Source: a virus
Lineage: Duplodnaviria; Caudoviricetes
Length of the DNA stretch: 63,999 nt
Reading direction: 5' to 3' (one strand)
IMG/VR virus record: IMGVR_UViG_3300022871_000016
Coordinates: 1-63,999 of that record
In this document: positions 1 through 63,999 of the stretch, one piece after another
How the letters are laid out: each line of letters starts with the position of its first letter
Position numbering within the stretch: position 1 is the stretch's first letter
Translations under genes and position numbers: made by a program
Notes under the pieces: model-generated
What the model was told of the DNA's origin: nothing
The model's input: the letters and a program-made list of their open reading frames with translations, nothing else
The model's database searches: none

Positions 1-279
1 GGCGTAAAGTAATAGTTAAAAATTTTTAAAAGCATCCCAAAAAAAAATACACTGCTAGACTTTCAAGGCAACAGAAAAGACTTTCAAGGCAACAAAAAAG
101 CTATTACTTTCAAGGCAACAGAAAAGACTTTCAAGGCAACAAAAAAGCTATTACTTTCAAGGCAACAGAAAAGACTTTCAAGGCAACAAAAAAGCTATTA
201 CTTTCAAGGCAACAGAAAAGATTCTAAGAGCTAACTCCAATTATCTCCAATTATATCTGTTATTAGGAGTTTTAAGTTA
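1..279. repeat. Terminal overlap with 63815-63999 (circular or terminally redundant genome, about 63,814 bp)
   Basis: ggcgtaaagt...tttaagtta occurs at both ends. The end copy is 185 bp versus 279 bp, a difference of 94 bp, or two 47-bp units. Confidence 0.95.
60..221 (+). repeat. Tandem array of 47-bp units (21+26 bp) carrying 7 copies of CTTTCAAGGCAACA; iteron- or parS-like
   Basis: Core starts at 60, 81, 107, 128, 154, 175 and 201. The end copy has only 3 cores, from 63874. Confidence 0.9.
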
Positions 280-670
280 TATTTAAACCAAACGTTTTTT
301 TAAAATTGCACTCTTATTGTATATATACTATATATAGTAAAGTAACTTACTATAAATATATTATTATATTATATATAATAGAGGATTAAATGAAGCATTG
401 AAGTAATGCGGGAGCGCGATACCTCTCCCCTCCCCTCATTACAATAACGAAGTATCAAAGAATATCAGCATAGATTAAACAAAGGAGGTTTATGAAGAAA
501 GAGAACATAGAAGTAAAGAGGATAACGAAGGAAGAAGTTAATACGTTATTTCAGCTATTATATAGGCTGGATGATCATCTTGAGGTATATTGCAATAATA
601 ATTTAATTGCAATGCAAGCAATACAGCTTTTAAACTCTTACGGATTATACGGAAGCTAAAAGGAGGTTTA

Positions 671-928
671 ATGAAGGTTAAGAGTAACCACTACGAAAAA
701 ATGAAAAAGGATATATCTCAAGTGTTAGTGCATAACAAAACAACGGTTGAAAAAGAGTTGAAGTATTATATCGACAATAATCTTGGCAAAGATAAAGAGA
801 AGAGATTACGCTGGGATTTATTATATCTTGCAGGGTTGAGCAACTTTATTGTTAGAGAAGTTTATACTTACGCTTATGACCAACACGTTGATACTGCTTT
901 AAGAAATATAATCAAAGAGTTGATATAA
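671..928 (+). CDS. Hypothetical early protein
   Basis: 85-aa ORF with a strong AGGAGG RBS. Confidence 0.7.
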   Translation: MKVKSNHYEKMKKDISQVLVHNKTTVEKELKYYIDNNLGKDKEKRLRWDLLYLAGLSNFIVREVYTYAYDQHVDTALRNIIKELI

Positions 929-992
929 TTAACCAAGGAGGAAAGATGGATGATGAGATGTTAGCGTGGTTATTTCCAGAGAGTTATAGGGA

Positions 993-1055
993 TTGAATAG
1001 CGAAACGGCGGATTATCTCCGCCGTCTATGTATAACATACTGATGAGCTATTTAA
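993..1055 (+). ncRNA. Hammerhead ribozyme, type II; predicted cleavage 3' of C1026
   Basis: Stem II ttgaatagc/gctatttaa, GAAA, stem III cggcgga-ttatc-tccgccg, GTC triplet, stem I tatgt/acata, CTGATGA core. Confidence 0.9.
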
Positions 1056-1235
1056 ACAATAAAGGAGGTGAGGAAAATGTTTATAGCGTTAAGAGAGTTG
1101 ATAGAACATAAGTTTTATTGCCCTTTCTGCAACCGAGAGATTCATCCAAGTGAGGAAACGAGATACGGAGTATTTTGTTGCAAACAAGAATTTTGGTTAT
1201 CTCAATGTAAATCAGCAAAAGTATAAGGAGAAAAA

Positions 1236-1631
1236 ATGAGCAAGAGCAAAAAACGCTTACTAGCTCTTATCTTTCTGCTTATCTTTCACACTTCGAGTTA
1301 TTCAGCGAATATTGATAAGCAAAGAGCAATAAGAGCAATCATTGGTGAAGCGAGTAATCAAGGTTATATCGGAATGGTTGCGGTGGCTTGCGCAATACGG
1401 AATCGCGGAACATTGAAAGGAGTTTACGGAGAGAATGCGAAGCACGTCAGCAACGAGCCTCAATGGGTATTTGATCTCGCAGAAAAAGCGTGGCTTGAGA
1501 GTATGAACAAAGATATTACTTCTGGAGCAACTCATTGGGAAAATATTAAAGCGTTCGGAACTCCTTATTGGGTTAAGGATATGACAAAAGTGTATGAGTA
1601 TAAAGACCAAGTATTTTACAGAGAGGAATAA
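1236..1631 (+). CDS. SleB/Hydrolase_2-like cell wall hydrolase with N-terminal signal peptide
   Basis: AIIGEASNQGYIGMVAVACAIRNR and DITSGATHW motifs; basic then hydrophobic N-terminus ending SYSA. Confidence 0.8.
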   Translation: MSKSKKRLLALIFLLIFHTSSYSANIDKQRAIRAIIGEASNQGYIGMVAVACAIRNRGTLKGVYGENAKHVSNEPQWVFDLAEKAWLESMNKDITSGATHWENIKAFGTPYWVKDMTKVYEYKDQVFYREE

Positions 1632-2131
1632 GAGGTAAAGAAATGAAACAAGCAGTTCTTGTAAAAAACCAAGTAGAGCAACAAAAGTTGATTAAAGTAA
1701 AAATTCATAGTTTAAAGTACGAGATAAATAAACTCCACGTGCAACTACACTCATTCGACTTTAATTATGATGTGATTAAACAAAAGAGGTGATATGAGAG
1801 ATTTTTTGGTTCCTCGATACAAATCAGAGTTGATAAATGCTTTATCTCTTGCTTGCGGATATAGCAAGAAGAGATTAGGCAAAATGAGTAAAAAGCAGTT
1901 ATATGCTCTTTACTTCAAAACAAAAAGGGGGTAAATGTGAGTATCAAAGAAGTTATAATGAAAAGAGATGGAATCAGTGAACAAGAGGCTGATGATTTGA
2001 TCTCCCAAGCGAAAGATGATTTTGATGAAAGGTTATCTCAAGGAGAAATGCCTTTCGGAATATGTCAAGAGTGGTTTGGTTTAGAACCTGATTATATAGA
2101 CGAGTTATGGTAAACAAAAAGGAGGGAAGAG

Positions 2132-2668
2132 ATGCATTATAGAATGATAGTAACTATGGATAAAGAAAAAGCAAATGACTCCAAGGAAGCGAGGCATTTT
2201 GTTCAAGGTTGGTTGGATGAGAATGGCTTCTGCGGGCAAGGGAGATTTGCTTCAGGAATGGCTGATTGGTTTGTTATAGGTGGGAGATGGTCAGGAGATT
2301 TATCATCGGTGAGATTAGATAAAGTAAAATTAAAAACTTGCGTTGAAGAGTTTGAAAAAGATTTTGGTTGGAATACTAGCGCCGAAGATACAGAAAAACA
2401 GAGAAGAGAACAATTTGCATCTATGTTCAATAAATACTTTCCAGACTATACAGGAGTAATTCCTTTCTGGAGAGATAAGTATAATCCTATCGGAGAGGAA
2501 GATGATGCTCAAATAATTGATAAAGTATTGTATGACAACTTAATTAAAGAGTTGATTGCAGAAGAAGAGTACAAGCATTTCTGCGATATAGAGGAAGATG
2601 AGGTTGATTTATCAGAAGAGCAATTAGTTGGTAAGAAGTGGGCAGTAGTAGTTGATTATCATAACTAA
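2132..2668 (+). CDS. Conserved phage hypothetical protein (DWFVIGGRWSG motif)
   Basis: Recurrent phage motif with C-terminal VVVDYH; RBS present. Confidence 0.7.
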   Translation: MHYRMIVTMDKEKANDSKEARHFVQGWLDENGFCGQGRFASGMADWFVIGGRWSGDLSSVRLDKVKLKTCVEEFEKDFGWNTSAEDTEKQRREQFASMFNKYFPDYTGVIPFWRDKYNPIGEEDDAQIIDKVLYDNLIKELIAEEEYKHFCDIEEDEVDLSEEQLVGKKWAVVVDYHN

Positions 2669-2672
2669 GAGA

Positions 2673-2732
2673 TGCCGAAACACCTGCGAGAAATCGCAGG
2701 TGTCAGCCGGAGATACCGGCTCTGACGAGGTA
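2673..2732 (+). ncRNA. Hammerhead ribozyme, type II; predicted cleavage 3' of C2704
   Basis: tgcc/ggta stem II, GAAA, stem III cacctgcga-gaaa-tcgcaggtg, GTC, stem I agccgg-agata-ccggct, CTGACGA core; directly after a stop codon. Confidence 0.9.
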
Positions 2733-2824
2733 AAAGAGTTCAGCAAGTTATCTGTGCTGATATAAGAAAGAGGTATTATTTGTTATCTCAGCATAAATCT
2801 ATTCTAAAAAGGAGGTGAGGAAAA

Positions 2825-3016
2825 ATGAAGAAATTATATTGCGACTACTGCGGTAAGGTAAAAGAAGAGGTATCTTTTTTTATCGGAGCATCTACTGACT
2901 ACAGAGATTGGGTTATGTGGGAGGGAACAGGAAAATTATCTTGCAACTGTGAAAGGTGCTTCGAGTTAGGGAGAAAAGATAGTGAAAACGCAACAAAGAG
3001 TTTAGTTAAAAGTTAA
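2825..3016 (+). CDS. Small zinc-finger protein
   Basis: CDYCGK...CNCERC; RBS AAGGAGGTGA. Confidence 0.65.
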   Translation: MKKLYCDYCGKVKEEVSFFIGASTDYRDWVMWEGTGKLSCNCERCFELGRKDSENATKSLVKS

Positions 3017-3028
3017 AAGGAGGTTTAT

Positions 3029-3979
3029 ATGGCTCATAATTTAAATGAGAATGGTAACAGAATGTTTTACACCGGAGCGGTTCCTTGGCACGGATTAGGA
3101 GTAAAGCTCGATAATCCAGCAACAGCGAAAGAGGCAATTGAGGCATCAAAGTTGGATTATCAAGTTAATCTCCAAAAGATTTATACAGAGGACCGAGTAG
3201 AAATCGAGAATAAATTCGCAACAGTTAGAATTGACACAAACCAACCTCTTGGGATTGTTGGTAGCTCATATCAACCTGTGCAAAATACAGAGTCATTTGA
3301 TTTCTTCGATTCAGTAGTTGGAGATAAATTTGCAATGTATCATACTGCCGGAGCTTTAGGTAAGGGCGAGCGAATATGGATACTTGCAGAGCTACCAGAT
3401 ATTATCGAAGTAACGAAAAAGGATGTTGTGGAGAAATATCTTTTACTCACGAATTCACACGATGGCTGTTCAGCTTTGAAGATGTTCTTCACTCCTGTAA
3501 GAGTAGTATGTCAAAATACTCTTTCCGCTGCTCTGTCCAGAACTAAAGACGGAATCTCCATTAGACATACAGGAAATATTAACAGCAAAATAAGAGAAGC
3601 GCAAAGAGCATTAGGAATAGCAGTAACTTTCTACTCTGACTTTGAAGAATCGCTAAAAGCATTTGCAGGAGAGAAGGTAAGGGATGAGCAAGCAGAGGTT
3701 TATTTCACATCTCTTATCTGTGGCAAAGACGATTTAGATATATCTCAGAGAAAACAAAACCAAATTGGTGATTTAATGAATCTCCACAACCGTCCAGAAT
3801 ATTCAGAGAGTAAAGATACACTATGGAGTGCTTACAACGCAGTTACTCGTTACGTTGATCATTTTAGAGGTATTAAAAACAACAATCCCTCTAATAGATT
3901 ACAGAATATTTGGCTCGGGAGTGGCGCAACATTAAAGATGAAAGCGTATGATACTGCTCTGGCTTTAGTAAAAAATTAA
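3029..3979 (+). CDS. DUF932 family phage/plasmid protein
   Basis: PWHGLG, YQPVQN, TAGALGKGERIW, LLLTNSHDG, PVRVVCQNTL and TLWSAYNAVT motifs. Confidence 0.9.
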   Translation: MAHNLNENGNRMFYTGAVPWHGLGVKLDNPATAKEAIEASKLDYQVNLQKIYTEDRVEIENKFATVRIDTNQPLGIVGSSYQPVQNTESFDFFDSVVGDKFAMYHTAGALGKGERIWILAELPDIIEVTKKDVVEKYLLLTNSHDGCSALKMFFTPVRVVCQNTLSAALSRTKDGISIRHTGNINSKIREAQRALGIAVTFYSDFEESLKAFAGEKVRDEQAEVYFTSLICGKDDLDISQRKQNQIGDLMNLHNRPEYSESKDTLWSAYNAVTRYVDHFRGIKNNNPSNRLQNIWLGSGATLKMKAYDTALALVKN

Positions 3980-4003
3980 GGAAAGAGTAAAAAAGGAGGG
4001 GAA

Positions 4004-4579
4004 ATGTCAACGAGAAGCTGTATAGCGGAGAAAACAAAAACTGGATTCAAAGGAGTTTACTGTCATTTTGACGGTTATCCTACTTGTAGAGGAAAAGAGA
4101 TATGGGATATATTGATGAAAAAATTTATATTAAACAAAGGAGTAATTGGAGTTTCAAATGACGGAACTCGTGCTCTCCGATCTTTTGTTGATATTTATAT
4201 CAAGGGGCATCGTGGAGGTTGGTCAAACTTTCCAGAGAGTTGCTATTGCCATACTCCTGATTTCGTTATGAGAGATGGAGTTCCTGACGGAACAATGAAT
4301 GAAAAAACAGCAGATGCTCTATTTATAGAGTGGGTATATGCAATTGATGTTGAGAAGAAAACACTTACTATCTATGTTCAGGGTAGAGCAAAAGGAGAAA
4401 CTAAAGAAAAAGGAGTGAATGGGAATGAATGGAATTCTCCAAACTACGCTCATTGCTTCGTTTGTGAATTGGATATAAATCCAGATAGTAAAGAACCAAA
4501 TTGGGAGAAAGTAGAGGCAGACGGAGCGAAAGTTTCAAAAGATATGTCTGAGTTATATTCAACAAAAGTTAAAGTATAA
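4004..4579 (+). CDS. Conserved phage hypothetical protein (MSTRS...YCHFDGYP family)
   Basis: Recurrent N-terminal motif and IEWVYAID. Confidence 0.7.
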   Translation: MSTRSCIAEKTKTGFKGVYCHFDGYPTCRGKEIWDILMKKFILNKGVIGVSNDGTRALRSFVDIYIKGHRGGWSNFPESCYCHTPDFVMRDGVPDGTMNEKTADALFIEWVYAIDVEKKTLTIYVQGRAKGETKEKGVNGNEWNSPNYAHCFVCELDINPDSKEPNWEKVEADGAKVSKDMSELYSTKVKV

Positions 4580-4592
4580 AAAGGAGGTACTA

Positions 4593-4784
4593 ATGGAAAC
4601 AGAAGAAATTAAAGAGATCGGGATTGGAGATAAAGTTATGGTAGATGCAACGATTATAGAGATAAGGATATTGGAAAGAGGAACAACTTATCGCTTGAGA
4701 GTTGATAATGATATCTCTTATTCAGATACATTCTCAGCAGATAGAAAAACTATTACAACTATTACAACTCTACCAGAAAAGTAA
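4593..4784 (+). CDS. Hypothetical protein
   Basis: ORF with AGGAGG RBS in the early gene array. Confidence 0.6.
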   Translation: METEEIKEIGIGDKVMVDATIIEIRILERGTTYRLRVDNDISYSDTFSADRKTITTITTLPEK

Positions 4785-5057
4785 ATCTCGAAATATTGGG
4801 GAGCGGAACAATACTGCGAGGCTAAGTGCCTTGGCTCTACGCACTCCATTATATTAAGGAGGGAAAATGAAAACAAGAGTTACAAAGCAATTGAAAGAGA
4901 AAATGGGTTTAAAAATAGTTAATGGGCAAATAACAGATAAATATGGAAGAGTATTTGAAACTTATATTGATGACAAAGGGTTTGAGGATATTAAACCTTG
5001 CGGAGTTCAACGAGATATGTATAAATATAAAATCACTAAATAATAAAGGAGGTAGAG

Positions 5058-5660
5058 ATGGAAATCGTAGAACAGAAAGAATATAAAGGTTATAAAATAA
5101 ATATTTATCAAGACCAAGACCCGGAAAGTCCTGATAGTAACGGAGATGAAGTATTATTTCTCGTTGGCTATCATAGAGATTTTTATGTAGATACTAATGT
5201 TAATAAAAAATTAGCAATATGTATAGCCAACGAAGGAGTGGACGAGTATGGAGATAATGACGAAGAAGCTCTGAAATATATTAAAGAATATTATATCTTC
5301 AGACTAGAGGCATACATTCATAGCGGAGTTAGCTTAGCTCTAAAGAATGAAGGAAATTTTCCCGATCGGAGATGAGATGTGAGCCAATTAGGATTAGTGT
5401 TTGTTAATAAAACAGAAGCTAAAACAAAAAAGATAGCAAGAGGTTTAGCTCTAGATTTGATTAAAACTTGGAATGATTACTTGAGTGGTAACATTTATGG
5501 ATTTATGATAGAGGATGAATTAGGAAATGAGAAAGGTGGATGTTGGGGATATTACGGAGATTTTGAAGAAAGTGGATTATTAGATAATGCTAAAGCAGAT
5601 GTAAAACAAGATAAAAAAGAGATGAGTAAACTTTGGGAAATAGCTCAAATGGTAACGTAA
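5058..5660 (+). pseudogene. Single gene interrupted by an in-frame TGA at 5373-5375 (nonsense allele, readthrough or sequence error)
   Basis: The two listed ORFs share a frame: HSGVSLAL...FPDRR*DVSQLG...CWGYYG. The context resembles the W-D-x-x-Q-x-G motif of a common phage family. Confidence 0.7.
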
Positions 5661-5863
5661 ACAAAGGAGTTTTATGGAAAGCAAACAAATAATAAAGTTT
5701 GATGCAGAAGAGATAAAAGCATTTAAAAAGGTTTATCCAAATTTATCTAAAGAAGAGGCTATATTAAATTGGGCTCATAGAAATGGATATTCTAATTGTG
5801 ATTTAGAAGTTAAAGGAAATAAATTAACAATAACAGAAAGATTTTAATTAAAGAAGGAGGAAA

Positions 5864-6046
5864 ATGGAGTATTATGTCTTACAAGTAGTTAATAAAAAGT
5901 TTAAATTTTTTATATTTAATGCTGATACTAAAAAAGATGCAGTAAAGCAAGTAAAAAAAGATTTAAACCACACCGGAGAACAATGGTTGAAAATGATGTC
6001 AGAAAAAGAGTGGAGATCACTCAGAAAATTAGCAAGTGGAGTATAA
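5864..6046 (+). CDS. Hypothetical protein
   Basis: ORF with RBS. Confidence 0.55.
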   Translation: MEYYVLQVVNKKFKFFIFNADTKKDAVKQVKKDLNHTGEQWLKMMSEKEWRSLRKLASGV

Positions 6047-6058
6047 GGAGGTGAGGAA

Positions 6059-6337
6059 ATGTTAACAGTTAAGAAGTTAAAAGAGCTAAAGAAGCATTTT
6101 ATATTTGCAACCGGAACAGCTATTGATAATGAGTCTGGTTTATTTATAGCTAAAACAGGTAAAGAACTTCGTTGGGTAGCAGTAACAGGAGAGATTGGTG
6201 ATTGGACTATTTATTGTCATCTCTCTAATCATAATGCAGAATGGATACAAAAGCATGGAAAGAAAATTTTCGGAACACACCATATTAAAATGTGTGTCAA
6301 TTGTGATTATGAAGCGTTTAAAAAATATAGATATTAA
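6059..6337 (+). CDS. Hypothetical protein
   Basis: ORF with AAGGAGGTGA RBS. Confidence 0.65.
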   Translation: MLTVKKLKELKKHFIFATGTAIDNESGLFIAKTGKELRWVAVTGEIGDWTIYCHLSNHNAEWIQKHGKKIFGTHHIKMCVNCDYEAFKKYRY

Positions 6338-6350
6338 AGAAGGAGTTAAT

Positions 6351-6644
6351 ATGAAAAAAAAGGAAATGAAAATGTTGCCGATTAACATTGTTGAGGGAGA
6401 GATAACTGGAATAAGCATTGAGTGCAAGAATGCACTTCCTAGTGTAAGTATTAATGTATCTCTTATTGATGATTATGGGAAAAAAATAACTACAGTTGTA
6501 ATGACTACAAAAGAATATTACACCTTAGGTAAAATGGAAGTTTCTATGAAATCTTTATCTTTGATAGGAGATTTAATCAGAGAATTAAAAAACTGTGCTA
6601 TTCAATATATGAATCAGCAAAAAAAGATAATAGATACTAAGTAA
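6351..6644 (+). CDS. Hypothetical protein (start moved to ATG 6351)
   Basis: AAGGAG lies upstream of 6351; the longer call overlaps the previous gene. Confidence 0.6.
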   Translation: MKKKEMKMLPINIVEGEITGISIECKNALPSVSINVSLIDDYGKKITTVVMTTKEYYTLGKMEVSMKSLSLIGDLIRELKNCAIQYMNQQKKIIDTK

Positions 6645-6698
6645 TATAAAAAATTTAAAGGAGGTGATGAGTTGATTTAAATTGCTGAATTAAAAAAA

Positions 6699-6905
6699 GT
6701 GAATATTGGTAATTGGGTTATTTATGATAGTGGCTTTAAAAAAGAGCAAGGTAGAATTAAATCTTGGAATAAACAATTTATCTTTGTTGTTTATCATTGT
6801 GATAATCTATGGAATAAATTCCGAGACTATACTGGAGCTGCTACATGCCCTGAAGATTTAACATTTTTACCACAAGTTTTCCCACAAGAAGATGATAAAG
6901 AATGA
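6699..6905 (+). CDS. Hypothetical protein
   Basis: Co-oriented ORF with ATGA overlap to the next ORF. Confidence 0.5.
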   Translation: MNIGNWVIYDSGFKKEQGRIKSWNKQFIFVVYHCDNLWNKFRDYTGAATCPEDLTFLPQVFPQEDDKE

Positions 6906-7102
6906 ATAAAAAGGAGGTGAGTATGAGTAAAAGTGTGGAGATAGAATTTGAATACGCAGGCAAAACTACACAACAATATCATATATTTGTAGTTAAGAAT
7001 AAGGAGTTATCTCCAATCGTGTTCCCGAAGAGGATTTATTTGAAGAAAGATTATTTTAAGAAAGAACTCGCTGTCAAGATGACAGTAACACAAGGAGATT
7101 AG
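6902..7102 (+). CDS. Hypothetical protein (start possibly 6923)
   Basis: AGGAGGTGA precedes the internal ATG. Confidence 0.55.
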   Translation: MNKKEVSMSKSVEIEFEYAGKTTQQYHIFVVKNKELSPIVFPKRIYLKKDYFKKELAVKMTVTQGD

Positions 7103-7103
7103 T

Positions 7104-8696
7104 ATGGAATTATCTACGGTAACAATAGACAAAATAATTGTTGGAGAGAATATCAGAAAAGATATTACGAAAGAAAGTTTATCTAGTTTGATTATCTCAT
7201 TAAAAGAGAAAGGAATACTTCAACCTTTATTAGTAAGGAAGAATGGAAGTAAAATTGATTTACTCGATGGTCATAGGAGATTCAGCGCGGCAAAGTACGC
7301 AGGTCTTACAGAGATTCCTGTGTTATCTGTTGATGCTGAAAAAAATGATAGAGTTGAGTATCAATTAGTTGCAAATTTACAGCGCAAAGATTTAAACCCT
7401 ATTGATGAGGCATTGGCATACAAATCATTAGGAGAAAACTACAAAGCAAAAGACATTATGGTAATCACTGGTAAATCTGAGTATCGTGTAAAGAGAATAT
7501 TGTCACTCCTTGATTTATGTGATGAAGTAAAGAAAATGATTAAAGAAGGTAAAATCTCCGCAGATCATGGATTCGTGCTTACAAGGTTATCTGATGCTAA
7601 GTACCAAAAGCATTTAGCTAATGATATTATTCGCTACCGATATTCTCCGGTGAAAGCAGAAGGAGAATTAGAAAACTACTCGCAAAGATTAGAAACTGCT
7701 TGCTTTAACAAGAAAGATTGTAAAACTTGCTCATTTAATGGCAGTACATACGATGATTTGTTTGATAGGAGTAATTCTCTTAAAGGAAAATGTATGAATA
7801 ATCTTTGTTTCTCAAAGAAAATAAGAGAAGTACAAAAAGAAAAAGAGGAAGCGTACAAGAAAAAAGGCAAAAAAGTAATAATATTGAAAACCGAACCTCA
7901 ATATGGGTCAAAGGATGCAGAGTTATTAAAAGACATCGTTGATTTTTCTGGTTATGAAGGTAATGGATTTCCGGCAGAGCAATTCAAAACAGAGTGCATA
8001 AAAACTTGTCCAACATTTGCTATTATTATCGGACCAACCGGTAGAGAGAAACAAGTTTGCTTGAATAGAGATTGCTTCAAACGAACAATGCGGAAATCAA
8101 AAGCAGTAGAGCGTAAAGCAATGTCAATCAAAACAGGTGATAAAGAAATAGATGCATCAGCTCAGTATGAAGCGAGGCAGAAAGCAAACAGAGTGGATAT
8201 ATTTAAACGACAATTCTTTATATCTGAACTCAAGGTAAATGCTAAAGTGGTGCAAATTAATCGAATATTGCTTGACCAACTCTTTGATATGGAGTCAGGA
8301 GCAAGTAATAGTATATCTGGTTATCTTGGATTTAAGAAAGATTTACCAAATTACGAAGTAAGAGGAACAAAAGAGTTTAAAAATTTCTTATTGAAATTAA
8401 AAACCGATGAATTGCTTAAAATTGTTGAAAAAGTTGTGTTAGATAGATTGAGTAAATACGAAACAAAAGAATTAGAGGATCTTGGTGAAGAAGCCGGTAT
8501 TAATATCGGTAAGAAATTCAGAATTACTCAAGAATATCTCGAAAAATTCTCAAAAGCTGGTTTGCAAAAACTGTCAAAAGAATTGAAACTTAAAGTAGGT
8601 AGCTTAGCTTGGAAAGAAAAGAAGGGAGAAATTATTAAAGAAATGTTAGGACTTACAAAAACAAAAGTGCCAAAAGAAATGATAAAAGGGAGCTAA
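7104..8696 (+). CDS. parB: ParB/RepB/Spo0J family protein with Cys-rich C-terminal extension
   Basis: GILQPLLVR, LLDGHRRF and ANLQRKDLNPIDEA motifs, followed by an HTH region and several Cys clusters. Confidence 0.9.
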   Translation: MELSTVTIDKIIVGENIRKDITKESLSSLIISLKEKGILQPLLVRKNGSKIDLLDGHRRFSAAKYAGLTEIPVLSVDAEKNDRVEYQLVANLQRKDLNPIDEALAYKSLGENYKAKDIMVITGKSEYRVKRILSLLDLCDEVKKMIKEGKISADHGFVLTRLSDAKYQKHLANDIIRYRYSPVKAEGELENYSQRLETACFNKKDCKTCSFNGSTYDDLFDRSNSLKGKCMNNLCFSKKIREVQKEKEEAYKKKGKKVIILKTEPQYGSKDAELLKDIVDFSGYEGNGFPAEQFKTECIKTCPTFAIIIGPTGREKQVCLNRDCFKRTMRKSKAVERKAMSIKTGDKEIDASAQYEARQKANRVDIFKRQFFISELKVNAKVVQINRILLDQLFDMESGASNSISGYLGFKKDLPNYEVRGTKEFKNFLLKLKTDELLKIVEKVVLDRLSKYETKELEDLGEEAGINIGKKFRITQEYLEKFSKAGLQKLSKELKLKVGSLAWKEKKGEIIKEMLGLTKTKVPKEMIKGS

Positions 8697-8699
8697 ACA

Positions 8700-9122
8700 G
8701 TGATAGTAATTCTTTGTGACGGATCTAGTAGAGGTAATCCCGGACCATCATCGATAGGAGTTGTAGCTTGGGATCGCTCTAGAAACTCAAAAATCATTCT
8801 GCCTAATTATAGGTATTGTGCTGATATTGGCATCAAGACAAGTATGCAGGCAGAGTGGTCAGCGCTAATTGCAGGGATGAGGTTTGCTAATAAAAAAGAT
8901 AGAAAAGCTGAAAAGTATATCTTTTCTGATAGCAAAACTGTTGTCAATCAAGCAAAAGGATATTGGAGGATTAAACACAAAAACACAAAATTGCTCTATC
9001 TAGAGTTTATGGAATTAAAACAGCAAGTATTAAACTTCAAGATAAGTTGGATACCTAGACAATTAATCCATTTAGCTGATAGAGCAGCAAAAACTGGAGG
9101 GATAAATGAAATGTCCATTTAA
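8700..9122 (+). CDS. rnhA: Ribonuclease HI family protein
   Basis: DGSSRGNPGP, AEWSALIAG, SDSKTVVNQ and WIPR...ADRAA catalytic motifs. Confidence 0.9.
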   Translation: MIVILCDGSSRGNPGPSSIGVVAWDRSRNSKIILPNYRYCADIGIKTSMQAEWSALIAGMRFANKKDRKAEKYIFSDSKTVVNQAKGYWRIKHKNTKLLYLEFMELKQQVLNFKISWIPRQLIHLADRAAKTGGINEMSI

Positions 9123-9324
9123 CTGCGAGAACAAAAATGACATTCCAGAGTTAAATGATGCTGATGAGCATTTAGTAGTGGTAATTAATAAGACAGGGCA
9201 TATACATACTCACGGACCTTTTGCTAATGAATATGTTATGAACAAAATAGTTAACACTTTGCTCGTAGAAATGAGAAAGAATGGAATTACTTTCACACTA
9301 TTAGGAAACCAAGACAAAGATTAA
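9106..9324 (+). CDS. Hypothetical protein
   Basis: Overlapping co-oriented ORF. Confidence 0.55.
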   Translation: MKCPFNCENKNDIPELNDADEHLVVVINKTGHIHTHGPFANEYVMNKIVNTLLVEMRKNGITFTLLGNQDKD

Positions 9325-9337
9325 TAAAAGGAGGATT

Positions 9338-9523
9338 ATGACAAAAAAAGTGAGCGCAAAAGACCGCAAAATTAATATATTGGTGGGATTTACTCAAAGC
9401 GAAATTACATTCCTTGATAGGAAAGTAAAGAAGAAAATTCCCGAGATAGCATCGCGGTCAGCGCTAATAAGATTGCTTGTTAGGAACGCAATGGAACATC
9501 CAGAAATATTGAATATTGGTTAA
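9338..9523 (+). CDS. Ribbon-helix-helix (CopG-like) DNA-binding protein
   Basis: INILVGF strand, helix, then SRSALIRLLV. Confidence 0.7.
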   Translation: MTKKVSAKDRKINILVGFTQSEITFLDRKVKKKIPEIASRSALIRLLVRNAMEHPEILNIG

Positions 9524-9535
9524 TAACCTAAACCG

Positions 9536-9660
9536 TTATACCGTTACGAGTATTGTAAAAAAAAGCCCTTGACACGAAAAAAAGCAATGTTATAATGGAT
9601 TTTCAATAACATTCTATTAAAAATCATTTGCTTTGATTCGCAATACTCGTAACGGTATAA
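9536..9660 (+). promoter_or_regulatory. Sigma70-type promoter of the replication operon enclosed by a perfect 20-bp inverted repeat
   Basis: TTGACA 9569-9574, 16-bp spacer, TGn-TATAAT 9591-9596; arms at 9536-9555 and 9641-9660. Confidence 0.85.
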
Positions 9661-9675
9661 ACAAGGAGTTTTCAT

Positions 9676-11283
9676 ATGTTTGTATCTGTAAATAATGATT
9701 CGGCAATCGTAAAATGCCTGTTTGAAGAAAAAGAATTAGTCAAATCAATCGGAGAATATAAGTTTCATAAAGCAACCTCTTCGTGGGTATTCCCAAAAAG
9801 AAAATTAATAGATATAATAGAGCATCTAAATATTCAATACGATTTAGATACTAAGATTATATACCAACAATTACGCAACGAGAAACAAAAGTACCACGAA
9901 AAAGTTAACCTCGCTAATAAAATAAAAATAAATGATTGCTTGATTGATAAGTTAGGTAAAACTGATTTATCAATGTGCTATCAGCATCAAAAGAAAGCTA
10001 TTGCTCTTGCTGCTATGTTTGATAGCTACGCTTTGTTTATGGATCCGGGGCTCGGCAAAACATTAACAGCTATAAAACTAATAGAGCATTGGAAGTTACC
10101 GGCAATCATCATTGCGCCTTTATCTACATTAGAGAGTGTATGGGTAGCAGAAATAAATAAATGGAGTAATCTCAGGTCAATTGTGCTATGGAATAATTTG
10201 AAAGAGTGGAACAATGATTACGATGTATATATTATAAATTTTGAAGGGTTTAAAAAACTATCAAAGATAAAGAAACCGTCTATTGAGAACAAAATAAGTT
10301 GTTTAATAATAGATGAGAGCGCTAAAATAAAATCACACTCATCAGCGATAACTAAAACTATTCTTGACTATAAAAATAAAATAAAACATAGAATATGTTT
10401 AAGCGGTATTCCAGCGCCTAATAATTTATTAGAGTATTGGGGTCAAATGGCGTTTGTTAATGATGAGCTACTTAGTGATAATTTTTATAAATATAGAAAT
10501 AGTTTCTTTTACTCAACAGGTTACGGAGGTTATCTTTACCGCACAATGAGTGGAGCCAAAGAGGCAATAATGGATAGAATATCAAGACAAGCATTCTCTT
10601 TACAAAAAGAAGATGCATTAGATTTACCAGAACAAATATTTGAAACTAGATTAGTCTATATGGATAAGGTGCAAGAGAAAGCATATGAATCAATGAAGAA
10701 AGAGAATGTTTTAGAATTTAAAGATAGTATTACTCTAGCCGCTAATGAATTATCAAAGATATGTAAGCTTAGAGAGATAACAGGAGGATTCGTAATAAAT
10801 ATAAATGGGATTCCTGTTAAAGTAAGTGATTCAAAAATTAAAGTATTAACTGAAACAATAAACTCAATACCTAAAAATAAACAAATAATAATATGGATAC
10901 AATACCATTGGGAATCAGCAGAGCTAAAGCTCTTATTAGGAGATGATGCTGTATTATTAAACGGCACAATACCTCAGAAAGAAAAGATTAAAAATATACA
11001 AGACTTTCAAGCAGGGAAAAAACGTTTCTTAATAGCTCATCCGAAATCAGGAGGGCATGGATTAAATCTCCAACAGTGTAGTTATTCTATTTGGTATTCG
11101 TTATCTTATAGTTATGAGGAATACGTCCAAGCGTGCGACAGATGCCACAGGATTGGTCAAAAATATAATACTACATACTTTCAACTACTTGCTAAGAACT
11201 CTATTGATGAAGTGATATATAAGGCATTAAAAACCAAACAGAACCTATCAGAATCATGTTTAAACATGTTAAAGGGGCAATAA
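9676..11283 (+). CDS. SNF2-family helicase
   Basis: MDPGLGKT, IIDES, LSGIPAPN, SGGHGLNLQ and QACDRCHRIGQ motifs. Confidence 0.95.
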   Translation: MFVSVNNDSAIVKCLFEEKELVKSIGEYKFHKATSSWVFPKRKLIDIIEHLNIQYDLDTKIIYQQLRNEKQKYHEKVNLANKIKINDCLIDKLGKTDLSMCYQHQKKAIALAAMFDSYALFMDPGLGKTLTAIKLIEHWKLPAIIIAPLSTLESVWVAEINKWSNLRSIVLWNNLKEWNNDYDVYIINFEGFKKLSKIKKPSIENKISCLIIDESAKIKSHSSAITKTILDYKNKIKHRICLSGIPAPNNLLEYWGQMAFVNDELLSDNFYKYRNSFFYSTGYGGYLYRTMSGAKEAIMDRISRQAFSLQKEDALDLPEQIFETRLVYMDKVQEKAYESMKKENVLEFKDSITLAANELSKICKLREITGGFVININGIPVKVSDSKIKVLTETINSIPKNKQIIIWIQYHWESAELKLLLGDDAVLLNGTIPQKEKIKNIQDFQAGKKRFLIAHPKSGGHGLNLQQCSYSIWYSLSYSYEEYVQACDRCHRIGQKYNTTYFQLLAKNSIDEVIYKALKTKQNLSESCLNMLKGQ

Positions 11284-11443
11284 TGAATAAAGGAACTAAG
11301 TGCCGTAAATGTGGAAAGAAAGAGGAAAATTTACCAACTCCATTAAATAGTCATGGTTTGTGCAATGATTGTTATAATTCTTTTTTGCCTTACTTTAGAG
11401 AAGCAATGAAAAAGTTTATAGCAAGTAAAAAAAGGAGGTAAGT

Positions 11444-11761
11444 ATGGATGCAGAATATTTTCATAAATTATATAAAAACATGGTAGAAGAAGAGATCAAG
11501 GTTAGCTCAGAAAAAGGTAAAGAATATACTCAAGGCGATAAATTAGATAATTTTAAAAGATTAGGTAAAGAATTAAACATAGATGCAAAGTTAGTATTAT
11601 GGGTATATCTCAAAAAACATTTAGATTCTATTTGCAGTTATATCAGAAACAATCAAACTTTTTCAGAAGAGCCAATTGAAAGTAGGATTAAAGATGCAAG
11701 AGTATATCTAGCATTGTTAAGAGGGTTGATCGAAGATGAAGAAATGAGAGATGGATTATGA
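11444..11761 (+). CDS. DUF1599/Nmad-like all-alpha nucleotide pyrophosphatase-related protein
   Basis: KGKEY...DNFKR...KHLDSI...EPIESRIKDARVYL pattern. Confidence 0.6.
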   Translation: MDAEYFHKLYKNMVEEEIKVSSEKGKEYTQGDKLDNFKRLGKELNIDAKLVLWVYLKKHLDSICSYIRNNQTFSEEPIESRIKDARVYLALLRGLIEDEEMRDGL

Positions 11762-12075
11762 GTGAAAGAAAATTATATCAAAAGTTTAAGGATAAGATAG
11801 CGAAAGCAGACCCTAATTGCTTTTGGTATAAAATACCAGATACACTCAATCTCGGAAATAAAAAACCATTTGACGGTTTCTTAGTTATCAAAGGAGTTCC
11901 ATTCGCTATTGAATTCAAGAGTGCTGACGGTGCATTAACTTTATATCAAAGTTATCAAATGACAGCGTTCATGATTGCCGGTGGAGAATCATTATTATAT
12001 ATTGATAAACAAGAAACATTGAATGAGTTTATTGATAAGATAATGACAATAATAAAGGAGAAATATAATGGATAA
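11758..12075 (+). CDS. PD-(D/E)xK nuclease (RecU/VRR-NUC-like resolvase)
   Basis: YKIPD...KPFDGFL...AIEFK...LTLYQ. Confidence 0.8.
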   Translation: MSERKLYQKFKDKIAKADPNCFWYKIPDTLNLGNKKPFDGFLVIKGVPFAIEFKSADGALTLYQSYQMTAFMIAGGESLLYIDKQETLNEFIDKIMTIIKEKYNG

Positions 12076-12277
12076 GCTATTTCTTTTTTTGTGTATATTG
12101 GTATGTTTATTATTAAGTGTAGTTTTCATGTGGCTTATTTTAGGTTGCGCTCCTATGCATAAGCCATATGAAAATTATAGAGTAATTGAGATTAAGAAAG
12201 ATAATTTAGAACATAAAATATATTGTTTGGAACAAGGTTTTGATATGAGATTAGTGTGGAATGAAAAAATAAAATAA
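12068..12277 (+). CDS. Small putative lipoprotein
   Basis: Hydrophobic N-terminus ending in lipobox ILGC. Confidence 0.55.
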   Translation: MDKLFLFLCILVCLLLSVVFMWLILGCAPMHKPYENYRVIEIKKDNLEHKIYCLEQGFDMRLVWNEKIK

Positions 12278-12292
12278 AGGAGGTGAGGAAAA

Positions 12293-12493
12293 ATGAGAAT
12301 CTATGTTCTATCTGCTACGTACGAGAATATGACAACAACGTTGCCAATACCAGCAAGAGATAACTTTAGCGCAAAAGTAGCTGCATCGCGGAAAATTAAC
12401 GCTAGTTATGTTTCTGATAAGCGTTATGCAAAAGGGGAGATTACGCTCAAGAATCAAGAAGGAAAAGCAATCTGGACAATATCAAAAGAATAG
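12293..12493 (+). CDS. Hypothetical protein
   Basis: Strong RBS. Confidence 0.6.
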   Translation: MRIYVLSATYENMTTTLPIPARDNFSAKVAASRKINASYVSDKRYAKGEITLKNQEGKAIWTISKE

Positions 12494-12511
12494 TTTTAGG
12501 AGGTGAGTTGA

Positions 12512-12913
12512 ATGAATGAAACAGAGTTACTTCAGTTAGTCCTTGATGCTAGAACAAGAGAAAAAGAATTTACTGTACTCTTGTCAGATGCAAAAAAGGT
12601 GAAACAAGAAGCGGAATTAGCTCTAATAGAGTATATGGAGAACAGAGATTTAAAGTCATTTAAAAGCAATACTTTGAATTGTTCTGCTGTCCGAAAAGAA
12701 ACGCTCTATGTTAGTGTTGACAAAGATAAAAAAGAAGAAGCTTTAAGGTGGATTGCTGAGGATTGCGGCAGGTCAGATATGATTAAGTCAGCTATACATA
12801 ATAAAACCTTATCTTCCTTTATCTCTGGTCTACTAAAAGAAGGAGAGCAAATTCCGGATGATCTATTTAAATATTTCTTTAAACCAGAGTTAGCCATAAC
12901 ATTAATGAAGTAA
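12512..12913 (+). CDS. Conserved replication-module protein
   Basis: Coiled-coil N-terminus and IHNKTLSSF motif; sits next to the SSB-like gene. Confidence 0.6.
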   Translation: MNETELLQLVLDARTREKEFTVLLSDAKKVKQEAELALIEYMENRDLKSFKSNTLNCSAVRKETLYVSVDKDKKEEALRWIAEDCGRSDMIKSAIHNKTLSSFISGLLKEGEQIPDDLFKYFFKPELAITLMK

Positions 12914-12926
12914 AAAGGAGGGTAAG

Positions 12927-13673
12927 ATGAGTGAAGAAAAAAAGAATGAAGTAACATCTAACGAATCACAGAATCTCGAATTAAGAGTATCAGGAGGAAC
13001 AGACAAATCACACGTTCCGGCAGGTTTTGAGGCAATGGACGAAGGAGATATTAAAATAGCTCGGCTTGGGCTTGCTCAAGGATTATCTCAAGTATGCGTT
13101 GATGGAAACGCAAAAATGGGAGAGTTATTTAATAACTTAACTGATGAAGTGTTTGGTGATGAATTAGAAATAATTCCTTTGTTCATGTTTAAAACCAGAG
13201 CTCAATTTGATCTTGAGCGCGGGCTTGTAATGATGTCTAGAGATAACATTAAAGTAACAATGGCTATTGAGGAATATGAGCAATTTTTAGATAAACCTGT
13301 TGAAGAGGTTCCCGGTTCAGCTTGGGAAGGAAAAGAGCCACCTAAATTCTCGCAGGTTTACAATTTTCCTTGCATACTTGTTGATAGACTACAACAATTC
13401 CCACTCTCATTGTCGATGATGAAAACAGCAATTAAAACAGCGAAAACATTCCTTTCAATGGCGAGGTATTCTGGCGAAGATATGTTTGCTAGAGTATATA
13501 ATCTTTCCTCAAAGATTGAAAAAGGAACAAAAGGAACTTATGCAGTACCTATTATTAAATTCGTTAGGAGATGCACAAACGAAGAATATGATACTGCAAA
13601 AAAGATGTTTGATTCGCTTTATAGACGTAAAGCTGACATTGACGTTGAGTTGACAGAAGAAAACTCTGAGTAA
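12927..13673 (+). CDS. Putative ssDNA-binding/annealing protein
   Basis: GFEAMDEGDIKIARLGLAQGLS start, beta-rich core, acidic C-terminal tail; lies before the primase. Confidence 0.6.
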   Translation: MSEEKKNEVTSNESQNLELRVSGGTDKSHVPAGFEAMDEGDIKIARLGLAQGLSQVCVDGNAKMGELFNNLTDEVFGDELEIIPLFMFKTRAQFDLERGLVMMSRDNIKVTMAIEEYEQFLDKPVEEVPGSAWEGKEPPKFSQVYNFPCILVDRLQQFPLSLSMMKTAIKTAKTFLSMARYSGEDMFARVYNLSSKIEKGTKGTYAVPIIKFVRRCTNEEYDTAKKMFDSLYRRKADIDVELTEENSE

Positions 13674-13687
13674 TCCATCTTTTCCAA

Positions 13688-13713
13688 CCGGCGTTAGAGC
13701 AATCTAGCGCCGG
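13688..13713 (+). terminator. Intergenic GNRA hairpin (weak terminator or processing site)
   Basis: ccggcgttaga-gcaa-tctagcgccgg with a poor U tract. Confidence 0.45.
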
Positions 13714-13746
13714 CGTATTATTAATAATTATAATTTAGGAGATAAA

Positions 13747-16392
13747 ATGAATGACATTAAACAATTTTCTGAACTCTTTTCCGGAAGAGATGATGCCTAT
13801 GGGCGAAATAATTTCTGTCTAAAAGAAAAGCTAACATTAGAAATATATAAAAAACATATAGACGGAATGCAAAGAATGGGTATATATCCTATTTACAATA
13901 AAGAGTTTGTTAATTGGATTGCAGTAGATTTAGATGAGAATAACTTCGAGAAAGCATTAGCAATAAAACAAAAATTAGAAGAGTTAAGATTAAATATTTA
14001 TATTGAAAGAAGTAAGAGTAAAGGATTTCATATCTGGTGTTTCTTCAATGAAAAAATTGAAGCTATAAAGCCAAGATTAGTTTTTGAAAATATATTGAGT
14101 GAGATGGGTATTATCTGCGAAATCTTTCCTAAGCAAGACAGCGTTAATGAAGCTCATCCTTTTGGAAACTACATTAACCTCCCTTTGTTCGGTGGAGATG
14201 CCGGGAATGATAGAACAATTTTTGTAGATGATGATAATAAAACATTTATAAATAATATTAAAGACCTTTCTAAAATTAAAAAAACAGATATTACTCTAAT
14301 AAAAATAACTATTATTGGAAAAAGTTTAGGAAGAAAAAAAGTAACAATGCTAGATACAGGATCCGATAATAAACATTATATCCCAAGCAAAGAGTTACCT
14401 TGCATACATAAAATAAAAGAAGGAGTTTCTAAAGGTCATCGAGATAATGCCTGTTTCAGATTAGCTATAAATTATAAAGAAAAAGGAATGTCAGAGAATG
14501 ATATTCAAACTCTAATAGCAGGCTGGAACGAGAGAAATACACCACCTCTACCTGAAAGAGTTCTAATTAAAATAATAAACTCTGTCTTTAAAGGTGGTTA
14601 TAAAAGCTATGGTTGTGATGATGCGATAATCCAAAATTATTGTGATAAAACAACTTGCCCTCTAACAAGCTCACAGATGAGAAAAGAGCAAATAGATAAA
14701 GGCATCATTACTATGATTTTTAGAGATAAAGAAATAATGGTATTTAGAAAGAAAGATTATGAGTTTAGATTAGCTAACTTTGAATTTATGAAATCTGGAA
14801 ATTTTAAAGTATCTCTTACATTAAGCAAATCAGGAAAAATATTATTTAAAGATTCTATTAAATTAAGTATGGCATCTAATAGAGCAAGATTTGTTAAAGC
14901 ATCACAAGAGGACGAGATAGATTCTGATTTAATTAAATTAGAGGATCTAGTTAAAAAGCAATTAGAAAAAGAAGAGCATGATAAATTAACTGCACCTAAG
15001 CAATTATATATAATGACAGAAGGTGAAAAGAATGAAGCAATAAAATTCCTTACGGAGAATAAAAATGTTTTATATAATGTCATTTCTTTAACAAATAAAA
15101 TGGGTGTTGTTGGAGAAGAAATAATGAGGCTAATGGTTTATTTATGTTATACGTCAAGAATAACAAAAGAGCCATTATCAATAACAGTCAAAGGTGAAGC
15201 TTCTAGTGGTAAATCTTTTTCGTGTCAATGTATCCAAAGGCTTATACCGGAAGAAGGTTATCATTTCATTACGAGAGCAACGCAAAATGCTTTCTTCCAT
15301 TTACCCGAGGACGGAATGCAAAACAGAATTATATTTATCAATGAGCTTCCCGGCTCAGAAGCGGCTGATTATTCTATAAGAACCGCGCAATCAGAAGGCG
15401 ATTTAATTTTAATGATGCCTGTTAAGGATCAACACTCTGGTCAAATGGAAACTATAACAAAGAAAGTTAAAGGACCTGTAGGATTTCTTATCACAACTAC
15501 CAAAGCGCAGATGTTTGATGAAAATGAAACTAGAAACTTTTCAGTATTTAGTGATGATTCTCCACAGTTAACACAAGCAATAGGTGATATAACTATTCGT
15601 AAGGCAATGGGAGAAACATTTAAGTTAGATGAAAAAGAATTAAATCTCTGGAAAAATATACAACGTTTACTTAATCCAGATTTCAAGATAATTATTCCAT
15701 ACGCAAAAGAGGTATTTTCTGTGTTCCCTGATAAACCTGTAAGAATAAGAAGAGATAGGGAAAGATTTAGAGTGCTAATTGAAATAGTGACAATACTACA
15801 CCAATTCCATAGAGAACAAAAAAAGCAACCTGACGGAACAATACATTTAATCTCTACATTAGCAGATTATTTTGTAGCTAAAACAGTAGCGGAATCTATA
15901 TTGACATATACTATATATGAAATAGGCCCATCAGCAGAACAGCTTTGGAAAGCAATTAAAACAATGAGTGATAATTGGAAGCCAGAAGAAGATGAAAGTT
16001 ATGAGAATGAGTTTATTTTTAAATATAAAGATATTGCTGAATATATGGATTGGAAAGTAGATAAGGTTAAGAAATGGATGTATGTTTTAATGAGGGCAAA
16101 TCTTATTGAGTATTCTGAAAAAGGTGCAGGCGGTAGAGGTAAAGCTTCACAATTTAGAATATCTAGACGAGGATTAGAGTGGTCAAGTTCTACATTAGGA
16201 TTTCTACCTAAGATAGAAGATATATATAGTAAGTTTCCTTGTGATAAAGATACATTTTATAATGCAATAACTGGTTCAATAATAAATCCAGAAGTTGCAG
16301 ATGCTCCTGAAGGATTGATCGACAATGAGGGTGAGAGTGTAGAAGCTGTAGAGGATGATGAGAGTGTTTCAAAGGAGTTAATTGAGGGTTAA
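13747..16392 (+). CDS. AEP (TOTE-type) primase + PriCT + P-loop ATPase/helicase replication protein
   Basis: WIAVDLDE, ERSKSKGFHIWCFF, EIFPKQD, GNYINLPL; GHRDNACF...WNERNTPPL; Walker A GEASSGKS. Confidence 0.88.
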   Translation: MNDIKQFSELFSGRDDAYGRNNFCLKEKLTLEIYKKHIDGMQRMGIYPIYNKEFVNWIAVDLDENNFEKALAIKQKLEELRLNIYIERSKSKGFHIWCFFNEKIEAIKPRLVFENILSEMGIICEIFPKQDSVNEAHPFGNYINLPLFGGDAGNDRTIFVDDDNKTFINNIKDLSKIKKTDITLIKITIIGKSLGRKKVTMLDTGSDNKHYIPSKELPCIHKIKEGVSKGHRDNACFRLAINYKEKGMSENDIQTLIAGWNERNTPPLPERVLIKIINSVFKGGYKSYGCDDAIIQNYCDKTTCPLTSSQMRKEQIDKGIITMIFRDKEIMVFRKKDYEFRLANFEFMKSGNFKVSLTLSKSGKILFKDSIKLSMASNRARFVKASQEDEIDSDLIKLEDLVKKQLEKEEHDKLTAPKQLYIMTEGEKNEAIKFLTENKNVLYNVISLTNKMGVVGEEIMRLMVYLCYTSRITKEPLSITVKGEASSGKSFSCQCIQRLIPEEGYHFITRATQNAFFHLPEDGMQNRIIFINELPGSEAADYSIRTAQSEGDLILMMPVKDQHSGQMETITKKVKGPVGFLITTTKAQMFDENETRNFSVFSDDSPQLTQAIGDITIRKAMGETFKLDEKELNLWKNIQRLLNPDFKIIIPYAKEVFSVFPDKPVRIRRDRERFRVLIEIVTILHQFHREQKKQPDGTIHLISTLADYFVAKTVAESILTYTIYEIGPSAEQLWKAIKTMSDNWKPEEDESYENEFIFKYKDIAEYMDWKVDKVKKWMYVLMRANLIEYSEKGAGGRGKASQFRISRRGLEWSSSTLGFLPKIEDIYSKFPCDKDTFYNAITGSIINPEVADAPEGLIDNEGESVEAVEDDESVSKELIEG

Positions 16393-16735
16393 AAGCGTTC
16401 AGCATAGATTTTTGGGGGTGCGTAACGGTATAACGGTTTATTTTTTTCCGTTTTCAATAAAATCAATAGTTTTTTTGATTTTGCTAAACCGTTACAGCAT
16501 TACGTTTCCGCACGAACAAACTATTTTTCCATATATCCTTACCCTTAAAAACACCTTTTTCAAGTTCAATATTTATGAAAAAACGGTTATTTCGTGCGGG
16601 ATTGTAACGGTATAACGGTTTAGGAAATTTACATAAGTGTTTGATACCAAAAGAAAATGCAGTTTTGCTAAACCGTTACGCGTTACGCGGAAATCGCTGA
16701 TTTGAGGGTAAAACAGCATTTTTACCCTCAAAAAT
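16393..16735. promoter_or_regulatory. Putative replication origin with two head-to-head pairs of ~20-bp boxes and further inverted repeats
   Basis: CGTAACGGTATAACGGTTTA at 16421 and a near-identical copy at 16603; inverted variants at 16485 and 16669; ccgcacgaa/ttcgtgcgg at 16508/16591; hairpin at about 16701-16733. Confidence 0.7.
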
Positions 16736-16831
16736 GTTACATCAAAAAAATGCTACATTTGAAGGAAATTTTGAACAAAGAAAAAAACCTAGCATGGAAC
16801 GATTGCTGAACAAATAAAAAGGAATTGTAAA

Positions 16832-17227
16832 ATGAAAATGATAAGAATAAAAGATAAGGCTTACAAATATTTAAAACATATCTCTAAAGTAAGAGATGAA
16901 ACTATGCCGGAATCATTTGAGTATATTATTGATGTATTTCAACAGATACCCAAGCACGCTATTATTCCGTTATCTAATGAACCCAATGCGCCATATATGA
17001 CGTGTAAAGTAGCATTCTATGAACAAAATAAGCATAAGCTAGAAGAACATCAAAGAAAGTTTTTTGAAAGCGCAAAATCCCATATGACAATATTTTTTAA
17101 AGAACGGAAAAAAGAATTAATGGTTTTTAAAGCAACATATGCTCTAACAAAAAAATCAAATTTAAAAGATATGATTAAAAAATACAACAAAGAATATTAT
17201 GTAAAACGAAAGGAAAAATTACAATGA
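16832..17227 (+). CDS. Hypothetical protein with an RHH-like N-terminus
   Basis: MKMIRIKDKAYKYLK...ETMPESFEYII. Confidence 0.5.
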   Translation: MKMIRIKDKAYKYLKHISKVRDETMPESFEYIIDVFQQIPKHAIIPLSNEPNAPYMTCKVAFYEQNKHKLEEHQRKFFESAKSHMTIFFKERKKELMVFKATYALTKKSNLKDMIKKYNKEYYVKRKEKLQ

Positions 17228-17508
17228 ATAAAATAGCGGAGTTTAAAAAAGCATATGAAAGGTTTTCTAAAGCATTAAAGTATATCTCTGAAAACGAGAG
17301 TGATTTAAAAGCAGACCAAAAGAAATGGAAAAATGTAATAAATAATTTCCAAACAAAGTTTGAGGATCCTCTAGAAGCTTCATGGAATTCTTTATCTCCG
17401 ACAGAAAAAAGAAGGTTTGAATCTCTATATCTTCATAGAAAAGCAATGCAGAATGAATTAGTAAAAAAAATAGTAGAGATGTTTAACGGAACAGTAGTCA
17501 ATGATTAG
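17224..17508 (+). CDS. Hypothetical protein
   Basis: ATGA overlap with the upstream gene. Confidence 0.6.
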   Translation: MNKIAEFKKAYERFSKALKYISENESDLKADQKKWKNVINNFQTKFEDPLEASWNSLSPTEKRRFESLYLHRKAMQNELVKKIVEMFNGTVVND

Positions 17509-17658
17509 TAAATATAATTGTAAAGATTGTTTATATAGCTCATATGTTTTATTTAAAAAACTATTCTCAAACAAAAGATATTATTGCAAAAAGAAAAAGA
17601 TATTTATTAAATACACCAAACATAATTGGTGTTTAGATTATAAGCGAAGGAGGTAAAT

Positions 17659-18696
17659 TTGGTAATTAAGGGCGATGCGTTGACAGTATTAAGAACTTTT
17701 AAAAGCGAAAGCATAAATTGTATTATTACATCTCCGCCTTATTGGGGATTAAGAGATTATGGAACAGCTACGTGGAAAGGAGGCAATAAAAACTGCACTC
17801 ATGCAAATGCAAAGAAAAAAAGTAGGTATGATTACTCATTAAAATCAAGCCCGATACAAGACGGAAATAGAAAAGGAACAGATGCGCCGAGGTGGAAAAA
17901 TATTTGCCCTGATTGCGGCGCGAAAAAAATAGATTTCCAATTAGGATTAGAACCAACATTCCACGAATATGTAATGAGGCTATGCGGAATATTTGATGAG
18001 GCTAAAAGAGTATTAAAAAGAGATGGTACTTGTTGGGTTAATTTAGGAGATACTTATTCAATTAAAAAAGGTAAAGTATTTTTACCAAGTAAATGCCTAT
18101 GCCAAATTCCCTCTCGCTTTGCAATAGAAATGTGCAATCGAGGGTGGATACTCCGGAATGAAATTATTTGGTATAAGCCAAACTGTATGCCGTCAAGTAT
18201 TAAAGATAGGTTTACAGTAGATTTTGAGAAGATGTTTTTCTTCGTTAAGAATAAGAAGTATCGATTTGAAACTCAGTATGAACCAATGTCAGAAACTACA
18301 ATAAACGATAGTCGATTCGGAAAAGAAGTAAAAACAGAAAATACTAAAGATTTTATGAAAGCAAATATGGGAAATAAATCTAAAGACCCTGCTCAAACAA
18401 GAAGAAGTTTCAAAAATCTAATAAATAAACCCGGTCGCAACAAACGAACAGTATGGAAAATAACAACTAAGCCATTTAAAGAAGCTCACTTTGCTGTATT
18501 TCCTGAAGAACTTATAGAAACACCGATTAAAGCTGGATGTCCTATAGGAGGAACTGTTTTAGATATATTTTGTGGCTCAGGAACAACAGGAGTAGTAGCA
18601 GAAAAATTTAGTAGAAAATTTATCGGAATAGAATTAAATCCGAATTATATAAAGATTGCAAATAAAAGAATAGATCAAGAAAGGAGATTATTTTAA
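17659..18696 (+). CDS. DNA N4-C/N6-A methyltransferase (beta class)
   Basis: TSPPYWGLRDY precedes HFAVFPEEL and VLDIFCGSGTTG. Confidence 0.95.
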   Translation: MVIKGDALTVLRTFKSESINCIITSPPYWGLRDYGTATWKGGNKNCTHANAKKKSRYDYSLKSSPIQDGNRKGTDAPRWKNICPDCGAKKIDFQLGLEPTFHEYVMRLCGIFDEAKRVLKRDGTCWVNLGDTYSIKKGKVFLPSKCLCQIPSRFAIEMCNRGWILRNEIIWYKPNCMPSSIKDRFTVDFEKMFFFVKNKKYRFETQYEPMSETTINDSRFGKEVKTENTKDFMKANMGNKSKDPAQTRRSFKNLINKPGRNKRTVWKITTKPFKEAHFAVFPEELIETPIKAGCPIGGTVLDIFCGSGTTGVVAEKFSRKFIGIELNPNYIKIANKRIDQERRLF

Positions 18697-18844
18697 TGGC
18701 TAGAAGAAAAGATATAAACCTATTGAGAAGGAAAAACCAAACTCATTGTAAGTGTGGAAAGCAACTAAACAGCTACAATAAATATGCTCTATGCCACGCT
18801 TGTTTGGCGGTATCAATAAGAAATGATAATAATTTGTGTAGGAA

Positions 18845-19057
18845 ATGAGTTATTTTAAATGCCCAAAATGCAAGAAGATAATCAAGCGAGATGGAAGGAC
18901 TAAATTGGTTAAAGGGAGAAAGTCTTTAATAAGCTATTGTGAAGAAACTGGGAAAGATGTTAGATGTAAAAAAATTGATAATAATTTGTGTAACACGAGA
19001 AGTTTATTCTTGAGCAAATACGCAATATGCGGAAGGAGCAAAAATGAAATTATATGA
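18845..19057 (+). CDS. Small Cys-rich protein
   Basis: CPKC motif; weak RBS. Confidence 0.45.
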   Translation: MSYFKCPKCKKIIKRDGRTKLVKGRKSLISYCEETGKDVRCKKIDNNLCNTRSLFLSKYAICGRSKNEII

Positions 19058-19332
19058 ATGGGAATTTAAGTTATTTGAAAGAGATGGCATTTGCCAAGTA
19101 AACATGAAGTTAAGCACGACGATTAAGAGTAAAGACTATATGAAATTGCAAGAAGGTATTACGCAACTTGTTCAACAAACTGAATTAAAAAAGGAGGGTA
19201 TTTAAATGTATAAACTAAAAGAAAAACATAAAAAGTTAATCCCAGCTCATAACAAATATTGGATTGACAATGCCTTGTCTACTAGAAGGATAAAGGAAGA
19301 AGAAAAAAGGGTTGTGGATTAAGAAAATAATG

Positions 19333-19436
19333 GGTCGGTGTGGCGTTTGGGAAACGCTGAATTGGTTTAAATGGTTAAGAGTGTGAACCACCAGTAAGAC
19401 ACACATCAAAGCAGGTTAAATTCCTGCCACCGACCT
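19333..19436 (+). tRNA. Degenerate tRNA-like RNA, probably derived from tRNA-Leu(UAA), with an expanded anticodon region
   Basis: Acceptor GGTCGGTG/CACCGACC, D arm GCGT-TTGGGAA-ACGC, T arm GCAGG-TTAAATT-CCTGC; atypical centre of about 52 nt. Confidence 0.6.
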
Positions 19437-19454
19437 TTAAATAAGGAGGGATGT

Positions 19455-19829
19455 ATGAGAGAGATAAAGTTTAGAGCTTGGGATAAAGTAGATAAGATAA
19501 TGTATTGCAACGTACAAACTGGGATTGTATTTGATGATGGAAGCCACTATGATTTCAGGAGATTTGTTGGTCATCAAGAATTAGATGATTATCATAAATG
19601 GGAACTTATGCAATACACAGGATTAAAAGATAAAAACGATAAGGAGATATATGAGGGGGATGTGGTTAAAGAATATCGTAATGTTTCGAAGATTGAATGG
19701 AATCACGATTATGCTTGTTTTGGGTTTTATGAACCGACATCTTTTGGTCGTAAATTTATAACATTTAGGATTGAGCCTGAAGTCGGAATAATCGGAAACA
19801 TATATGAAAACCCAGAACTATTAATATGA
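19455..19829 (+). CDS. YopX family protein
   Basis: MREIKFRAWD, LMQYTGLKDKNDKEIYEGDVV and IIGNIYENPELL. Confidence 0.95.
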   Translation: MREIKFRAWDKVDKIMYCNVQTGIVFDDGSHYDFRRFVGHQELDDYHKWELMQYTGLKDKNDKEIYEGDVVKEYRNVSKIEWNHDYACFGFYEPTSFGRKFITFRIEPEVGIIGNIYENPELLI

Positions 19830-20078
19830 TACTAATTATAAGGAGGGATGTATGAAGATAAAAGTAATTTTTGAATATGATGAAACAACCTTAGGAGGGA
19901 GTTGGATGAATATTTATAATCTCAAGTTGTTATTATACAGTAAGCAATGGAATACAAAAGAAGATTTATTAAAGATTATATTTTATGAGGAAATAAACAA
20001 ATGATACTAATTATATCTCTAGTAATAGCATTATTATTAACTTGGCGTTATTGGTATAAATTAAAAAGGAGGTAGATA

Positions 20079-20369
20079 ATGAACAGTGATAATGGACACA
20101 TTTATGATTTAACAAAAAAAGAGATTCTTAACGTAAAGGGGAAACTTATTCCATGGAAAGTTGGTGAAAGGGTTGAAGTTAAGGAGTGCTTGTTTGAGGT
20201 GGTAGAGATTGAATGTATCCCAGTTGATAAAATAGTTTTAAAGGGCTTGGCTAAAACCCCATACTTTGGGGAAAGGTTATCGGAAGTGGAAGAAGAAGTG
20301 GAAGAAGAATTTAATGATAATAGCACAATGTCAGAAGGTTTAAGGGGTTTTCTTAACAAGAAACATTAA
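20079..20369 (+). CDS. Hypothetical protein
   Basis: ORF with RBS. Confidence 0.6.
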   Translation: MNSDNGHIYDLTKKEILNVKGKLIPWKVGERVEVKECLFEVVEIECIPVDKIVLKGLAKTPYFGERLSEVEEEVEEEFNDNSTMSEGLRGFLNKKH

Positions 20370-20399
20370 CTTGGCGTTATAAATTAAAAAGGAGGGGTT

Positions 20400-20894
20400 G
20401 TGAATAAAACATTTGAAGCAAACAAACAGAAATTCGAGGTTGGGTGTGTGTGGAAAGGGAATGAGGGTTATTATCGTAGAGTGGATTATGTTGGAAATGA
20501 AAGAATAAATTGTGGTAGTTGTTGTGGAATATTGAAAAGAGCAGAAGAAACTGAATTTAGTGGTGCTTCTTGGTCAAAAGCAGACTTAGAAAATGTCAAC
20601 GCCAAAATAGTAGCCTATGCTAAATGTGGAGTGGATAGGAATAATGATGTTGTTAGGAGACATGATAAGGTTGAGGATGAGTATGGAGATATAAGAGAAG
20701 TGTTAGGAGCTATAGATAGTTCTAATGATGGGGTAGGTTATTTTATTTTGCGTAAGAATGCTAGTACTGGGTGGATAATAGGTCAGCAACACTGGTACAC
20801 CCTCATAAAACCAAAAGAGGAATCAATCAAAACAGGAGATATAATCACAGCAGAGTTAAAGGGTAATGTTTATAAATTGAAGGTGGTAGAGTGA
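20400..20894 (+). CDS. Hypothetical protein
   Basis: GTG start with AGGAGG. Confidence 0.6.
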   Translation: MNKTFEANKQKFEVGCVWKGNEGYYRRVDYVGNERINCGSCCGILKRAEETEFSGASWSKADLENVNAKIVAYAKCGVDRNNDVVRRHDKVEDEYGDIREVLGAIDSSNDGVGYFILRKNASTGWIIGQQHWYTLIKPKEESIKTGDIITAELKGNVYKLKVVE

Positions 20895-21114
20895 AAAAAG
20901 GAGGATGATATGACGAAAAAGAAGTTACTCAGTATCTTGGGGGAAATATCTACAAAAGATGAGGTGATCGGAATAGTTAAAAGTAAAATGCGGAAGAATA
21001 TAGCGTACAATCTTTTACAAGCAGATACTCCGATTGAGAGGAAAAAAATTAGAAATGGTTTACAAGAGGCTATAAATTTCATTAAATAGTATGACAGATA
21101 ATAAGGAGGTGTTC

Positions 21115-21321
21115 ATGAAAATAATTTGGTTGGTTCTAATCTCGATGATGATTATGGGTAACTGTTTTGCAGCAATTAAGTGGATAAACGGATACTCAAG
21201 AAGTAACGGCACTTATGTTAGTGGTCACTACAGAGATACGTCTAATGACGGCAACCCTTACAACAATGCTAACTACTTAGGCTATAATAGAAAAACATGG
21301 AATGTAAATAGTGGAATGTAA
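21115..21321 (+). CDS. Small secreted protein (GYxRxNGTYVxxHYR motif)
   Basis: AAGGAGGT precedes ATG 21115; signal peptide ending CFA. Confidence 0.7.
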   Translation: MKIIWLVLISMMIMGNCFAAIKWINGYSRSNGTYVSGHYRDTSNDGNPYNNANYLGYNRKTWNVNSGM

Positions 21322-21335
21322 AAAAGGAGGGAAAT

Positions 21336-21548
21336 ATGAATAAAGGTATAATGATGATAGTGTTATCAGTGATTTTATTTTCAATCGTTGGGTGTTCAAC
21401 AGCCGGACCATTCGTAACAAGCATTAGCTCAGACGGTCAAGGTAATTTAATTATTCAAAAAGGATATGCAGAGTTTAATTCTTTTGTTGGTGTATTGAAT
21501 AACAAAGAAGCCGGAGAAACTAAGATAAGAGTTACTCCAGTTAATTAA
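21336..21548 (+). CDS. Small lipoprotein
   Basis: Lipobox IVGC. Confidence 0.7.
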   Translation: MNKGIMMIVLSVILFSIVGCSTAGPFVTSISSDGQGNLIIQKGYAEFNSFVGVLNNKEAGETKIRVTPVN

Positions 21549-21571
21549 TAGTAGCTAAGAGGAGGTGATTA

Positions 21572-22060
21572 ATGACATTTTTTCTATCGTGTATCAGCGC
21601 AATATTTTACAGAATGGGTGGATACGGTAAACCATTCAAATCTTGGATGAGAGATTGGCTCATTCCATTAGTAGCAATCATCTCTGTGTTATTCGTGCTT
21701 AAACTAAAAGTGCCTGGGTATATCCATCTCATATCTTACGGCTTGTTGGGAGCAAGTCTTACAACATATTATGATAACAGTAAGAATCCAATTAAAGATA
21801 TGTTGGCGAGATTAATAAATTGGATGTATCCAGAGGATAATTTTTATTTACATGGATTGTTTATTGGATTAGCTTATTTCCCTTACGCTATAATTACAGG
21901 CTGTTGGCTAATGTTAATTGCCAGATCAGTTATCTTAGCTGTATTTATGGGAGGCTTAAACTATATTGTCAATAAATATAAGCTAAGATATTCTGTATGG
22001 ATAGAGGAATTAGGGAGAGGTTTTGCAATTATAGCAACATTGCAAATATTATTACGATAA
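21572..22060 (+). CDS. Multi-pass membrane protein; last gene of the plus-strand arm
   Basis: Several hydrophobic segments; RBS GGAGGTGA. Confidence 0.7.
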   Translation: MTFFLSCISAIFYRMGGYGKPFKSWMRDWLIPLVAIISVLFVLKLKVPGYIHLISYGLLGASLTTYYDNSKNPIKDMLARLINWMYPEDNFYLHGLFIGLAYFPYAIITGCWLMLIARSVILAVFMGGLNYIVNKYKLRYSVWIEELGRGFAIIATLQILLR

Positions 22061-22192
22061 TGCACGTACAATGTCACTTTTTCTAACAAGGATTAGCGTG
22101 GTGCTAATAAGGCAATGAATCAAAGAAATTATATGCCTAAATTTTAACGTGGCAAAATACGCCATTTCTGTTTGATTTAGGCATATAATACT

Positions 22193-22567
22193 TTATAATT
22201 CAAATCGCCCACCGATTCTAGCTCCGATACCAGTTCTAGAAGTAGCATTATTAGAAGTTTCTGAAAAGCCATACCCTTCCGCGAAGAATGTTGGTAACCA
22301 CCAAGCGCGTTTTTTCCCTACTTGTTTTTGAGATTGTTGCGGAGTATATGTTACTGTTGAGAAACTTAGAGGCCAGACATTCAAGTGTTGAGATTGAGTT
22401 TGATCTTTCTTAAAAAATGCCCTATATATAGTAATTACTATAAAGAATAATATAGTAAGTGTCATTACTATACGCCACCCACTCCCCCATGCAGATATCC
22501 AGTCCGGTAATCCTTTACCAAACAAAAAGTATTTAAGGCTGAATTTTCCGTTTGCAGGTTTTTCCAT
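22193..22567 (-). CDS. Membrane protein, possible lysis accessory
   Basis: One TM helix; last gene of the late arm. Confidence 0.55.
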   Translation of the reverse strand: MEKPANGKFSLKYFLFGKGLPDWISAWGSGWRIVMTLTILFFIVITIYRAFFKKDQTQSQHLNVWPLSFSTVTYTPQQSQKQVGKKRAWWLPTFFAEGYGFSETSNNATSRTGIGARIGGRFEL

Positions 22568-22719
22568 TCTATTTCTTCTTCCAGTTTAATGTACTTCCTG
22601 TTAAAGAAAAATAAACTATTGACGCTAAAGCACCTACTACAACGCCAAAAAAAATCGTCTTGAAAAATATTATGACACATATTACTAATGCCAGTAAAAC
22701 TACTACTTTAGCAACTGTC

Positions 22720-22908
22720 TTATTCATCTCGAGCCTCCTTTTTTCTTCGTATTATTTCTAATTCTAATTTATTTAAACTTACATTTAACGAAGCAAAATC
22801 TACAGTATCTTTGGAATCTATTATTTTTTTTAGTTTCCAACGTATAGAAGGTACATCGATTAAAAATAAGAAGATTTCCTCAAATATATCCATTTTGTTT
22901 TTAGACAT
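22720..22908 (-). CDS. Hypothetical protein
   Basis: Co-oriented, tightly packed ORF. Confidence 0.5.
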   Translation of the reverse strand: MSKNKMDIFEEIFLFLIDVPSIRWKLKKIIDSKDTVDFASLNVSLNKLELEIIRRKKEARDE

Positions 22909-22912
22909 CTTT

Positions 22913-23176
22913 TTATTTTACTACTGCTCGTTTTATTTCTTTAATATCACTTTTAATTTCGTCAATAGCTGTATAAGTATATTCTTTAACAAATTGTTGG
23001 GCGATCTCTAATGCTTTTAATGATATACAATTAGCGTTAGCTTTTGCAGTTGCTTGGCTTGCAACTGAGATAGTCATTCCCATTATTGCAATTACCATAG
23101 CTGATATTACAGCCGTTAATATTTTATTTCCTACATCATTCCTTCTAGTGACTTGTTTTCCATTTCCGTTTTCCAT
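22913..23176 (-). CDS. Single-TM coiled-coil protein (holin-like)
   Basis: TM segment followed by IDEIKSDIKEIK; downstream of the tail genes. Confidence 0.5.
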   Translation of the reverse strand: MENGNGKQVTRRNDVGNKILTAVISAMVIAIMGMTISVASQATAKANANCISLKALEIAQQFVKEYTYTAIDEIKSDIKEIKRAVVK

Positions 23177-23526
23177 GGTATTTCTCCTGCTATTTTTTTT
23201 GGTACTTTATTTGTTAAGCTCCCATTTTTCATCCCTCCAATTTTTTTTTTAATGATTTCTCTTTTCATGATGTTTTTTTTAATATTATTTTTGTTTATTT
23301 CTTCTTTAGTTTTTTTTACAATAACACTATTTACAATTCTATAATTTTTATAATTATCCCAATCTATAAAAGTGCTTATAGGCACAAATAATTCTGTTAG
23401 ATCATGCTTTACTGTTCCCCAAAAATTACTTATCTTTGCTGTATTGTTTGGATATTTCATTGCTAAATATTTTTCATCAGTAAATATAAATTGGATATCT
23501 CCATTCTTATTGTAACCTAATAACAT
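23131..23526 (-). CDS. Hypothetical tail-associated protein
   Basis: Abuts the upstream tail gene. Confidence 0.55.
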   Translation of the reverse strand: MLLGYNKNGDIQFIFTDEKYLAMKYPNNTAKISNFWGTVKHDLTELFVPISTFIDWDNYKNYRIVNSVIVKKTKEEINKNNIKKNIMKREIIKKKIGGMKNGSLTNKVPKKIAGEIPWKTEMENKSLEGMM

Positions 23527-24077
23527 TATACCTCCTCTGTTTGTAAATTTTTAAGATAAACTACATAATCAATGAATTTTGCATCATCAATAGTATAAAC
23601 TTTTTTGTATGTTGATGTTGAATTATCATAACATAAATAACATGTTGCCGCGAATAACCTTACCGATGTAAATGTAGTGGCTCCTAACGGATCCCAAAAA
23701 CCAATAGGAAACATATTATATAAAGTATCTTTAAAAAATTCAGGAACCCATGCTGTCATTGCACCTGTGGCATCATTACGAGAATAGTATGTTTTGCTAG
23801 TAGTATATATACTTCTAAAAAAAGCATACCCTCCAGCATCATCACCAATCATTTTTTCAGAGAACGAATATGTAAAATATCTTACTCTTATTTGAACTCC
23901 AATATCTTCTAATTTATATGAGCTAGTGCCGGGTAGATCAATATCAACACCGTATGTTGTATCGCCATTCAGTGCTTGCGGCATTGCTGTAGTTCCAGAG
24001 CTTATAATATTTGATACATTAGGAGTTATTATGACTGAATGACCTAATGTATCGCTTACTCTAAGACCGTAATCCAT
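23526..24077 (-). CDS. Tail-tip accessory protein, paralog 3
   Basis: YGLRVSD...IISSG...TYGVDIDLPG and LFAATCYL shared with the two upstream genes. Confidence 0.7.
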   Translation of the reverse strand: MDYGLRVSDTLGHSVIITPNVSNIISSGTTAMPQALNGDTTYGVDIDLPGTSSYKLEDIGVQIRVRYFTYSFSEKMIGDDAGGYAFFRSIYTTSKTYYSRNDATGAMTAWVPEFFKDTLYNMFPIGFWDPLGATTFTSVRLFAATCYLCYDNSTSTYKKVYTIDDAKFIDYVVYLKNLQTEEV

Positions 24078-25210
24078 TAATCTCCTCTATACTTTTTCAT
24101 ATACATTATATAATCAACTTCTGAAACACCATTTGTTCCAATAGTAGCTACATCTTTTCCAGAATATACTAATGGTTTATATTTTATCCCTGTAGTTTTC
24201 ATTTCTTTTGTTGAATTTCCCCATGATAATGTAACAGTAGCGTAGTTACCGCCGGCTCCTGTACTTTCAATAGCAGTTATATATCTGTAAACAGTCCATG
24301 TATTAGATTCTAATGTACACCAATCTTCTGAAACAGTAGTAATAAAAACAATAGCAAAAGCCTTATCACCTGATAGCCACGCATTATCTCTAAAATAACA
24401 CCATACATTTACAACAATACAAACTGCATCACCGGGAGTTAAGTTAGTCAAAGGGCAAGCCCAAGTTCCACTTACTGATCCTTCTCCACCTCTTACAAAA
24501 CTTGTATCAGATGCAACGTTGTTGCCTAATAATGTTGCACCACTAGGATAAGAAATTCTATATATACTACAGTTTGTTGTTACAGCAGCAATAAGTCTAT
24601 AAGATGCATCGCTAGTTATTGTATATGTTTGGAGTGTTGAACCTTGTGTTTCAGATAAGATATACCCTGCTTGACCATTGACAGTTTGTGTAGTATCTCT
24701 ACCATAAAATGTTGTAGTAGCCGCAGTACCTCCGGCAATATTTAAAAACCCATAATGCACTGCGGCGAATATTCGCATTGCTTTTGACGTGCTTCCAAAC
24801 TTATCCCAACCAGCCAGTAATGATATTTGTATTAAATGATTCCACTTAGTTATATCTGATGCTGTCATATCTCCGGGTGTCCATGATGTCATTACCCCTG
24901 TATTTACATCTTTATCATAGTAAGTATAGCTATCGTCACCATAGAATACTTTCAAAGAATTATTAGTTGGATATGTAAACTCATGTACAGAAAGTCGATA
25001 ATCAAAATCTCTTATTTGCACAATCATACCAAGGTCAGTATTATCAATATCATAATCTCCGGGTAGATCAATGTCTACACCATAAGTACCGTCACCATTT
25101 AAAGCATTAGGCAATGTTATTGTTCCAGAAGATATTATTTGAGCAATATTTGGAACAATTAAACTGCTGTTTCCTATAGTATCAAATATTTTTAATCCGT
25201 AATTACTCAT
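24077..25210 (-). CDS. Tail-tip accessory protein, paralog 2, with a large inserted domain
   Basis: Same N-terminal motif and C-terminal IGxxGVxxxxY, about 190 aa longer than its paralogs. Confidence 0.7.
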   Translation of the reverse strand: MSNYGLKIFDTIGNSSLIVPNIAQIISSGTITLPNALNGDGTYGVDIDLPGDYDIDNTDLGMIVQIRDFDYRLSVHEFTYPTNNSLKVFYGDDSYTYYDKDVNTGVMTSWTPGDMTASDITKWNHLIQISLLAGWDKFGSTSKAMRIFAAVHYGFLNIAGGTAATTTFYGRDTTQTVNGQAGYILSETQGSTLQTYTITSDASYRLIAAVTTNCSIYRISYPSGATLLGNNVASDTSFVRGGEGSVSGTWACPLTNLTPGDAVCIVVNVWCYFRDNAWLSGDKAFAIVFITTVSEDWCTLESNTWTVYRYITAIESTGAGGNYATVTLSWGNSTKEMKTTGIKYKPLVYSGKDVATIGTNGVSEVDYIMYMKKYRGD

Positions 25211-25763
25211 AATTATGATTCTTAATAGTTACTACATATTCTATTTTATTTACTCCTTTATCTCCGATCGAATAAACTTTTATAAACTCACTTGCGCTAG
25301 CATCGTAAGCTAAATAACATGTTGCCGCGAATAATAATACAGATGTAAAAGTTGTTCCACCTTTAATATCCCAAAAGCTAACAGGGAATATTCCAGCAAA
25401 CCCATCATAAGTAGTTGCAGTTGATGGAGTCAAATTTCCAGCAGTCCAAGAAGTCATAACTCCTGTTGCCTTTGCGTGCTTATAATAAGACATAGCAGAA
25501 TCCATATAGCCAATATTTTGTGAAGAATATAAAATATTAGTTATCTTATATGTATGTTCAATAGGAGCAATTAAAACAGTAATATCTTCTTTAGGAATCG
25601 CACTAGTTCCGGGCAAGTCTATAACAACACCGTAAGTGTTATCAACATTTAAAGTATTAGGCATTGTTATTCTTCCAGAGCTAACAATGGTAGATATTTT
25701 AGGAGTAATTGTAGTGTAGTTTGAACCTAATGAATCATATACTTTTAATCCAAATTCGTTCAT
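25203..25763 (-). CDS. Tail-tip accessory protein, paralog 1
   Basis: FGLKVYD...IVSSG...TYGVVIDLPG. Confidence 0.7.
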   Translation of the reverse strand: MNEFGLKVYDSLGSNYTTITPKISTIVSSGRITMPNTLNVDNTYGVVIDLPGTSAIPKEDITVLIAPIEHTYKITNILYSSQNIGYMDSAMSYYKHAKATGVMTSWTAGNLTPSTATTYDGFAGIFPVSFWDIKGGTTFTSVLLFAATCYLAYDASASEFIKVYSIGDKGVNKIEYVVTIKNHNYE

Positions 25764-28594
25764 GATAATTTGCCTAGCTCAACTCTTAGTATGCTTGATG
25801 CATCATATACTTTTATTACATCATTAGCACCGTCTAATACTATTTTTCCAGCACTACCAACATTAACTGTAATTGTCAAGCTACCTGCTGTTATCTTATC
25901 AGCAGACAAATCGATAATATGAGCATTTTGAATAATTGCATCTTTTATTTGTGCTGATAAAGTTATTACTTCTCCGGCATAAACTTTCCTCGCGGTTATG
26001 ATTTGATCGCCAAGCATACCTTCTGTAAACTCTATATATTTTACTTCTACAGCTGATGTAAAATTTCCTGCGCCAAAACCATCAACACCTCTTACTTTAT
26101 AGTACCTAACAGGATGTAAAAAAAACTTAGAAGTTGTATCAGGAGGTGCTACCCAATTATCATCCATAGTAAACTTACCTGTAGCTGTAGCATACGCTGA
26201 TACTTTTAATTCTTCACCTACTCCTGTACCAGATATTATTTCTATGTAACTTCCTTTCCAATAATCAGGCCCCCAACCGGCTAAATCTAAATCAGTAACG
26301 TAATCAGTATTTGCCGCGCCATTATCATCTGACATTCCATTCTGTGAGCTTTCACCTTGTATTGTGCAGTTACGCCCCGGTACTTTACCAAATAATTTTT
26401 CTTCTCCAGCCCAAGCATTAGTTTTAGAATAATATACATCATAGTATTCAATATCAGTTGCGGTATCATCAGTCCAGCATAAACGTGCTATATTAAAAAC
26501 AATATCAGCAGTTAAAGATAATGGGATCGCCGGGGCAGCATTTACCGGAGTTATTTGGGCTGAAGTAATAGAATACTTACCGCTTGAATTTATTGATCTC
26601 AACCAATATGTACCCGGAGCTCGGCTAGAAGGAATTAAAACTTTTTTATTTGCTAACCCACGATATATTAAATGTGCATCATCAGTTCCAAAGTTAGCAT
26701 CTTCATCTCTTATTTCATATCCAGATAAATCAGAATCAGTAACAATTGCCCAAGATAACTCTAAATTTTTACCCCAAGAGGAAGTGAAGCTAGAAACATT
26801 AGAAGGATTAGTAGATTTTCCAACTAATGTAATTGGATTTGAGATGCGACCTGTAGATATAATATTCTTTACTGATTGTGTTTTAACTTTAATATTATAT
26901 GTTTGACCACTATTTAATCCGCTACTTATTCTAAATGTAGTAGCAGATTTATCTGCAATTCCGTATTGAGTATAACTACCTCCTGATTTTGCTAATTCAA
27001 TAATATAATTGTTTAATAAATCACGATTTGTTGCCGGCGCAGTCCAACTTACGTCAACTACAACTACCCACGTTCCATCAACATTAACCCATCCAGTTTC
27101 CGATAAAGCAATATTAGTAACATCTACAACAGCTTCGTATGGGTTAGGAGGATTTCCAGAATCCCAATCATCGAAGGTTGATCCAAAACCATCATCTAAT
27201 ACAGAACTGTTATATGCATTGCATACATATTTAGCCCGCCCAAAATTCGCTTCAGTTATACTCATAATTCTAAACAATGCAGTATCCCAATTAGGTCTTG
27301 AATGCGTAACTGAAACAATATCATATTGCTCACAATGCATTGCTTCAATCGTAGATTCAAATTCACACCAAATATCATTTAACTTACCTTCATATAATAT
27401 TTTATTTGCTTGTCTAGATGCTTGAGATTGTCTTATGATGCCATACATTTCGATTTTGCTTTCTCGTATTCCCCTTATGTCCTGATCTAATTCATCTTCT
27501 GCCCATGCTATTCTTTTAGGGTTCTTTATTTCTAACGGAGATATCCATTCTACTCCTATTTTATTATGTATTTCGTCTGACTTTCCATACCCATAATTAA
27601 ATGTATCGTTATCTATATTATCCTCAGTAAATGCCATTACTGATGTTTCACCTGATTTTTCATATACTATTTTATAAGTTGCACCACTGCGTATCAATTG
27701 TGCATTGCAAGTAATTAACATTTTTGCTAAGTTATCTAATGCTGAATGTTTTGTATCAAGAGCAATAGTTAATTCATATCTTTCTTCTGTTCCGCCAGAA
27801 CCATTGCTCACACCTTCAGCACAGTGCTCGTAAAAATCACCAAAGCTATCATCATCAATGAAGCTTGATGAAACTCCACACCCACCAAGCACTACACTTA
27901 AGCCCATATAATCACGAATTATAGCGGATGGATTTTTAGAAAATGCTTTAGAAGCAGTCCATTGATGTATTCCAGCATCCCAAAGAGCAACTTTCTTTCC
28001 TGTTATTTTAGCGCCTAATGTTGGGTTACTACTGACATCATCTCCGGCAGTTATTGTTGCGGCAACATAGCATACATCTCTTAATCCTTTAACTGTTGCG
28101 GATCCTCTTGCATCAACAGTTTGTGTAGAAGTTCCTGTGTATGCTGTATAACTACATCCAGATAAAGTTGCTATATCTTTTTCATCAATAATAATATTAC
28201 TTACTGAACTCACTTCACCTATACAAAAACCGATGAATCTTTGTACAGTAGTCCCGGGTTCAGACTGCCATATTATATTTCCTCCAACGAGTATTGGGCC
28301 TCCATAAATTATTGGAACAATTCCTTCATTAGAAAAAGTGTTTTCTATACTTCGCGATGTATATTTTGAACCTGATGCACCTAACTTATCTGCTTTACTT
28401 CCAGAAGCTAATGAGTAAGCAATAGACGCTACGGTGAAAGCAGTTATAAAAGGATGAACCCATGCATAATCAACTATCATAACACCTATCGACCAAATTG
28501 CGGCTCCTATTGCGCCGCCTACTACTCCGGCATAAGCGTATGTAACGATGAAAAACTGAAAAAATGCAAATAGTAAAAGTATTTTTTTAATCAT
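25760..28594 (-). CDS. Tail tip/central fibre protein (lambda J or GTA megatron-like) with FN3 domains
   Basis: VPIIYGG, NPSAIIRDY, FTEDNI, FN3-like repeats, AQIKDAIIQNAHI helix and RVELGKL end. Confidence 0.9.
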   Translation of the reverse strand: MIKKILLLFAFFQFFIVTYAYAGVVGGAIGAAIWSIGVMIVDYAWVHPFITAFTVASIAYSLASGSKADKLGASGSKYTSRSIENTFSNEGIVPIIYGGPILVGGNIIWQSEPGTTVQRFIGFCIGEVSSVSNIIIDEKDIATLSGCSYTAYTGTSTQTVDARGSATVKGLRDVCYVAATITAGDDVSSNPTLGAKITGKKVALWDAGIHQWTASKAFSKNPSAIIRDYMGLSVVLGGCGVSSSFIDDDSFGDFYEHCAEGVSNGSGGTEERYELTIALDTKHSALDNLAKMLITCNAQLIRSGATYKIVYEKSGETSVMAFTEDNIDNDTFNYGYGKSDEIHNKIGVEWISPLEIKNPKRIAWAEDELDQDIRGIRESKIEMYGIIRQSQASRQANKILYEGKLNDIWCEFESTIEAMHCEQYDIVSVTHSRPNWDTALFRIMSITEANFGRAKYVCNAYNSSVLDDGFGSTFDDWDSGNPPNPYEAVVDVTNIALSETGWVNVDGTWVVVVDVSWTAPATNRDLLNNYIIELAKSGGSYTQYGIADKSATTFRISSGLNSGQTYNIKVKTQSVKNIISTGRISNPITLVGKSTNPSNVSSFTSSWGKNLELSWAIVTDSDLSGYEIRDEDANFGTDDAHLIYRGLANKKVLIPSSRAPGTYWLRSINSSGKYSITSAQITPVNAAPAIPLSLTADIVFNIARLCWTDDTATDIEYYDVYYSKTNAWAGEEKLFGKVPGRNCTIQGESSQNGMSDDNGAANTDYVTDLDLAGWGPDYWKGSYIEIISGTGVGEELKVSAYATATGKFTMDDNWVAPPDTTSKFFLHPVRYYKVRGVDGFGAGNFTSAVEVKYIEFTEGMLGDQIITARKVYAGEVITLSAQIKDAIIQNAHIIDLSADKITAGSLTITVNVGSAGKIVLDGANDVIKVYDASSILRVELGKLS

Positions 28595-28982
28595 TTGGTC
28601 TATATATTAATGATATAAATTCTTTTAAATATCTTAATCTAGTAAGACACGATCCAACAACTCCGTCCATATGTAATATTTGTTTATTATTAATGCATAC
28701 TCCTAATGATCCTACTTGTTTATGATTATCGATGACAACAATATCTCCTTCATCAATATCATTTATATCTACTATATCAGCAAAAGTATTTAAAACAGAT
28801 GCCATTCTATTCTTATCTTTTTTTTGATTTCTAAATATTATATTTTTTCCGTCAGTAAATGGTAACTCTTTGTTCTTAACATATTTATAATATAAATAAA
28901 CAATTCCTCTACAATCACAAAATTTAAAGTCTTTATGATTTAATTTAAAAGGGATGCCAATAAGTTTATTTAAATCTATCAT
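28587..28982 (-). CDS. NlpC/P60 tail peptidase-like protein
   Basis: LIGIPF...CDCRGIV...EGDIV...ILH; canonical position. Confidence 0.8.
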   Translation of the reverse strand: MIDLNKLIGIPFKLNHKDFKFCDCRGIVYLYYKYVKNKELPFTDGKNIIFRNQKKDKNRMASVLNTFADIVDINDIDEGDIVVIDNHKQVGSLGVCINNKQILHMDGVVGSCLTRLRYLKEFISLIYRPND

Positions 28983-29839
28983 TTTGTTAAAGGTATTGTA
29001 TGGAATCCATGATAATTAATAGTATTAGAAAATATTGTATCACAAGAATTTAATGTTTTATCACAGCCACGATATACTGCAAATGCATCAGTAGCAGTTG
29101 GAGCAACGTCTAAAGCATAATCTAATGTTAATGTATGCGTAGATGAAACAAAATCTAATATCTTTCTCGATGAACCATTATTGTTTCCTGAAGTAAATGT
29201 AATTATACCCCAGTTCCAATAATCATCTGCTTGGTCTAAATTAACAGTATCTATAATAGTAGTAGTTGTTCCGCCTGTAACTGCACCTATTACTTTATTA
29301 GCTACTGCATCTTTATCTATTTGACAATAGCTATCTCCAAATCTTGCATTACATTCAATTTGGTAGGGCCACCCAGTTTCAAAACTTAATGACCCTAAAA
29401 CGGGGGTACAGTTTGCAGCCATTTTTTTTCTAGAAAAAGATACATTCTGGATAAAGCCATCAAAAACTATTTTAGCATCTAAGTAAGAACTTAAATGATC
29501 TCTGAATATTAGCCTTGTAACAATTCGTTTATTTCTTAAATCATGAGCTGCTGCATAAACAGACATTGCTTTTGTGACATTATCTATTTGGTATCCAACA
29601 CGCTCTATCTCGCCATGTGTACTTTTTTTCATTGCACTTCTTGACACGCCTACAGGAGTATATTGTTGTGATGTATGGCTAAGGTAATTAAAAAAATATA
29701 ATGGAAAATAGAAGTTAATGAAATGAAGGGTATTAGAATCTTCGGCAGTTTGCGAACCTAAATAAATGTCATGTATCTCTACCGGCTTATGTTGCAGTTG
29801 ATTCTTAATAGCTATTAACGTTGCAGATAAACTCAACAT
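28979..29839 (-). CDS. Tail hub protein (DUF2163/BR0599-like)
   Basis: CNARFGDSYC and GCDKTLNSC...NYHGFHTIP Cys pattern. Confidence 0.88.
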   Translation of the reverse strand: MLSLSATLIAIKNQLQHKPVEIHDIYLGSQTAEDSNTLHFINFYFPLYFFNYLSHTSQQYTPVGVSRSAMKKSTHGEIERVGYQIDNVTKAMSVYAAAHDLRNKRIVTRLIFRDHLSSYLDAKIVFDGFIQNVSFSRKKMAANCTPVLGSLSFETGWPYQIECNARFGDSYCQIDKDAVANKVIGAVTGGTTTTIIDTVNLDQADDYWNWGIITFTSGNNNGSSRKILDFVSSTHTLTLDYALDVAPTATDAFAVYRGCDKTLNSCDTIFSNTINYHGFHTIPLTK

Positions 29840-29850
29840 TTTAAACCCCC

Positions 29851-30792
29851 TTAACCGCTAGAGCTACTTGATGAACTAAAGCTACTTGAGCTGAAAGAAC
29901 TGCTTGAACTAAATGAGCTACTTGATGAACTAGAACTACTTGAGCTGAAAGAACTGCTTGAACTAAATGAGCTACTACTTGATGATGAACTAGAAGAATC
30001 ACTACTGCTTGATGATGAACTAGAATTACTTGAACTTGATGAGCTCGAAGAACTTGATGAAAGAGAAGATGAACTCGATGAGCTAGATGAGCTAGAACTT
30101 GAGCTAGATGAGCTAGAACTTGAGCTAGATGAGCTTGAAGAAGATCTACTTGAACTAGACGATGAGCTGGAACTCATTGAACTAGAAGAACTAGAAGAAC
30201 TAAAGTTTCCTTCAGGAGGATTATAAGAACTCCACCTAATCTCTTTTAAATTAATACCGGAATGCAATAACTGATACGCGGCTAATTCTCTAGTTAATTT
30301 ATCATCAGTAAACCTAACTTTAAAATAATATTCATAAGAAAGTAATATCGCGCCACTTGCCGGAATAGGATTGAATGTTATATATGATTTTTCAGTGGTA
30401 AAATTATTGCTTAAAGTGTAGTTTGTATTAGCAACGCCACCAACAGTACAAGAACTATTTGCAGAAACATCAACAGGAAAATTATGAAGTAAAAAAGCGG
30501 CTGTTACTCCATCAGCTGACCCTAATGCTTCATCTGTTATTTGATACTCGGTAAGAATTTTTAATAAAAAATAATCATAAGCGCCTAACCTTGCAATATA
30601 AAAATCCCAAATTACATTCATTGCTGTTTGGGTTAGGAATTTACAAGTAAGGTTATAATCTCTTAATCCATGATCCCATAAAGCATCGCGTTGTTCTATG
30701 CCACTTTCAGAATCACTTATATTGGTATTAAAACTTATAGTTTCTTTTAAACCAAATTCAGGTGTTAATGTTAGTATATTAGTATTAGCCAT
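29851..30792 (-). CDS. Distal tail protein (DUF2460-like) with a ~115-aa poly-Ser C-terminal tail
   Basis: SGIEQRDALW, DFYIARLG, ADGVTAAF and KVRFTDD, then a Ser tract. Confidence 0.85.
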   Translation of the reverse strand: MANTNILTLTPEFGLKETISFNTNISDSESGIEQRDALWDHGLRDYNLTCKFLTQTAMNVIWDFYIARLGAYDYFLLKILTEYQITDEALGSADGVTAAFLLHNFPVDVSANSSCTVGGVANTNYTLSNNFTTEKSYITFNPIPASGAILLSYEYYFKVRFTDDKLTRELAAYQLLHSGINLKEIRWSSYNPPEGNFSSSSSSSSMSSSSSSSSSRSSSSSSSSSSSSSSSSSSSSSSSSSSSLSSSSSSSSSSSNSSSSSSSSDSSSSSSSSSSFSSSSSFSSSSSSSSSSSFSSSSSFSSSSFSSSSSSSG

Positions 30793-32728
30793 ATTTTTGT
30801 GTAATTCCTCTTAATGATTGATTATCCATTATGCTTCTTCCGGAAGCATTTGCATAAATATCTCCGTTCTGCTGTAACCTTTCTCTGAATGATCGTTCAT
30901 CAATAGTTTGAATATAATAATTATTTACTACTCCGCCGCCGCCGCCGGAACCTTCTCCGCGATTAAGCTTATTCAAATTATCTACACCTAAATTGCCCAT
31001 TGCTCTTCGGTTTAATACACCCTCACCCTCAAGTAATGTTGCGGGAACTTCTCCTCCAGAATGAAACTTCTTTCGATACCCAAAACTATTTTTTGAATCC
31101 ATAATATACCCACCAGAATGAGCGCGTGCAGTTCCTGCATTAATAACGGCACCAACAACCCCTCCTGAATATCCTAATAGCCCAGCTGCTTTTTGCCATA
31201 TTGACATTATTATTAAATTAGCAATAATATCTGTAATAGTTTTTAACATTGCATCACCAAATGACACTAATACATCTTTTAATGATTCAAAATCTCCTTT
31301 GATAACCTTAAAAAAACCATCAGACATAGAATTACGCATATTAACAGCAAATGATTTCGTCATTACTTCCATAGCATCGTATTGATCTTTGGCATCTGTT
31401 AACGCAAGCTTTCGTAATTTTGTTACTTTAGCTTGATACCATTCCTCTATCTCTAATTTTCTAGCTGCATTATCTTCAAATACTTTTAGGTATAAAGCAT
31501 ACTCTTGATTTAATTGTTCTATTTGATAATCAGCTCGAGTTCTTTGAAATATTGAATATGTATCTGCCCATTCTTTTTGTGTTGCCATTTTAGCTTGTTC
31601 TGCTTCTATTATTTTACCTTGTTCTTTAAGTCTAATTGAATCCATAAATGATTGAATTTCTAACTGTGTTTTTCTTGTTATCAAAGCAAGTCTTTCTTGT
31701 TGTTTCTCTGCAATCTTATTTGTAAGATTATCAGGTTTCATGAATAAGAAATTTTTCCCACTTATATTCTTGCTAGTTTTAATTAAAATTTGTAACGATT
31801 TATCAACTTTGCTTATTTCTTTATCTAATACCATCATTGCAGTAGAAGCATTTTTACCAGACCACGTATCAAACATATCTTTCATTATTTTCATACCAGC
31901 CTGCAAATGAAATGTTTTATTAAGAAAAAAACCTAAAGCTTCTTTTGCATCACTCCAAGCGTTAGCCATCTGCGCTACGCTACCTGCATAACTTTTTATA
32001 TCTCTTTGAGCTCTTCCAGCCATCTTTCCTTCTATCAATCCAAGAACCATTTCAAATTGTTTGGCTACAGACATGCTTTTAGGTATAGTAACTCCGAACA
32101 ACCTAGATATTTGCATTGTATATCCAACAGCACTTTTTGCTATTAGCTCACCCGCTTCTGATAGGCTTCTTCCGGACCCTGCTGCAAAATCTACAACAGC
32201 TTGGGTTGCTCTTTTTAATTTAGAAGGTACAACTCCGCCTACAGTAATTAATTTTTCCATTACTTCCAATATTGCTTCATCACCGTATCTAGTTGTTTCT
32301 TGAAAAGCAGCAGACAATTCTTTAAGATTATTTTGCATAAATTTAGAAGCAGTACCTTGGATTTCCATAGCAAAGCTAAGACGCTTTACAGCATCTTCTT
32401 GTATCATCATAGCTTTGGTAGCTGATTTAAAAAGATTGATTAATGGTCCTAAAGCAAACATCCAAACAAGTATTATGTTACGCATAGAACCAATAGATCC
32501 TATTAGCTTACCTATTTGAGCGTTGTGGAATCTTGAAAACCTTCCTGCTTTTTCATGTCCTTGCGCCATTTTATCTAAAGCCATAGCAGTTTCAGCCCCA
32601 GTTTTTTGAAATTGGACTCCTACCTTCTTCATGGAATTAATCATTGCTGCATTAGCTTTTATGACTTTACCAGAAGCTTTATCAACAAATGTTGCTCTAA
32701 CTGTAAAATTTTGATCGCCTACTGCCAT
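30785..32728 (-). CDS. Tape measure protein
   Basis: Ala-rich helical protein after the chaperones; FHSGGEVPATLLEGEGVL C-terminal motif. Confidence 0.9.
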   Translation of the reverse strand: MAVGDQNFTVRATFVDKASGKVIKANAAMINSMKKVGVQFQKTGAETAMALDKMAQGHEKAGRFSRFHNAQIGKLIGSIGSMRNIILVWMFALGPLINLFKSATKAMMIQEDAVKRLSFAMEIQGTASKFMQNNLKELSAAFQETTRYGDEAILEVMEKLITVGGVVPSKLKRATQAVVDFAAGSGRSLSEAGELIAKSAVGYTMQISRLFGVTIPKSMSVAKQFEMVLGLIEGKMAGRAQRDIKSYAGSVAQMANAWSDAKEALGFFLNKTFHLQAGMKIMKDMFDTWSGKNASTAMMVLDKEISKVDKSLQILIKTSKNISGKNFLFMKPDNLTNKIAEKQQERLALITRKTQLEIQSFMDSIRLKEQGKIIEAEQAKMATQKEWADTYSIFQRTRADYQIEQLNQEYALYLKVFEDNAARKLEIEEWYQAKVTKLRKLALTDAKDQYDAMEVMTKSFAVNMRNSMSDGFFKVIKGDFESLKDVLVSFGDAMLKTITDIIANLIIMSIWQKAAGLLGYSGGVVGAVINAGTARAHSGGYIMDSKNSFGYRKKFHSGGEVPATLLEGEGVLNRRAMGNLGVDNLNKLNRGEGSGGGGGVVNNYYIQTIDERSFRERLQQNGDIYANASGRSIMDNQSLRGITQKYG

Positions 32729-32729
32729 A

Positions 32730-33448
32730 TTACACCTTATGTTTACTGTTCATTACTTTTATCTCAGCTGATTCTAAAATGTCGAATATATCTAATAGTT
32801 TTGCTGGTTGCTGTGCAACACTACCGGGGAAAGGTAACAATCCTTTTTTATAATATTCATAATATTTTATATACGTTTTTACCTCTGGTGGTAGCATTTT
32901 TGCTATGCACCTATCCGCTGGCTTACCATCTATTAAATATGGCTGAATTGGTTTGCCATTACACCCACGAAATTTCTTTTGATGTTCATTACAATCGTGG
33001 CAATTAAGGCCTAAGCTTGACACCTCAACTGCCAATATTAGTTTTTTTCTAAATCTTCACCAACCTCGTTTTCACCCCAAATTATTGCGGCTAATTCATT
33101 TATTACAAATAAAGGAATTGCTCTCATAGTTTCATCAGCAACAACTTCAATTTCAATATTGAAAACTTTTTCTTTTTTTGTTTTAAACTCTAATTCTTTT
33201 CCATTGATCTTGAAGTTTTTAAATCCTTTTAATCCATATTTTAAGATAGTAAAATTATTTTGTGTATAATCAATATCTCCTTGAACGTAAACTGGTTTAT
33301 CATCTTTTATCTCAATTTTACCAAAGCTTGAAATAAACTTTGATTTCATAATAGAGTCTAATGGACCTATTAACCAAATTGTAGGATTTACTTTATCCTT
33401 TTCTAATGTGTATTCTTTTGTCATTCCGACACTGATTGGATCTACCAC
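32730..33448 (-). CDS. Tail assembly chaperone G (33038-33448) and G-T extension by -1 frameshift
   Basis: Slippery A AAA AAC at 33041-33047 just before the stop; ORF 32730-33035 lies in the -1 frame, before the tape measure gene. Confidence 0.85.
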
Positions 33449-33459
33449 GACACCCTCCT

Positions 33460-33936
33460 TTAATAACTATAGGTTGATTTAGTTCTTTTAGCTTTTTCTT
33501 TTCTCTCTTTCATCCATCGTCTAAATCTTTCTTTAGACCATTGCCTAGATTTTGCATCAAATCCTAAAAACGCTCTTATTATAGGGTATATTTCCTGATG
33601 AATATACCCTACTAAATCTCTTTTTGGTTTACCTCTAGGAATTATACCAACTTCAAATGCATTTTTACTTCTTTGATAAACATGAATTGCACGATACATA
33701 ATTCCTTTTCTATACAATGCTCTTGTAGGATAGTCACTTCCTTCTCTTCTTTTATCTTTAATTGTTTTTACTGATAAACCTTTAAATGCGTGTCCTTTAA
33801 TGCTAGTTTGTGTGCGTATATTCCTTCTTGAACTTTCAGCAATTTTTCTAGCAACTTGACCTAATGGAATAGATGCATCACTATAATCAGGATTAGAAAC
33901 ATCAATATCTATTCTGCATTTAAAACTACTAGGCAT
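33460..33936 (-). CDS. Tail completion/virion morphogenesis protein (Mu gpG-like)
   Basis: Basic protein with LSVKTIKDK, ALYRKGIMY and IHQ...RAFLGF. Confidence 0.7.
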   Translation of the reverse strand: MPSSFKCRIDIDVSNPDYSDASIPLGQVARKIAESSRRNIRTQTSIKGHAFKGLSVKTIKDKRREGSDYPTRALYRKGIMYRAIHVYQRSKNAFEVGIIPRGKPKRDLVGYIHQEIYPIIRAFLGFDAKSRQWSKERFRRWMKERKEKAKRTKSTYSY

Positions 33937-33946
33937 TCATATCCTT

Positions 33947-34966
33947 TTAAGCACTCTCACTACTAGAACTTGACGAACTAGAACTGCTTGAACTATTTGA
34001 ACTACTTGAGCTAGATGAACTAGATGATGTTCCCATAGTAATTGTTATCTCATCATTACCCGCGTCTGAATTCTTACAAATTTCGCAAGTAGCACTTAAC
34101 GCCGCAATACCACTTCTATCAGCTTCTTTTAATCCTGTGTACCTTACTGCCGGCAATGAAAAAGTAATATTATTTCCATTGCTATCATTCATATTAATCA
34201 CTACAGCCATTGTAGAACGAGAAAGTATCTTTGAATAAAAATCATGGCTAGCAATAGAAACTAATTCAGGGTCAAATGACATTTGTGGATTTCTACCAAC
34301 TATTTTAGCATAATCAATACCAGATGAATCTTGAGGTCTAGGAGATATAACAACTTCATTCTGCATATCAATTTCTAAAGTATCCATTACTAAACTATCA
34401 CTGTCAATAGTAACAGTTGCACCCATAAAAATTAAAGGAACTTGTTCCGGGTATGTAGGAGTTAACAGTGCAGTATCGCTATGTTCGTAATATTTACCTT
34501 CCATTGCAAATTCACAAAAAACAGGTTCACCAACTTTAAACTGAAATTTAACATTACCGGCACAACCTGACATTGTTTTTCTTATTCCATCTAAGTATTT
34601 AGCTACTGTACAGGTAACAAAACTACTTGATACAGGAACATAAATATTAGATGTTCCAACTGAAAGGCTTTCTGACAATCCACAAGAACGAAGAAACGGC
34701 GTTAGTGGTAGTGTTGTTCCTTTTGATCCGGATATTGGCCCCATTAACTCAGCTTTAAAAGCAAGCGACATTTTCCTTGCACCAGGCTCAGAAGCAAACC
34801 TAGACATATGCTTCACAACAGGATTTCTTTTATACTGTTCAAAATCAGCATCTAACACTGGCTCATATGACAGTATTGTAGCTTGTGCTGCTGCTAATGT
34901 TTCTGCTGTTCCACTAATAGTTTCTACTTTTCCTGCTAATTGAGCAACTCTTGATATTTTAGCCAT
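33947..34966 (-). CDS. Major tail tube protein with a short poly-Ser C-terminus
   Basis: Size, position and beta-rich tube-like pattern, ending NDEITITMGT plus about 25 Ser-rich residues. Confidence 0.8.
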   Translation of the reverse strand: MAKISRVAQLAGKVETISGTAETLAAAQATILSYEPVLDADFEQYKRNPVVKHMSRFASEPGARKMSLAFKAELMGPISGSKGTTLPLTPFLRSCGLSESLSVGTSNIYVPVSSSFVTCTVAKYLDGIRKTMSGCAGNVKFQFKVGEPVFCEFAMEGKYYEHSDTALLTPTYPEQVPLIFMGATVTIDSDSLVMDTLEIDMQNEVVISPRPQDSSGIDYAKIVGRNPQMSFDPELVSIASHDFYSKILSRSTMAVVINMNDSNGNNITFSLPAVRYTGLKEADRSGIAALSATCEICKNSDAGNDEITITMGTSSSSSSSSSSNSSSSSSSSSSSSESA

Positions 34967-34980
34967 TTTCTTTCCCTCCT

Positions 34981-35427
34981 TTAAATAATTCTATCATCAA
35001 TATTAATTGTTATATCGCATTTATGACATAAAACTGCACCTAACATTACCATTGAAAACTCTCCGGTAATAGGAATATGCACGATATTTGCTGTTCCGCC
35101 TAATGTTGGATCACTGATAAAACTAGCACAAATAGTTTCAATAAGGTCTTGAAATGTTTTTTCTGTGGCTAATTCATCATAAAAAGAATAGAAACCACTA
35201 ATTATAAAAGTATTATTTACATCTTCAACATCACCTGACCCCCCATGCCCAATCCTTTCAAAAGAAGTCCTTTCTATTTCCCAAGTGTTTACTTTAGAAT
35301 CCTTAACAAACAAGGTATTATATGTAGTAAGGTCGCTACAGAAACGTTTATAATCATAAACATTTTCTACACCTGATATTGCTTCAAGCTTAGTTTTTAT
35401 TTGTGTTCTAATTAATGCTAATGACAT
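34981..35427 (-). CDS. Tail terminator/neck protein
   Basis: IRTQIKTKLEAISGV start and DPTLGG motif. Confidence 0.7.
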   Translation of the reverse strand: MSLALIRTQIKTKLEAISGVENVYDYKRFCSDLTTYNTLFVKDSKVNTWEIERTSFERIGHGGSGDVEDVNNTFIISGFYSFYDELATEKTFQDLIETICASFISDPTLGGTANIVHIPITGEFSMVMLGAVLCHKCDITINIDDRII

Positions 35428-35511
35428 GCATAATAAAGCGGAAGGATAGATGTAAAAATCACCATATGTTCATCTATCTCCGCCTTCTCCTAAATCTCTT
35501 TGCTTGGGGAA

Positions 35512-36234
35512 TTATCGCCATCTAATAGGATGTGTTAACATATCTTCTTTCCATGAGTATTCCATGTCAAGATCTTTAACCGCAATCCCAGCAGAGGCCG
35601 CACCTGAATTCTTAGATTCTATACCTAGACCCATTAATGAATTATAAACTGACATCTTCTCTTTTGCTAAGGATGCATAAAGATCAGATTTCCGTTGATA
35701 ATCAATAACATCAGCTTCGATAGTAGAATCAGTAGTTTGTGCAAATTTAGCCGCGAGAGCCCAAAAACAAAGAGCGGCAGTTAGATTAGTAACTGCCTCT
35801 ATATAACTATCATTTATAGTACAAGTTTCCTCATTTAATATTTGAGGTAACGCATATTCATATTTTAATATTTTACCATTCGCAGGGATGAAACTTAAAA
35901 TGCGAATATAAGTAGTCATCACACTCTCAACGTTCTTTTTAAAGAACTTCCAATCTATCTGTTCAAGATAACTAGGATTTTGATAATCATCAGCTGGATA
36001 TTCAATCTGTCCAATAATATAAGAAGTACCTTCTACCCAATCGCTAGGAAGAGCAAAATCATAAGAAGAACCATCTCCTGTTGATTCTTTTATCTTAGTG
36101 TTTGGTTTATCTTTAGAAAAGATTACTACAGATTGCGTTAAAATACGATACTTATCATCAGGTTGCAGTTTTTCAGCATCATCCTGTAGTGCAGTTTCTA
36201 ATCGTGTTAAATAATCTTCTCTAGTATAAGACAC
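35512..36234 (-). CDS. Head-tail adaptor protein
   Basis: Position; YDFALPSDW motif and helical C-terminus. Confidence 0.6.
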   Translation of the reverse strand: MSYTREDYLTRLETALQDDAEKLQPDDKYRILTQSVVIFSKDKPNTKIKESTGDGSSYDFALPSDWVEGTSYIIGQIEYPADDYQNPSYLEQIDWKFFKKNVESVMTTYIRILSFIPANGKILKYEYALPQILNEETCTINDSYIEAVTNLTAALCFWALAAKFAQTTDSTIEADVIDYQRKSDLYASLAKEKMSVYNSLMGLGIESKNSGAASAGIAVKDLDMEYSWKEDMLTHPIRWR

Positions 36235-36243
36235 AATACCCCC

Positions 36244-36537
36244 TTAAGAAGAACTCGAACTCGACGAAGAAGAACTCGACGAAGAAGAACTCGACGAAGA
36301 AGAACTCGACGAAGAAGAACTCGAGCTATATGAACTCGAACTAGAACTAGAACTCGAACTAGAATAAGTATTTGTATTAGGAACTACTTTACCAGTTAGC
36401 TGATGTTTTCTTCGTTCATTCATAATAAAATTGCAGTCATTTTCAACAACGTTGAACAATCCACATGCAATATTCTCACAAACAATTCCTGCACCGGCAT
36501 TATTTTTAAAAGGGCATTTATAAGCGGGATATGCCAT
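36244..36537 (-). CDS. Small Cys-rich virion-module protein with a 39-aa poly-Ser tail
   Basis: CPF...C...C...C, then a Ser tract; RBS AAGGAG. Confidence 0.7.
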   Translation of the reverse strand: MAYPAYKCPFKNNAGAGIVCENIACGLFNVVENDCNFIMNERRKHQLTGKVVPNTNTYSSSSSSSSSSSYSSSSSSSSSSSSSSSSSSSSSSSSSSS

Positions 36538-36555
36538 TATCTATCTCCTTTAGTA

Positions 36556-36583
36556 ACCCTTGGCGGAGTTTACCGCCAAGGGT
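36556..36583 (-). terminator. Intergenic 11-bp hairpin
   Basis: acccttggcgg/ccgccaagggt. Confidence 0.5.
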
Positions 36584-36594
36584 AGGTTTAACTT

Positions 36595-37149
36595 TTAACT
36601 AGATTCGCTTGAGCTCGAACTAGATGAGCTAGAACTACTTGAGTTTGATGAGCTTGAGCTTGAGCTTGAGCTACTTGAGCTACTTGAGCTTGAGCTACTC
36701 GAGCTTAATGAACTACTTGATGAACTTAATGAGCTACTTGAGCTACTTGATGAACTTGATGAGCTACTGGAAAAAGATGATGAACTGGATGATGAACTAG
36801 AAGTATTTCCAGCTACAGTTACATTTAATGCGTACCAATAACTGCCGTCACACCAAAACTCAGCAGATTCATACTTTCCTATATTAGCAGTATCATAACT
36901 AGCTCCCCCACCACCAAATCCGGCAGCAACATATACAATGCCTTGATCAGATGTATTAACATAAACACTAGCGCCTTTTAAACTATCACTAGCGGCAGGT
37001 AAAGTTAGTGTATTTCCTGAAGTTAATTTAACAAATAAAGATCCACTTCTTTCAACATCATTCTCTGTCAGAGAGTAATCTGCGGATTTACTTAGGGTTG
37101 TACCCCTACGGTTAGCGACACTATATTTATATCTGGTAGGTTTTGGCAT
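36595..37149 (-). CDS. Putative capsid decoration protein B with a 68-aa poly-Ser tail
   Basis: Paralog of 37167-37508 (LTLPAAS, GFGGGGASYDT, EFWCDGSYWYAL). Confidence 0.7.
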   Translation of the reverse strand: MPKPTRYKYSVANRRGTTLSKSADYSLTENDVERSGSLFVKLTSGNTLTLPAASDSLKGASVYVNTSDQGIVYVAAGFGGGGASYDTANIGKYESAEFWCDGSYWYALNVTVAGNTSSSSSSSSSFSSSSSSSSSSSSSSLSSSSSSLSSSSSSSSSSSSSSSSSSSSNSSSSSSSSSSSSESS

Positions 37150-37166
37150 AATTGTCCTCCTTTATT

Positions 37167-37508
37167 TTAGCTAGCACCAACCGCATTAGATAATGCGTAC
37201 CAATAACTGCCGTCACACCAAAACTCTATAGTATTATATGCTCCTACGGTTACAGTATCATAACTAGCACCACCACCACCAAAACCAGCAACAACAGCTA
37301 CTTTAGATGAACCGCTACTTCCAAAAACATATACACTTGTACCTTTTAAATTTCCACTAGCGGCAGGCAATGTTAACTTATGACCATCAACTTTAAAAAA
37401 CTGACCGGATCTTAAAATATCATTTTCTAATATTGTATAATCTGCTGTTTTAGAGAGAACAGTACCTCTTTCATTTGCTACTCCATATTTATATCTTGTG
37501 AATTTCAT
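37167..37508 (-). CDS. Putative capsid decoration protein A (no Ser tail)
   Basis: Directly downstream of the capsid gene; paralog of the next gene. Confidence 0.7.
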   Translation of the reverse strand: MKFTRYKYGVANERGTVLSKTADYTILENDILRSGQFFKVDGHKLTLPAASGNLKGTSVYVFGSSGSSKVAVVAGFGGGGASYDTVTVGAYNTIEFWCDGSYWYALSNAVGAS

Positions 37509-37597
37509 TTAAAAAATCCTCCTTAATATTAGGTATTTTCCAACCTAACAGCTGTGTCGGGAGATTTCTCCCCCGACCATCGCCATTAATTCGGTTA

Positions 37598-40180
37598 TTA
37601 AGTTACAATCGCCCCTGCAAACGCTCTGAAATCAACAACTGCTCCGCCGTATTCATGACGAACTTTGTAGCGGATCGTATCATAGGTAAATACGTTTCCG
37701 ACAGTAGGTTGATCTTGAACCAAAATTTCTGGTTCTTCTTTACCATTTAAAAACCCTATTTCTATTCCTTCTACGTCAGAAATCTTAGATGAAATATAGT
37801 AATTATTTTCATCACCACGTAAGAATGGGCTTTGTTCTACTTCAAACTGATTTCTCAGTGTATTAATTCCACCTTCAGCATTCTCTGGATGTTTTTCTGA
37901 TTTCTGTAATGCCAATGCAGTACCATTCAAAGCACGAGGTACCCATAGGATAGGTTTCTCTAATGCTAAGAACTGAGTAACTTTTCTTACATCAACTGCA
38001 ACTAAATGCTGAGCATCAGTTGTTCCAAACATTCCTCTTGCAATAGTCAATGCATCAGTAGATACTGAATCTACACGAACAATTTCTCCGTCTAGCCAGG
38101 CATAATCTCCGGCTTTGAAATACTGACCAGTTCCAGCAGTAACATCTAATGTTGTAGCAGCTGCTTCTAATTGTGTTGCCACGTCAGTTTTATATCCTAA
38201 CTCACACTGATACCACATATCATTAAGCAAGTCCTGAAGATTATCGTAACCTAATGCACCTGTGCGATAATTCTTATGAGATGCAATGTAAAGAACTGCA
38301 CTATCATAAATAGTAGCAGTATTGATTCCAGAAGCTCCATACCCTAACATTAAATCAAACGCAAATTGATTCAAAGTATATCCAGCTGCTTTCCCAACTC
38401 TTTTAGGAATTCCTGTCAATACTTTCAAATCATCATCAATGATTGATCTTCTTGTTACTGTGATTACTCCACCTTTAGTCATCACAGCGTATGTTGCCTC
38501 GGTATCGCCAGGGAACCCTAATTCAGGGTATGTAGGAGTTGCACTATCTATTGGTGTTCCGGCAACTGTTCTAGCTGCTTGCACTGTAGGAAGCACTCCA
38601 AAACCACCCCATTGAATTCTTTCCTGTAATTTAAAATCTTTGATAGGTGTTGACACTGCTATCTTTTTCCATAGTTCAGGTATTGCTCTATATTCAGGAA
38701 GCATTCTTCTTTGCATAGAATAACCTAAAGCGTAGGAAAATGTAGTGTTATCATCAACAACTGATTCGCTTAATCTAGACAATGCACGAGGTCCTAATCT
38801 TCCGGATACTTCTGCATCATCAGTAAAAGCAACATAAGCTTCTTTTAATGATCTAAAACCATCAATATCTTTGTACTTATCTTTATCTACGTCACTAGGT
38901 TTGTAACCTAACATTAAATCCATAGATGCTTGAACGCGGGTGATAGGATCTCTTTTCACAAAAGAGCCGTCAAAATCACCACCAAAATCAATAACTGCTT
39001 TGCTTTCAACTAATTTTGCCAATGTATCACGCTCTGCTTTAACAGATTCTTTTATCTCTGATTCTTTAAACACCTTGTTTTTAAAGGAATTACGAATTTT
39101 ATGTTTGATTACTTCTGGCAAGTTGCTTTCAGATAAAGCAACTTCTAATAGCTCTTTGCATTCTCTAATAGCTAGTTTGCTATTTATAGCATCTAATTTA
39201 GATTCTAAATCTTTATTTTTATTCTCTAAATCTTCTTGTTTCTTTGCTTCTTTTGCAGCAGCATCTTGTTCCACTTTTAGCAAAGCTTTCTTTTTCTTTA
39301 AATCTCCGGGGCTTAATGTTTTATCATCAGCATTAAGCAAATCATTATCTGACATTTTTTGTTCATTTGTTATAGCATTAAGTAAAGCTTCTGCTTCCTC
39401 ATATTTCTTGTCTTTCATTTTACCGACAATCTCTTCAAGGTTATCAGCCTTGTCTGAATTTTTCTCTTTAGCTTCTTTAGCTAATGATTCAAAAATACTT
39501 ACTACTTCTTCTTCTGTGATATTAGCGATATCTACGCTTTCTAATATCTTCGAATTAAACCTTTTCAACGATTCGATAATCTTCTTAAACATCTGTTCCA
39601 TACCTCCTTTTGTATTGAAACTTTCAATTATTTTTAGTAACCCGCCGCCCGCCGCAGGCTGAGTCACGAAATCGGTACTGAAAACCTTACTTATTCCATT
39701 GACAACTGTTATCGGTTGCCCATTCATCATACGCACGCTTGACGGCCCCTCAGCATTTATGGAAAGTCCAAGTAGGTTTTTTAATCCTTTTTTCCAAGCA
39801 TTTGTAAGCATTTGCTTCAAATCTTTAACTCTTGAGTTTTTTTCTAATAAGTGTAAAGATGCAGTTAAACCAGCGACTTCTCTACCTTCAACCTTAACTG
39901 TTTCAAACTTCACATTATCAAGGTAGCCGGCTGTTTGTAGAGGAAATCCTTCCGGACACATCTTTTCAACGGATAAAGGTATGTGGTCAAAATGCTTGTC
40001 TTTCCACTCATAAAAACAAACTTTTGATTTTTCAAATAAAGGAATAGATTTTTGGAGGGCTTCCTTTGTATAGTATTTGCCGTTTTTCGACAGTCCTTCT
40101 TCGATCACCATTACTTTCCACTTATCGCCAGAAGAACTACTTTCTAAGAATGAAGCAATATGTAAATGATTATATTTCAT
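37598..40180 (-). CDS. Prohead protease-scaffold-major capsid polyprotein (Mu gpT-like capsid)
   Basis: GLSKNGKYY, GLSINA and STDFVTQPAAGG protease motifs; charged coiled-coil scaffold; ITVTRRSIIDDDL, FLNGKEEP and YKVRHEYG capsid motifs. Confidence 0.88.
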   Translation of the reverse strand: MKYNHLHIASFLESSSSGDKWKVMVIEEGLSKNGKYYTKEALQKSIPLFEKSKVCFYEWKDKHFDHIPLSVEKMCPEGFPLQTAGYLDNVKFETVKVEGREVAGLTASLHLLEKNSRVKDLKQMLTNAWKKGLKNLLGLSINAEGPSSVRMMNGQPITVVNGISKVFSTDFVTQPAAGGGLLKIIESFNTKGGMEQMFKKIIESLKRFNSKILESVDIANITEEEVVSIFESLAKEAKEKNSDKADNLEEIVGKMKDKKYEEAEALLNAITNEQKMSDNDLLNADDKTLSPGDLKKKKALLKVEQDAAAKEAKKQEDLENKNKDLESKLDAINSKLAIRECKELLEVALSESNLPEVIKHKIRNSFKNKVFKESEIKESVKAERDTLAKLVESKAVIDFGGDFDGSFVKRDPITRVQASMDLMLGYKPSDVDKDKYKDIDGFRSLKEAYVAFTDDAEVSGRLGPRALSRLSESVVDDNTTFSYALGYSMQRRMLPEYRAIPELWKKIAVSTPIKDFKLQERIQWGGFGVLPTVQAARTVAGTPIDSATPTYPELGFPGDTEATYAVMTKGGVITVTRRSIIDDDLKVLTGIPKRVGKAAGYTLNQFAFDLMLGYGASGINTATIYDSAVLYIASHKNYRTGALGYDNLQDLLNDMWYQCELGYKTDVATQLEAAATTLDVTAGTGQYFKAGDYAWLDGEIVRVDSVSTDALTIARGMFGTTDAQHLVAVDVRKVTQFLALEKPILWVPRALNGTALALQKSEKHPENAEGGINTLRNQFEVEQSPFLRGDENNYYISSKISDVEGIEIGFLNGKEEPEILVQDQPTVGNVFTYDTIRYKVRHEYGGAVVDFRAFAGAIVT

Positions 40181-40497
40181 TAAATTATCACACCTGATAA
40201 CTCTTTAGTTATCCTATTGATAATGTCAGCTCTTGTTTCTTTCTTATCCGGGCTACTAGCAGGTTCAAACGCAGTATATTCTATACTATGTTTTTTTAAC
40301 CATTCTTTAGCTTCAGTATGAGTGAATTGGTGTTTTCCAAATCGATAAGATTGAACCTTCATAGGAGAGTTAGAATCTCCTTTAGATTTTTGCATTACTA
40401 TGCTTATACCAGAAGCAATTGATTTACGAGCAAAAATACCAGAGTTCTGTGGTAATGGTTCTGCGACCCGACAGGTGTGTTCAGTTGGATAAGGCAT
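40180..40497 (-). CDS. Head-associated small protein
   Basis: PYPTEHTCR...VQSYRF...FTHTEAKEWL, a motif I associate with prohead protease loci. Confidence 0.6.
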   Translation of the reverse strand: MPYPTEHTCRVAEPLPQNSGIFARKSIASGISIVMQKSKGDSNSPMKVQSYRFGKHQFTHTEAKEWLKKHSIEYTAFEPASSPDKKETRADIINRITKELSGVII

Positions 40498-40539
40498 TTT
40501 ACCTCCTGTGAATAAACTGTTAAAAACCTATACACTTAA

Positions 40540-40568
40540 AATATAGTCTTATTTTTTATAAATGTCAA
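40540..40568 (-). promoter_or_regulatory. Sigma70-type promoter for the capsid genes
   Basis: TTGACA-17 bp-TATATT on the minus strand, intergenic. Confidence 0.7.
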
Positions 40569-40580
40569 GGAAAAAATGAT

Positions 40581-42407
40581 TTATTTTTTCAAAACCCAAA
40601 AGTCTGAGTTCTCATTTTCTCTCTTAGCTGTAAAAATACCTTTAATTTTTTTACCAGAAAACTCTATTATTTTCTCTAACTCTGTGCTTTCAAGAATAGA
40701 TATATTTCCTCTATCTATTACTTTAATCCAAGAAAGCATATCAGTAATATTAAAATCACTATGAGGTAACATAAATGATATTCCCTCTGAAAGTTTCCTA
40801 ACAGAGTATTCTGAAGGTTTTATATAAAAAGTTGATTCTTTGAATTCATCTTCGATCAAACTTTTATTTTCAGACAAATGAATATCTATTCCTAAATCAG
40901 TAGAAACAGTAAAATTATCTATCTTATCATTTTTGTTTCTCCACCATTGATTATAAAAAGTAAAGTTACCTATCTTCTTTTCTGCTTCTTTCATTTTTAT
41001 ATTAAACTTATATCCGCGATAATCAACATTGCTGTCTTTTAATTCTTTTAATGTTTTAAATGATTGTTCAGATTTATCAGGTTGCACAACAGTATATTTA
41101 TACTCTGTGTATTTATCAAACAACTCTAAAGCAAACGGAGAAAGCTTTTCTGGATGGAAATCAGTAATACCAGATTCTATGATGTCAGATACACAACCAC
41201 GAAATGAACTCTTTAACTGCTCGAATGTTTTATCAACATCATCACCTCTTCTTTTAGCCGCATATAACTTTAGTATATCTTTTAAATCATCAACTAAAGA
41301 TTCTTTGTTATCAACTTTTCCTATCATTGGTGTTCCGCACTTAGGACATTTACTTTCATTACAAGGAGTTCCTCTGTTATGTTTAATTTCTTCTTTACAC
41401 TTAGGGCAAACACAAACATCTGTTCCAGCATCACCTTGTCTAGGACCACCAACGCCTAATCCTAATCCACGTACTTCCGATAACCTTAGGTTATCAACAA
41501 AGTCAACTATTGATTCCTTTATATCATCATCTATTTCAGATTCTAAATAAGTTGAGTTCTCTTTTATTGGATAATTAGAAACCATTAATTCTGATTTCCT
41601 AGCCATATGACCTGCTGATGGTGCAGCAATATTATATTGAGAAAGTATCTTTCTATCATACTTTGATTCTTTCCAACCGTCACAAACTTCATACGTAACC
41701 ATCCACTTACCCGGAACAGTTTTTGTAAATGATTCAAATTCATTTTGTGTCGGACACCACTTCCAATCCATCTTAGCTGACGGATAAGGAGGATCCATAA
41801 AAGTAAAAGATTCTTTGTTCGCATATTTTTTAATAAAATCTCTGTAATCCATATTTTCTATTGTTACGTCTTGCAGACGTTCTTTTATCTTTAGCATTCG
41901 TGTAGTTACTTTCATAACATCACCTTCAGATCTATTATCAAAGGAACTCATCTGACCTGCATCTGAAGCTCCTTTGATATAAACATAACGATAGAACTGA
42001 TAAACAGGGTCGTTATGCTGACTACTTTCTTTCCACTCAGGAAGCAATTTATTAAATGTATCTTTAGATGTTTTCCAATCAAGCTTATTTAATGATTCAA
42101 CTTGTTGTTCTGTTATGTCTTTCATAAACTTAAAACAAGAAGCAATATCACTATCTCTATCGTTTATAAATTCTTCTTCACTTCTCTTTTTTCTGAACAA
42201 TATAGATCCACCACCAATAAATGATTCAACGTATCTTTTATGTTCTGGAAACAATCTTATTAGTTTCCCGGCAACAAAAAATTTACCACCGGGAGAACCA
42301 AACGCAGGCTTTACACCTTCCATAAAGTTATCGTTTTTAGAAACGATGTCTATTTTATCTAAAGAGAAATCTTCTAACAAAGCAATCAAAAACCCTTTAT
42401 TCTTCAT
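40581..42407 (-). CDS. Dam-like (D12 class) adenine methyltransferase fused to a Zn ribbon and a degenerate LigD phosphoesterase-like C-terminus
   Basis: SPGGK, YVESFIGGGS, INDRD and FMDPPY; CVCPKC...PCNESKCPKCG; VIDRG...FSGKKIKG...WVLKK. Confidence 0.8.
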   Translation of the reverse strand: MKNKGFLIALLEDFSLDKIDIVSKNDNFMEGVKPAFGSPGGKFFVAGKLIRLFPEHKRYVESFIGGGSILFRKKRSEEEFINDRDSDIASCFKFMKDITEQQVESLNKLDWKTSKDTFNKLLPEWKESSQHNDPVYQFYRYVYIKGASDAGQMSSFDNRSEGDVMKVTTRMLKIKERLQDVTIENMDYRDFIKKYANKESFTFMDPPYPSAKMDWKWCPTQNEFESFTKTVPGKWMVTYEVCDGWKESKYDRKILSQYNIAAPSAGHMARKSELMVSNYPIKENSTYLESEIDDDIKESIVDFVDNLRLSEVRGLGLGVGGPRQGDAGTDVCVCPKCKEEIKHNRGTPCNESKCPKCGTPMIGKVDNKESLVDDLKDILKLYAAKRRGDDVDKTFEQLKSSFRGCVSDIIESGITDFHPEKLSPFALELFDKYTEYKYTVVQPDKSEQSFKTLKELKDSNVDYRGYKFNIKMKEAEKKIGNFTFYNQWWRNKNDKIDNFTVSTDLGIDIHLSENKSLIEDEFKESTFYIKPSEYSVRKLSEGISFMLPHSDFNITDMLSWIKVIDRGNISILESTELEKIIEFSGKKIKGIFTAKRENENSDFWVLKK

Positions 42408-43815
42408 TTGTCGCTACTCCTTTTTCTTCTTCTTTCTTATTATCATCAGCATCACTATCTACATTATCATCAGCCTCACTATCTACATCTACACCTAATT
42501 GTGATATTACTGCATTAATAATAGTTTTAGCCTTCTTATCACTAACCCATTTTTTATCAGATGCTTGAACCAATCCAGATATTAATCCTGACATAGCTTC
42601 AGCAGTTCCTTTGCTGCTATCTCTAGAAACTATTGGAGAAGGAATAACTTTAAAAGTCTTATCAACACCCTCTTTTAATACACCAGCTATTATTGCTTGG
42701 TCAATGACAAAATCAAACATCCGCTTAATTAGAAACTTTATTTTTTTCTGTTTAGTCTTTAAATTTTTAAGAGTAGGAAGCGACATTTCCATAGCTGTTG
42801 CACGTGTAGTTTTATCACCTTCAGCAAACCAATGCCCCGGGAATCCAGCACCACCTAAAATCTGGTTCTTAAATAAGGCTGCTTCACCTGATGCATCAGC
42901 TGATTCTAATTTAGGTGTTTCTGACTTCCAGGTGATTTTTTCATTATGAGCTCTTATAGAGCCAGGTCTAGGCGGCGCTAATTTTTTTACAAATTCTTGA
43001 AGCTCTGATTCATTCATTCCTTCACAAGCAACATCCCAAATAAACGAATTCAACAAGAATGCTCTTTCTAACCTTGTAAAAAGAAATTGATCATATCCAT
43101 CTAGCCAATCAGCTAATCTTAATAACACACTTCTACCGCGCGTTGCTGAACTTACTTTATTTATTGTAAAGTAAAAACAATCTCCAACTAACTTCCCATA
43201 TGTTTTTGACCTAAGATTTCTATCAACATTTATTATACTCATTTCTTGTTCTTTAGAAGAACCACTTAATCTTTTCCATATTAATGATTTTTGTATCTTT
43301 GGATTATTTCTATCTTTTCTAATTTTTAAAATTGTCTTTGGATCTATATACCCTAGCTTAACTGCACCGTTAGCTGAATTAACCCAAGTCGGTAAACATA
43401 ACTCACCAAACAAATATAGTTCAACAACATTAACATTCATTTCTTCATCAAGGTTATTATCCGGATCGTTCCAAAAATTATCGATAACTTCTTTTACATT
43501 AGGATCTTTGACTGAATAAGTAAATCCGTCACCAATAACAAAATCTTCTATAATCTCGATAATCCTGCCTGCCATAGGATTGCTATCATATAAATAGAAC
43601 GCAATATCCTGCATTCTATTCTGTGTAAGGAGGCTCAAATCCCTGAGTGAATTAGATGTCAAAGAACGCCATTGAGCATCTTCACCAGTACCCCCTACCA
43701 TTGGGTATGATTCAGCTATTCTTCTCTGTAACTCTATTGACCTTTTTTTACGTTCTTTAAAATTCAATATAACATTACTTGAATCTTGTTCTGGTTGATC
43801 TTTCTTTCTTTTCAT
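42397..43815 (-). CDS. Portal protein
   Basis: Follows TerL; YDSNPMAGRII, LFGELCL and RGRSVL motifs; 472 aa. Confidence 0.88.
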   Translation of the reverse strand: MKRKKDQPEQDSSNVILNFKERKKRSIELQRRIAESYPMVGGTGEDAQWRSLTSNSLRDLSLLTQNRMQDIAFYLYDSNPMAGRIIEIIEDFVIGDGFTYSVKDPNVKEVIDNFWNDPDNNLDEEMNVNVVELYLFGELCLPTWVNSANGAVKLGYIDPKTILKIRKDRNNPKIQKSLIWKRLSGSSKEQEMSIINVDRNLRSKTYGKLVGDCFYFTINKVSSATRGRSVLLRLADWLDGYDQFLFTRLERAFLLNSFIWDVACEGMNESELQEFVKKLAPPRPGSIRAHNEKITWKSETPKLESADASGEAALFKNQILGGAGFPGHWFAEGDKTTRATAMEMSLPTLKNLKTKQKKIKFLIKRMFDFVIDQAIIAGVLKEGVDKTFKVIPSPIVSRDSSKGTAEAMSGLISGLVQASDKKWVSDKKAKTIINAVISQLGVDVDSEADDNVDSDADDNKKEEEKGVATNEE

Positions 43816-45395
43816 AATATATGGCTCCTTCTTGCTATTCTTCTATCACCAATAACGCTGGAAACAGAAGTTCCTTTAAACATATTTCTTCCAATTCTTC
43901 TAACAAAATTCCCTTCATTATCTCTAATATCATCCCCGGGGTCTAAACTAACAACTACGCCTGATGCTTTTGTTACAGGAAATAAATAATTTATTCCATA
44001 CTCAACAGCATTAACAGCATGAGTAAATTTATTATCTATATGATCTTCCCTAGATTTATTAAGCGTAACCCCATTGATACATTGTGCAAAGTTTAAGCAA
44101 GTCGGTTCATTTGATATATTAAATTGTGGTCGTCCATTAATATATCTTTTAAGGCAAGTTCTTACACACTTCATCTTTTCATAATTAGAAAGTTCTCTAG
44201 ATTTAATTAATATTTGATTATTAGATACTGTTTTCCAATCGCTGATTACACTTGTCTTGGTAACTCTATTTCTTTTGTTTCCTGACTTATCACCTATAAA
44301 TATTATATCCTTAATCTCTCCTGAATATCTAATAGCATCTAAACACTTTTTAAATTCTTGATATAATTCGGTAGTTAACTTATCTCTATATATTTTATAA
44401 TAGATTATAAATAATCTATCTTCAAAATCTTTTTGTGCAAATACAAATGGCTCACCGTCAAGACCAAAATCCATAAAGCAATATAATTTTGATTTTGGAT
44501 TAAGATATACTTTATGACTTAATAAATGTAATTTCTTATCATACTCTGGATAAGAACGATTTGTTAAAGCCTTATCGTACTGACGTAATATTTCTTGTGC
44601 TATTTCCTGTTCACTCATAGAAGCAGTTTTTTTATCATACCAACCTTGTGTATGGTCTGGGTTTAAATTCCAGTCAAAACCAAGTTTAACAAATCCAGAG
44701 TTTTTCATATCTTTTACTTCCGCAAATTTATTATTCACACTTTCTTTCGGAGGTGTAGAATTTAAGCATAACGTATTTGTAGCATTCCTTAATCCTTTAT
44801 ACATTTCATCTAAGCAATCAACAAAAGCTGCTTCATCAACTAATATAAATTTATATTGCGTATCCCTTCCGGCTTTAGGATTAGCTGATTCACCCTTTAT
44901 AACAGAATTCATTAAAGGAACTGAAAAAACTAAAAAAGGATTATGTACCTTTGGTTTAATGAACGGAGGAAGCCGTTGATACATAAATGCCAACCTACCA
45001 TGCAAAGAATGAAAAGTATTACCGTTATCTTGCACTTCTGATTCTTTTCTAGAAATATTTAATGCGGTAAATCCTTTAGTGTAACAAACTTGATGTAATT
45101 CCCACCCCATAACTGACCAAGAAATACCCATATCTCTGCATTTATCAATAAATACATCTTCATACTTATCTAACTGATTGATTAATTTAATTTGATAATC
45201 ACGTAAAGTAAATGGGAGAATCGATGGCGTTTTACGAGTATCTATCGTCCATACATAATTATTAAACCAATAAACCTTATCTTCTACACAACGCCTATAC
45301 TCACTAAACTGCCACTTTTTTGCATCCTTTGGAGATCGTGTAGCAATTTCTTTTTTCCAATCAATTCTTTCTGTATTATGTATCATCACTTGCAT
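43812..45395 (-). CDS. terL: Terminase large subunit
   Basis: KCRDMGISW Walker A variant, ILVDEAAF Walker B, LNSTP, and nuclease MDFGLD. Confidence 0.92.
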   Translation of the reverse strand: MQVMIHNTERIDWKKEIATRSPKDAKKWQFSEYRRCVEDKVYWFNNYVWTIDTRKTPSILPFTLRDYQIKLINQLDKYEDVFIDKCRDMGISWSVMGWELHQVCYTKGFTALNISRKESEVQDNGNTFHSLHGRLAFMYQRLPPFIKPKVHNPFLVFSVPLMNSVIKGESANPKAGRDTQYKFILVDEAAFVDCLDEMYKGLRNATNTLCLNSTPPKESVNNKFAEVKDMKNSGFVKLGFDWNLNPDHTQGWYDKKTASMSEQEIAQEILRQYDKALTNRSYPEYDKKLHLLSHKVYLNPKSKLYCFMDFGLDGEPFVFAQKDFEDRLFIIYYKIYRDKLTTELYQEFKKCLDAIRYSGEIKDIIFIGDKSGNKRNRVTKTSVISDWKTVSNNQILIKSRELSNYEKMKCVRTCLKRYINGRPQFNISNEPTCLNFAQCINGVTLNKSREDHIDNKFTHAVNAVEYGINYLFPVTKASGVVVSLDPGDDIRDNEGNFVRRIGRNMFKGTSVSSVIGDRRIARRSHIL

Positions 45396-45975
45396 CTTGC
45401 ATTATCTCCTCTGCAGTTAAGATCTTTCTTTCTTCTGTTTTTTGAGTTACTCCACCAGAAAGAAATACTTCTAACCTAGCTAATCGTTCAAAATCTTTCA
45501 TTGTTGTTTTATCCATTAGTTTGCTAGTGATTTTTCCTTCACCGTTACATGCTTGGCATAAATCCTTCTGACCAGTTTTACCATTTAATTGTGTTCCTTC
45601 TCCTTTACAACATTTACATTCTTTATCTTTTATTCTATCTTCTATATTATCTAATGTTTCCCTAATAATGTACAGCATCTTTGTCCTACGTTCCTCAAGC
45701 AAAACATTAAATTTCTCTGATATTCTATCCTGAAACATAGTAAGTCGCCATTGAAGTGGTTTTATTCCGCGTTTGCTATCTCCTTTATTAAAGTATTTCC
45801 TTGCAGTTTCAAAACATATCTTTGTATTCTTAGCTGCTTGTTTTAATGAAATACCTTCAGCTAAATGGCTAAACAACTCATCAATCTTTTCTTGAGGTAA
45901 AGAATACCTATATCCATATCCTTCTTTCTTATCCTTATTGAATCTTAAATTTTCTAATGATTTTGGATTTACCAT
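45376..45975 (-). CDS. terS: Terminase small subunit with a DnaJ-type zinc finger
   Basis: NPKSLENL start, HTH-like region, CKCCKGEG and CQACNGEG; overlaps TerL. Confidence 0.7.
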   Translation of the reverse strand: MVNPKSLENLRFNKDKKEGYGYRYSLPQEKIDELFSHLAEGISLKQAAKNTKICFETARKYFNKGDSKRGIKPLQWRLTMFQDRISEKFNVLLEERRTKMLYIIRETLDNIEDRIKDKECKCCKGEGTQLNGKTGQKDLCQACNGEGKITSKLMDKTTMKDFERLARLEVFLSGGVTQKTEERKILTAEEIMQDASDDT

Positions 45976-45976
45976 A

Positions 45977-46282
45977 TTAATGCGCCTCTTTCTTTTTTAC
46001 TAAAAATTCTATTGTTCCTGTACGTTTATCTGCCCCTGAATTAAATGTTGCGTAAAAAAATAACGCAAATGATCCTACTATCAATGGAGTGTATTTATAT
46101 CTTATTTGTGTGCCGGCAATCGTAGCTGTTGTTTCAGCTAACACTGCAGTAGTAGAACCAACCTTCCATATTTGAACTTTGGCGCTATTAGTGTCCGGTG
46201 TTTGCGCTTCACCAACAATCTCGAATGATCCGCGGAATGTTACATCATCCGCAACGTAATATAAGTTTTTTCTGTTTGGCAT
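45977..46282 (-). CDS. Small Ig-fold (BppU-like) virion protein
   Basis: All-beta pattern, 101 aa. Confidence 0.55.
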   Translation of the reverse strand: MPNRKNLYYVADDVTFRGSFEIVGEAQTPDTNSAKVQIWKVGSTTAVLAETTATIAGTQIRYKYTPLIVGSFALFFYATFNSGADKRTGTIEFLVKKKEAH

Positions 46283-46296
46283 ACTATATCTCCTTG

Positions 46297-49218
46297 TTAT
46301 TGTTCATCAAATTTATAATTATATGTTTTATTATCAAATTTATAATTGCTTGTATCATCTTTAAATTCATAATCATATGTTTTATTAACAAAATCAACTT
46401 GATATGGTAATGATGAAGCCGAGCTTGATGAACTAGAAGAACTTGAGCTTGATAATGAACTTGAACTGCTTGAACTACTTGAAGAACTAAAAGAACTTGA
46501 ACTACTTGATGAGCTTGAACTGCTTGAACTGCTAGATGAGCTAGAGCTACTTGATGAGCTAGAGCTACTTGAACTGAATGAACTGCTTGATGAACTAGAA
46601 CTACTTGAACTGCTTGAACTGCTAGATGAGCTAGAGCTACTTGATGAGCTTGAGCTACTTGAACTGAATGAACTGCTAGATGAACTGGAACTACTTGAGC
46701 TACTTGAACTGAAAGAACTACTAGATGAACTGGAACTACTTGATGAGCTTGATGAGCTTGAGCTACTAGAGCTACTTGATGAACTTGAACTAAAGGAACT
46801 ACTAGACGAGCTTGATGAGCTTGAGCTACTTGATGAACTCGAAGAAGAAGAACTTGAGCTGAAAGAACTACTTGATGAGCTTGATGAGCTTGATGAACTA
46901 GAGCTGAAAGAACTGCTTGAGCTACTTGATGAACTAGAACTACTTGAGCTGAATGAACTGCTAGAGCTACTTGATGAACTGGAACTACTTGAACTGAAAG
47001 AACTGCTAGAGCTACTTGATGAACTGGAACTACTTGAGCTGAAAGAACTGCTAGAGGAACTTGATGAGCTTGAGCTACTAGAGCTACTACTTGAGCTACT
47101 TGAACTAAATGAACTACTTGATGAACTACTTGAGCTACTTGAACTAAATGAACTACTTGATGAACTACTTGAGCTACTTGAGCTGAAAGAACTACTTGAG
47201 CTACTTGATGAACTGCTCGAGCTGAAAGAACTACTTGAGCTACTTGATGAACTGGAACTACTTGAGCTAAAAGAACTGCTTGAGCTACTTGATGAACTGG
47301 AACTACTTGAGCTGAAAGAACTGCTAGAGCTACTTGATGAACTGGAACTACTTGAGCTGAAAGAACTGCTAGAGGAACTTGATGAGCTTGAGCTACTAGA
47401 GCTGAAAGAACTGCTAGAGGAACTTGATGAACTGGAACTACTTGAGCTGAAAGAACTGCTTGATGAACTAGACGAGCTTGAACTGCTTGATGAGCTAGAA
47501 CTACTTGAGCTAAAGGAACTACTTGAGCTACTTGAGGAACTAAAAGAACTATTTGAACTACTAGAACTACTTGATGAACTGGAAGAACTTGAGCTAAATG
47601 AACTACTCGATGAGCTTGAACTGCTAGAACTTAAAGAACTACTTGAGCTACTAGAAGAACTAGAACTGCTTGAACTGAATGAGCTACTAGAAGAACTAGA
47701 ACTGCTTGAACTGCTTGAACTAAATGAGCTACTTGATGAACTAGAACTACTTGAGCTACTTGAACTAAATGAGCTACTTGAGCTACTTGAACTACTAGAA
47801 CTATATGAGCTACTTGAGCTACTTGATGAACTAGAACTACTTGAGCTACTAGAACTGCTAGATGAACTACTTGAGCTACTAGAACTGCTAGATGAACTAG
47901 AACTGCTTGAGCTGAAAGAACTACTTGAACTGCTTGATGAACTGCTTGAGCTACTTGAGGAACTAGAAGAACTTGAACTAAAAGAACTGCTAGATGAACT
48001 GCTTGAGCTACTTGAACTGAATGAACTGCTTGATGAACTGCTTGAGCTACTTGAGGAACTAAAAGAACTGCTTGATGAGCTAGAACTGCTAGAACTGCTT
48101 GAGCTACTTGATGAGCTTGAGCTATATGAACTACTTGAGCTACTAGAACTGCTAGATGAACTAGAACTGCTTGAGCTGAAAGAACTACTTGATGAGCTTG
48201 ATGAGCTTGAGCTACTAGAGCTAAAGGAACTACTTGAGGAACTTGATGAGCTTGAACTGCTAGAACTTAAAGAACTACTTGAGCTACTTGATGAACTAGA
48301 AGAACTGAAAGAACTACTTGATGAACTGGAAGAACTGCTTGAGCTGAATGAGCTACTTGAAGAACTTGAACTGAATGAACTGCTTGATGAGCTTGATGAA
48401 CTAGAACTACTTGATGAGCTAGAGCTACTTGAGCTAAAGGAACTACTTGAGCTGCTTGAGCTACTAGAACTGCTTGATGAGCTAGAGCTACTTGAACTGA
48501 ATGAACTGCTTGATGAGCTACTAGAGCTACTTGAACTTAATGAACTGCTTGAGCTACTTGATGAGCTTGAACTACTTGAGCTGAATGAACTGCTAGAGCT
48601 ACTAGAAGAACTAGAAGAACTTGAACTAAAGGAACTACTTGAAGAACTACTTGAGCTACTTGAGCTGAAAGAACTACTTGAGCTACTTGATGAACTTGAT
48701 GAGCTAGAGCTAAAAGAAGAACTTGATGAACTGCTTGAGCTACTTGAGCTAAATGAGCTACTTGAGGAACTAGAAGAACTAGAGCTACTAGAACTTAATG
48801 AACTACTTGAGCTACTTGATGAGCTTGAACTACTTGAGCTGAAAGAACTACTTGAGCTACTTGAAGAACTAGAGCTACTTGAGCTGAATGAGCTACTTGA
48901 TGAACTGGAACTACTTGAGCTATATGAACTGCTTGAGGAACTAGAAGAACTAGAGCTACTTGAACTTAATGAACTGCTTGAGCTACTTGATGAACTAGAA
49001 CTGCTTGAGCTGAATGAACTGCTAGAGGAACTTGATGAACTTGAACTGATAGAACTTAAAGAGCTACTTGAGGAACTAGAACTGCTTGAGCTTAATGAAC
49101 TACTAGAACTGCTTGAGGAACTAGAAGAACTAGATGAACTAGAACTTCCTAACGTTCCGTCATAGCTTAGGTTGCTGTCATCATAAGCATTACTACTCTG
49201 GTCGTATATTATTGCCAT
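46297..49218 (-). CDS. Giant poly-serine protein (about 910-aa Ser tract punctuated by F/L/Y)
   Basis: Stop-free frame using mixed TCN and AGY codons; unique 24-aa N-terminus with YD repeats and 37-aa C-terminus; co-oriented with late genes. Confidence 0.85.
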   Translation of the reverse strand: MAIIYDQSSNAYDDSNLSYDGTLGSSSSSSSSSSSSSSSSSLSSSSSSSSSSSLSSISSSSSSSSSSSFSSSSSSSSSSSSSSLSSSSSSSSSSSSSSYSSSSSSSSSSSFSSSSSSSSSSSSSSFSSSSSSSSSSSSSSLSSSSSSSSSSSSSSFSSSSSSSSSSSSFSSSSSSSSSSSSSSFSSSSSSSSSSSSFSSSSSSSSSSSSSSFSSSSSSSSSSSSSSLSSSSSSSSSSSSFSSSSSSSSSSSSSSSSSSSSFSSSSSSSSSSSSSSSSSSSSFSSSSSSSSFSSSSSSSSSSSSFSSSSSSSSSSSSLSSSSSSSSSSSSSSFSSSSSSSSSSSSSSFSSSSSSSSSSSSSSSSSYSSSSSSSSSSSSSSSSSSSSFSSSSSSSSSSSSSFSSSSSSSSSSSSFSSSSSSSSSSSSSSSSSSSSSFSSSSSSSSSSSSSSSSSSSSSSSSSSSSSSSSSSSSYSSSSSSSSSSSFSSSSSSSSSSSSSSFSSSSSSSSSSSSSSFSSSSSSSSSSSSSSLSSSSSSSSSSSFSSSSSSSSSSSSSSNSSFSSSSSSSSSFSSSSSSSSSSSSSSSSSSSSFSSSSSSSSSSSSSSFSSSSSSSSSSSSSSFSSSSSSSSSSSSSSFSSSSSSSSSSSSSSFSSSSSSSSSSSSSSFSSSSSSSSSSSSFSSSSSSSSSSSSFSSSSSSSSSSSSFSSSSSSSSSSSSSSSSSSSSSFSSSSSSSSSSSSSSFSSSSSSSSSSSSSSFSSSSSSSSSSSSSSFSSSSSSSSSSSSSSFSSSSSSSSSSSSSSSSSSSSSSFSSSSSSSSSSSSSSSSSSSSSSSSSSFSSSSSSSSSSSSSSFSSSSSSSSSSSSSSSSSSSSSSSSSSSSSFSSSSSSSSSSSSSSSSSSSSSSSSSSSSFSSSSSSSSSSSLSSSSSSSSSSSASSLPYQVDFVNKTYDYEFKDDTSNYKFDNKTYNYKFDEQ

Positions 49219-49268
49219 TATTTACTCTCTATATTTAAAAATTGCACACCCCATTCCCATACTGACGG

Positions 49269-49766
49269 TTATTTATTGCTGATTTCTCTTTTTGCGTTCT
49301 TCTCGTTATAATCCGCAATTACTTTTGGTGTATGTAATCCCATTGCTAATGCTTTTGAAATTATGTCATTATTGTCTGGATTATCCCCTGGGTTTATCCA
49401 ACTGCGATGATACTTCTTATCAATTTCTTTTCCATTATCAAAAATTCTAGTTATTCTACGAACGGCTATACAACCAGACTCTTCTACTATGCGATCGTGA
49501 GTAATTATTTTCTCAATTCCATTGTTTGTTCTTATTTTATTTTCTAAAAGGAATGCATCTTTAACTTCTTTGGGAGTGATTACTGAAACTATATCTTTAC
49601 TTTTTTGGTCAAAGCCTTCCATGTTCTTAATGCTCTTAGATGTATATGCTTGACCTCGTGTGGAACTTATTACTTTATCTTCTTCAAGTATTTCTATTAT
49701 TGGATAGACTTGTAAATTCCCTAATTCTGATATTCCATGTTTTAGTTTTATTTGTTTTTCTAACAT
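49269..49766 (-). CDS. Tail-fibre-associated protein with two internal repeats
   Basis: LEKQI...IIEILEEDKVIS and IEKII...RIFDNGKEIDKKYHR. Confidence 0.6.
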   Translation of the reverse strand: MLEKQIKLKHGISELGNLQVYPIIEILEEDKVISSTRGQAYTSKSIKNMEGFDQKSKDIVSVITPKEVKDAFLLENKIRTNNGIEKIITHDRIVEESGCIAVRRITRIFDNGKEIDKKYHRSWINPGDNPDNNDIISKALAMGLHTPKVIADYNEKNAKREISNK

Positions 49767-49829
49767 TTATTTTCTCCTTTGATTAAAAGTAATCCGATTG
49801 TGATTGATAGTATTTTCATATTTCTCCTT

Positions 49830-51002
49830 TTATATATTATATTGTCCTGAAACTCTTAGATATATAGTTGCTCCCAAATCAGTATCTGTTACATCACCAT
49901 GACCAGCCGTACTCTCTGGTTGCATAGTGAAAAGAATAGATGTTGAGTTTGGGGACTTTACAGCACAGAATGTTTCATCTGTATTTCCTATTGCAAAAAT
50001 AGCTGTTGCAACGGCTGAATATAGATTTGATAAATTTTCAGACGTAAATGGCAACCCAGAAAGAGAAAGAACCCCTGTTCCAGTTCCTTTTACAAATCCT
50101 ATATTGCCATGGAAAAAAACTCTATTACCTATTTTTTGGTATCTACCTAATTGGATAGAATGTGAGCTATTTCCTGGCGTCACTAATGCTAATGTAGGAG
50201 TCCAAGTTCCTTCCTCATAATCATCTAAAGTATTTGCATCTGATGAGGCTACTTGAGTTGCAGGGAAACCTATACCATCCAATATTTGTAGGGATGTGTT
50301 ATTTCTTGCTGTTGGGGCTAAACCTATTCCAATATCACCACCATTCTTATTCAGAGTTAATGAGAACTGTGAAGCTAGATTATCAGACCTTCCAGATTGA
50401 ATCCAAAGTCCATTTCCTCCATTTGAACCAAAATCTATCATAGCTACATCAGCACCTTCTAATCTTGCTATTCCACCAGTTTGTGTTGTTCCTGATGTTG
50501 CAGGCCAAGAGATAGCTGAATCTCCTTTCATTTCTAATATAAAAGACGGAGTTGCTGTACCTATCCCAACTCTGCCATCACTTCCTTGAACAAATAAAGC
50601 ATTTGCATTAGTATCACTCTCAACTCTGAAATCTACATCAGTACTATCTTCATTGAAAATTGCACCACCAGTAGCACCTAAAGTTGTAAAACTTCCAGCA
50701 GCAGGTGTCGTTCCACCTACTACTCCGTCAAATGTTCCTGCGTTTATATCTGCTGTATCTGCAACTAATGAATCTATATTAGCAGTACCGTCTATGTAGA
50801 GGTCTTTCCATTCTTTAGCTGCACTTCCTAAATCGTCTGTAGAGTCTGTATCTGATATAAGGTCAGTGTTTATTGCTACTGTTCCAAGATTGTCTAATTC
50901 TACTGTAGCTCCTGGGCTTCCATATAAGGAAGATAAGTCTGTAGCATAGGAGTTAAGTGATATTGTTAGTAAGAATAGTGTTGTTATGATTAGTTTTTTC
51001 AT
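49830..51002 (-). CDS. Fibre-like protein with a signal-peptide-like N-terminus
   Basis: DLGSAAKEWKDLYIDG, GRVGIGTATP, ANTLDDYEEGTWTPTL, GRYQKIGNRV and LSGLPF fibre motifs. Confidence 0.8.
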   Translation of the reverse strand: MKKLIITTLFLLTISLNSYATDLSSLYGSPGATVELDNLGTVAINTDLISDTDSTDDLGSAAKEWKDLYIDGTANIDSLVADTADINAGTFDGVVGGTTPAAGSFTTLGATGGAIFNEDSTDVDFRVESDTNANALFVQGSDGRVGIGTATPSFILEMKGDSAISWPATSGTTQTGGIARLEGADVAMIDFGSNGGNGLWIQSGRSDNLASQFSLTLNKNGGDIGIGLAPTARNNTSLQILDGIGFPATQVASSDANTLDDYEEGTWTPTLALVTPGNSSHSIQLGRYQKIGNRVFFHGNIGFVKGTGTGVLSLSGLPFTSENLSNLYSAVATAIFAIGNTDETFCAVKSPNSTSILFTMQPESTAGHGDVTDTDLGATIYLRVSGQYNI

Positions 51003-51011
51003 TTATCTCCT

Positions 51012-52013
51012 TTATTCTGTTTCATAAAAAAATTGACCGTTTATTGTTTTTGTTCCAGATGTTGTCCACGCATTTCCTGCCAAATTTTTTGCAAAACCTA
51101 TTAATGACGCTCCTGTATCTACTGCGACATAACCCGTAACAGCAGTTCCCCCATTATCAATAGAACGATTTAAAAGTATCTGGTTAAAACCAATTATTGC
51201 GTATGGTACAGTAAAGTTAGTTACAGCAGAGTTACTTGTTCCAGTAATAGTATAAGCAACAAATACCGTCTTACCTATCTTCTTAGTATAAATGTTTCCT
51301 GTTGGGGTTGCTGCCCAACCATTAATAGTTGAAGTAGCAAAATAATCAGCCCACACTCCTTCTTCTGCTGGTTTAGGAGAGAACGCAAAAGCAGATGAAC
51401 CTTCTACAAGCATAGCACCGTCGAAGTATCCTGAAGTATCGCCAGTATCTATAAAACACAACATTCTTCCTTCAGTTGCTCCAGCAGCAAATGTTTTTGT
51501 AACTGTAAGCCATTCCCAAGTAGAACCCCCTGTGTGAAAAGATGACCAACTATTAGTTAGACCATCTCCTATACCTAATTTAGCTCTATCAGCTACGGTG
51601 GCGTAGACCCAAACACCAAAAGTAACAGTTCTACTTTTATAATAATCAGCACCTTTAGCTTCGTGAAAGGTTGTATGTATATAAGCATTTGCCCCTGCTC
51701 TCGTAACTTTAGCAGAATATGTTCCTACTTTAATTATTGTTCCTTCTCTTGCTACACTTGCACTAACACCTGCTAATGCCCACCCATCAGGAGCAACTGC
51801 TGTTCCTGCTGTCCAAGCTTCAAAGTTTCCGTTAGATAATAAGTTAGTGGGGTTAATAGTGCTAAACAAAGGTGTGCCTCCAACAAGAACGCCACTTGCA
51901 TCAACGGCTATACTCTGAACTGGAGCAGATGCGTCAGCTGCTATTATTCTATGCTGTAATGAATGACTTGGTACATTTAAAGGATCACTTGCAACTGGTT
52001 GTTCTATAGCCAT
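51012..52013 (-). CDS. Fibre/receptor-binding protein with a carbohydrate-binding module (start moved to MAIEQ)
   Basis: NLLSNGNFEAW...YFDGAMLVEG jelly-roll pattern and YTKKIGKTVFV tip; AAGGAGG before 52013. Confidence 0.75.
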   Translation of the reverse strand: MAIEQPVASDPLNVPSHSLQHRIIAADASAPVQSIAVDASGVLVGGTPLFSTINPTNLLSNGNFEAWTAGTAVAPDGWALAGVSASVAREGTIIKVGTYSAKVTRAGANAYIHTTFHEAKGADYYKSRTVTFGVWVYATVADRAKLGIGDGLTNSWSSFHTGGSTWEWLTVTKTFAAGATEGRMLCFIDTGDTSGYFDGAMLVEGSSAFAFSPKPAEEGVWADYFATSTINGWAATPTGNIYTKKIGKTVFVAYTITGTSNSAVTNFTVPYAIIGFNQILLNRSIDNGGTAVTGYVAVDTGASLIGFAKNLAGNAWTTSGTKTINGQFFYETE

Positions 52014-52035
52014 TTTAACCTCCTTATTTAAGACC

Positions 52036-52072
52036 AAAAAAAAGCAGAGATACATTATTCATATATCTCTGC
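52036..52072 (-). terminator. Intrinsic terminator at the end of the glycan cluster
   Basis: gcagagata...tatctctgc followed by T8 on the minus strand. Confidence 0.65.
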
Positions 52073-52097
52073 CAAATTAAAGTTTGGTACTTTATTC

Positions 52098-52940
52098 TTA
52101 TTTATCTAAACTTACAAGCCAATCTCTGACTTCGTTCTTATATTCATTAGGCATAATTGATGCCCTAGCAATTTCTAATTTTGTGAATGATTCTAATTTA
52201 AAATGTTTTTCTAAAAAGAATATCCTTTCCGGAGGAAGCACAGAAATCGCTGTATGAAGATTACCGCTAACTACACAAATAACTCCAGCACACTGTTCGA
52301 TCAATCCTACTAGTGTGCTTACTTGAGGCTTTACTTTTCTTACATTGCTATCAACAAAATCAAACTTCTTATTTACAGGATTGTGAAAGACATGTTGGAA
52401 ATGCATTTCTATCGGAATAAAACCAGCACCTAAAACATCATCCCATATTCGTTTAGCAGTTTCTTCGTCTGGATTGCACGCATCAGGTAAGCAAGTTATA
52501 AAATAATGTATTCCTATTAGTCTATTTTTTCCGCAAGTTATCTTTTTATGACCATTCACAGGATCAATACCTAATTCATGAACACAACAATATTCACCCT
52601 TAGTCAATTTTATCTGCCCCTCACTCATTGGAAAATCAATATCTGCAATAATGTCATATCCAAGTACCACTTCGTTGTATGACAAGTCATTAGTAAACAC
52701 AACATCAATATTATTACTAAGTATATCTTTCTCTATTTCTTCAAAGCCTAAACCTTTCTGCATTATTAAAGTAAACTTAATTTCTGGATATTTTTGACAT
52801 AAAGATTCGAAAGGAGACATGAACATAACTGTATCGCCTAATCCGTGCCCAAAACATAATCCGATCTTTTTTGGATTATGTTCTTTAATGTAATCTACTA
52901 ATTTTTTATTGCCTTTCCAGATTTGTTTTATCCTCAACAT
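52098..52940 (-). CDS. GT-B glycosyltransferase (GT9/heptosyltransferase-like)
   Basis: HGLGDTVM and LIEQCAGVICVVSGNLHTA motifs. Confidence 0.75.
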   Translation of the reverse strand: MLRIKQIWKGNKKLVDYIKEHNPKKIGLCFGHGLGDTVMFMSPFESLCQKYPEIKFTLIMQKGLGFEEIEKDILSNNIDVVFTNDLSYNEVVLGYDIIADIDFPMSEGQIKLTKGEYCCVHELGIDPVNGHKKITCGKNRLIGIHYFITCLPDACNPDEETAKRIWDDVLGAGFIPIEMHFQHVFHNPVNKKFDFVDSNVRKVKPQVSTLVGLIEQCAGVICVVSGNLHTAISVLPPERIFFLEKHFKLESFTKLEIARASIMPNEYKNEVRDWLVSLDK

Positions 52941-52980
52941 ATTACTTGACTCCTCGCTGTCCTATTGCTACAATAGGACT

Positions 52981-53415
52981 ATGGTTATTAAAAAATGTTC
53001 TATTTGTGGTAAAAGAATTGAAAGATTCCCTTGTCAAATCAAAAATAAAAAAGATTTTGTTTGTTCTAGAAAATGCTCTATTAAATTGTTTATTAAAAAT
53101 GTTCCTAATGGTAAAAATCATTATAGATGGAAAGGAGGACGAAGAAAAAGAAATGGGTATGTACAAATCCTTTCTAAAGATCATCCATTTAGAGACAGCC
53201 ATGGTTATGTAATGGAACATCGATTGGTAATGGAAAAGAAACTTGGTAGATATCTTAAACCTGAAGAAATAATTCATCATATCAATGGTATTCTTAATGA
53301 TAATAGAATTATAAATCTTGAATTGACTACGCAAAAAATTCATGGTCATAATCATAACGTTGGTCAAACTCATTGGAAAAATAGAAAAAGAAATAAACTT
53401 GGTAGATTTAACTAA
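52981..53415 (+). mobile_element. Free-standing HNH homing endonuclease inserted antisense, with its own promoter
   Basis: CSICGK, CSRKC, WKGG, YVMEHRLVME and IHHINGILNDNRIINLEL; TTGACT-17-TACAAT at 52946-52974. Confidence 0.88.
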
Positions 53416-53456
53416 TCTTTTTTCACTTGCCCATATTCTTTTAAGTCTCAGCATTA

Positions 53457-54494
53457 TTACTCCTCATAAGGCTTTTCGGGATGCCTATAGTTTATTATAG
53501 GTATCTTTATCCTAAAATTCAACATTTTCTTGAAATTCTCATAAAGTAAATTCATCGAACCTTGAGCTTGACTATCCATATGTTCCTGAGTTTCTTTATG
53601 TTTATTAGCTTTTAAGTATCTAGCAGCACAGCCATGCCGATTCTCTATCTGGCAATTACGCCACTTTTTATGGTAATATTGGCCATGATAAGAGTAAATT
53701 GGGATTCCACACTCAGTCTTTATTAATCCTCTATCTTTAACGGCACGAATATATGGCTTGAGTAATTGCTCGTTGGTCGATAACCATTGAATCCCTGCCA
53801 AGACAACTGTCTTATCTGCTGAGCCAGCTTCTAACAAACATAAATTCATTGCGTCCATATCTGGAGCTTTGAAATTAGTGCCTTTCATTTCATCAAAACC
53901 GTCCATAAATATAGAAAAACTTTTAGCTAAGCATTCACCCCATATCTTCATATCAACGAACAGCGGACAATTACATAAATCAACAGGATTATAATAACCC
54001 TTCGGCATTAACCATTCTCCTTTGAATTGATGGTGCGGATCATCGTAAACTTTATTCTGCTCTTTACCGGCACATAATACCAATCCAGTCTTTGCTGCCA
54101 TTGTAAAGTAATGTATTGGGTTTCGGCAGAATATCATATCAGCATCTAAAACACATATTGCATCATAAAGTTTACCTATCTTATTTGCAAACCAATATCG
54201 CTTACGACAAACAACTTCACTAAGACCATGAGATTCTTTTATTTCTTCCTCACTAATGTCATGAAAAATAATTCTATAATTAAGTAATTTGAATTGGTCT
54301 TTAACTATCATTGGAATTTTAGAACCATAGAAATGAACGTCTTGAGTATTGCCAACATAATCTAAAGAATTCAATTCGGCAACAACTTCTGGAAGGTATC
54401 GTATATCTGCACAAACTACATACGCATACTTACTTCTAGGCTCGTTACATTCTACTGAGAAAACTTTTCCAGGGTTTGTATTTACTTCTTCCAT
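53457..54494 (-). CDS. GT-A glycosyltransferase (GT8-like)
   Basis: YAYVVCAD start, ICVLDADM DxD motif, DMDAMN. Confidence 0.75.
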   Translation of the reverse strand: MEEVNTNPGKVFSVECNEPRSKYAYVVCADIRYLPEVVAELNSLDYVGNTQDVHFYGSKIPMIVKDQFKLLNYRIIFHDISEEEIKESHGLSEVVCRKRYWFANKIGKLYDAICVLDADMIFCRNPIHYFTMAAKTGLVLCAGKEQNKVYDDPHHQFKGEWLMPKGYYNPVDLCNCPLFVDMKIWGECLAKSFSIFMDGFDEMKGTNFKAPDMDAMNLCLLEAGSADKTVVLAGIQWLSTNEQLLKPYIRAVKDRGLIKTECGIPIYSYHGQYYHKKWRNCQIENRHGCAARYLKANKHKETQEHMDSQAQGSMNLLYENFKKMLNFRIKIPIINYRHPEKPYEE

Positions 54495-54507
54495 TTGTTA
54501 TCTCCTT

Positions 54508-55113
54508 TTACATTATGCGTTTCATAAACATGCAACCTCTACCACATGGCTCAACGTCAGGGAAAATATAATAATCACGATAACCTAATACTTCGTCAGC
54601 GGCTTTCCTAACATCCTCATGCCACTTATCAACACCATCTAAATAAAAATCATGTCCAACAAACCAACCACCTTTTTTTACTTTAGAAAGCCATGCCACC
54701 ATATCTTCTTTTGCATCTTTATACCAATGACAAGCATCAACAAAAACAAGGTCCAGGGAATTATCTTGAAAATCTTTAACGGCATTTATTGATTTAGCAC
54801 AAAGAAAAGTGCTTATATCAGAATATTCTTTTGCAAGTTCTAAGCATTGTTTCGAAGGTGAATGATCTATCATGTAGTAATGCTTAAATTGTAAAGGGCT
54901 ACCCATGTTTCCTTTATCAAAGAAAGAATGATGTTCTCTCAATATTCTTTTTGCAGTATCGCCTCGATAAACTCCTACTTCAGCTATTTGCTTTAAATTA
55001 TATTGTCGTATCAATAACGTCAGCAAATCCCAACGCATTAAATTCTGAATTGGGAATAATTTATAGCCTTCAGTTAGTTTCTCAAATTTTAGATTTCTTT
55101 TTATTTCCCACAT
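54508..55113 (-). CDS. Class I SAM methyltransferase (Methyltransf_24-like); start likely MWEIK
   Basis: AEVGVYRG, DLVFVDACHWY and KKGGWFVGHDF. Confidence 0.85.
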   Translation of the reverse strand: MWEIKRNLKFEKLTEGYKLFPIQNLMRWDLLTLLIRQYNLKQIAEVGVYRGDTAKRILREHHSFFDKGNMGSPLQFKHYYMIDHSPSKQCLELAKEYSDISTFLCAKSINAVKDFQDNSLDLVFVDACHWYKDAKEDMVAWLSKVKKGGWFVGHDFYLDGVDKWHEDVRKAADEVLGYRDYYIFPDVEPCGRGCMFMKRIM

Positions 55114-55114
55114 A

Positions 55115-55279
55115 TTAAAATTGTTTAATTGTTGTAACCCTAGCACCATGCAACACCTTGCATGCCATGTCTGCATGGAAAATACCTATCTCAGCTATTT
55201 TCCTAAGATCATATTTATTAATTAAAGTCTCAACAACCTCCCACCTAGGAGTTTCTATTTTACCAAACAGTTCTTTCAT
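55115..55279 (-). pseudogene. Truncated 54-aa methyltransferase N-terminal fragment (absent from the ORF track)
   Basis: MKELFGKIETPRWEVVETLINKYDLRKIAEIGIFHAD aligns with RWDLLTLLIRQYNLKQIAEVGVYRGD of the next gene. Confidence 0.7.
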
Positions 55280-56135
55280 AATCCTCCACTGCTATTTCTG
55301 GACGCATTGCATTGAACTCAGCCATATAGTCACGAATTAAATTCCAGTTAGCTATTGTGATTGACATGTCTTTTCCAGGATTATTCCTTAGCTCACTATT
55401 AGCCCTTCCTTTCTGCCACCAACGGTTGTGGATCCCTCGAAGCCTAACGTCATTATTCGTTAAGATATTATTTCCGCTTCTACGTAAAGGTATATTATTA
55501 AGATTCTTTTGGAACGCCCATATATGACGCTCAAGAGTAATCACTTCTTCAAAAGGAACAGCTGCCTTTACAACATTGTTGAGAATTATAACCGGATGGT
55601 TTCTATCTCCCTCTAACTTCTGATCCATTGTCTCAGCAACAGTGGAAAAGATATTCTTATGTGTTGGATTTGCAAAAATGAATTGGTCTGTCAACGAACA
55701 CTGCCCTCTATCAACAACAGGAGAATTTCTTGCGTATAAATCTTCTATAGTGTTAGAATAATTGAAATGTTCTGTTAAAACAAGACAGCCATCAGCAGCC
55801 GCTTTGAAAAGAGCTGTCATATTGCTTAAAGGCATATGGTCTGCTTGAGTGTGGCATATAGCGTCATAATTATTAATAACTTTCTTTGTCATCAACCAAG
55901 TTGCGATCCAATGCCTATCAGCTATCTTATTTGTTCCCTCGATCAATTCTGGTATAAACGTCCAATTAACTTTAAATGGAAAAGAGCAAGATATTTTATT
56001 TCTCATTTCTGAAGGTATATTGGCATAAGCAACTTCCCAATCAGCTCTTACCCCAAAATGAGCCATAGCGTTCATGGCACTTATCATACCGAACAAATAT
56101 CCACCAGTGCAAGAAAGTGTAAATGCGTATTTCAT
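55260..56135 (-). CDS. GT-A-like glycosyltransferase, divergent paralog of 53457-54494
   Basis: KYAF...YL...NAM and YDAICHTQADHM parallel KYAY...YL...NSL and YDAICVLDADM. Confidence 0.6.
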   Translation of the reverse strand: MKYAFTLSCTGGYLFGMISAMNAMAHFGVRADWEVAYANIPSEMRNKISCSFPFKVNWTFIPELIEGTNKIADRHWIATWLMTKKVINNYDAICHTQADHMPLSNMTALFKAAADGCLVLTEHFNYSNTIEDLYARNSPVVDRGQCSLTDQFIFANPTHKNIFSTVAETMDQKLEGDRNHPVIILNNVVKAAVPFEEVITLERHIWAFQKNLNNIPLRRSGNNILTNNDVRLRGIHNRWWQKGRANSELRNNPGKDMSITIANWNLIRDYMAEFNAMRPEIAVEDYERTVW

Positions 56136-56773
56136 CGTGCCCCCTCATGTTTGAATTCTTCTTTTAAAACCTTTTTATGGCTGATAAGACCCCATTGACC
56201 GCCTCTCGGAACTTTCCAATTGCCCCAGAGGTATGTTAAAAATTCTTCTGGCGGATTAGGCACAAAATACTTCTCTCCTTTAAATTCTATTTCTTTCAAA
56301 TTGTCAAAGTATTTTTGAGGATATGGTATATACAAATCATATCCGTCTTTAACAAATCTGTAAAAACAACGTTCTCCGCCAAAAGAAAAAAGAACATAAA
56401 AATCTATTTTCTCTCTATGCTCTTTTCTTGCAATGTATCCAGATGTTCTGCGACCATCGATTGTCTCACCGAAACAAGTATAGTAACCCATTTCTTTAAA
56501 GATTTTCTCAGCTTCAACAAACTTATCTGCATCTTCGAAAAGAACACCAACGTCAGCATCATCGTCTAGCCAAGGGAAATCATGATCGCGGATAGCCCCA
56601 ACTAATGTTCCGCAGAATAAAAAGAATTTTATTCCTACTTTTCCAAAGACTAATCTTAAATCTTGTAAATATTCATTAGTCCTCTTAAAATTCATTCGTT
56701 GAGGATGACCTTCGTATTTCTCCTTACTGGTCATTTCTTTATACAACGCGTCGTGCGAAGACCATTTTTTCAT
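56132..56773 (-). CDS. LicD/fukutin-family nucleotidyltransferase-fold phosphotransferase
   Basis: FLFCGTLVGAIRDHDFPWLDDDADVG and VPNPPEEFLTYLWGNW. Confidence 0.9.
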   Translation of the reverse strand: MKKWSSHDALYKEMTSKEKYEGHPQRMNFKRTNEYLQDLRLVFGKVGIKFFLFCGTLVGAIRDHDFPWLDDDADVGVLFEDADKFVEAEKIFKEMGYYTCFGETIDGRRTSGYIARKEHREKIDFYVLFSFGGERCFYRFVKDGYDLYIPYPQKYFDNLKEIEFKGEKYFVPNPPEEFLTYLWGNWKVPRGGQWGLISHKKVLKEEFKHEGAR

Positions 56774-57174
56774 TTTTTACCCCAATTAATCTTATCCCAG
56801 ATAAACTCATTAAATACATAAAGAAAATGTTTGATTAGAATATAAGTAATGGTTATTTTATTCATAGTCTGAACATCCCCAGTGACTATTAAGGTGATTA
56901 CACCTAGGATTAGAAAACCTAGTATGCTCTCATATGTAATCATCTTTAAAATTTTTCTCTTTAAACCAACAAAATCAGTATGTAAATAAAATCTCTCATG
57001 TGCCCAGAATACAAAAAAGAACACTCCATGATGTAAAAAAGTTATCCAAGATGTTTGTACCCATTGTCTAGTATAAAAATAAGTTACGGCTCCAAGTACG
57101 AGCACTCCTACAACACGCCAAATTGCACTTTTTACTACCGACCTTGTTTCAGTTTCTTTTATTTTAATTTCCAT
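56770..57174 (-). CDS. DUF2061-like membrane protein (two repeats)
   Basis: ETETRSVVKSAIWR...HERFY and second repeat ...NEFIWDKINWG. Confidence 0.8.
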   Translation of the reverse strand: MEIKIKETETRSVVKSAIWRVVGVLVLGAVTYFYTRQWVQTSWITFLHHGVFFFVFWAHERFYLHTDFVGLKRKILKMITYESILGFLILGVITLIVTGDVQTMNKITITYILIKHFLYVFNEFIWDKINWGKK

Positions 57175-57335
57175 TTTATCCCCCCGGTATATTCAACAGC
57201 GTTGTAATTATTATTTGGATCTAAATCTCCTGATATCCATATCTCGTCTGGTATTACTGTGCATTTTTTATTTAAACCTAACCCAGCGCAACCATTAACC
57301 ATTATTAGAACTATTGCCATTATTATTATCCGCAT
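57159..57335 (-). CDS. 58-aa putative lipoprotein (absent from the ORF track)
   Basis: AAGGAG RBS; MRIIIMAIVLIMVNGC lipobox; ends YTGGIKWKLK. Confidence 0.6.
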   Translation of the reverse strand: MRIIIMAIVLIMVNGCAGLGLNKKCTVIPDEIWISGDLDPNNNYNAVEYTGGIKWKLK

Positions 57336-57738
57336 TTATCTTCTCCTTAATGTTTGTTGAACTCTGTTCACTGAAGTAAGGCATTACAATAACTCGACCG
57401 CCAATCGATTTCATAAAGTTATTAGCTGGATATTCTGAATGCGAAGTTGACTCAAATAAGATATCTGGCTTGGTTGCCTTACAATTCCCCAAAGGACTAT
57501 AGTCATCCTGACATATAGCACAAGTTACAAACTTCAAACTGTTTATAATGTAAATGCGTTCTGCTAAAGACATTATTGGGCTAGGCTTCTTTTCCATTAC
57601 TGCCTTCTCCGATAATACTCCTACAAAAAGCGCATCACATAATTTTGAACAGTTTTCAAGATGTAATAAATGACCTGTATGAATTATATCTCCCACTACG
57701 TATGCGTAACCTATAATTTTATTTTTCATTTTACTCAT
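57295..57738 (-). CDS. Cytidylyltransferase-like protein (TagD/RfaE domain II family)
   Basis: DIIHTGH (HxGH), LFVGVLS, PIMSLAER and QSSTNIK. Confidence 0.9.
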   Translation of the reverse strand: MSKMKNKIIGYAYVVGDIIHTGHLLHLENCSKLCDALFVGVLSEKAVMEKKPSPIMSLAERIYIINSLKFVTCAICQDDYSPLGNCKATKPDILFESTSHSEYPANNFMKSIGGRVIVMPYFSEQSSTNIKEKINADNNNGNSSNNG

Positions 57739-57743
57739 TAATA

Positions 57744-58424
57744 TTAGTCATTCCAAAGTTTCTTAGAATAATCAAAGCCTTCCATTTTTCTAAACATACC
57801 TAATCCATAAATACCTTCATCCAAATTAATATGTTGAATATCTATATTTTCTTGTTTTATATATTCTAAAATCCTTTTATAACCTTCTTCAGCCGGACCT
57901 CGCGTGTCGTGCATAATCCAATAGCCTAAACCATTACCTTTTAATAATGGCCAGAGAGTTTTAAACTCATGAAATACATGAGTTGCTTCATGACAGCCGT
58001 CTTGGAATACTAAATCAAATTTAGTATCTTCAAACACTTCTTTCCCCAAAGTTATTGTGTCTATTGGTAACATAGTATTCGGAAGATTATGGTCAGTTAA
58101 AATTTTTTCTACTTCACCTATCTTAACAATATCTATTCCATAATACATAACGTCTTTAAAGTTATGCCTTATAGCATTATCTCTGACACCATTAGCCATA
58201 TACCATGCTGAATAACCTTCTGCGGATCCTATCTCTAAAACTTTCTGACATCTGAATGCTCTAATTAAAAAATAAAGCATACAGCCAAAAAAAGAATCAG
58301 TCGCATTTATATTAGTAAAATGTGCTGAATGAAATAATTCCATTAGCGGTGCTGGGTATTCTTTAAAGTATTCAATGTCTTTAGGATGTTGCATTTTAAA
58401 TAAATATTTCCTTATTATTATCAA
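57744..58424 (-). CDS. Class I SAM methyltransferase (Methyltransf_24-like)
   Basis: VLEIGSAEGYS, FDLVFQDGCH and IMHDT. Confidence 0.85.
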   Translation of the reverse strand: MIIIRKYLFKMQHPKDIEYFKEYPAPLMELFHSAHFTNINATDSFFGCMLYFLIRAFRCQKVLEIGSAEGYSAWYMANGVRDNAIRHNFKDVMYYGIDIVKIGEVEKILTDHNLPNTMLPIDTITLGKEVFEDTKFDLVFQDGCHEATHVFHEFKTLWPLLKGNGLGYWIMHDTRGPAEEGYKRILEYIKQENIDIQHINLDEGIYGLGMFRKMEGFDYSKKLWND

Positions 58425-59433
58425 TCCAATTTATAACTTTTTTTATACCTGTAAGTGTATGAATCTTAGGCTCCCAATTAAGAATTTTTTTAACCTTAGA
58501 TATATCTGTAATATATACCTTTTGATCAGACGGCCGCCAATCAGCATATTTCAATTGTGTAGATCTATTCGTCAGAGATTCTAAGTGTGTTATGAATTCC
58601 TTTAAAGACTCCGTATTCTCAGAACCTCCACCTATGTTGAAAACATCTGACTTAACATCGCTATATATAAATTTATCAAAAGCATCTACTAAATCAGTAA
58701 CATAAAGAAGATCTCTAACTTGCTTACCATCGCCAAAAATAGTTATTTCTTTCTTTAATAAATTAGCAATTATAAACCAAGCAACCCAACCTTGATCCTC
58801 AAAGCCAAACTGTCTAATCCCATAAATACAAGACATTCTAAATACACCAGTTCGCATCCCATAAATATGTGCATATTCCTGAGCATATAAATCTCCGACT
58901 AATTTAGAGACACCATACGGAGTATGTCCTGTTAAATCAACAGGCAGAGTTTCTTTAACTCCTTTAGTACCTAAATAATTATATCGTGTCCTTCCTTCTT
59001 CTAATGGTATCGTGTCTACATTCTCGCCATAAACTTTATTGGTAGAACAATAACAAAATGTAGCTTTTGGATTTATTTTTCTCAAACACTCAAGAACGTT
59101 AAGAGTGCCGAATGCGTTTATCTGAAAATCTTCTATCGGCATTCTTGTAGAACTAGGAACTCCCGGCTGGCCAGCGGTATGTATAACTGCATCAACACCT
59201 TTACTCATAGAGTTGTTTACATCTTCAACATTTCTAACATCGCCTTTTATACGTTCAATATTATCAAACGAACCTAAAAAGTTCCAATTAAACTCAACTG
59301 ACTCTTTATCATATCCAAATAACTTAGAGCGCATTAAATTATCAAGGATAACAACAGAATCTCCTTTATTAGCAAAATGTTCCGCACAATGACTTCCAAC
59401 AAGACCTGCTCCGCCAGTAATTAATATTTTCAT
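58396..59433 (-). CDS. NAD-dependent sugar epimerase, CDP-paratose/tyvelose 2-epimerase-like
   Basis: ILITGGAGLVGS, STNKVYG, PYGVSK, RMSCIYGIRQFGFEDQGWVAWF and WRPSDQKVY. Confidence 0.9.
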   Translation of the reverse strand: MKILITGGAGLVGSHCAEHFANKGDSVVILDNLMRSKLFGYDKESVEFNWNFLGSFDNIERIKGDVRNVEDVNNSMSKGVDAVIHTAGQPGVPSSTRMPIEDFQINAFGTLNVLECLRKINPKATFCYCSTNKVYGENVDTIPLEEGRTRYNYLGTKGVKETLPVDLTGHTPYGVSKLVGDLYAQEYAHIYGMRTGVFRMSCIYGIRQFGFEDQGWVAWFIIANLLKKEITIFGDGKQVRDLLYVTDLVDAFDKFIYSDVKSDVFNIGGGSENTESLKEFITHLESLTNRSTQLKYADWRPSDQKVYITDISKVKKILNWEPKIHTLTGIKKVINWIDNNKEIFI

Positions 59434-61205
59434 ATTTTTTTAGCTACGCCTAATCCTTTACCGTCATGATTCTCCATGAAATTAAAAGAGGCATTGTTAT
59501 TTGTTTTAAACTCATCCCATACATCTTGGAGTGAACAGCCGTCAGGTGTTATATCATCAAAGACAATGTAACCGCCTTTTTCTATTAATTGAACTGCATT
59601 AATTAAATCTTTTCTTGCATAATCTTTATCATGATTTCCATCAACAAGAATATAATCGAAAGTTTGCTTTCCAATAAATTTAGGTATTTCATCTAATGAA
59701 CTGCCAACAATGAATTTAACTTTATCAGTTGGAATATTCAAATAGTTCAAAGCATTTAAAACGCCTTGAGGCGTTGCTAATCCATCATTAAACAAATCAC
59801 AAAGTATTATTTCTTCTAAACTATCATAATTAGTATAGGCTGATAATAATTGGCAAATTGATATACCAGTGCGTGTTCCTATCTCTAATATTCGTTTAGG
59901 TCTTACATTAGCACCAACCCACTGCATAAAATGATACGTATCCATAAATGTATCTTTACGCTTATTCAAATGCCAGTGATACGCCTCGAGAAATGTATCG
60001 CTATCATTTAACTTCTTTAATATCCTTAATATATTAAATATCGAAGATGTTGCTTGTGGAGAATTAATACCGACAGGAAAAGATTCAGAAACGGTTATTT
60101 TATTAACATCTATAATATCTTTGTTTAAATTGCTATTATCAGCGTTTAATATATTTGGAACTGCAGTGTTATCACCAGTATTCTCAGGAACAATAGCGTT
60201 AAGAGTCACTTTATCCATTTTATTTACTCCTTCTTTTTGGTTAAGAATAACCGGGTTTTCTTTCTCATACTTCAACACTCCACCTAAGTAATACAACTCT
60301 ACCGCTCGCGCGATGTCCTCCGGGCGAATTAATTCCATGCACATTGGATTACCTTCAGAAGATTTGAACGTGCATTCTTCTATCTTTGACCGCCAACAGC
60401 CGTCATACTTTGCACATTTAATTGCGCCATTAGTATATAGGAAGCGATGATCTGGATTTAATTGCCACCTAACCCCCTCTCTGGCGCCGGCAACCACTAC
60501 GCAAGGCTTACTTAACGATGCCATTATAACCATTTGCAACGAAACTGGGCATATAGCCCCTTCTGCGTACTTAGACAGTAGAAACAGTTGCCTTAGGTTA
60601 GTTTTCCCCCTTAAATCCAATACATTGTCCAATAGTGGGTGGTTGTGAGCTGTATGTCCAACTTGAACGACTTGAATCTTATCTTTTAGCAGATTTACCA
60701 CTTCTTGATAGTAAGGATAGTATTTTAAGGTGTAGTCATTCTTGATTCCAGCATTTATCAGCCAATATTTGCCTTTTATCTGCCTAGGTAGTGCCAATTC
60801 CTCGTTTGAAAAGAAAATATCTGGCTTCATACCTGTTCGCGGTATTTCAATCCCTAGCTTCTGCGCCAAAAACATTCGATGCCCATCAGCAAAAGGAAGC
60901 CCTGACATGCCAGAAATATGGATAAGAGGGTAGTGGGATATAATATATTTAGTATCTTCCACCAATATCGGAGGAAGGTTGTCATTTTTCTTTAATTTCT
61001 CGATAGCCTCATTGACTTTAGCATTATTACTTATCGGTATTTTTTGAATATAAGGATTATTATTGAATATCTCATTGCATGGCGAACGAACGTCAATCAT
61101 ATACTTATTAGGGTAAGCTTTATACAATGACCGGATCGCCACTGACATTATTAAAATATCGCCCGGGGATAAATCGTTTACTAAGACTACTTTCTCTTTA
61201 TCCAT
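59430..61205 (-). CDS. GT9-like glycosyltransferase fused to a SAM methyltransferase
   Basis: SPGDILIM, NNNPYI, VLDLRGKTNLRQL and a Cys cluster; then ILEIGTRTG, FDYILVDGNH and GGYIVFDD. Confidence 0.85.
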   Translation of the reverse strand: MDKEKVVLVNDLSPGDILIMSVAIRSLYKAYPNKYMIDVRSPCNEIFNNNPYIQKIPISNNAKVNEAIEKLKKNDNLPPILVEDTKYIISHYPLIHISGMSGLPFADGHRMFLAQKLGIEIPRTGMKPDIFFSNEELALPRQIKGKYWLINAGIKNDYTLKYYPYYQEVVNLLKDKIQVVQVGHTAHNHPLLDNVLDLRGKTNLRQLFLLSKYAEGAICPVSLQMVIMASLSKPCVVVAGAREGVRWQLNPDHRFLYTNGAIKCAKYDGCWRSKIEECTFKSSEGNPMCMELIRPEDIARAVELYYLGGVLKYEKENPVILNQKEGVNKMDKVTLNAIVPENTGDNTAVPNILNADNSNLNKDIIDVNKITVSESFPVGINSPQATSSIFNILRILKKLNDSDTFLEAYHWHLNKRKDTFMDTYHFMQWVGANVRPKRILEIGTRTGISICQLLSAYTNYDSLEEIILCDLFNDGLATPQGVLNALNYLNIPTDKVKFIVGSSLDEIPKFIGKQTFDYILVDGNHDKDYARKDLINAVQLIEKGGYIVFDDITPDGCSLQDVWDEFKTNNNASFNFMENHDGKGLGVAKKI

Positions 61206-61779
61206 TATTCCTCGTCGTTGTAGTAACCCAATCAGATTTCTCGAAAATCAATGAATGCACATCGCTTCTTGGAGGACATTCAATCATTTCATCAATTTTT
61301 AATGAAAAACCATACAATCTAAACAATGCTTTTAGTAAATCAACTGTATAATAATGGAGATGCTCGCCCGGCTTAAAGTGTTTCCACGAATTCCACCTTA
61401 TGCTATCAGGTTTAATCGGAATAGTCATCGCAACAAAATTTGTCCGATTAATCACATTCTCAATATCAGTAAAATCCGCAATATGTTCCAGCACATCCCA
61501 AAGCGTTACAACGCTATACTGAATCCTTCTTATCCCTGTCTGCGGAACAGGCATAATATCGAAAGTATCAATGTTATTCTGCCTAATGTAGTCAGGCTTA
61601 AATGCAGCAAACCAGCCCGGACCGCACCCATAATCAAGAACTGTTGCATATTGTCTAGCGATTTTATCAATCATTGTATATTTTGCGACAAAATTCCACC
61701 GCAAGTCATTAATTTCCTTTGCTGTACACGTATGAATCTTCAAAAGATTGTAATAGTAATCAACATTATATTTAATCAT
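61198..61779 (-). CDS. Class I SAM methyltransferase (Methyltransf_23-like)
   Basis: VLDYGCGPG, LWDVLEHI and EHLHYYT. Confidence 0.88.
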   Translation of the reverse strand: MIKYNVDYYYNLLKIHTCTAKEINDLRWNFVAKYTMIDKIARQYATVLDYGCGPGWFAAFKPDYIRQNNIDTFDIMPVPQTGIRRIQYSVVTLWDVLEHIADFTDIENVINRTNFVAMTIPIKPDSIRWNSWKHFKPGEHLHYYTVDLLKALFRLYGFSLKIDEMIECPPRSDVHSLIFEKSDWVTTTTRNNG

Positions 61780-61783
61780 TTTA

Positions 61784-62017
61784 TCATTTCCTTTTGCTAT
61801 AAGTTAGCTGTTCTACTCTTAACCCTGTATCTAGTGTCTTTTCCAAACCATTTAGCATCGATTTAGCTATTCTCACCCTATTATCCTTGCTAATAAGGAC
61901 GTTATTCTTGAAATCACATTTGTGGTGGGTAACATAAAATATTCCTTCCAACACCACGAACATCCCGAATGTATCAGATCCTTCATCGACGTCTATCTTA
62001 ATCTGTTTTTTTACCAT
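61784..62017 (-). CDS. Hypothetical protein
   Basis: Tightly packed co-oriented ORF. Confidence 0.55.
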   Translation of the reverse strand: MVKKQIKIDVDEGSDTFGMFVVLEGIFYVTHHKCDFKNNVLISKDNRVRIAKSMLNGLEKTLDTGLRVEQLTYSKRK

Positions 62018-62020
62018 TTG

Positions 62021-62431
62021 TCATAGATATTTGATGCTTCCATCAGATAACTTATAACTTCCAGAAGCATGAGTTTTAGTAATTGAGTTATTTACATCAG
62101 TAGATCCTTTATCTGCCTTTCCTTTCAACCCATACAAGATAAACCAAGGCGCTGAGGGTTTTTGGTCCTTAATCCTTTCAATACAAACTGCACTCAACTC
62201 CTTTGATCTCTCATCTATCTCGTGACGCTCGACTATCCTGTCCAACCGCCCATCCTTCAAATCAAATAGGTCGTGTTTCAATATCTTAATGGCGCCATGT
62301 ATAATTTGCTTTTCCTTCTCTAGATCTTCTAGTTTATGCAATGTTTCTAAAACAGCTGATTTTATTGCTGCTACTTGGCTTTCTCTTAGATCTTCTCTTT
62401 TTTTTCCTAATGTACCGTTTTTATCGTCCAT
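62021..62431 (-). CDS. Hypothetical coiled-coil protein
   Basis: RBS AAGGAG; helical N-terminus. Confidence 0.6.
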   Translation of the reverse strand: MDDKNGTLGKKREDLRESQVAAIKSAVLETLHKLEDLEKEKQIIHGAIKILKHDLFDLKDGRLDRIVERHEIDERSKELSAVCIERIKDQKPSAPWFILYGLKGKADKGSTDVNNSITKTHASGSYKLSDGSIKYL

Positions 62432-62442
62432 TATTCTCCTTT

Positions 62443-62745
62443 TTAACTTGGTTTGATAACGGCAAGTATATCCTCTTCCTTTATAATCTGTAATACTTTA
62501 TCTTTCCCTTCTATATCTAATGGTGGCACGATAATCTCTGTGCCGGCGAACTTCGGGAAAATAACCAAATCCCCTTTGCTTAGCCGAATCTTTATAGCGC
62601 AGTCACTCGCTATTGAAACGACCCTACCTTTCGTTGGTGCTTTCTGGCTGGCAGTCTGCGGTATGAAAATCCCACCTTTCGATACACTTTCCTTTGCATC
62701 TGGCTCAACTATTATCCGCTTATTTAACGGTTCAATTATATTCAT
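62443..62745 (-). CDS. groES: Co-chaperonin GroES
   Basis: IEPLNKRIIV, SKGGIFIP, KGRVV, GDLVIFPKFAGTEI and IIKEEDILAVI. Confidence 0.93.
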   Translation of the reverse strand: MNIIEPLNKRIIVEPDAKESVSKGGIFIPQTASQKAPTKGRVVSIASDCAIKIRLSKGDLVIFPKFAGTEIIVPPLDIEGKDKVLQIIKEEDILAVIKPS

Positions 62746-62770
62746 ACTTCCTCCTTTTTGCTTACAAAAT

Positions 62771-62794
62771 AAAAAAACCCTGAATTATTCAGGG
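62771..62794 (-). terminator. Intrinsic terminator in the leader upstream of groES
   Basis: ccctgaa-taa-ttcaggg followed by T7 on the minus strand. Confidence 0.65.
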
Positions 62795-62887
62795 CTGAAC
62801 TTTTGCTTTCATTTGTTTTTATCTTATTCATTATATTTTCTTTTAGCTTTTATCGCCACATAGGTCTACACTTTTATCAATACACAA

Positions 62888-62916
62888 AATATATACCAAA
62901 TTTGATGTTAAGTCAA
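62888..62916 (-). promoter_or_regulatory. Sigma70-type promoter for the late arm
   Basis: TTGACT-17 bp-TATATT. Confidence 0.6.
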
Positions 62917-63139
62917 GTGTTTTTTTGTTTTTTTTATAATGCTTGGAATTCTCGCTATACCTTTTTTATGGGAAATCAAAGTCTAAGCTAAATATAAAAG
63001 TAGGGAAATGGAAAAAAGGCAATAAGGTGCGAACGATTTTTAGTTGAGAGAGAATGTTAGATGTGCTGAAATGAGAGTTCTAAGCTATATAGGGGAGAGG
63101 AGGTGCGGATTTCTTATAATCTTTTTTCTAACTTTTCAT

Positions 63140-63227
63140 CTTATAGCATACATATATAGTTATGTCAAGTAATATAATCCCAGCGGTAAAAAATATATAT
63201 TGACAAGATATATATATATGCGATAAT
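63140..63227. promoter_or_regulatory. Back-to-back divergent promoters at the arm switch
   Basis: Minus: TTGACA-17-TATAAG (63168 to 63140). Plus: TTGACA-16-TGn GATAAT (63200-63227). Confidence 0.7.
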
Positions 63228-63255
63228 GATGTATCAATATAGTTCCTTGACAATT

Positions 63256-63867
63256 AGTGTATTTTTTTTGGGATGCTTTACAAACAATAATAAGGCGGTA
63301 CCAAAATGGCTAAAAAAACAATTCAAGATTTATTGGCGGATGCTAAGCTACTAAAGGAAAAACAAAAAGCATTAAAGGCGGAGATGCAGAAGCAGAAACA
63401 AGTCATTGCTACTGAATATCGGGATTGCTTGAGCGACAGCGACAAGGAAAAACAGCTTGAAGAGGCAAAAACAATACTTGAAACAGCTAAAACAGACGTC
63501 GCAAAACTTAAAGCGGAATTCAAATTATCAATGGTTGATATCCGCGAAAAAGTAGCTTTCGCTAAGGAGATTTTAGCTTTCGTTAACTACAAGAATGATG
63601 CAAGTTTAAACAAACGCAAGCAAGAATTTTTGTTGACAGATAATAGTTTAACTTTAAAACGTGAAGGGATTAACGATATCACTATTGATGTAAATAATCC
63701 AAACTGGCAGAAAAACTTCAAAGCTAAACTTGCATTGCAAGGCATCAACGGCGTTGACAGAGTTGCGGACAATATAGTTTACAAAGCAAGTTGCTTAGTA
63801 AAAAGTAATGTTTCGGCGTAAAGTAATAGTTAAAAATTTTTAAAAGCATCCCAAAAAAAAATACACT
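63256..63867. repeat. 24/25-bp inverted repeat enclosing ORF 63306-63821
   Basis: agtgta(t8)gggatgcttt at 63256-63279 versus aaagcatccc(a9)tacact at 63843-63867. Confidence 0.85.
63306..63821 (+). CDS. Coiled-coil protein; first gene of the early arm
   Basis: 171-aa K/E/A-rich helical ORF downstream of the plus-strand promoter. Confidence 0.75.
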   Translation: MAKKTIQDLLADAKLLKEKQKALKAEMQKQKQVIATEYRDCLSDSDKEKQLEEAKTILETAKTDVAKLKAEFKLSMVDIREKVAFAKEILAFVNYKNDASLNKRKQEFLLTDNSLTLKREGINDITIDVNNPNWQKNFKAKLALQGINGVDRVADNIVYKASCLVKSNVSA

Positions 63868-63999
63868 GCTAGACTTTCAAGGCAACAGAAAAGACTTTCA
63901 AGGCAACAAAAAAGCTATTACTTTCAAGGCAACAGAAAAGATTCTAAGAGCTAACTCCAATTATCTCCAATTATATCTGTTATTAGGAGTTTTAAGTTA

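What the first reader, a model, noticed from the sequence alone, without database searches (positions are those of the whole stretch)
29851..61779. Candidate phage-encoded virion glycocalyx system: poly-Ser acceptor tracts plus a dedicated glycan-building cluster
Seen: five late-arm proteins carry Ser homopolymer tracts (distal tail ~115 aa, tail tube ~25, Cys-rich protein 39, decoration paralog 68, giant protein ~910). The same strand, upstream of them, encodes two GT9-like and two GT-A-like glycosyltransferases, LicD, a cytidylyltransferase, an NDP-sugar epimerase and four methyltransferase domains. Known: Ser-rich repeat adhesins are O-glycosylated by adjacent GTs, TibC/Aah heptosylate Ser residues, and some mycobacteriophages glycosylate capsid and tail-tube proteins with their own GTs. 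Inference: the phage grafts poly-Ser tags onto head and tail proteins and decorates them, producing a mucin-like brush over the particle for shielding, anti-adsorption or host mimicry. I know of no description of this pairing.
Basis: partly seen in the sequence, partly recalled or inferred. Interest (0 to 1): 0.93.

Follow-up and report, generated by a model that had tools for sequence, protein, structure and literature searches.

The report
Phage poly-serine proteins with glycosylation genes
An uncultured tailed phage carries long runs of serine on five head and tail proteins, and in related and unrelated phages such runs always travel with sugar-transferring enzyme genes, which suggests a sugar-coated, mucin-like virus surface that no one has yet shown at the bench.

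Summary
Five minus-strand late proteins carry 23-909-aa Ser tracts: 1,078 Ser in 1,151 tract residues, coded by mixed AGY and TCN codons. Shuffled proteomes give runs of 7 or fewer.

The upstream cluster holds four methyltransferase domains, LicD, a small nucleotidyltransferase and an SDR epimerase/dehydratase by Pfam. It also holds two GT9-like and two GT8-like glycosyltransferases, seen only by fold, orthologue or profile evidence.

New evidence:
- All 21 viral contigs found with a profile of the 280-aa GT9-like enzyme (35-58% identity, GC 0.29-0.55) hold a poly-Ser ORF on the same strand within 8 kb.
- Ten tail-less relatives of the distal tail protein have no such enzyme.
- One near-complete relative keeps the poly-Ser proteins but has swapped in a different sugar cassette with a GT9-like domain.
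- In relatives the tracts are often stalks that carry lectin-like domains.

Best reading (0.6): phage-encoded O-glycosylation of poly-Ser stalks and tails. It works like serine-rich-repeat adhesins and mycobacteriophage virion glycosylation. No biochemistry exists. The three core enzymes are absent from 50,697 GenBank phage records.

The parts
61198..61779 (-). 193-aa SAM methyltransferase, first gene of the cluster. In relative G002 it is fused to the GT9-methyltransferase protein.
   Evidence: Pfam Methyltransf_23, E 3.2e-11. Orthologues in G003 and L018. 835-aa MT-GT9-MT fusion in L021/G002.
59430..61205 (-). 591-aa two-domain enzyme: N-terminal GT9-like glycosyltransferase (about aa 1-330) plus C-terminal Methyltransf_24 domain (aa 440-552). 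It is the most widely shared enzyme and my candidate for the priming transferase (inference).
   Evidence: Pfam Methyltransf_24, E 1.4e-15. Weak NCBIfam hits to heptosyltransferase III and RfaQ, E 0.02-0.03. Orthologues L021 and L019 hit PF01075 at 27.4 and 25.4 bits against a cut-off of 22. Found in 18 of 21 GT9_280 loci. G021 has a 31%-identical domain.
58396..59433 (-). 345-aa NDP-sugar epimerase/dehydratase (SDR). Accessory: not in G003, G002 or L018.
   Evidence: Pfam Epimerase, E 4.3e-47. NCBIfam best hits are dTDP-glucose 4,6-dehydratase and GalE, both below cut-off. Absences.
57744..58424 (-). 226-aa methyltransferase (core).
   Evidence: Pfam Methyltransf_24, E 2e-12. Orthologues in G003, G002 and L018 and in 15 of 21 loci.
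57295..57738 (-). 147-aa small nucleotidyltransferase (accessory). Which activated sugar or alcohol it makes is unresolved.
   Evidence: Pfam CTP_transf_like, E 6.7e-7. NCBIfam rfaE domain II E 7e-20 and TagD-type E 1.7e-6, both below cut-off. Source names of homologues are mixed.
56770..57174 (-). 134-aa DUF2061 membrane protein (accessory). Probably works with the nucleotidyltransferase.
   Evidence: Pfam DUF2061, E 3.5e-10. A 258-aa homologue, P0358, fuses PF09834 with PF01467.
56132..56773 (-). 213-aa LicD-family phospho-alcohol transferase (accessory).
   Evidence: Pfam LicD, E 1.3e-11, N-terminal 48 profile positions only. NCBIfam cholinephosphotransferase Mf1, E 5e-8, below cut-off. A 24%-identical homologue sits next to an NT147 homologue in L055.
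55260..56135 (-). 291-aa remote paralogue of the GT8-like enzyme. Its D-x-D motif reads Q-A-D.
   Evidence: hhalign against alignment A2: probability 87%, E 3.9e-6, over 115 columns. No Pfam, PHROG or NCBIfam hit.
54508..55176 (-). 222-aa methyltransferase (accessory here).
   Evidence: Pfam Methyltransf_24, E 5.9e-17. Absent from G003, G002 and L018.
53457..54494 (-). 345-aa GT8-like retaining-type GT-A glycosyltransferase (core).
   Evidence: AF2 model pLDDT 91.7. Foldseek best hits LARGE1, WbbM, LgtC and glycogenin at about 1e-7 to 1e-6. VIA Z 18-19 to WbbM, glycogenin and GlyE. D117-A-D119 invariant in 35 sequences.
52098..52940 (-). 280-aa GT9-like GT-B glycosyltransferase (core). This is the family used for the co-occurrence test.
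   Evidence: AF2 model pLDDT 94.3. Foldseek: TibC 4e-7, GT9 3tov, WaaF, WaaC. VIA: TibC Z 13.6 (237-244 aligned, rmsd about 18), WaaF Z 13.5 (132 aligned, rmsd 2.4). 183 homologues, none named.
46297..49218 (-). 973-aa protein: 24-aa N-terminus, about 909-aa Ser tract (DNA 46420-49146) punctuated mainly by Phe, and a 40-aa C-terminal aromatic-repeat end that is conserved in relatives.
   Evidence: C-terminal end conserved at 47-65% in G001-G004 and L018. N-terminal domain varies from 20 to 445 aa in relatives. G005 has a poly(Thr/Ser) version with a similar C-terminal end.
37167..37508 (-). 113-aa tail-less paralogue of the 184-aa protein. It is the gene right after the capsid gene and serves as a natural negative control.
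   Evidence: Orthologues in all five full records.
36595..37149 (-). 184-aa paralogue with a 65-aa Ser tail (DNA 36607-36801). In most relatives the tract is a stalk carrying a galactose-binding-like domain.
   Evidence: L001 orthologue: domain, 96-aa Ser tract, PF22633 F5_F8_type_C_2 (E 6.2e-7), 19-aa Ser tail.
36244..36537 (-). 97-aa protein with four Cys and a 39-aa Ser tail (DNA 36247-36363).
   Evidence: Tails of 15-39 aa in relatives.
33947..34966 (-). 339-aa tail protein, probably the major tail protein, with a 23-aa C-terminal Ser tail (DNA 33959-34027).
   Evidence: phrog_290 'minor tail protein', E 2.8e-14. Tails of 16-36 aa in 9 relatives. No PDB sequence match.
29851..30792 (-). 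313-aa distal tail protein (DUF2460) with a 115-aa C-terminal Ser tail (DNA 29857-30201).
   Evidence: Pfam DUF2460, E 4.9e-21. 22 of 23 close relatives carry a 16-127-aa Ser tail.

Best explanation
The window is a complete or near-complete genome of an uncultured siphovirus-like phage. I read it as follows.

Late in infection the phage makes head and tail proteins that carry homopolymeric Ser segments. Some segments are C-terminal tails: on the distal tail protein, the probable tube protein, the Cys-rich protein and the 184-aa paralogue. One is a stalk of about 900 aa, between a short C-terminal aromatic-repeat end and a variable N-terminal end.

The enzymes encoded at the head of the same leftward gene block O-glycosylate these segments in the cytoplasm before or during assembly (inferred).
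- A GT9-like transferase, most likely the N-domain of the 591-aa protein, puts the first sugar on Ser.
- The 280-aa GT9-like and the GT8-like enzymes extend the glycan.
- The three Methyltransf_24 domains and the Methyltransf_23 enzyme methylate it.
- A swappable accessory cassette varies the glycan between strains. Here it is the SDR, the nucleotidyltransferase with DUF2061, LicD and one methyltransferase.

The product would be a hydrated bottle-brush of glycosylated stalks and tails. In relatives the stalks hold lectin-like domains away from the particle, much as serine-rich-repeat adhesins do on Gram-positive cocci.

Shown here: the tracts, the enzyme folds, gene order and co-occurrence. 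Inferred: that Ser is the acceptor, which enzyme primes, which sugars are used, and what the coat is for.
For: 1. The tracts are real and selected at protein level. Both Ser codon families are mixed in all five tracts, and shuffles give runs of 7 or fewer against 12-36 observed. Of 17 loci found through the capsid gene, 14 have poly-Ser ORFs at the same orthologous genes, with very different lengths. The three without are two contigs of 4.8 and 6.1 kb, and L015.

2. Enzyme identity.
- GT9_280 is a GT-B with GT9 chains on top.
- GTA345 is GT8-like.
- Orthologues of the 591 N-domain hit PF01075.
- G002 has an MT-GT9-MT fusion.

3. Co-occurrence from enzyme to tract.
- A profile scan for GT9_280 found 21 viral loci at 35-58% identity and GC 0.29-0.55.
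- 21 of 21 have a poly-Ser ORF (at least 80% Ser over 15 aa) on the same strand within 8 kb. 20 of 21 have a tract of 25 aa or more.
- There are 32 such ORFs in 338 kb, and no homopolymer of any other residue.
- With the window and G006 these 23 records form 14 clusters at 70% identity and 4 at 50%.
- G006 (99 kb, complete, GC 0.45) has exactly one poly-Ser ORF. It lies 1.9 kb from its GT8-like gene.

4. Co-occurrence from tract to enzyme.
- 22 of 23 close distal-tail relatives have Ser tails. 41 distant relatives have none.
- The 10 longest tail-less records gave 0 of 10 matches to the GT9_280 profile. Five known positives gave 5 of 5.
- G011, complete and tail-less, has no poly-Ser or poly-Ser/Thr ORF and no cluster enzyme.
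- Three cultured phages with the nearest capsid proteins (126 kb) have none.

5. G021 (99% complete) keeps poly-Ser on at least 7 ORFs. At the same genome position it has a different sugar cassette: a 4,6-dehydratase-type SDR, a DegT-type aminotransferase, a sugar C-methyltransferase, a Methyltransf_24 enzyme and a 912-aa protein with a GT9-like domain.

6. The cluster heads the same strand as all the structural genes. No integrase turned up among the 10 largest plus-strand ORFs.

7. Precedent: mycobacteriophages glycosylate capsid and tail-tube proteins with tandem glycosyltransferase genes placed next to an O-methyltransferase gene (passages in PMC11600133 and PMC12363180).
Against: - No protein, mass-spectrometry or expression data exist.
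- The window's own glycosyltransferases fail every sequence-family threshold.
- A profile of the 280-aa family does not significantly match the 591 N-domain (hhalign E 0.075).
- GT9 enzymes are best known for acting on LPS. In the fold searches LPS enzymes tie with TibC within 1 Z.
- The loci share ancestry, so 21 of 21 is not 21 independent events. At 50% identity there are only 4 clusters.
- The tail-less comparison group is one separate clade of mostly incomplete records (23-100% complete).
- Two short MAG contigs (3.9 and 6.7 kb) with the enzymes show no poly-Ser in the little flank they have.
- One control record, G005, gave a marginal 17-aa hit. The weakest positive, L060, is no longer than that.
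- Poly-Ser linkers in bacterial carbohydrate-active enzymes are not known to need glycosylation (recalled).
Confidence: 0.6

Rival explanations
1. The Ser tracts are unmodified flexible spacers and entropic bristles, like the poly-serine linkers of bacterial carbohydrate-active enzymes. The enzyme cluster makes or alters some other glycan, such as the host envelope or LPS core, or a secreted polymer. The two travel together only because they sit in one inherited late-gene module.
For: - In relatives the tracts link a capsid-proximal domain to a lectin-like domain, or a display domain to a short C-terminal end. That is classic linker architecture.
- GT9 and GT8 enzymes act on LPS cores. WaaC, WaaF and LgtC are among the top fold matches.
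- At 50% identity the positives fall into only 4 clusters.
Against: - The pairing holds from GC 0.29 to 0.55 and down to 35% enzyme identity, with different poly-Ser proteins in different lineages.
- In G006 the single poly-Ser gene of a 99-kb genome lies next to a GT8-like gene.
- In G021 the enzymes were exchanged for another sugar pathway at the same place while the tracts stayed.
- Three of the five proteins have tails with nothing beyond them in every relative seen, so those are not linkers.
- No integrase turned up among the 10 largest plus-strand ORFs, so this is not a lysogenic-conversion setting.
Confidence: 0.2
2. The cluster does modify virion proteins, but not by building an O-glycan on the Ser homopolymer itself. 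It could glycosylate other residues or the distal domains. Or the tracts could mainly receive another group, such as a phospho-alcohol through LicD or a phosphate.
For: - The window and L055 carry LicD together with a small nucleotidyltransferase.
- The acceptor site cannot be read from sequence.
- G005 uses Thr/Ser tracts instead of pure Ser.
Against: - LicD and the nucleotidyltransferase are missing from G003, G002 and L018, which keep all five tracts.
- No kinase was found in the cluster.
- The only feature shared by the very different poly-Ser proteins is the tract.
Confidence: 0.12
3. The tracts are assembly artefacts or functionless hyper-expanded simple repeats, and the ORFs are not translated as poly-Ser.
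For: - The DNA is repetitive.
- Tract lengths vary greatly between relatives.
- No phage tRNA-Ser was found.
Against: - The same five genes carry tracts in contigs from many separate records.
- Only the Ser frame stays open over 2.9 kb.
- Both codon families are mixed.
- The tracts occur in phages of GC 0.29-0.55.
Confidence: 0.03

Closest known systems
Mycobacteriophage virion glycosylation (Che8, Corndog, Myrna; Freeman et al. 2023)
   Same: Phage-encoded glycosyltransferases lie beside an O-methyltransferase gene, and capsid and tail-tube subunits are the targets (passages in PMC11600133 and PMC12363180).
   Different: - No detectable sequence relation. The three core enzymes find nothing in 50,697 GenBank phage records. 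I assume, but did not check, that this set includes those mycobacteriophages.
- Here the presumed acceptors are Ser homopolymers of 16-900 aa.
- The enzymes are GT9-like and GT8-like.
- The primary paper (PMC10527164) is not held, so its acceptor sites are known to me only by recall.
Serine-rich repeat glycoproteins of Gram-positive bacteria (Fap1, GspB, PsrP)
   Same: - A long Ser-rich stalk between an anchor and a binding domain.
- Cytoplasmic O-glycosylation by neighbouring glycosyltransferases.
- The GT8-type extension enzyme GlyE is among the tied best structural matches of the 345-aa enzyme (Z 18.0, rmsd 2.8, 215 aligned).
[quoted passage not shown] GlyE's role on PsrP is recalled.
   Different: - These are virion proteins, not cell-wall adhesins.
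- The tract is pure Ser with occasional Phe, not dipeptide repeats.
- No accessory Sec system is present.
- No GtfA/GtfB-type Pfam family hit among the 11 cluster proteins.
- The candidate primer is GT9-like.
Autotransporter heptosyltransferases (TibC, AAH)
   Same: A GT9-related GT-B enzyme puts heptose on Ser, not Thr, of a protein (PMC4358343 passages). TibC is the top or tied-top fold match of the 280-aa enzyme.
   Different: - The 280-aa enzyme has no N-terminal beta-barrel and no four-Cys iron finger.
- LPS heptosyltransferases score within 1 Z of TibC.
- The substrate there is a folded beta-helix, not a homopolymer.
Poly-serine linkers of bacterial polysaccharide-degrading enzymes (Saccharophagus, Teredinibacter, Cellvibrio)
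   Same: Homopolymeric Ser runs join a binding module to another domain. The term occurs in PMC2386152 and PMC2699552 (search listing only). The concept itself is recalled.
   Different: - Those linkers run to tens of residues, sit in secreted cellular enzymes and have no dedicated transferase cluster.
- Here they reach about 900 aa, also occur as free C-terminal tails, and sit beside sugar enzymes.
Giant-virus self-glycosylation (chlorovirus capsid glycans, mimivirus fibrils)
   Same: A virus encodes its own sugar-nucleotide and transferase genes to coat its particle or fibrils (recalled, not checked here).
   Different: Those are eukaryotic viruses with different enzymes, and no poly-Ser acceptor is described (recalled).

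Membership tests
Glycosyltransferase family 9 (Pfam PF01075, heptosyltransferases) | Sequence match to the family model above its cut-off | tested here: inconclusive
   - The window's 280-aa and 591-aa proteins give no PF01075 hit at E<=0.01.
- NCBIfam heptosyltransferase III and RfaQ hit only at E 0.02-0.03.
- Orthologues of the 591 N-domain pass: L021 at 27.4 bits and L019 at 25.4 bits, cut-off 22.
- A PDB profile search gives GT9 3tov at E 0.068.
Glycosyltransferase family 9 (Pfam PF01075, heptosyltransferases) | GT-B two-Rossmann fold closest to GT9 structures | tested here: met
   This is for the 280-aa enzyme only. Foldseek gives TibC, 3tov, WaaF and WaaC at 4e-7 to 2e-5. VIA gives Z 12.1-13.6 for the GT9 chains against 11.8 or less for other GT-B folds.
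Glycosyltransferase family 9 (Pfam PF01075, heptosyltransferases) | Uses ADP-heptose as donor | not testable with these tools
   The only lead is that the neighbouring 147-aa nucleotidyltransferase best matches the heptose-1-phosphate adenylyltransferase domain, below cut-off.
Autotransporter heptosyltransferases (BAHT: TibC, AAH) | N-terminal beta-barrel domain in front of the catalytic domain (PMC4358343) | tested here: not met
   The 280-aa model starts directly with strand-helix-strand units of the N-lobe. The protein is too short for an extra domain of about 97 aa.
Autotransporter heptosyltransferases (BAHT: TibC, AAH) | Iron finger of four conserved Cys inserted in the C-lobe | tested here: not met
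   In 37 family members only C119 and C150 are invariant and C118 nearly so. There is no four-Cys set in the C-lobe.
Autotransporter heptosyltransferases (BAHT: TibC, AAH) | Transfers heptose to protein Ser; dodecameric ring | not testable with these tools
Glycosyltransferase family 8 (Pfam PF01501) | GT-A fold with a D-x-D metal site, closest to GT8 structures | tested here: met
   VIA gives Z 17.2-18.9 to WbbM, glycogenin, GlyE and LgtC, against about 16 for GT6 enzymes. D117-A-D119 is invariant.
Glycosyltransferase family 8 (Pfam PF01501) | Sequence match to the family model | tested here: not met
   The window protein has no Pfam hit at E<=0.01. Of the 120 listed homologues, one carries a precomputed PF01501 hit and six carry PF03407.
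LicD family (Pfam PF04991) | Match above cut-off | tested here: met
   45.4 bits against a cut-off of 22.6, but over profile positions 4-51 of 227 only. The substrate is unknown.
Mycobacteriophage-type virion glycosylation system | Phage glycosyltransferase genes next to an O-methyltransferase-type gene in a phage genome | tested here: met
   for this window. The definition comes from passages in PMC11600133.
Mycobacteriophage-type virion glycosylation system | Homology of the transferases to those of Che8, Corndog or Myrna | tested here: not met
   tblastn of the three core enzymes against 50,697 GenBank phage records gave no match at E<=1e-3. Fold-level relatedness was not tested.
Mycobacteriophage-type virion glycosylation system | Capsid and tail-tube subunits shown to carry glycans | not testable with these tools
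   This needs mass spectrometry of virions or of co-expressed proteins.
Serine-rich repeat glycoprotein / accessory Sec system | GtfA/GtfB priming pair and SecA2/SecY2 export genes | tested here: not met
   None of the 11 cluster proteins hit those Pfam families. The system is filed only as a working analogue.
Poly-serine linker proteins | Ser homopolymer joining two folded domains | tested here: met
   Met in relatives: L001 has domain, 96-aa Ser tract, then PF22633 domain, and L044, L053, L057 and L062 are similar. In the window itself four of the five tracts are terminal tails.

The most novel reading that the evidence does not exclude
A widespread trait of uncultured phages that has not been described before. 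Virions bear mucin-like glyco-fibrils and brushes built on homopolymeric serine. A GT9-type enzyme primes them by transferring sugar, perhaps heptose, directly to protein Ser. Interchangeable sugar cassettes then elaborate the glycan, so the virion glycan varies between strains the way O-antigen loci vary between bacteria. This would be the first protein-directed GT9 system outside autotransporters and the first homopolymer O-glycosylation acceptor in any virus.
Probability: 0.35. Interest if true: 0.9.

Novelty: new variant of a known kind. Interest (0 to 1): 0.82.

Why it matters
If this holds, phage particles in natural communities can carry a dense, self-made glycan coat on purpose-built acceptor tracts. 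That would affect how such phages stick to hosts, particles or mucus, and how they resist proteases and grazers. It would also affect how capsid-based predictions of host range should be read.

It gives a compact set of new protein O-glycosyltransferases together with their natural acceptor tag, a plain Ser run. That pairing could be useful for glyco-engineering.

It also offers a testable case of cassette swapping in virion glycans: the window against G021.

The families are large. 183 and 296 homologues passed E<=0.001. None is in the 50,697 GenBank phage records, so the whole system sits in viral dark matter.

Tried and rejected
**Direct family searches.** Pfam, PHROG and NCBIfam gave nothing at E<=0.01 for the four glycosyltransferases. 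Single-sequence and profile searches of PDB sequences gave nothing useful: MurD at E 2.1, no hit, and 3tov at E 0.068.

**Profile comparison.** hhalign of the 280-aa family against the 591 N-domain was not significant (E 0.075).

**Labels.** The 'tail tube' label could not be firmed up. No PDB sequence match was found for the 339-aa or the 136-aa protein.

**Host.**
- No tRNA was found.
- The profile scan of 185,579 species genomes gave only two short MAG contigs, binned as Chlorobiaceae and Flavobacteriales. They have the enzymes but no poly-Ser in 3.9 and 6.7 kb. I treat these as uninformative.
- The host remains unknown.

**More relatives of G005.** A scan with its terminase found only G005 itself.

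**Sugar donor.** Source names of homologues of the 147-aa nucleotidyltransferase are mixed: glycerol-3-phosphate cytidylyltransferase once, heptose kinase/adenylyltransferase twice, and generic names. The donor is unresolved.

**Atlas look-ups** were used only as leads.

**DNA glycosylation.** I considered it and did not pursue it. I did not annotate every plus-strand ORF, so hypermodified-base genes are not excluded.

**Sources not seen.** Supplementary files were not opened. The primary paper on mycobacteriophage glycosylation is not held, so its supplements and acceptor-site data could bear on how similar the two systems are.

Full report
**What the window is.** The 63,999-base window is a whole virus record.
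- Genes on the plus strand up to about 22 kb are replication genes: a ParB-like nuclease, a helicase, a primase and a DNA methyltransferase. None of the 10 largest is an integrase.
- From about 62.7 kb down to 22.2 kb everything runs on the minus strand.
- In order, that block holds a GroES-like gene, the enzyme cluster, three unknown genes, the 973-aa protein, terminase, portal, an 860-aa protease-capsid fusion, small head proteins and then the tail genes. The tail genes include a tape measure, a DUF2460 distal tail protein, a BR0599-type hub and a Phage-tail_3 protein.
- This tail gene order recalls the Rhodobacter gene transfer agent. That comparison is recalled, not tested.
- The nearest cultured capsid is from Microcystis phage Mae-JY22, at 32% identity over 66% of the protein.

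- The five Ser tracts sit at the stated genes. They hold 1,078 Ser in 1,151 residues.
- Each tract mixes AGY and TCN codons. One point mutation cannot change a codon of one family into one of the other, so selection acts on the amino acid, not on a slipping triplet.
- Tandem Repeats Finder sees only loose units of 9-96 nt.
- Only the Ser frame stays open across the 2.9-kb gene.
- Shuffling the minus-strand proteome 300 times never gave a Ser run above 7.
- The main interrupting residue is Phe: 43 of 53 non-Ser residues in the two long stretches of the 973-aa protein.

**The enzymes.**
- Pfam confirms four methyltransferase domains, LicD, a small nucleotidyltransferase, an SDR epimerase/dehydratase and a DUF2061 membrane protein.
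- The four proposed glycosyltransferases are invisible to Pfam, PHROGs and NCBIfam.
- I built alignments from 183 and 296 metagenomic homologues, none with an informative name, and folded two proteins.
- The 280-aa protein (pLDDT 94.3) is a GT-B enzyme. Its best matches are GT9 members: TibC, a Veillonella GT9, WaaF and WaaC. The GT9 rows have Z 12.1-13.6, and other GT-B folds have 11.8 or less. TibC and WaaF are tied.
- The 345-aa protein (pLDDT 91.7) is a GT8-like GT-A with an invariant D-A-D. It matches WbbM, glycogenin, pneumococcal GlyE and LgtC at Z 17-19.
- The N-domain of the 591-aa protein was not folded. Its orthologues in G002 and G006 pass the PF01075 cut-off, and in G002 the 193-aa methyltransferase is fused in front of it.
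- The 291-aa protein is a remote paralogue of the 345-aa one, and its D-x-D motif reads Q-A-D.

**Close relatives.**
- The capsid gene found 17 viral loci at 49-88% identity. Fourteen hold poly-Ser ORFs, at the same orthologous genes, with lengths that differ widely.
- The three without are two contigs of 4.8 and 6.1 kb that hold little beyond the capsid gene, and L015.
- Records that reach far enough upstream all have four core enzymes next to the giant poly-Ser gene. These records are G002 at 95% complete, G003 at 100%, and G007, G008 and G010. The core enzymes are the GT9-methyltransferase, the 226-aa methyltransferase, the GT8-like and the 280-aa GT9-like enzymes.
- The SDR, nucleotidyltransferase, DUF2061, LicD and 222-aa methyltransferase are missing from G003, G002 and L018. 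L018 carries other small genes in their place. The cluster therefore has a core and a variable part.

**The co-occurrence test, from enzyme to tract.**
- A profile of the 280-aa family found 21 viral loci with 35-58% identity and GC from 0.29 to 0.55.
- All 21 contain at least one ORF with a Ser tract (at least 80% Ser over 15 aa). There are 32 such ORFs in 338 kb. All are on the enzyme's strand, and the nearest lies 350 to 7,718 bases away.
- No other amino acid forms such tracts there.
- Twenty of the 21 have tracts of 25 aa or more. L060 has only 17.
- With the window and G006, the 23 records form 19 clusters at 90% enzyme identity, 14 at 70% and 4 at 50%.
- G006 is a complete 99-kb phage with terminal repeats. 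It has two GT9-like genes and a GT8-like gene. Its only poly-Ser ORF, with a 148-aa tract and the same Phe punctuation, lies 1.9 kb from the GT8-like gene.

**The test from tract to enzyme.**
- Its profile found 65 loci.
- Of 23 close relatives, 22 carry a Ser tail of 16-127 aa. L079, from a 7-kb contig, does not.
- Forty-one distant relatives have short proteins with no tail. G005 has Thr/Ser tracts.
- The 10 longest tail-less records (23-100% complete) gave no match to the enzyme profile. Five of them gave none to the 591 N-domain. Five known positives all matched the profile.
- G011, complete and tail-less, has no Ser or Ser/Thr tract and no cluster enzyme.
- Three cultured phages (126 kb) and the window's own plus-strand arm have no tract. 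G005 gave one marginal 17-aa hit in an unrelated ORF.

**The instructive exception.**
- G021 (62.8 kb, 99% complete, capsid 70% identical) lacks the 280-aa and 345-aa enzymes.
- It nonetheless has Ser tracts on at least seven ORFs. One is a 188-aa tract in its large tail protein.
- Upstream of its giant gene it carries a different sugar cassette. This holds an NDP-sugar dehydratase-type SDR, a DegT-type aminotransferase, a sugar C-methyltransferase, a second SDR, a Methyltransf_24 enzyme and a 912-aa protein. The N-part of the 912-aa protein is 31% identical to the 591 N-domain.
- The tracts therefore stay while the sugar chemistry changes, and the one shared transferase is the 591-type GT9 domain. 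This is why I propose it as the priming enzyme. That step is inference.

**What the tracts look like elsewhere.**
- In nine relatives the 184-aa protein's orthologue continues after the tract into a galactose-binding-like domain (PF22633, E 6.2e-7 in L001). Some of them then have a second short Ser tail.
- The window's version ends like that second tail. It probably lost the domain by recombination between the two tracts (inference).
- The giant protein keeps its 40-aa C-terminal aromatic-repeat end, while the N-terminal domain ranges from 20 to 445 aa.
- In distant lineages unrelated proteins share one plan: a display domain, a Ser tract, and a short C-terminal repeat rich in Trp, Phe or Tyr.
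- The distal tail, probable tube and Cys-rich proteins have plain tails in every relative seen.
- G005, the most distant capsid relative, uses Thr/Ser tracts on the giant, on its distal tail paralogues and on a head-proximal protein. Its contig ends inside the giant gene, so its enzymes are unknown.

**Mechanism and comparison.**
- The plan of anchor, long Ser stalk, binding domain and neighbouring transferases works like the serine-rich repeat adhesins.
- Phage genes that glycosylate capsid and tube proteins, placed beside an O-methyltransferase gene, are known from mycobacteriophages (passages).
- Direct heptosylation of Ser by a GT9-related enzyme is known from TibC (passages).
- The window is a member of none of these families. 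There is no sequence relation to any GenBank phage, no beta-barrel or iron finger, and no GtfA/GtfB or accessory Sec genes.
- Seven literature searches found no account of poly-Ser phage proteins paired with glycosyltransferases.

**Limits.**
- Everything about the modification itself is inferred from genome comparison.
- The positive loci share ancestry.
- The tail-less controls are one clade and mostly fragments.
- The host is unknown, so action on host LPS is not excluded.
- The primary mycobacteriophage paper and all supplements were out of reach.

**Verdict.** I rate it a new variant of a known kind, with interest 0.82.

Noticed in passing
window 52909-53415 (+); L018 15508-15933 (-): An HNH endonuclease gene (phrog_20891, E 1.5e-27) lies antisense between the GT8-like and the 280-aa GT9-like genes and overlaps the start of the latter. 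A similar gene sits at the same place in relative L018.
   Followed up: partly
L047 (G003) about 10976-11065, just after its GT9_280 orthologue: A stray copy of the last 30 codons of a GT9_280 gene lies there. It is 73% identical to the window's end, closer to the window's allele than the intact neighbouring gene is overall. It looks like a scar of allele replacement.
   Followed up: partly
window 36595-37149 versus L001 13027-14190: The window's 184-aa protein seems to have lost a galactose-binding-like domain that its orthologues carry between two Ser tracts. Recombination between the tracts would do this.
   Followed up: partly
G005: L035 1-663, L015 8989-10227, L097 2983-5622: The most distant capsid relative carries poly(Thr/Ser) tracts of 78-273 aa instead of poly-Ser. 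They are on the giant's orthologue, on two distal-tail paralogues and on a head-proximal protein. The giant's frame there has one in-frame stop.
   Followed up: partly
G021: L137 1785-13445: A close relative has exchanged most of the enzyme cluster for a deoxy-amino-sugar type cassette: dehydratase-type SDR, DegT aminotransferase, sugar C-methyltransferase, a second SDR and a Methyltransf_24 enzyme. Four ORFs there have no family.
   Followed up: partly
window 62443-62745 (-): A phage-encoded GroES-like co-chaperonin (Cpn10, E 4e-19) sits at the head of the late gene block.
   Followed up: no
window 40581-42407 (-): A 608-aa protein between portal and capsid genes has a Dam-type DNA adenine methyltransferase N-domain (TIGR00571, E 5.7e-15, below cut-off) followed by a long part with CxxC pairs. 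This is an odd place for such a gene.
   Followed up: no
window 37598-40180 (-): The capsid protein is fused to the head maturation protease in one 860-aa ORF (phrog_29592, phrog_133, phrog_4523).
   Followed up: no
window 49830-51002 (-): A 390-aa protein between the enzyme cluster and the giant gene starts with what looks like a secretion signal (hydrophobic N-terminus read by eye, not tested). It has no family.
   Followed up: no
window 23526-25763 (-): Three neighbouring genes (186, 377 and 183 aa) share a similar N-terminal region of about 60 aa, as swappable tail-fibre or receptor-binding paralogues would. Only G001 has orthologues.
   Followed up: no
P0358 (homologue of window 57295-57738): A 258-aa protein fuses DUF2061 with the small nucleotidyltransferase. 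This links the two neighbouring window genes functionally.
   Followed up: no

Follow-up and report, generated by a model that had tools for sequence, protein, structure and literature searches.

A putative O-glycosylation acceptor in a salt-lake phage: a 973-residue protein made almost entirely of serine

Described serine-rich and glycosylated proteins

Very long serine-rich regions occur in the serine-rich repeat proteins (SRRPs) of Gram-positive bacteria, such as Fap1, GspB and PsrP, where they are densely O-glycosylated and form extended surface fibrils. SRRPs are built of dipeptide-type SxSx repeats, carry a special signal peptide and a binding region between two repeat regions, and possess an LPXTG anchor and a GtfA/GtfB-SecA2/Y2 locus. 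Virion glycosylation has reportedly been described by Freeman et al. in 2023 for the mycobacteriophages Che8, Corndog and Myrna. According to excerpts from two accounts (PMC12619734, PMC12363180), the glycosyltransferases that mycobacteriophages encode modify their capsid and tail-tube subunits at the C-terminus. Polyserine linkers (PSLs) of 58 and 25 residues, PSL(58) and PSL(25), are described in excerpts from PMC2386152 for carbohydrate-active enzymes of Saccharophagus degradans and Cellvibrio japonicus. TibC and BAHT (PDB 4rap, 4rb4) are protein O-heptosyltransferases that act on autotransporter serines. In a survey of 102 phage proteomes, the longest low-complexity region was 115 aa (PMC6821194).

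The protein considered here is encoded by an uncultured, siphovirus-like tailed phage from a salt lake, whose complete 64-kb genome constitutes the window (63,999 nucleotides). In common with the PSLs, the protein contains a near-pure serine run (852 of 909 residues) and, like the PSLs as hydrophilic spacers, the tracts of its relatives connect a conserved module with globular domains, lectin-like or other. Unlike the PSLs of secreted bacterial enzymes, however, the gene is phage-borne, the tract of ~909 residues compares with the 25 and 58 given in the excerpts of PMC2386152, Phe, Leu or Tyr recurs periodically within it, and the protein lacks a second folded domain; the phage tracts also form terminal tails of virion proteins and travel with glycosyltransferase genes. 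The mycobacteriophage system is resembled in that the phage encodes glycosyltransferase-type proteins (GT8-type and GT9-like), and may be resembled in the serine tails of its phrog_290 and DUF2460 proteins and of two head-proximal proteins, which are putative C-terminal acceptors. In contrast to that system, the capsid protein is tail-less, the enzymes are GT8-type and GT9-like in an unrelated phage with an unrelated host, and the acceptors would comprise tens to hundreds of consecutive serines together with a dedicated 973-aa protein.

Like the SRRPs, the protein consists of a very long serine-rich region that is putatively O-glycosylated. Unlike them, it has pure serine runs with neither SxSx repeats nor an internal binding region, no signal peptide by reading of the sequence, and a C-terminus (ASSLPYQVDF...) without LPXTG, no conserved T-G being present in alignment A3 of the C-terminal module (13 rows). 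The enzymes also differ. No GtfA/GtfB or SecA2/SecY2 families were detected in Pfam, PHROG and NCBIfam scans of the neighbouring genes, where divergent forms are possible. With regard to TibC, this is the best match in a VIA comparison, independent of Foldseek, to the predicted N-terminal domain of a neighbouring 280-aa protein (Z 10.2, rmsd 3.1 Å over 122 residues, within residues 1-133 of a model with pLDDT 59), and an RfaE-domain-II-like nucleotidyltransferase lies in the adjoining cluster. The neighbour is, however, shorter than TibC chains (381 aa or more) and its model is of low confidence, whilst the acceptor would be disordered poly-serine rather than the beta-helix passenger of TibC.

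The poly-serine gene, its neighbours and its relatives

The features of the locus are collected in Table 1. Composed of 859 Ser, 48 Phe, 12 Tyr, 11 Leu and no Arg among its 973 residues, the protein is nearly devoid of a globular part, just 24 and 40 aa flanking the tract. Pure serine runs of 8-36 residues are separated by single residues and there is no internal globular region. As the sequence-only reading had noticed, aromatic residues or Leu recur along the tract, the commonest spacings between non-serine residues being 15 (24 times), 13 (nine times) and 12 (six times) within a range of 3-37; the YD heptads and the C-terminal 9-aa repeats that it reported are likewise present in the translation, three of each.

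Table 1. Coordinates of the poly-serine gene, its parts and associated genes
Feature	Position	Strand	Remarks
Poly-Ser gene	46297..49218	-	ATG start, TAA stop; 973 aa, 88% Ser
N-terminal 24 aa	49147..49218	-	Three 7-aa xxYDxxx repeats; read from translation
Poly-Ser tract, 909 residues	46420..49146	-	852 Ser; unit length mostly 15, 13 or 12 codons, with a terminal Phe, Leu or Tyr in each
C-terminal module, 40 aa	46300..46419	-	ASSLP and three 9-aa F-x-[D/N]-x-T-x-x-Y-x repeats; conserved; proposed anchor
101-aa Ig/FN3-like beta-sandwich protein	45977..46282	-	Always directly downstream of the poly-Ser gene
Two unannotated genes (390 and 347 aa)	49830..52055	-	Just upstream; possibly fibre- or lectin-like
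184-aa head-proximal protein	36595..37149	-	65-residue poly-Ser C-terminal tail
97-aa Cys-rich head-proximal protein	36244..36537	-	39-residue poly-Ser tail
339-aa tail protein (phrog_290)	33947..34966	-	Tail-tube gene position; 23-residue poly-Ser tail at end
313-aa DUF2460 tail protein	29851..30792	-	Poly-Ser C-terminal region of ~110 residues
345-aa GT8-type (GT-A) glycosyltransferase	53457..54494	-	Invariant LDADM motif; family HMM matches, alignment A2
280-aa GT9 (heptosyltransferase family)-like protein	52098..52940	-	Fold and atlas; low-confidence model (pLDDT 59)
Sugar-modification cluster	54508..61779	-	Family scans
LicD	56132-56773	-	E 1e-11
RfaE-domain-II-like (cytidylyl/adenylyltransferase-like) nucleotidyltransferase	57295-57738	-	rfaE_dom_II match
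SDR epimerase/dehydratase	58396-59433	-	dTDP-glucose 4,6-dehydratase best
591-aa protein	59430-61205	-	Weak GT9 matches fused to methyltransferase; family scans

The gene is a genuine late gene encoding a real protein and stands at the head of the structural and packaging operon. Its neighbours all lie on the same strand, with the next gene 14 nt away, and downstream of it follow the 101-aa protein, a putative small terminase, TerL, the portal and a protease-capsid fusion. The earlier reading, with fibre genes on one side of the gene and an Ig-like gene on the other, is about right: the 101-aa protein has a predicted Ig/FN3-like fold (pLDDT 88; its structural matches are generic Ig-like), and the upstream 390-aa protein shows weak, partial similarity to phage proteins whose annotation is endosialidase or tail fibre and has no match among PDB sequences. 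The 347-aa protein gave no significant match and, against PDB sequences, chance-level rows only. More telling neighbours are the glycosylation cluster upstream and the terminase genes downstream. The 101-aa protein is 50-94% identical in 15 of 16 related loci (mean column identity 77%) and belongs to a family of 140 clusters without a Pfam domain, for which a prophage search of bacterial genomes found none; a complex predicted between it and the C-terminal module scored 0.13 (mark 0.32), which speaks neither for nor against an interaction.

No family was assigned to the poly-serine protein by PHROG and Pfam, a near-identity search of positions 40000-52000 gave no match among cultured phages, and a literature search found no paper on phage poly-serine proteins. 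The phage carries no tRNA genes and hence no tRNA-Ser of its own. A 170-aa ORF (52942-53454, minus strand) was rejected as a member of the adjoining cluster; it mirrors an HNH endonuclease gene on the plus strand. The poly-serine proteins of these phages are nearly invisible to clustered protein databases.

A serine-rich ORF is present at the equivalent position in all 14 related viral contigs that reach there (TerL of related loci being 55-76% identical), its open frame spanning 206-1350 aa and being cut by the contig end in seven of the 14. The frame stays open in these relatives. They share the C-terminal module, ASSLP followed by one to five 9-aa repeats, in which P, F and T are invariant in alignments A3 and A5 with a period of nine residues, whereas N-terminal domains vary and tract length is very variable. 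In six relatives (L003, L006, L010, L012, L014 and L015) the tract lies between folded modules, unlike in the window protein, and in some it joins lectin-like N-domains or a further globular domain to the conserved module. The proposal that the protein is anchored by both of its ends gains no support from this comparison: conservation throughout the lineage is confined to the C-terminal module, a similar N-terminus of three 7-aa xxY[D/E]xxx repeats ahead of a poly-serine tract recurring in one distant locus (L035). The variable number of C-terminal repeats would also fit a ligand-binding tip.

An exhaustive profile search with the A5 C-terminal module returned six matches at E <= 0.001, of which only P0124 is a true relative, possessing a poly-Thr/Ser linker followed by the same module. 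Poly-Thr/Ser is a classic O-glycan acceptor composition. P0122 and P0123 were rejected as unrelated repeat proteins in which weak stretches add up; P0125-P0127 fail to convince. A word-indexed search of residues 925-973 against a set of 5.8 billion proteins (lengths 535-1703) yielded four candidates, none of which scored.

Selection for serine and growth of the tract

Serine is encoded by 462 AGY and 397 TCN codons (AGT 291, TCA 248, AGC 171, TCT 115, TCC 28, TCG 6), and, as claimed from the letters, every AG-starting codon ends in T or C, AGA, AGG and arginine being absent. The two codon boxes are also interleaved as described, and to a degree above chance: same-codon neighbours number 114, compared with 201.6 +/- 11.8 in 2000 shuffles (minimum 166), and the longest homocodon run is 3 rather than 5.8. 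The tract consists of arrayed 45-nt units that follow a position-specific codon-box pattern and have a mean DNA identity of 80%; it therefore grew by duplication of units and was then kept as serine. The 15-codon box pattern is common to the tract of this gene and those of L002, L003 and L015 at 13 of 14 positions. Between units of equal length, differences amount to 0.44 per site at third codon positions and 0.073 at first and second positions; all 283 first- or second-position differences are coupled TCN<->AGY box switches, with no single change to a non-serine codon. Across 47 tracts, 2928 AGY codons stand against 14 AGR. The tract is thus held as serine by strong purifying selection in the minus-strand frame. 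The sequence-only reading had set such selection against slippage; the selection is borne out, but repeat growth is real, through duplication of the 45-nt unit. The frozen TCN/AGY pattern provides a natural marker of how long each position has stayed serine.

The punctuating residues of the 47 tracts are bulky hydrophobics in 405 of 473 cases, with Thr and Ala rare and the equally accessible Pro, Gly and Cys absent, whilst more distant lineages employ Arg or Lys. Unit length (9, 10, 11, 13 or 15 codons) and punctuation both differ among relatives. A regular beta-solenoid with a 15-residue period was set aside, as units vary within the protein (12, 13, 15 and longer) and among relatives (9, 10, 11).

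The length of the tract rests on one short-read assembly. In four of four runs, Logan contigs enter it from both flanks (to 46543; from 48973) and all 30 bins of 130 nt are covered by exact short Logan pieces, with no contig spanning it. No RNA data set that contains the phage appears among the sequencing runs listed. Such tracts explain a practical problem, namely that the genomes of these phages break there in short-read assemblies. The array of 45-nt tandem repeats, the lack of a spanning contig in four runs and the breakage of seven related contigs inside the tract could be read as a non-coding minisatellite or an assembly artefact, and a 920-codon open Leu/Glu/Asp frame on the plus strand as the real product. 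Any such denial of the gene is scarcely credible and already largely refuted. Exact pieces cover every bin in independent runs; relatives that differ in unit length and punctuation retain the frame, the context of its start and stop, and the C-terminal module; and differences between units are synonymous only. The plus-strand frame, which lacks an ATG, GTG or TTG start and runs against all neighbours, is an automatic mirror of poly-serine: random six-codon poly-serine likewise gives no stops there, and a selected product would need an unexplained rule whereby Glu-Leu occurs 295 times and Asp-Leu never.

Glycosylation genes and possible functions of the tract

Five ORFs of the window carry serine tracts, the poly-serine gene and four other virion-module proteins with poly-serine ends (Table 1), whilst the major capsid protein has none. 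The tail of the phrog_290 protein is conserved in L010, L011 and L012, and homologs of the 184-aa protein in L006, L011, L014 and L015 extend beyond the tract with a further globular domain.

Genes of glycosyltransferase type accompany the serine tracts. The GT8-type family matches Nucleotid_trans in five of five members and Glyco_transf_8 in three of five (best E 7e-6), with atlas GT8 look-alikes at 0.97 and no match of the profile among PDB sequences. Homologs with 42-76% identity were found in 17 viral loci (12 of them new contigs), and all 17 hold a poly-serine ORF, in most cases on the same strand and 1-4 kb downstream. These related phages mostly all have tracts and are phylogenetically non-independent, the sole background control for the co-occurrence being two distant tract-less loci, L018 and L019. 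The 280-aa protein, conserved in L003, L005, L010 and L015, is assigned to GT9 more loosely: the GT9 set accounts for 16 of 30 atlas matches at 0.96, Pfam GT9 is weak (E 0.16, two of five members; HMM matches are sub-threshold), and the top Foldseek hits to the model of pLDDT 59 are GT9, TibC, WaaC and WaaF (E 8e-6 to 4e-4, TM ~0.3). The sugar cluster further encodes three Methyltransf_24 proteins and one Methyltransf_23 protein; its rfaE_dom_II match (7e-20, 71 bits) falls below the curated cutoff of 181.5, and its SDR enzyme, best matched by dTDP-glucose 4,6-dehydratase, also matches heptose epimerase at 2.5e-19.

The proposal that the tract bears glycans is strengthened because GT8-type, GT9-like and sugar-nucleotide genes adjoin it and co-occur with it in 17 of 17 loci, the glycan itself being our inference from this context. 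Taken together, we give roughly an even chance that the poly-serine protein is a mucin-like O-glycosylation acceptor and a tether, putatively anchored by its conserved C-terminus. In this reading the C-terminal module would attach the protein to some conserved component of the particle. The GT8-type and GT9-like transferases of the phage itself would O-glycosylate the serine tract with sugars that the nearby nucleotidyltransferase and epimerase would activate and that the methyltransferases and LicD would trim. The outcome may be a long, hydrated, mucin-like bottle-brush filament, which in relatives would bear lectin-like heads at its free end and in the window phage would be a bare hair; its likely role would be that of a coat or a capture filament, whether in adhesion, in shielding or in holding particles away from one another. 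The earlier contour length of ~300 nm is arithmetically correct for ~909 residues; by scaling law, an unmodified coil of this length would span only a few tens of nm.

The tract could instead be a bare, uncharged, hydrophilic linker acting as an entropic tether or spacer, with the sugar genes serving the host envelope, DNA modification or the like, and the cluster could indeed act on host surface polysaccharide or DNA. A bare tether appears unlikely on balance, although the tracts of relatives do connect conserved modules with lectin-like N-domains or with a further globular domain. Polyserine linkers between folded modules are likewise established in S. degradans and C. japonicus carbohydrases, but the present tract is >10x longer than the PSL(58) and PSL(25) of the excerpts concerned (PMC2386152). 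The window protein moreover has no N-terminal domain to tether, the terminal tails of 23-110 Ser join nothing, and the GT8-like gene accompanies the tracts in every one of the 17 loci. A released or intracellular polymer, whose regularly spaced aromatics are weak stickers between hydrophilic spacers and which forms either a gel or condensate that coheres, loosely in the manner of FG nucleoporins, or a decoy or matrix surrounding infected cells, would suit the near absence of a globular part and the hydrophobic punctuation devoid of Pro, Gly and Cys. It is nonetheless very improbable, given that the gene heads a structural and packaging operon, that tracts of the same kind are fused to recognised tail proteins, that distant lineages punctuate with Arg or Lys and that the aromatic periodicity follows from unit duplication.

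More improbable still is a phosphate-bearing, mineral-binding polyanion of the phosvitin/silaffin type, raised by the sequence-only reading, or its variant in which serines receive phospho-alcohol groups via LicD and the nucleotidyltransferase. The LicD-family phosphotransferase and the cytidylyl/adenylyltransferase-like enzyme of the cluster speak for it, yet LicD-family enzymes act on glycans or lipids and are not known to act on protein serine, no protein kinase family was detected among the 29 + 25 + 19 proteins scanned, and the Thr-rich linker of P0124 better suits a glycan acceptor; the mineral-binding role thus finds no support.

The glycan-acceptor reading also admits a wider form, to which we attach a rather slim chance, in which a natural polymer brush clads the whole particle: poly-serine hairs would project from its head-proximal, tail and baseplate proteins, accompanied by free filaments as long as ~300 nm. 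The hairs, probably coated with heptose or methyl-sugars, would provide an uncharged, hydrated coat that prevents particles from clumping and sticking in salty water, in which charge repulsion is ineffective, and the regularly spaced aromatics could be weak stickers that catch host surface polymers. If true, virion surfaces would here be engineered on a new principle, in which serine tracts are the modular, recombination-prone joints. If the tracts are glycosylated at all, virion glycosylation would be no mycobacteriophage curiosity but a widespread modular system, with dedicated mucin-like acceptors far longer than the 115 aa of the phage survey (PMC6821194). The GT8-type and GT9-like enzymes, together with a poly-serine tail, constitute a directly testable enzyme-acceptor pair.

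Gene content and coding strand of the poly-serine locus

The IMG/VR record of the window is a whole virus of 63,999 bp with a completeness rating of 100% and a G+C content of ~33%; early genes occupy the plus strand to ~22 kb and late genes the minus strand beyond. The poly-Ser gene reads as 973 codons from an ATG start to a TAA stop, with a purine-rich stretch before the ATG, and the next gene follows 14 nt downstream, itself preceded by AAGGAG. The encoded protein contains 859 Ser, 48 Phe, 12 Tyr, 11 Leu and no Arg, its serines being specified by AGT (291), TCA (248), AGC (171), TCT (115), TCC (28) and TCG (6), with neither AGA nor AGG. Three 7-aa xxYDxxx repeats form the first 24 residues, whilst the last 40, here termed the C-terminal module, comprise ASSLP and three 9-aa F-x-[D/N]-x-T-x-x-Y-x repeats. 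Gaps between non-Ser residues of the tract are mostly 15 (24 times), 13 (9 times) or 12 (6 times). The sequence-only reading, which described a near-pure serine protein with spaced aromatic residues and short repeat ends, was accurate.

A 920-codon open frame on the plus strand, rich in Leu, Glu and Asp, was rejected as a real product and attributed to a mirror effect of poly-Ser. Random poly-Ser drawn from the six codons likewise gave no stops in the mirror frame in simulation. The frame has no ATG, GTG or TTG start, which is why it is missing from the ORF list, and runs opposite to every neighbour. It contains Glu-Leu 295 times and Asp-Leu not once, a bias that is simply the rule of 'no AGR codon' read from the opposite strand.

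The 101-aa protein encoded directly downstream is present in 15 of 16 close loci at 50-94% identity (mean column identity 77%), the sixteenth being without the region. Its model is a beta-sandwich (pLDDT 88) that matches Ig/FN3-like domains of a generic kind as well as phage proteins of uncharacterised function, and its family forms 140 clusters, all of ~101 aa, for which neither a Pfam domain nor an informative name was found. Beyond it lie, in order, a 199-aa zinc-ribbon protein, by position probably the small terminase, then TerL, the portal, a D12 DNA methyltransferase and an 860-aa protease-capsid fusion. Upstream of the poly-Ser gene are a 165-aa protein, a pair of proteins that lack annotation (390 and 347 aa) and then a sugar cluster; the 390-aa protein shows weak similarity to phage proteins with endosialidase or tail-fibre annotations (E 5e-9 to 5e-4, coverage 19-50%).

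Features of the window and of related viral loci (L012, L020, L021)
Sequence	Coordinates	Strand	Feature
Window	29851-30792	-	DUF2460 tail protein, ~110-residue Ser tract
Window	33947-34966	-	phrog_290 tail protein, tail-tube position, 23-residue Ser tract
Window	36244-36537	-	97-aa protein, 39-residue Ser tract
Window	36595-37149	-	184-aa protein, 65-residue Ser tract
Window	37167-37508	-	Small paralog of the 184-aa protein
Window	37598-40180	-	860-aa fusion: head maturation protease-like region and major capsid protein domain (Phage_capsid_4, residues 478-854)
Window	40581-42407	-	608-aa D12-class N6-adenine DNA methyltransferase, between portal and head genes
Window	45977-46282	-	101-aa protein
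Window	46297-49218	-	Poly-Ser gene
Window	52098-52940		280-aa GT9-like protein
Window	52909-53415	+	HNH endonuclease (HNH_3, E 6e-10)
Window	52942-53454	-	170-aa ORF, rejected as a gene
Window	53457-54494		345-aa GT8-type protein
Window	55260-56135	-	291-aa protein
Window	62443-62745	-	GroES co-chaperonin homolog (Cpn10, E 4e-19), start of late region
L012	1440-5492	+	Giant poly-Ser gene
L012	5482-9102	+	Giant poly-Ser gene, second of tandem
L020	11817-13013		Poly-Ser protein, short N-terminus
L021	13216-14358		Poly-Ser protein, short N-terminus

Architecture and selection of the serine tract

In the tract, Tandem Repeats Finder detects periods of 9, 27, 45 and 90, at 59-68% matches. Twenty-four units of 15 codons have a common positional codon-box pattern, ATAATATTAATAAT (A, AGY; T, TCN), followed by Phe, Leu or Tyr; box agreement is 95%, mean pairwise DNA identity is 0.80 vs 0.456 for random Ser codon pairs, and 22 of the 23 units measured are distinct. 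Differences per site between units amount to 0.44 at third codon positions and 0.073 at first and second positions, and all 283 of the latter are coupled two-base box switches, with no single changes. Drift at first and second positions on the scale of the third would have removed Ser from ~199 of the 336 serine positions, a calculation on units chosen as Ser-only; the unconditioned check is the 906-residue tract, in which 57 residues are non-Ser and 55 of these are Phe, Leu or Tyr. Identical adjacent Ser codons are depleted (114 observed vs 201.6 +/- 11.8 in shuffles) and the longest homocodon run is 3. This depletion and the positional box pattern reject both random codon scrambling and a simple slippage run as the origin of the tract.

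The box pattern, together with first- and second-position differences confined to box switches, indicates that a 45-nt unit was duplicated to build up the array, which was then held as serine. An earlier claim of selection rather than slippage therefore stands as regards selection for Ser, but its account of growth was incomplete. The box pattern of the related loci L002, L003 and L015 differs from the window unit at 1 of 14 positions despite TerL identities of only ~71%, so the unit is old.

A family of poly-serine proteins

A TerL search of IMG/VR yielded 18 loci, 16 of them close (55-76% identity). A Ser-rich ORF occurs at the same place and on the same strand in all 14 loci that extend beyond the 101-aa gene, seven being cut inside the tract by the contig end. 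Open frames of the complete relatives span 206, 451, 547, 887, 895 and 1229 aa, with two in tandem (1350 and 1206 aa) in L012. They share the C-terminal module, in which the 9-aa repeat occurs one to five times and Pro, Phe and Thr hold invariant positions. The gene belongs to a conserved, selected late-operon family of poly-Ser proteins with a conserved C-terminal module. The N-terminal parts of the relatives are variable globular domains, several of which look, by eye, lectin- or jelly-roll-like; L005, L028 and L035 have short N-termini only, that of L035 matching the three heptads of the window protein.

Unit length and punctuation vary, from 9 codons with Ile (L010) to 10 or 15 with Leu (L012) and 15 with Tyr (L014), and Arg or Lys serves as punctuation in L026 and L033-L035, which are more distant. 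Pooling 47 tracts, with counts inflated by unit duplication, gives 6,223 Ser codons (2,928 AGY and 3,295 TCN) and 14 AGR. Phe, Leu, Ile, Tyr, Trp, Met and Val, some of which AT-biased mutation would favour, together account for 405 of the 473 punctuation residues; Thr occurs 6 times, Ala twice, and Pro, Gly, Cys and His never. The periodicity results from unit duplication, which does not account for the preference for bulky residues.

Several relatives depart from this plan. In both L012 genes globular domains are interspersed between several Ser tracts, and the second gene ends in a degenerate C-terminal module. The L020 and L021 proteins have N-termini of only ~15 residues, matching the end of the pre-tract globular domain in L003, L014 and L015, which suggests its truncation or separation in these phages. 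L032-L035, whose GT8-like proteins are 42-43% identical, encode Arg/Lys-punctuated poly-Ser proteins with a different repeated C-terminal module containing Cys, Pro and Trp, and a long Ser tail is also present there on a recurrent protein whose conserved domain is of the LD.DGG type. Logan contigs (assemblies of sequencing runs) from four runs fragment inside the tract, at window 46543-48973, and the seven truncated relatives (L002, L004, L008, L011, L013, L016 and L017) break off in theirs at contig starts; in this phage group, short-read assemblies break systematically at Ser tracts.

Serine tails, sugar genes and the role of the tract

Ser tracts also form the C-terminal ends of four further late proteins of the window. 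Such tails are found on tail as well as head-proximal proteins, and glycosyltransferase-type genes are adjacent and co-occur. The 184-aa protein and its neighbouring paralog have a common conserved domain of ~113 aa, with the tail on the former only. In L006, L011, L014 and L015 its homologs bear another globular domain after the tract and sometimes a second Ser tail; the conserved part of this family is N-terminal and the variable part distal. By analogy with this conserved end, the C-terminal module of the 973-aa family may be its attached end.

Within the sugar cluster, the 345-aa protein family matches Nucleotid_trans in 5/5 members and Glyco_transf_8 in 3/5 (best E 7e-6), has an invariant LDADM motif in the alignment and finds GT8 look-alikes in the atlas, a protein look-alike resource, at 0.97. 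For the 280-aa protein, the GT9 set appears in 16 of 30 atlas matches; with its weak model (pLDDT 59), Foldseek places GT9, TibC, WaaC and WaaF at the top and an independent structure search ranks TibC alone first (Z 10.2; next 8.7), and Pfam GT9 gives nothing better than E 0.16, with matches in only 2/5 family members. LicD lies farther upstream, as do GroES and an SDR epimerase/dehydratase. The same stretch encodes a nucleotidyltransferase resembling RfaE domain II (7e-20, scoring under the curated cutoff), four proteins with methyltransferase domains, and a 591-aa protein in which a region weakly matching GT9 is joined to a methyltransferase. The GT8-type protein has homologs in 17 viral loci (42-76% identity), 12 of them on contigs new to the set; each locus contains one or more poly-Ser ORFs, as a rule on the same strand and 1-4 kb downstream. 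This link is suggestive: the 17 co-occurrences are not independent because these phages are related, and the background control consists of two distant loci without tracts only.

Polyserine linkers connect modules of bacterial carbohydrases, with PSL(58) and PSL(25) among those listed (PMC2386152), and mycobacteriophages use their own glycosyltransferases to place glycans on the C-termini of capsid and tail-tube subunits (PMC12619734, PMC12363180). In a survey of 102 phage proteomes, no low-complexity region exceeded 115 aa (PMC6821194). None of the papers listed by literature searches on polyserine in phages dealt with phage poly-Ser proteins.

We propose that the tract would be O-glycosylated by the neighbouring GT8-type and GT9-like enzymes and that the C-terminal module would fix the protein to the particle, the product in the window phage being a bare, long, sugar-coated hair. 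Taken whole, this reading has about an even chance of being correct. Fully stretched at 0.34-0.38 nm per residue, the 909-residue tract would by arithmetic measure 310-345 nm, against an unmodified random coil that we take to be ~25-30 nm from the scaling law for unfolded chains; its reach therefore depends on modification.

An unmodified tether seems unlikely, albeit the strongest of the alternatives. A profile search with the C-terminal module recovered one true relative, P0124, with a poly-Thr/Ser linker in place of poly-Ser, a composition more in keeping with a hydrophilic linker or an acceptor for glycans than with a phosphoserine polyanion. This counts against a phosphate-bearing polymer, to which we give less weight than to the tether. 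Similarly slight is the probability of a cohesive polymer that is not attached to the particle. An artefactual gene is also improbable. The tract length comes from one short-read assembly, and the content of the tract, not its span, was confirmed in other runs.

Between the GT8-type gene and the GT9-like one, the opposite strand carries the HNH endonuclease gene, and the 170-aa ORF was rejected as its mirror image; tblastn with this ORF matches both L005 and L015, which accordingly have the HNH insertion in common. The 291-aa protein matches no family. At its N-terminus it is similar to the opening part of the GT8-type protein, and tblastn gives a 31% match between it and the ORF beside the GT8-like gene in L005; it may be a second GT-A transferase.
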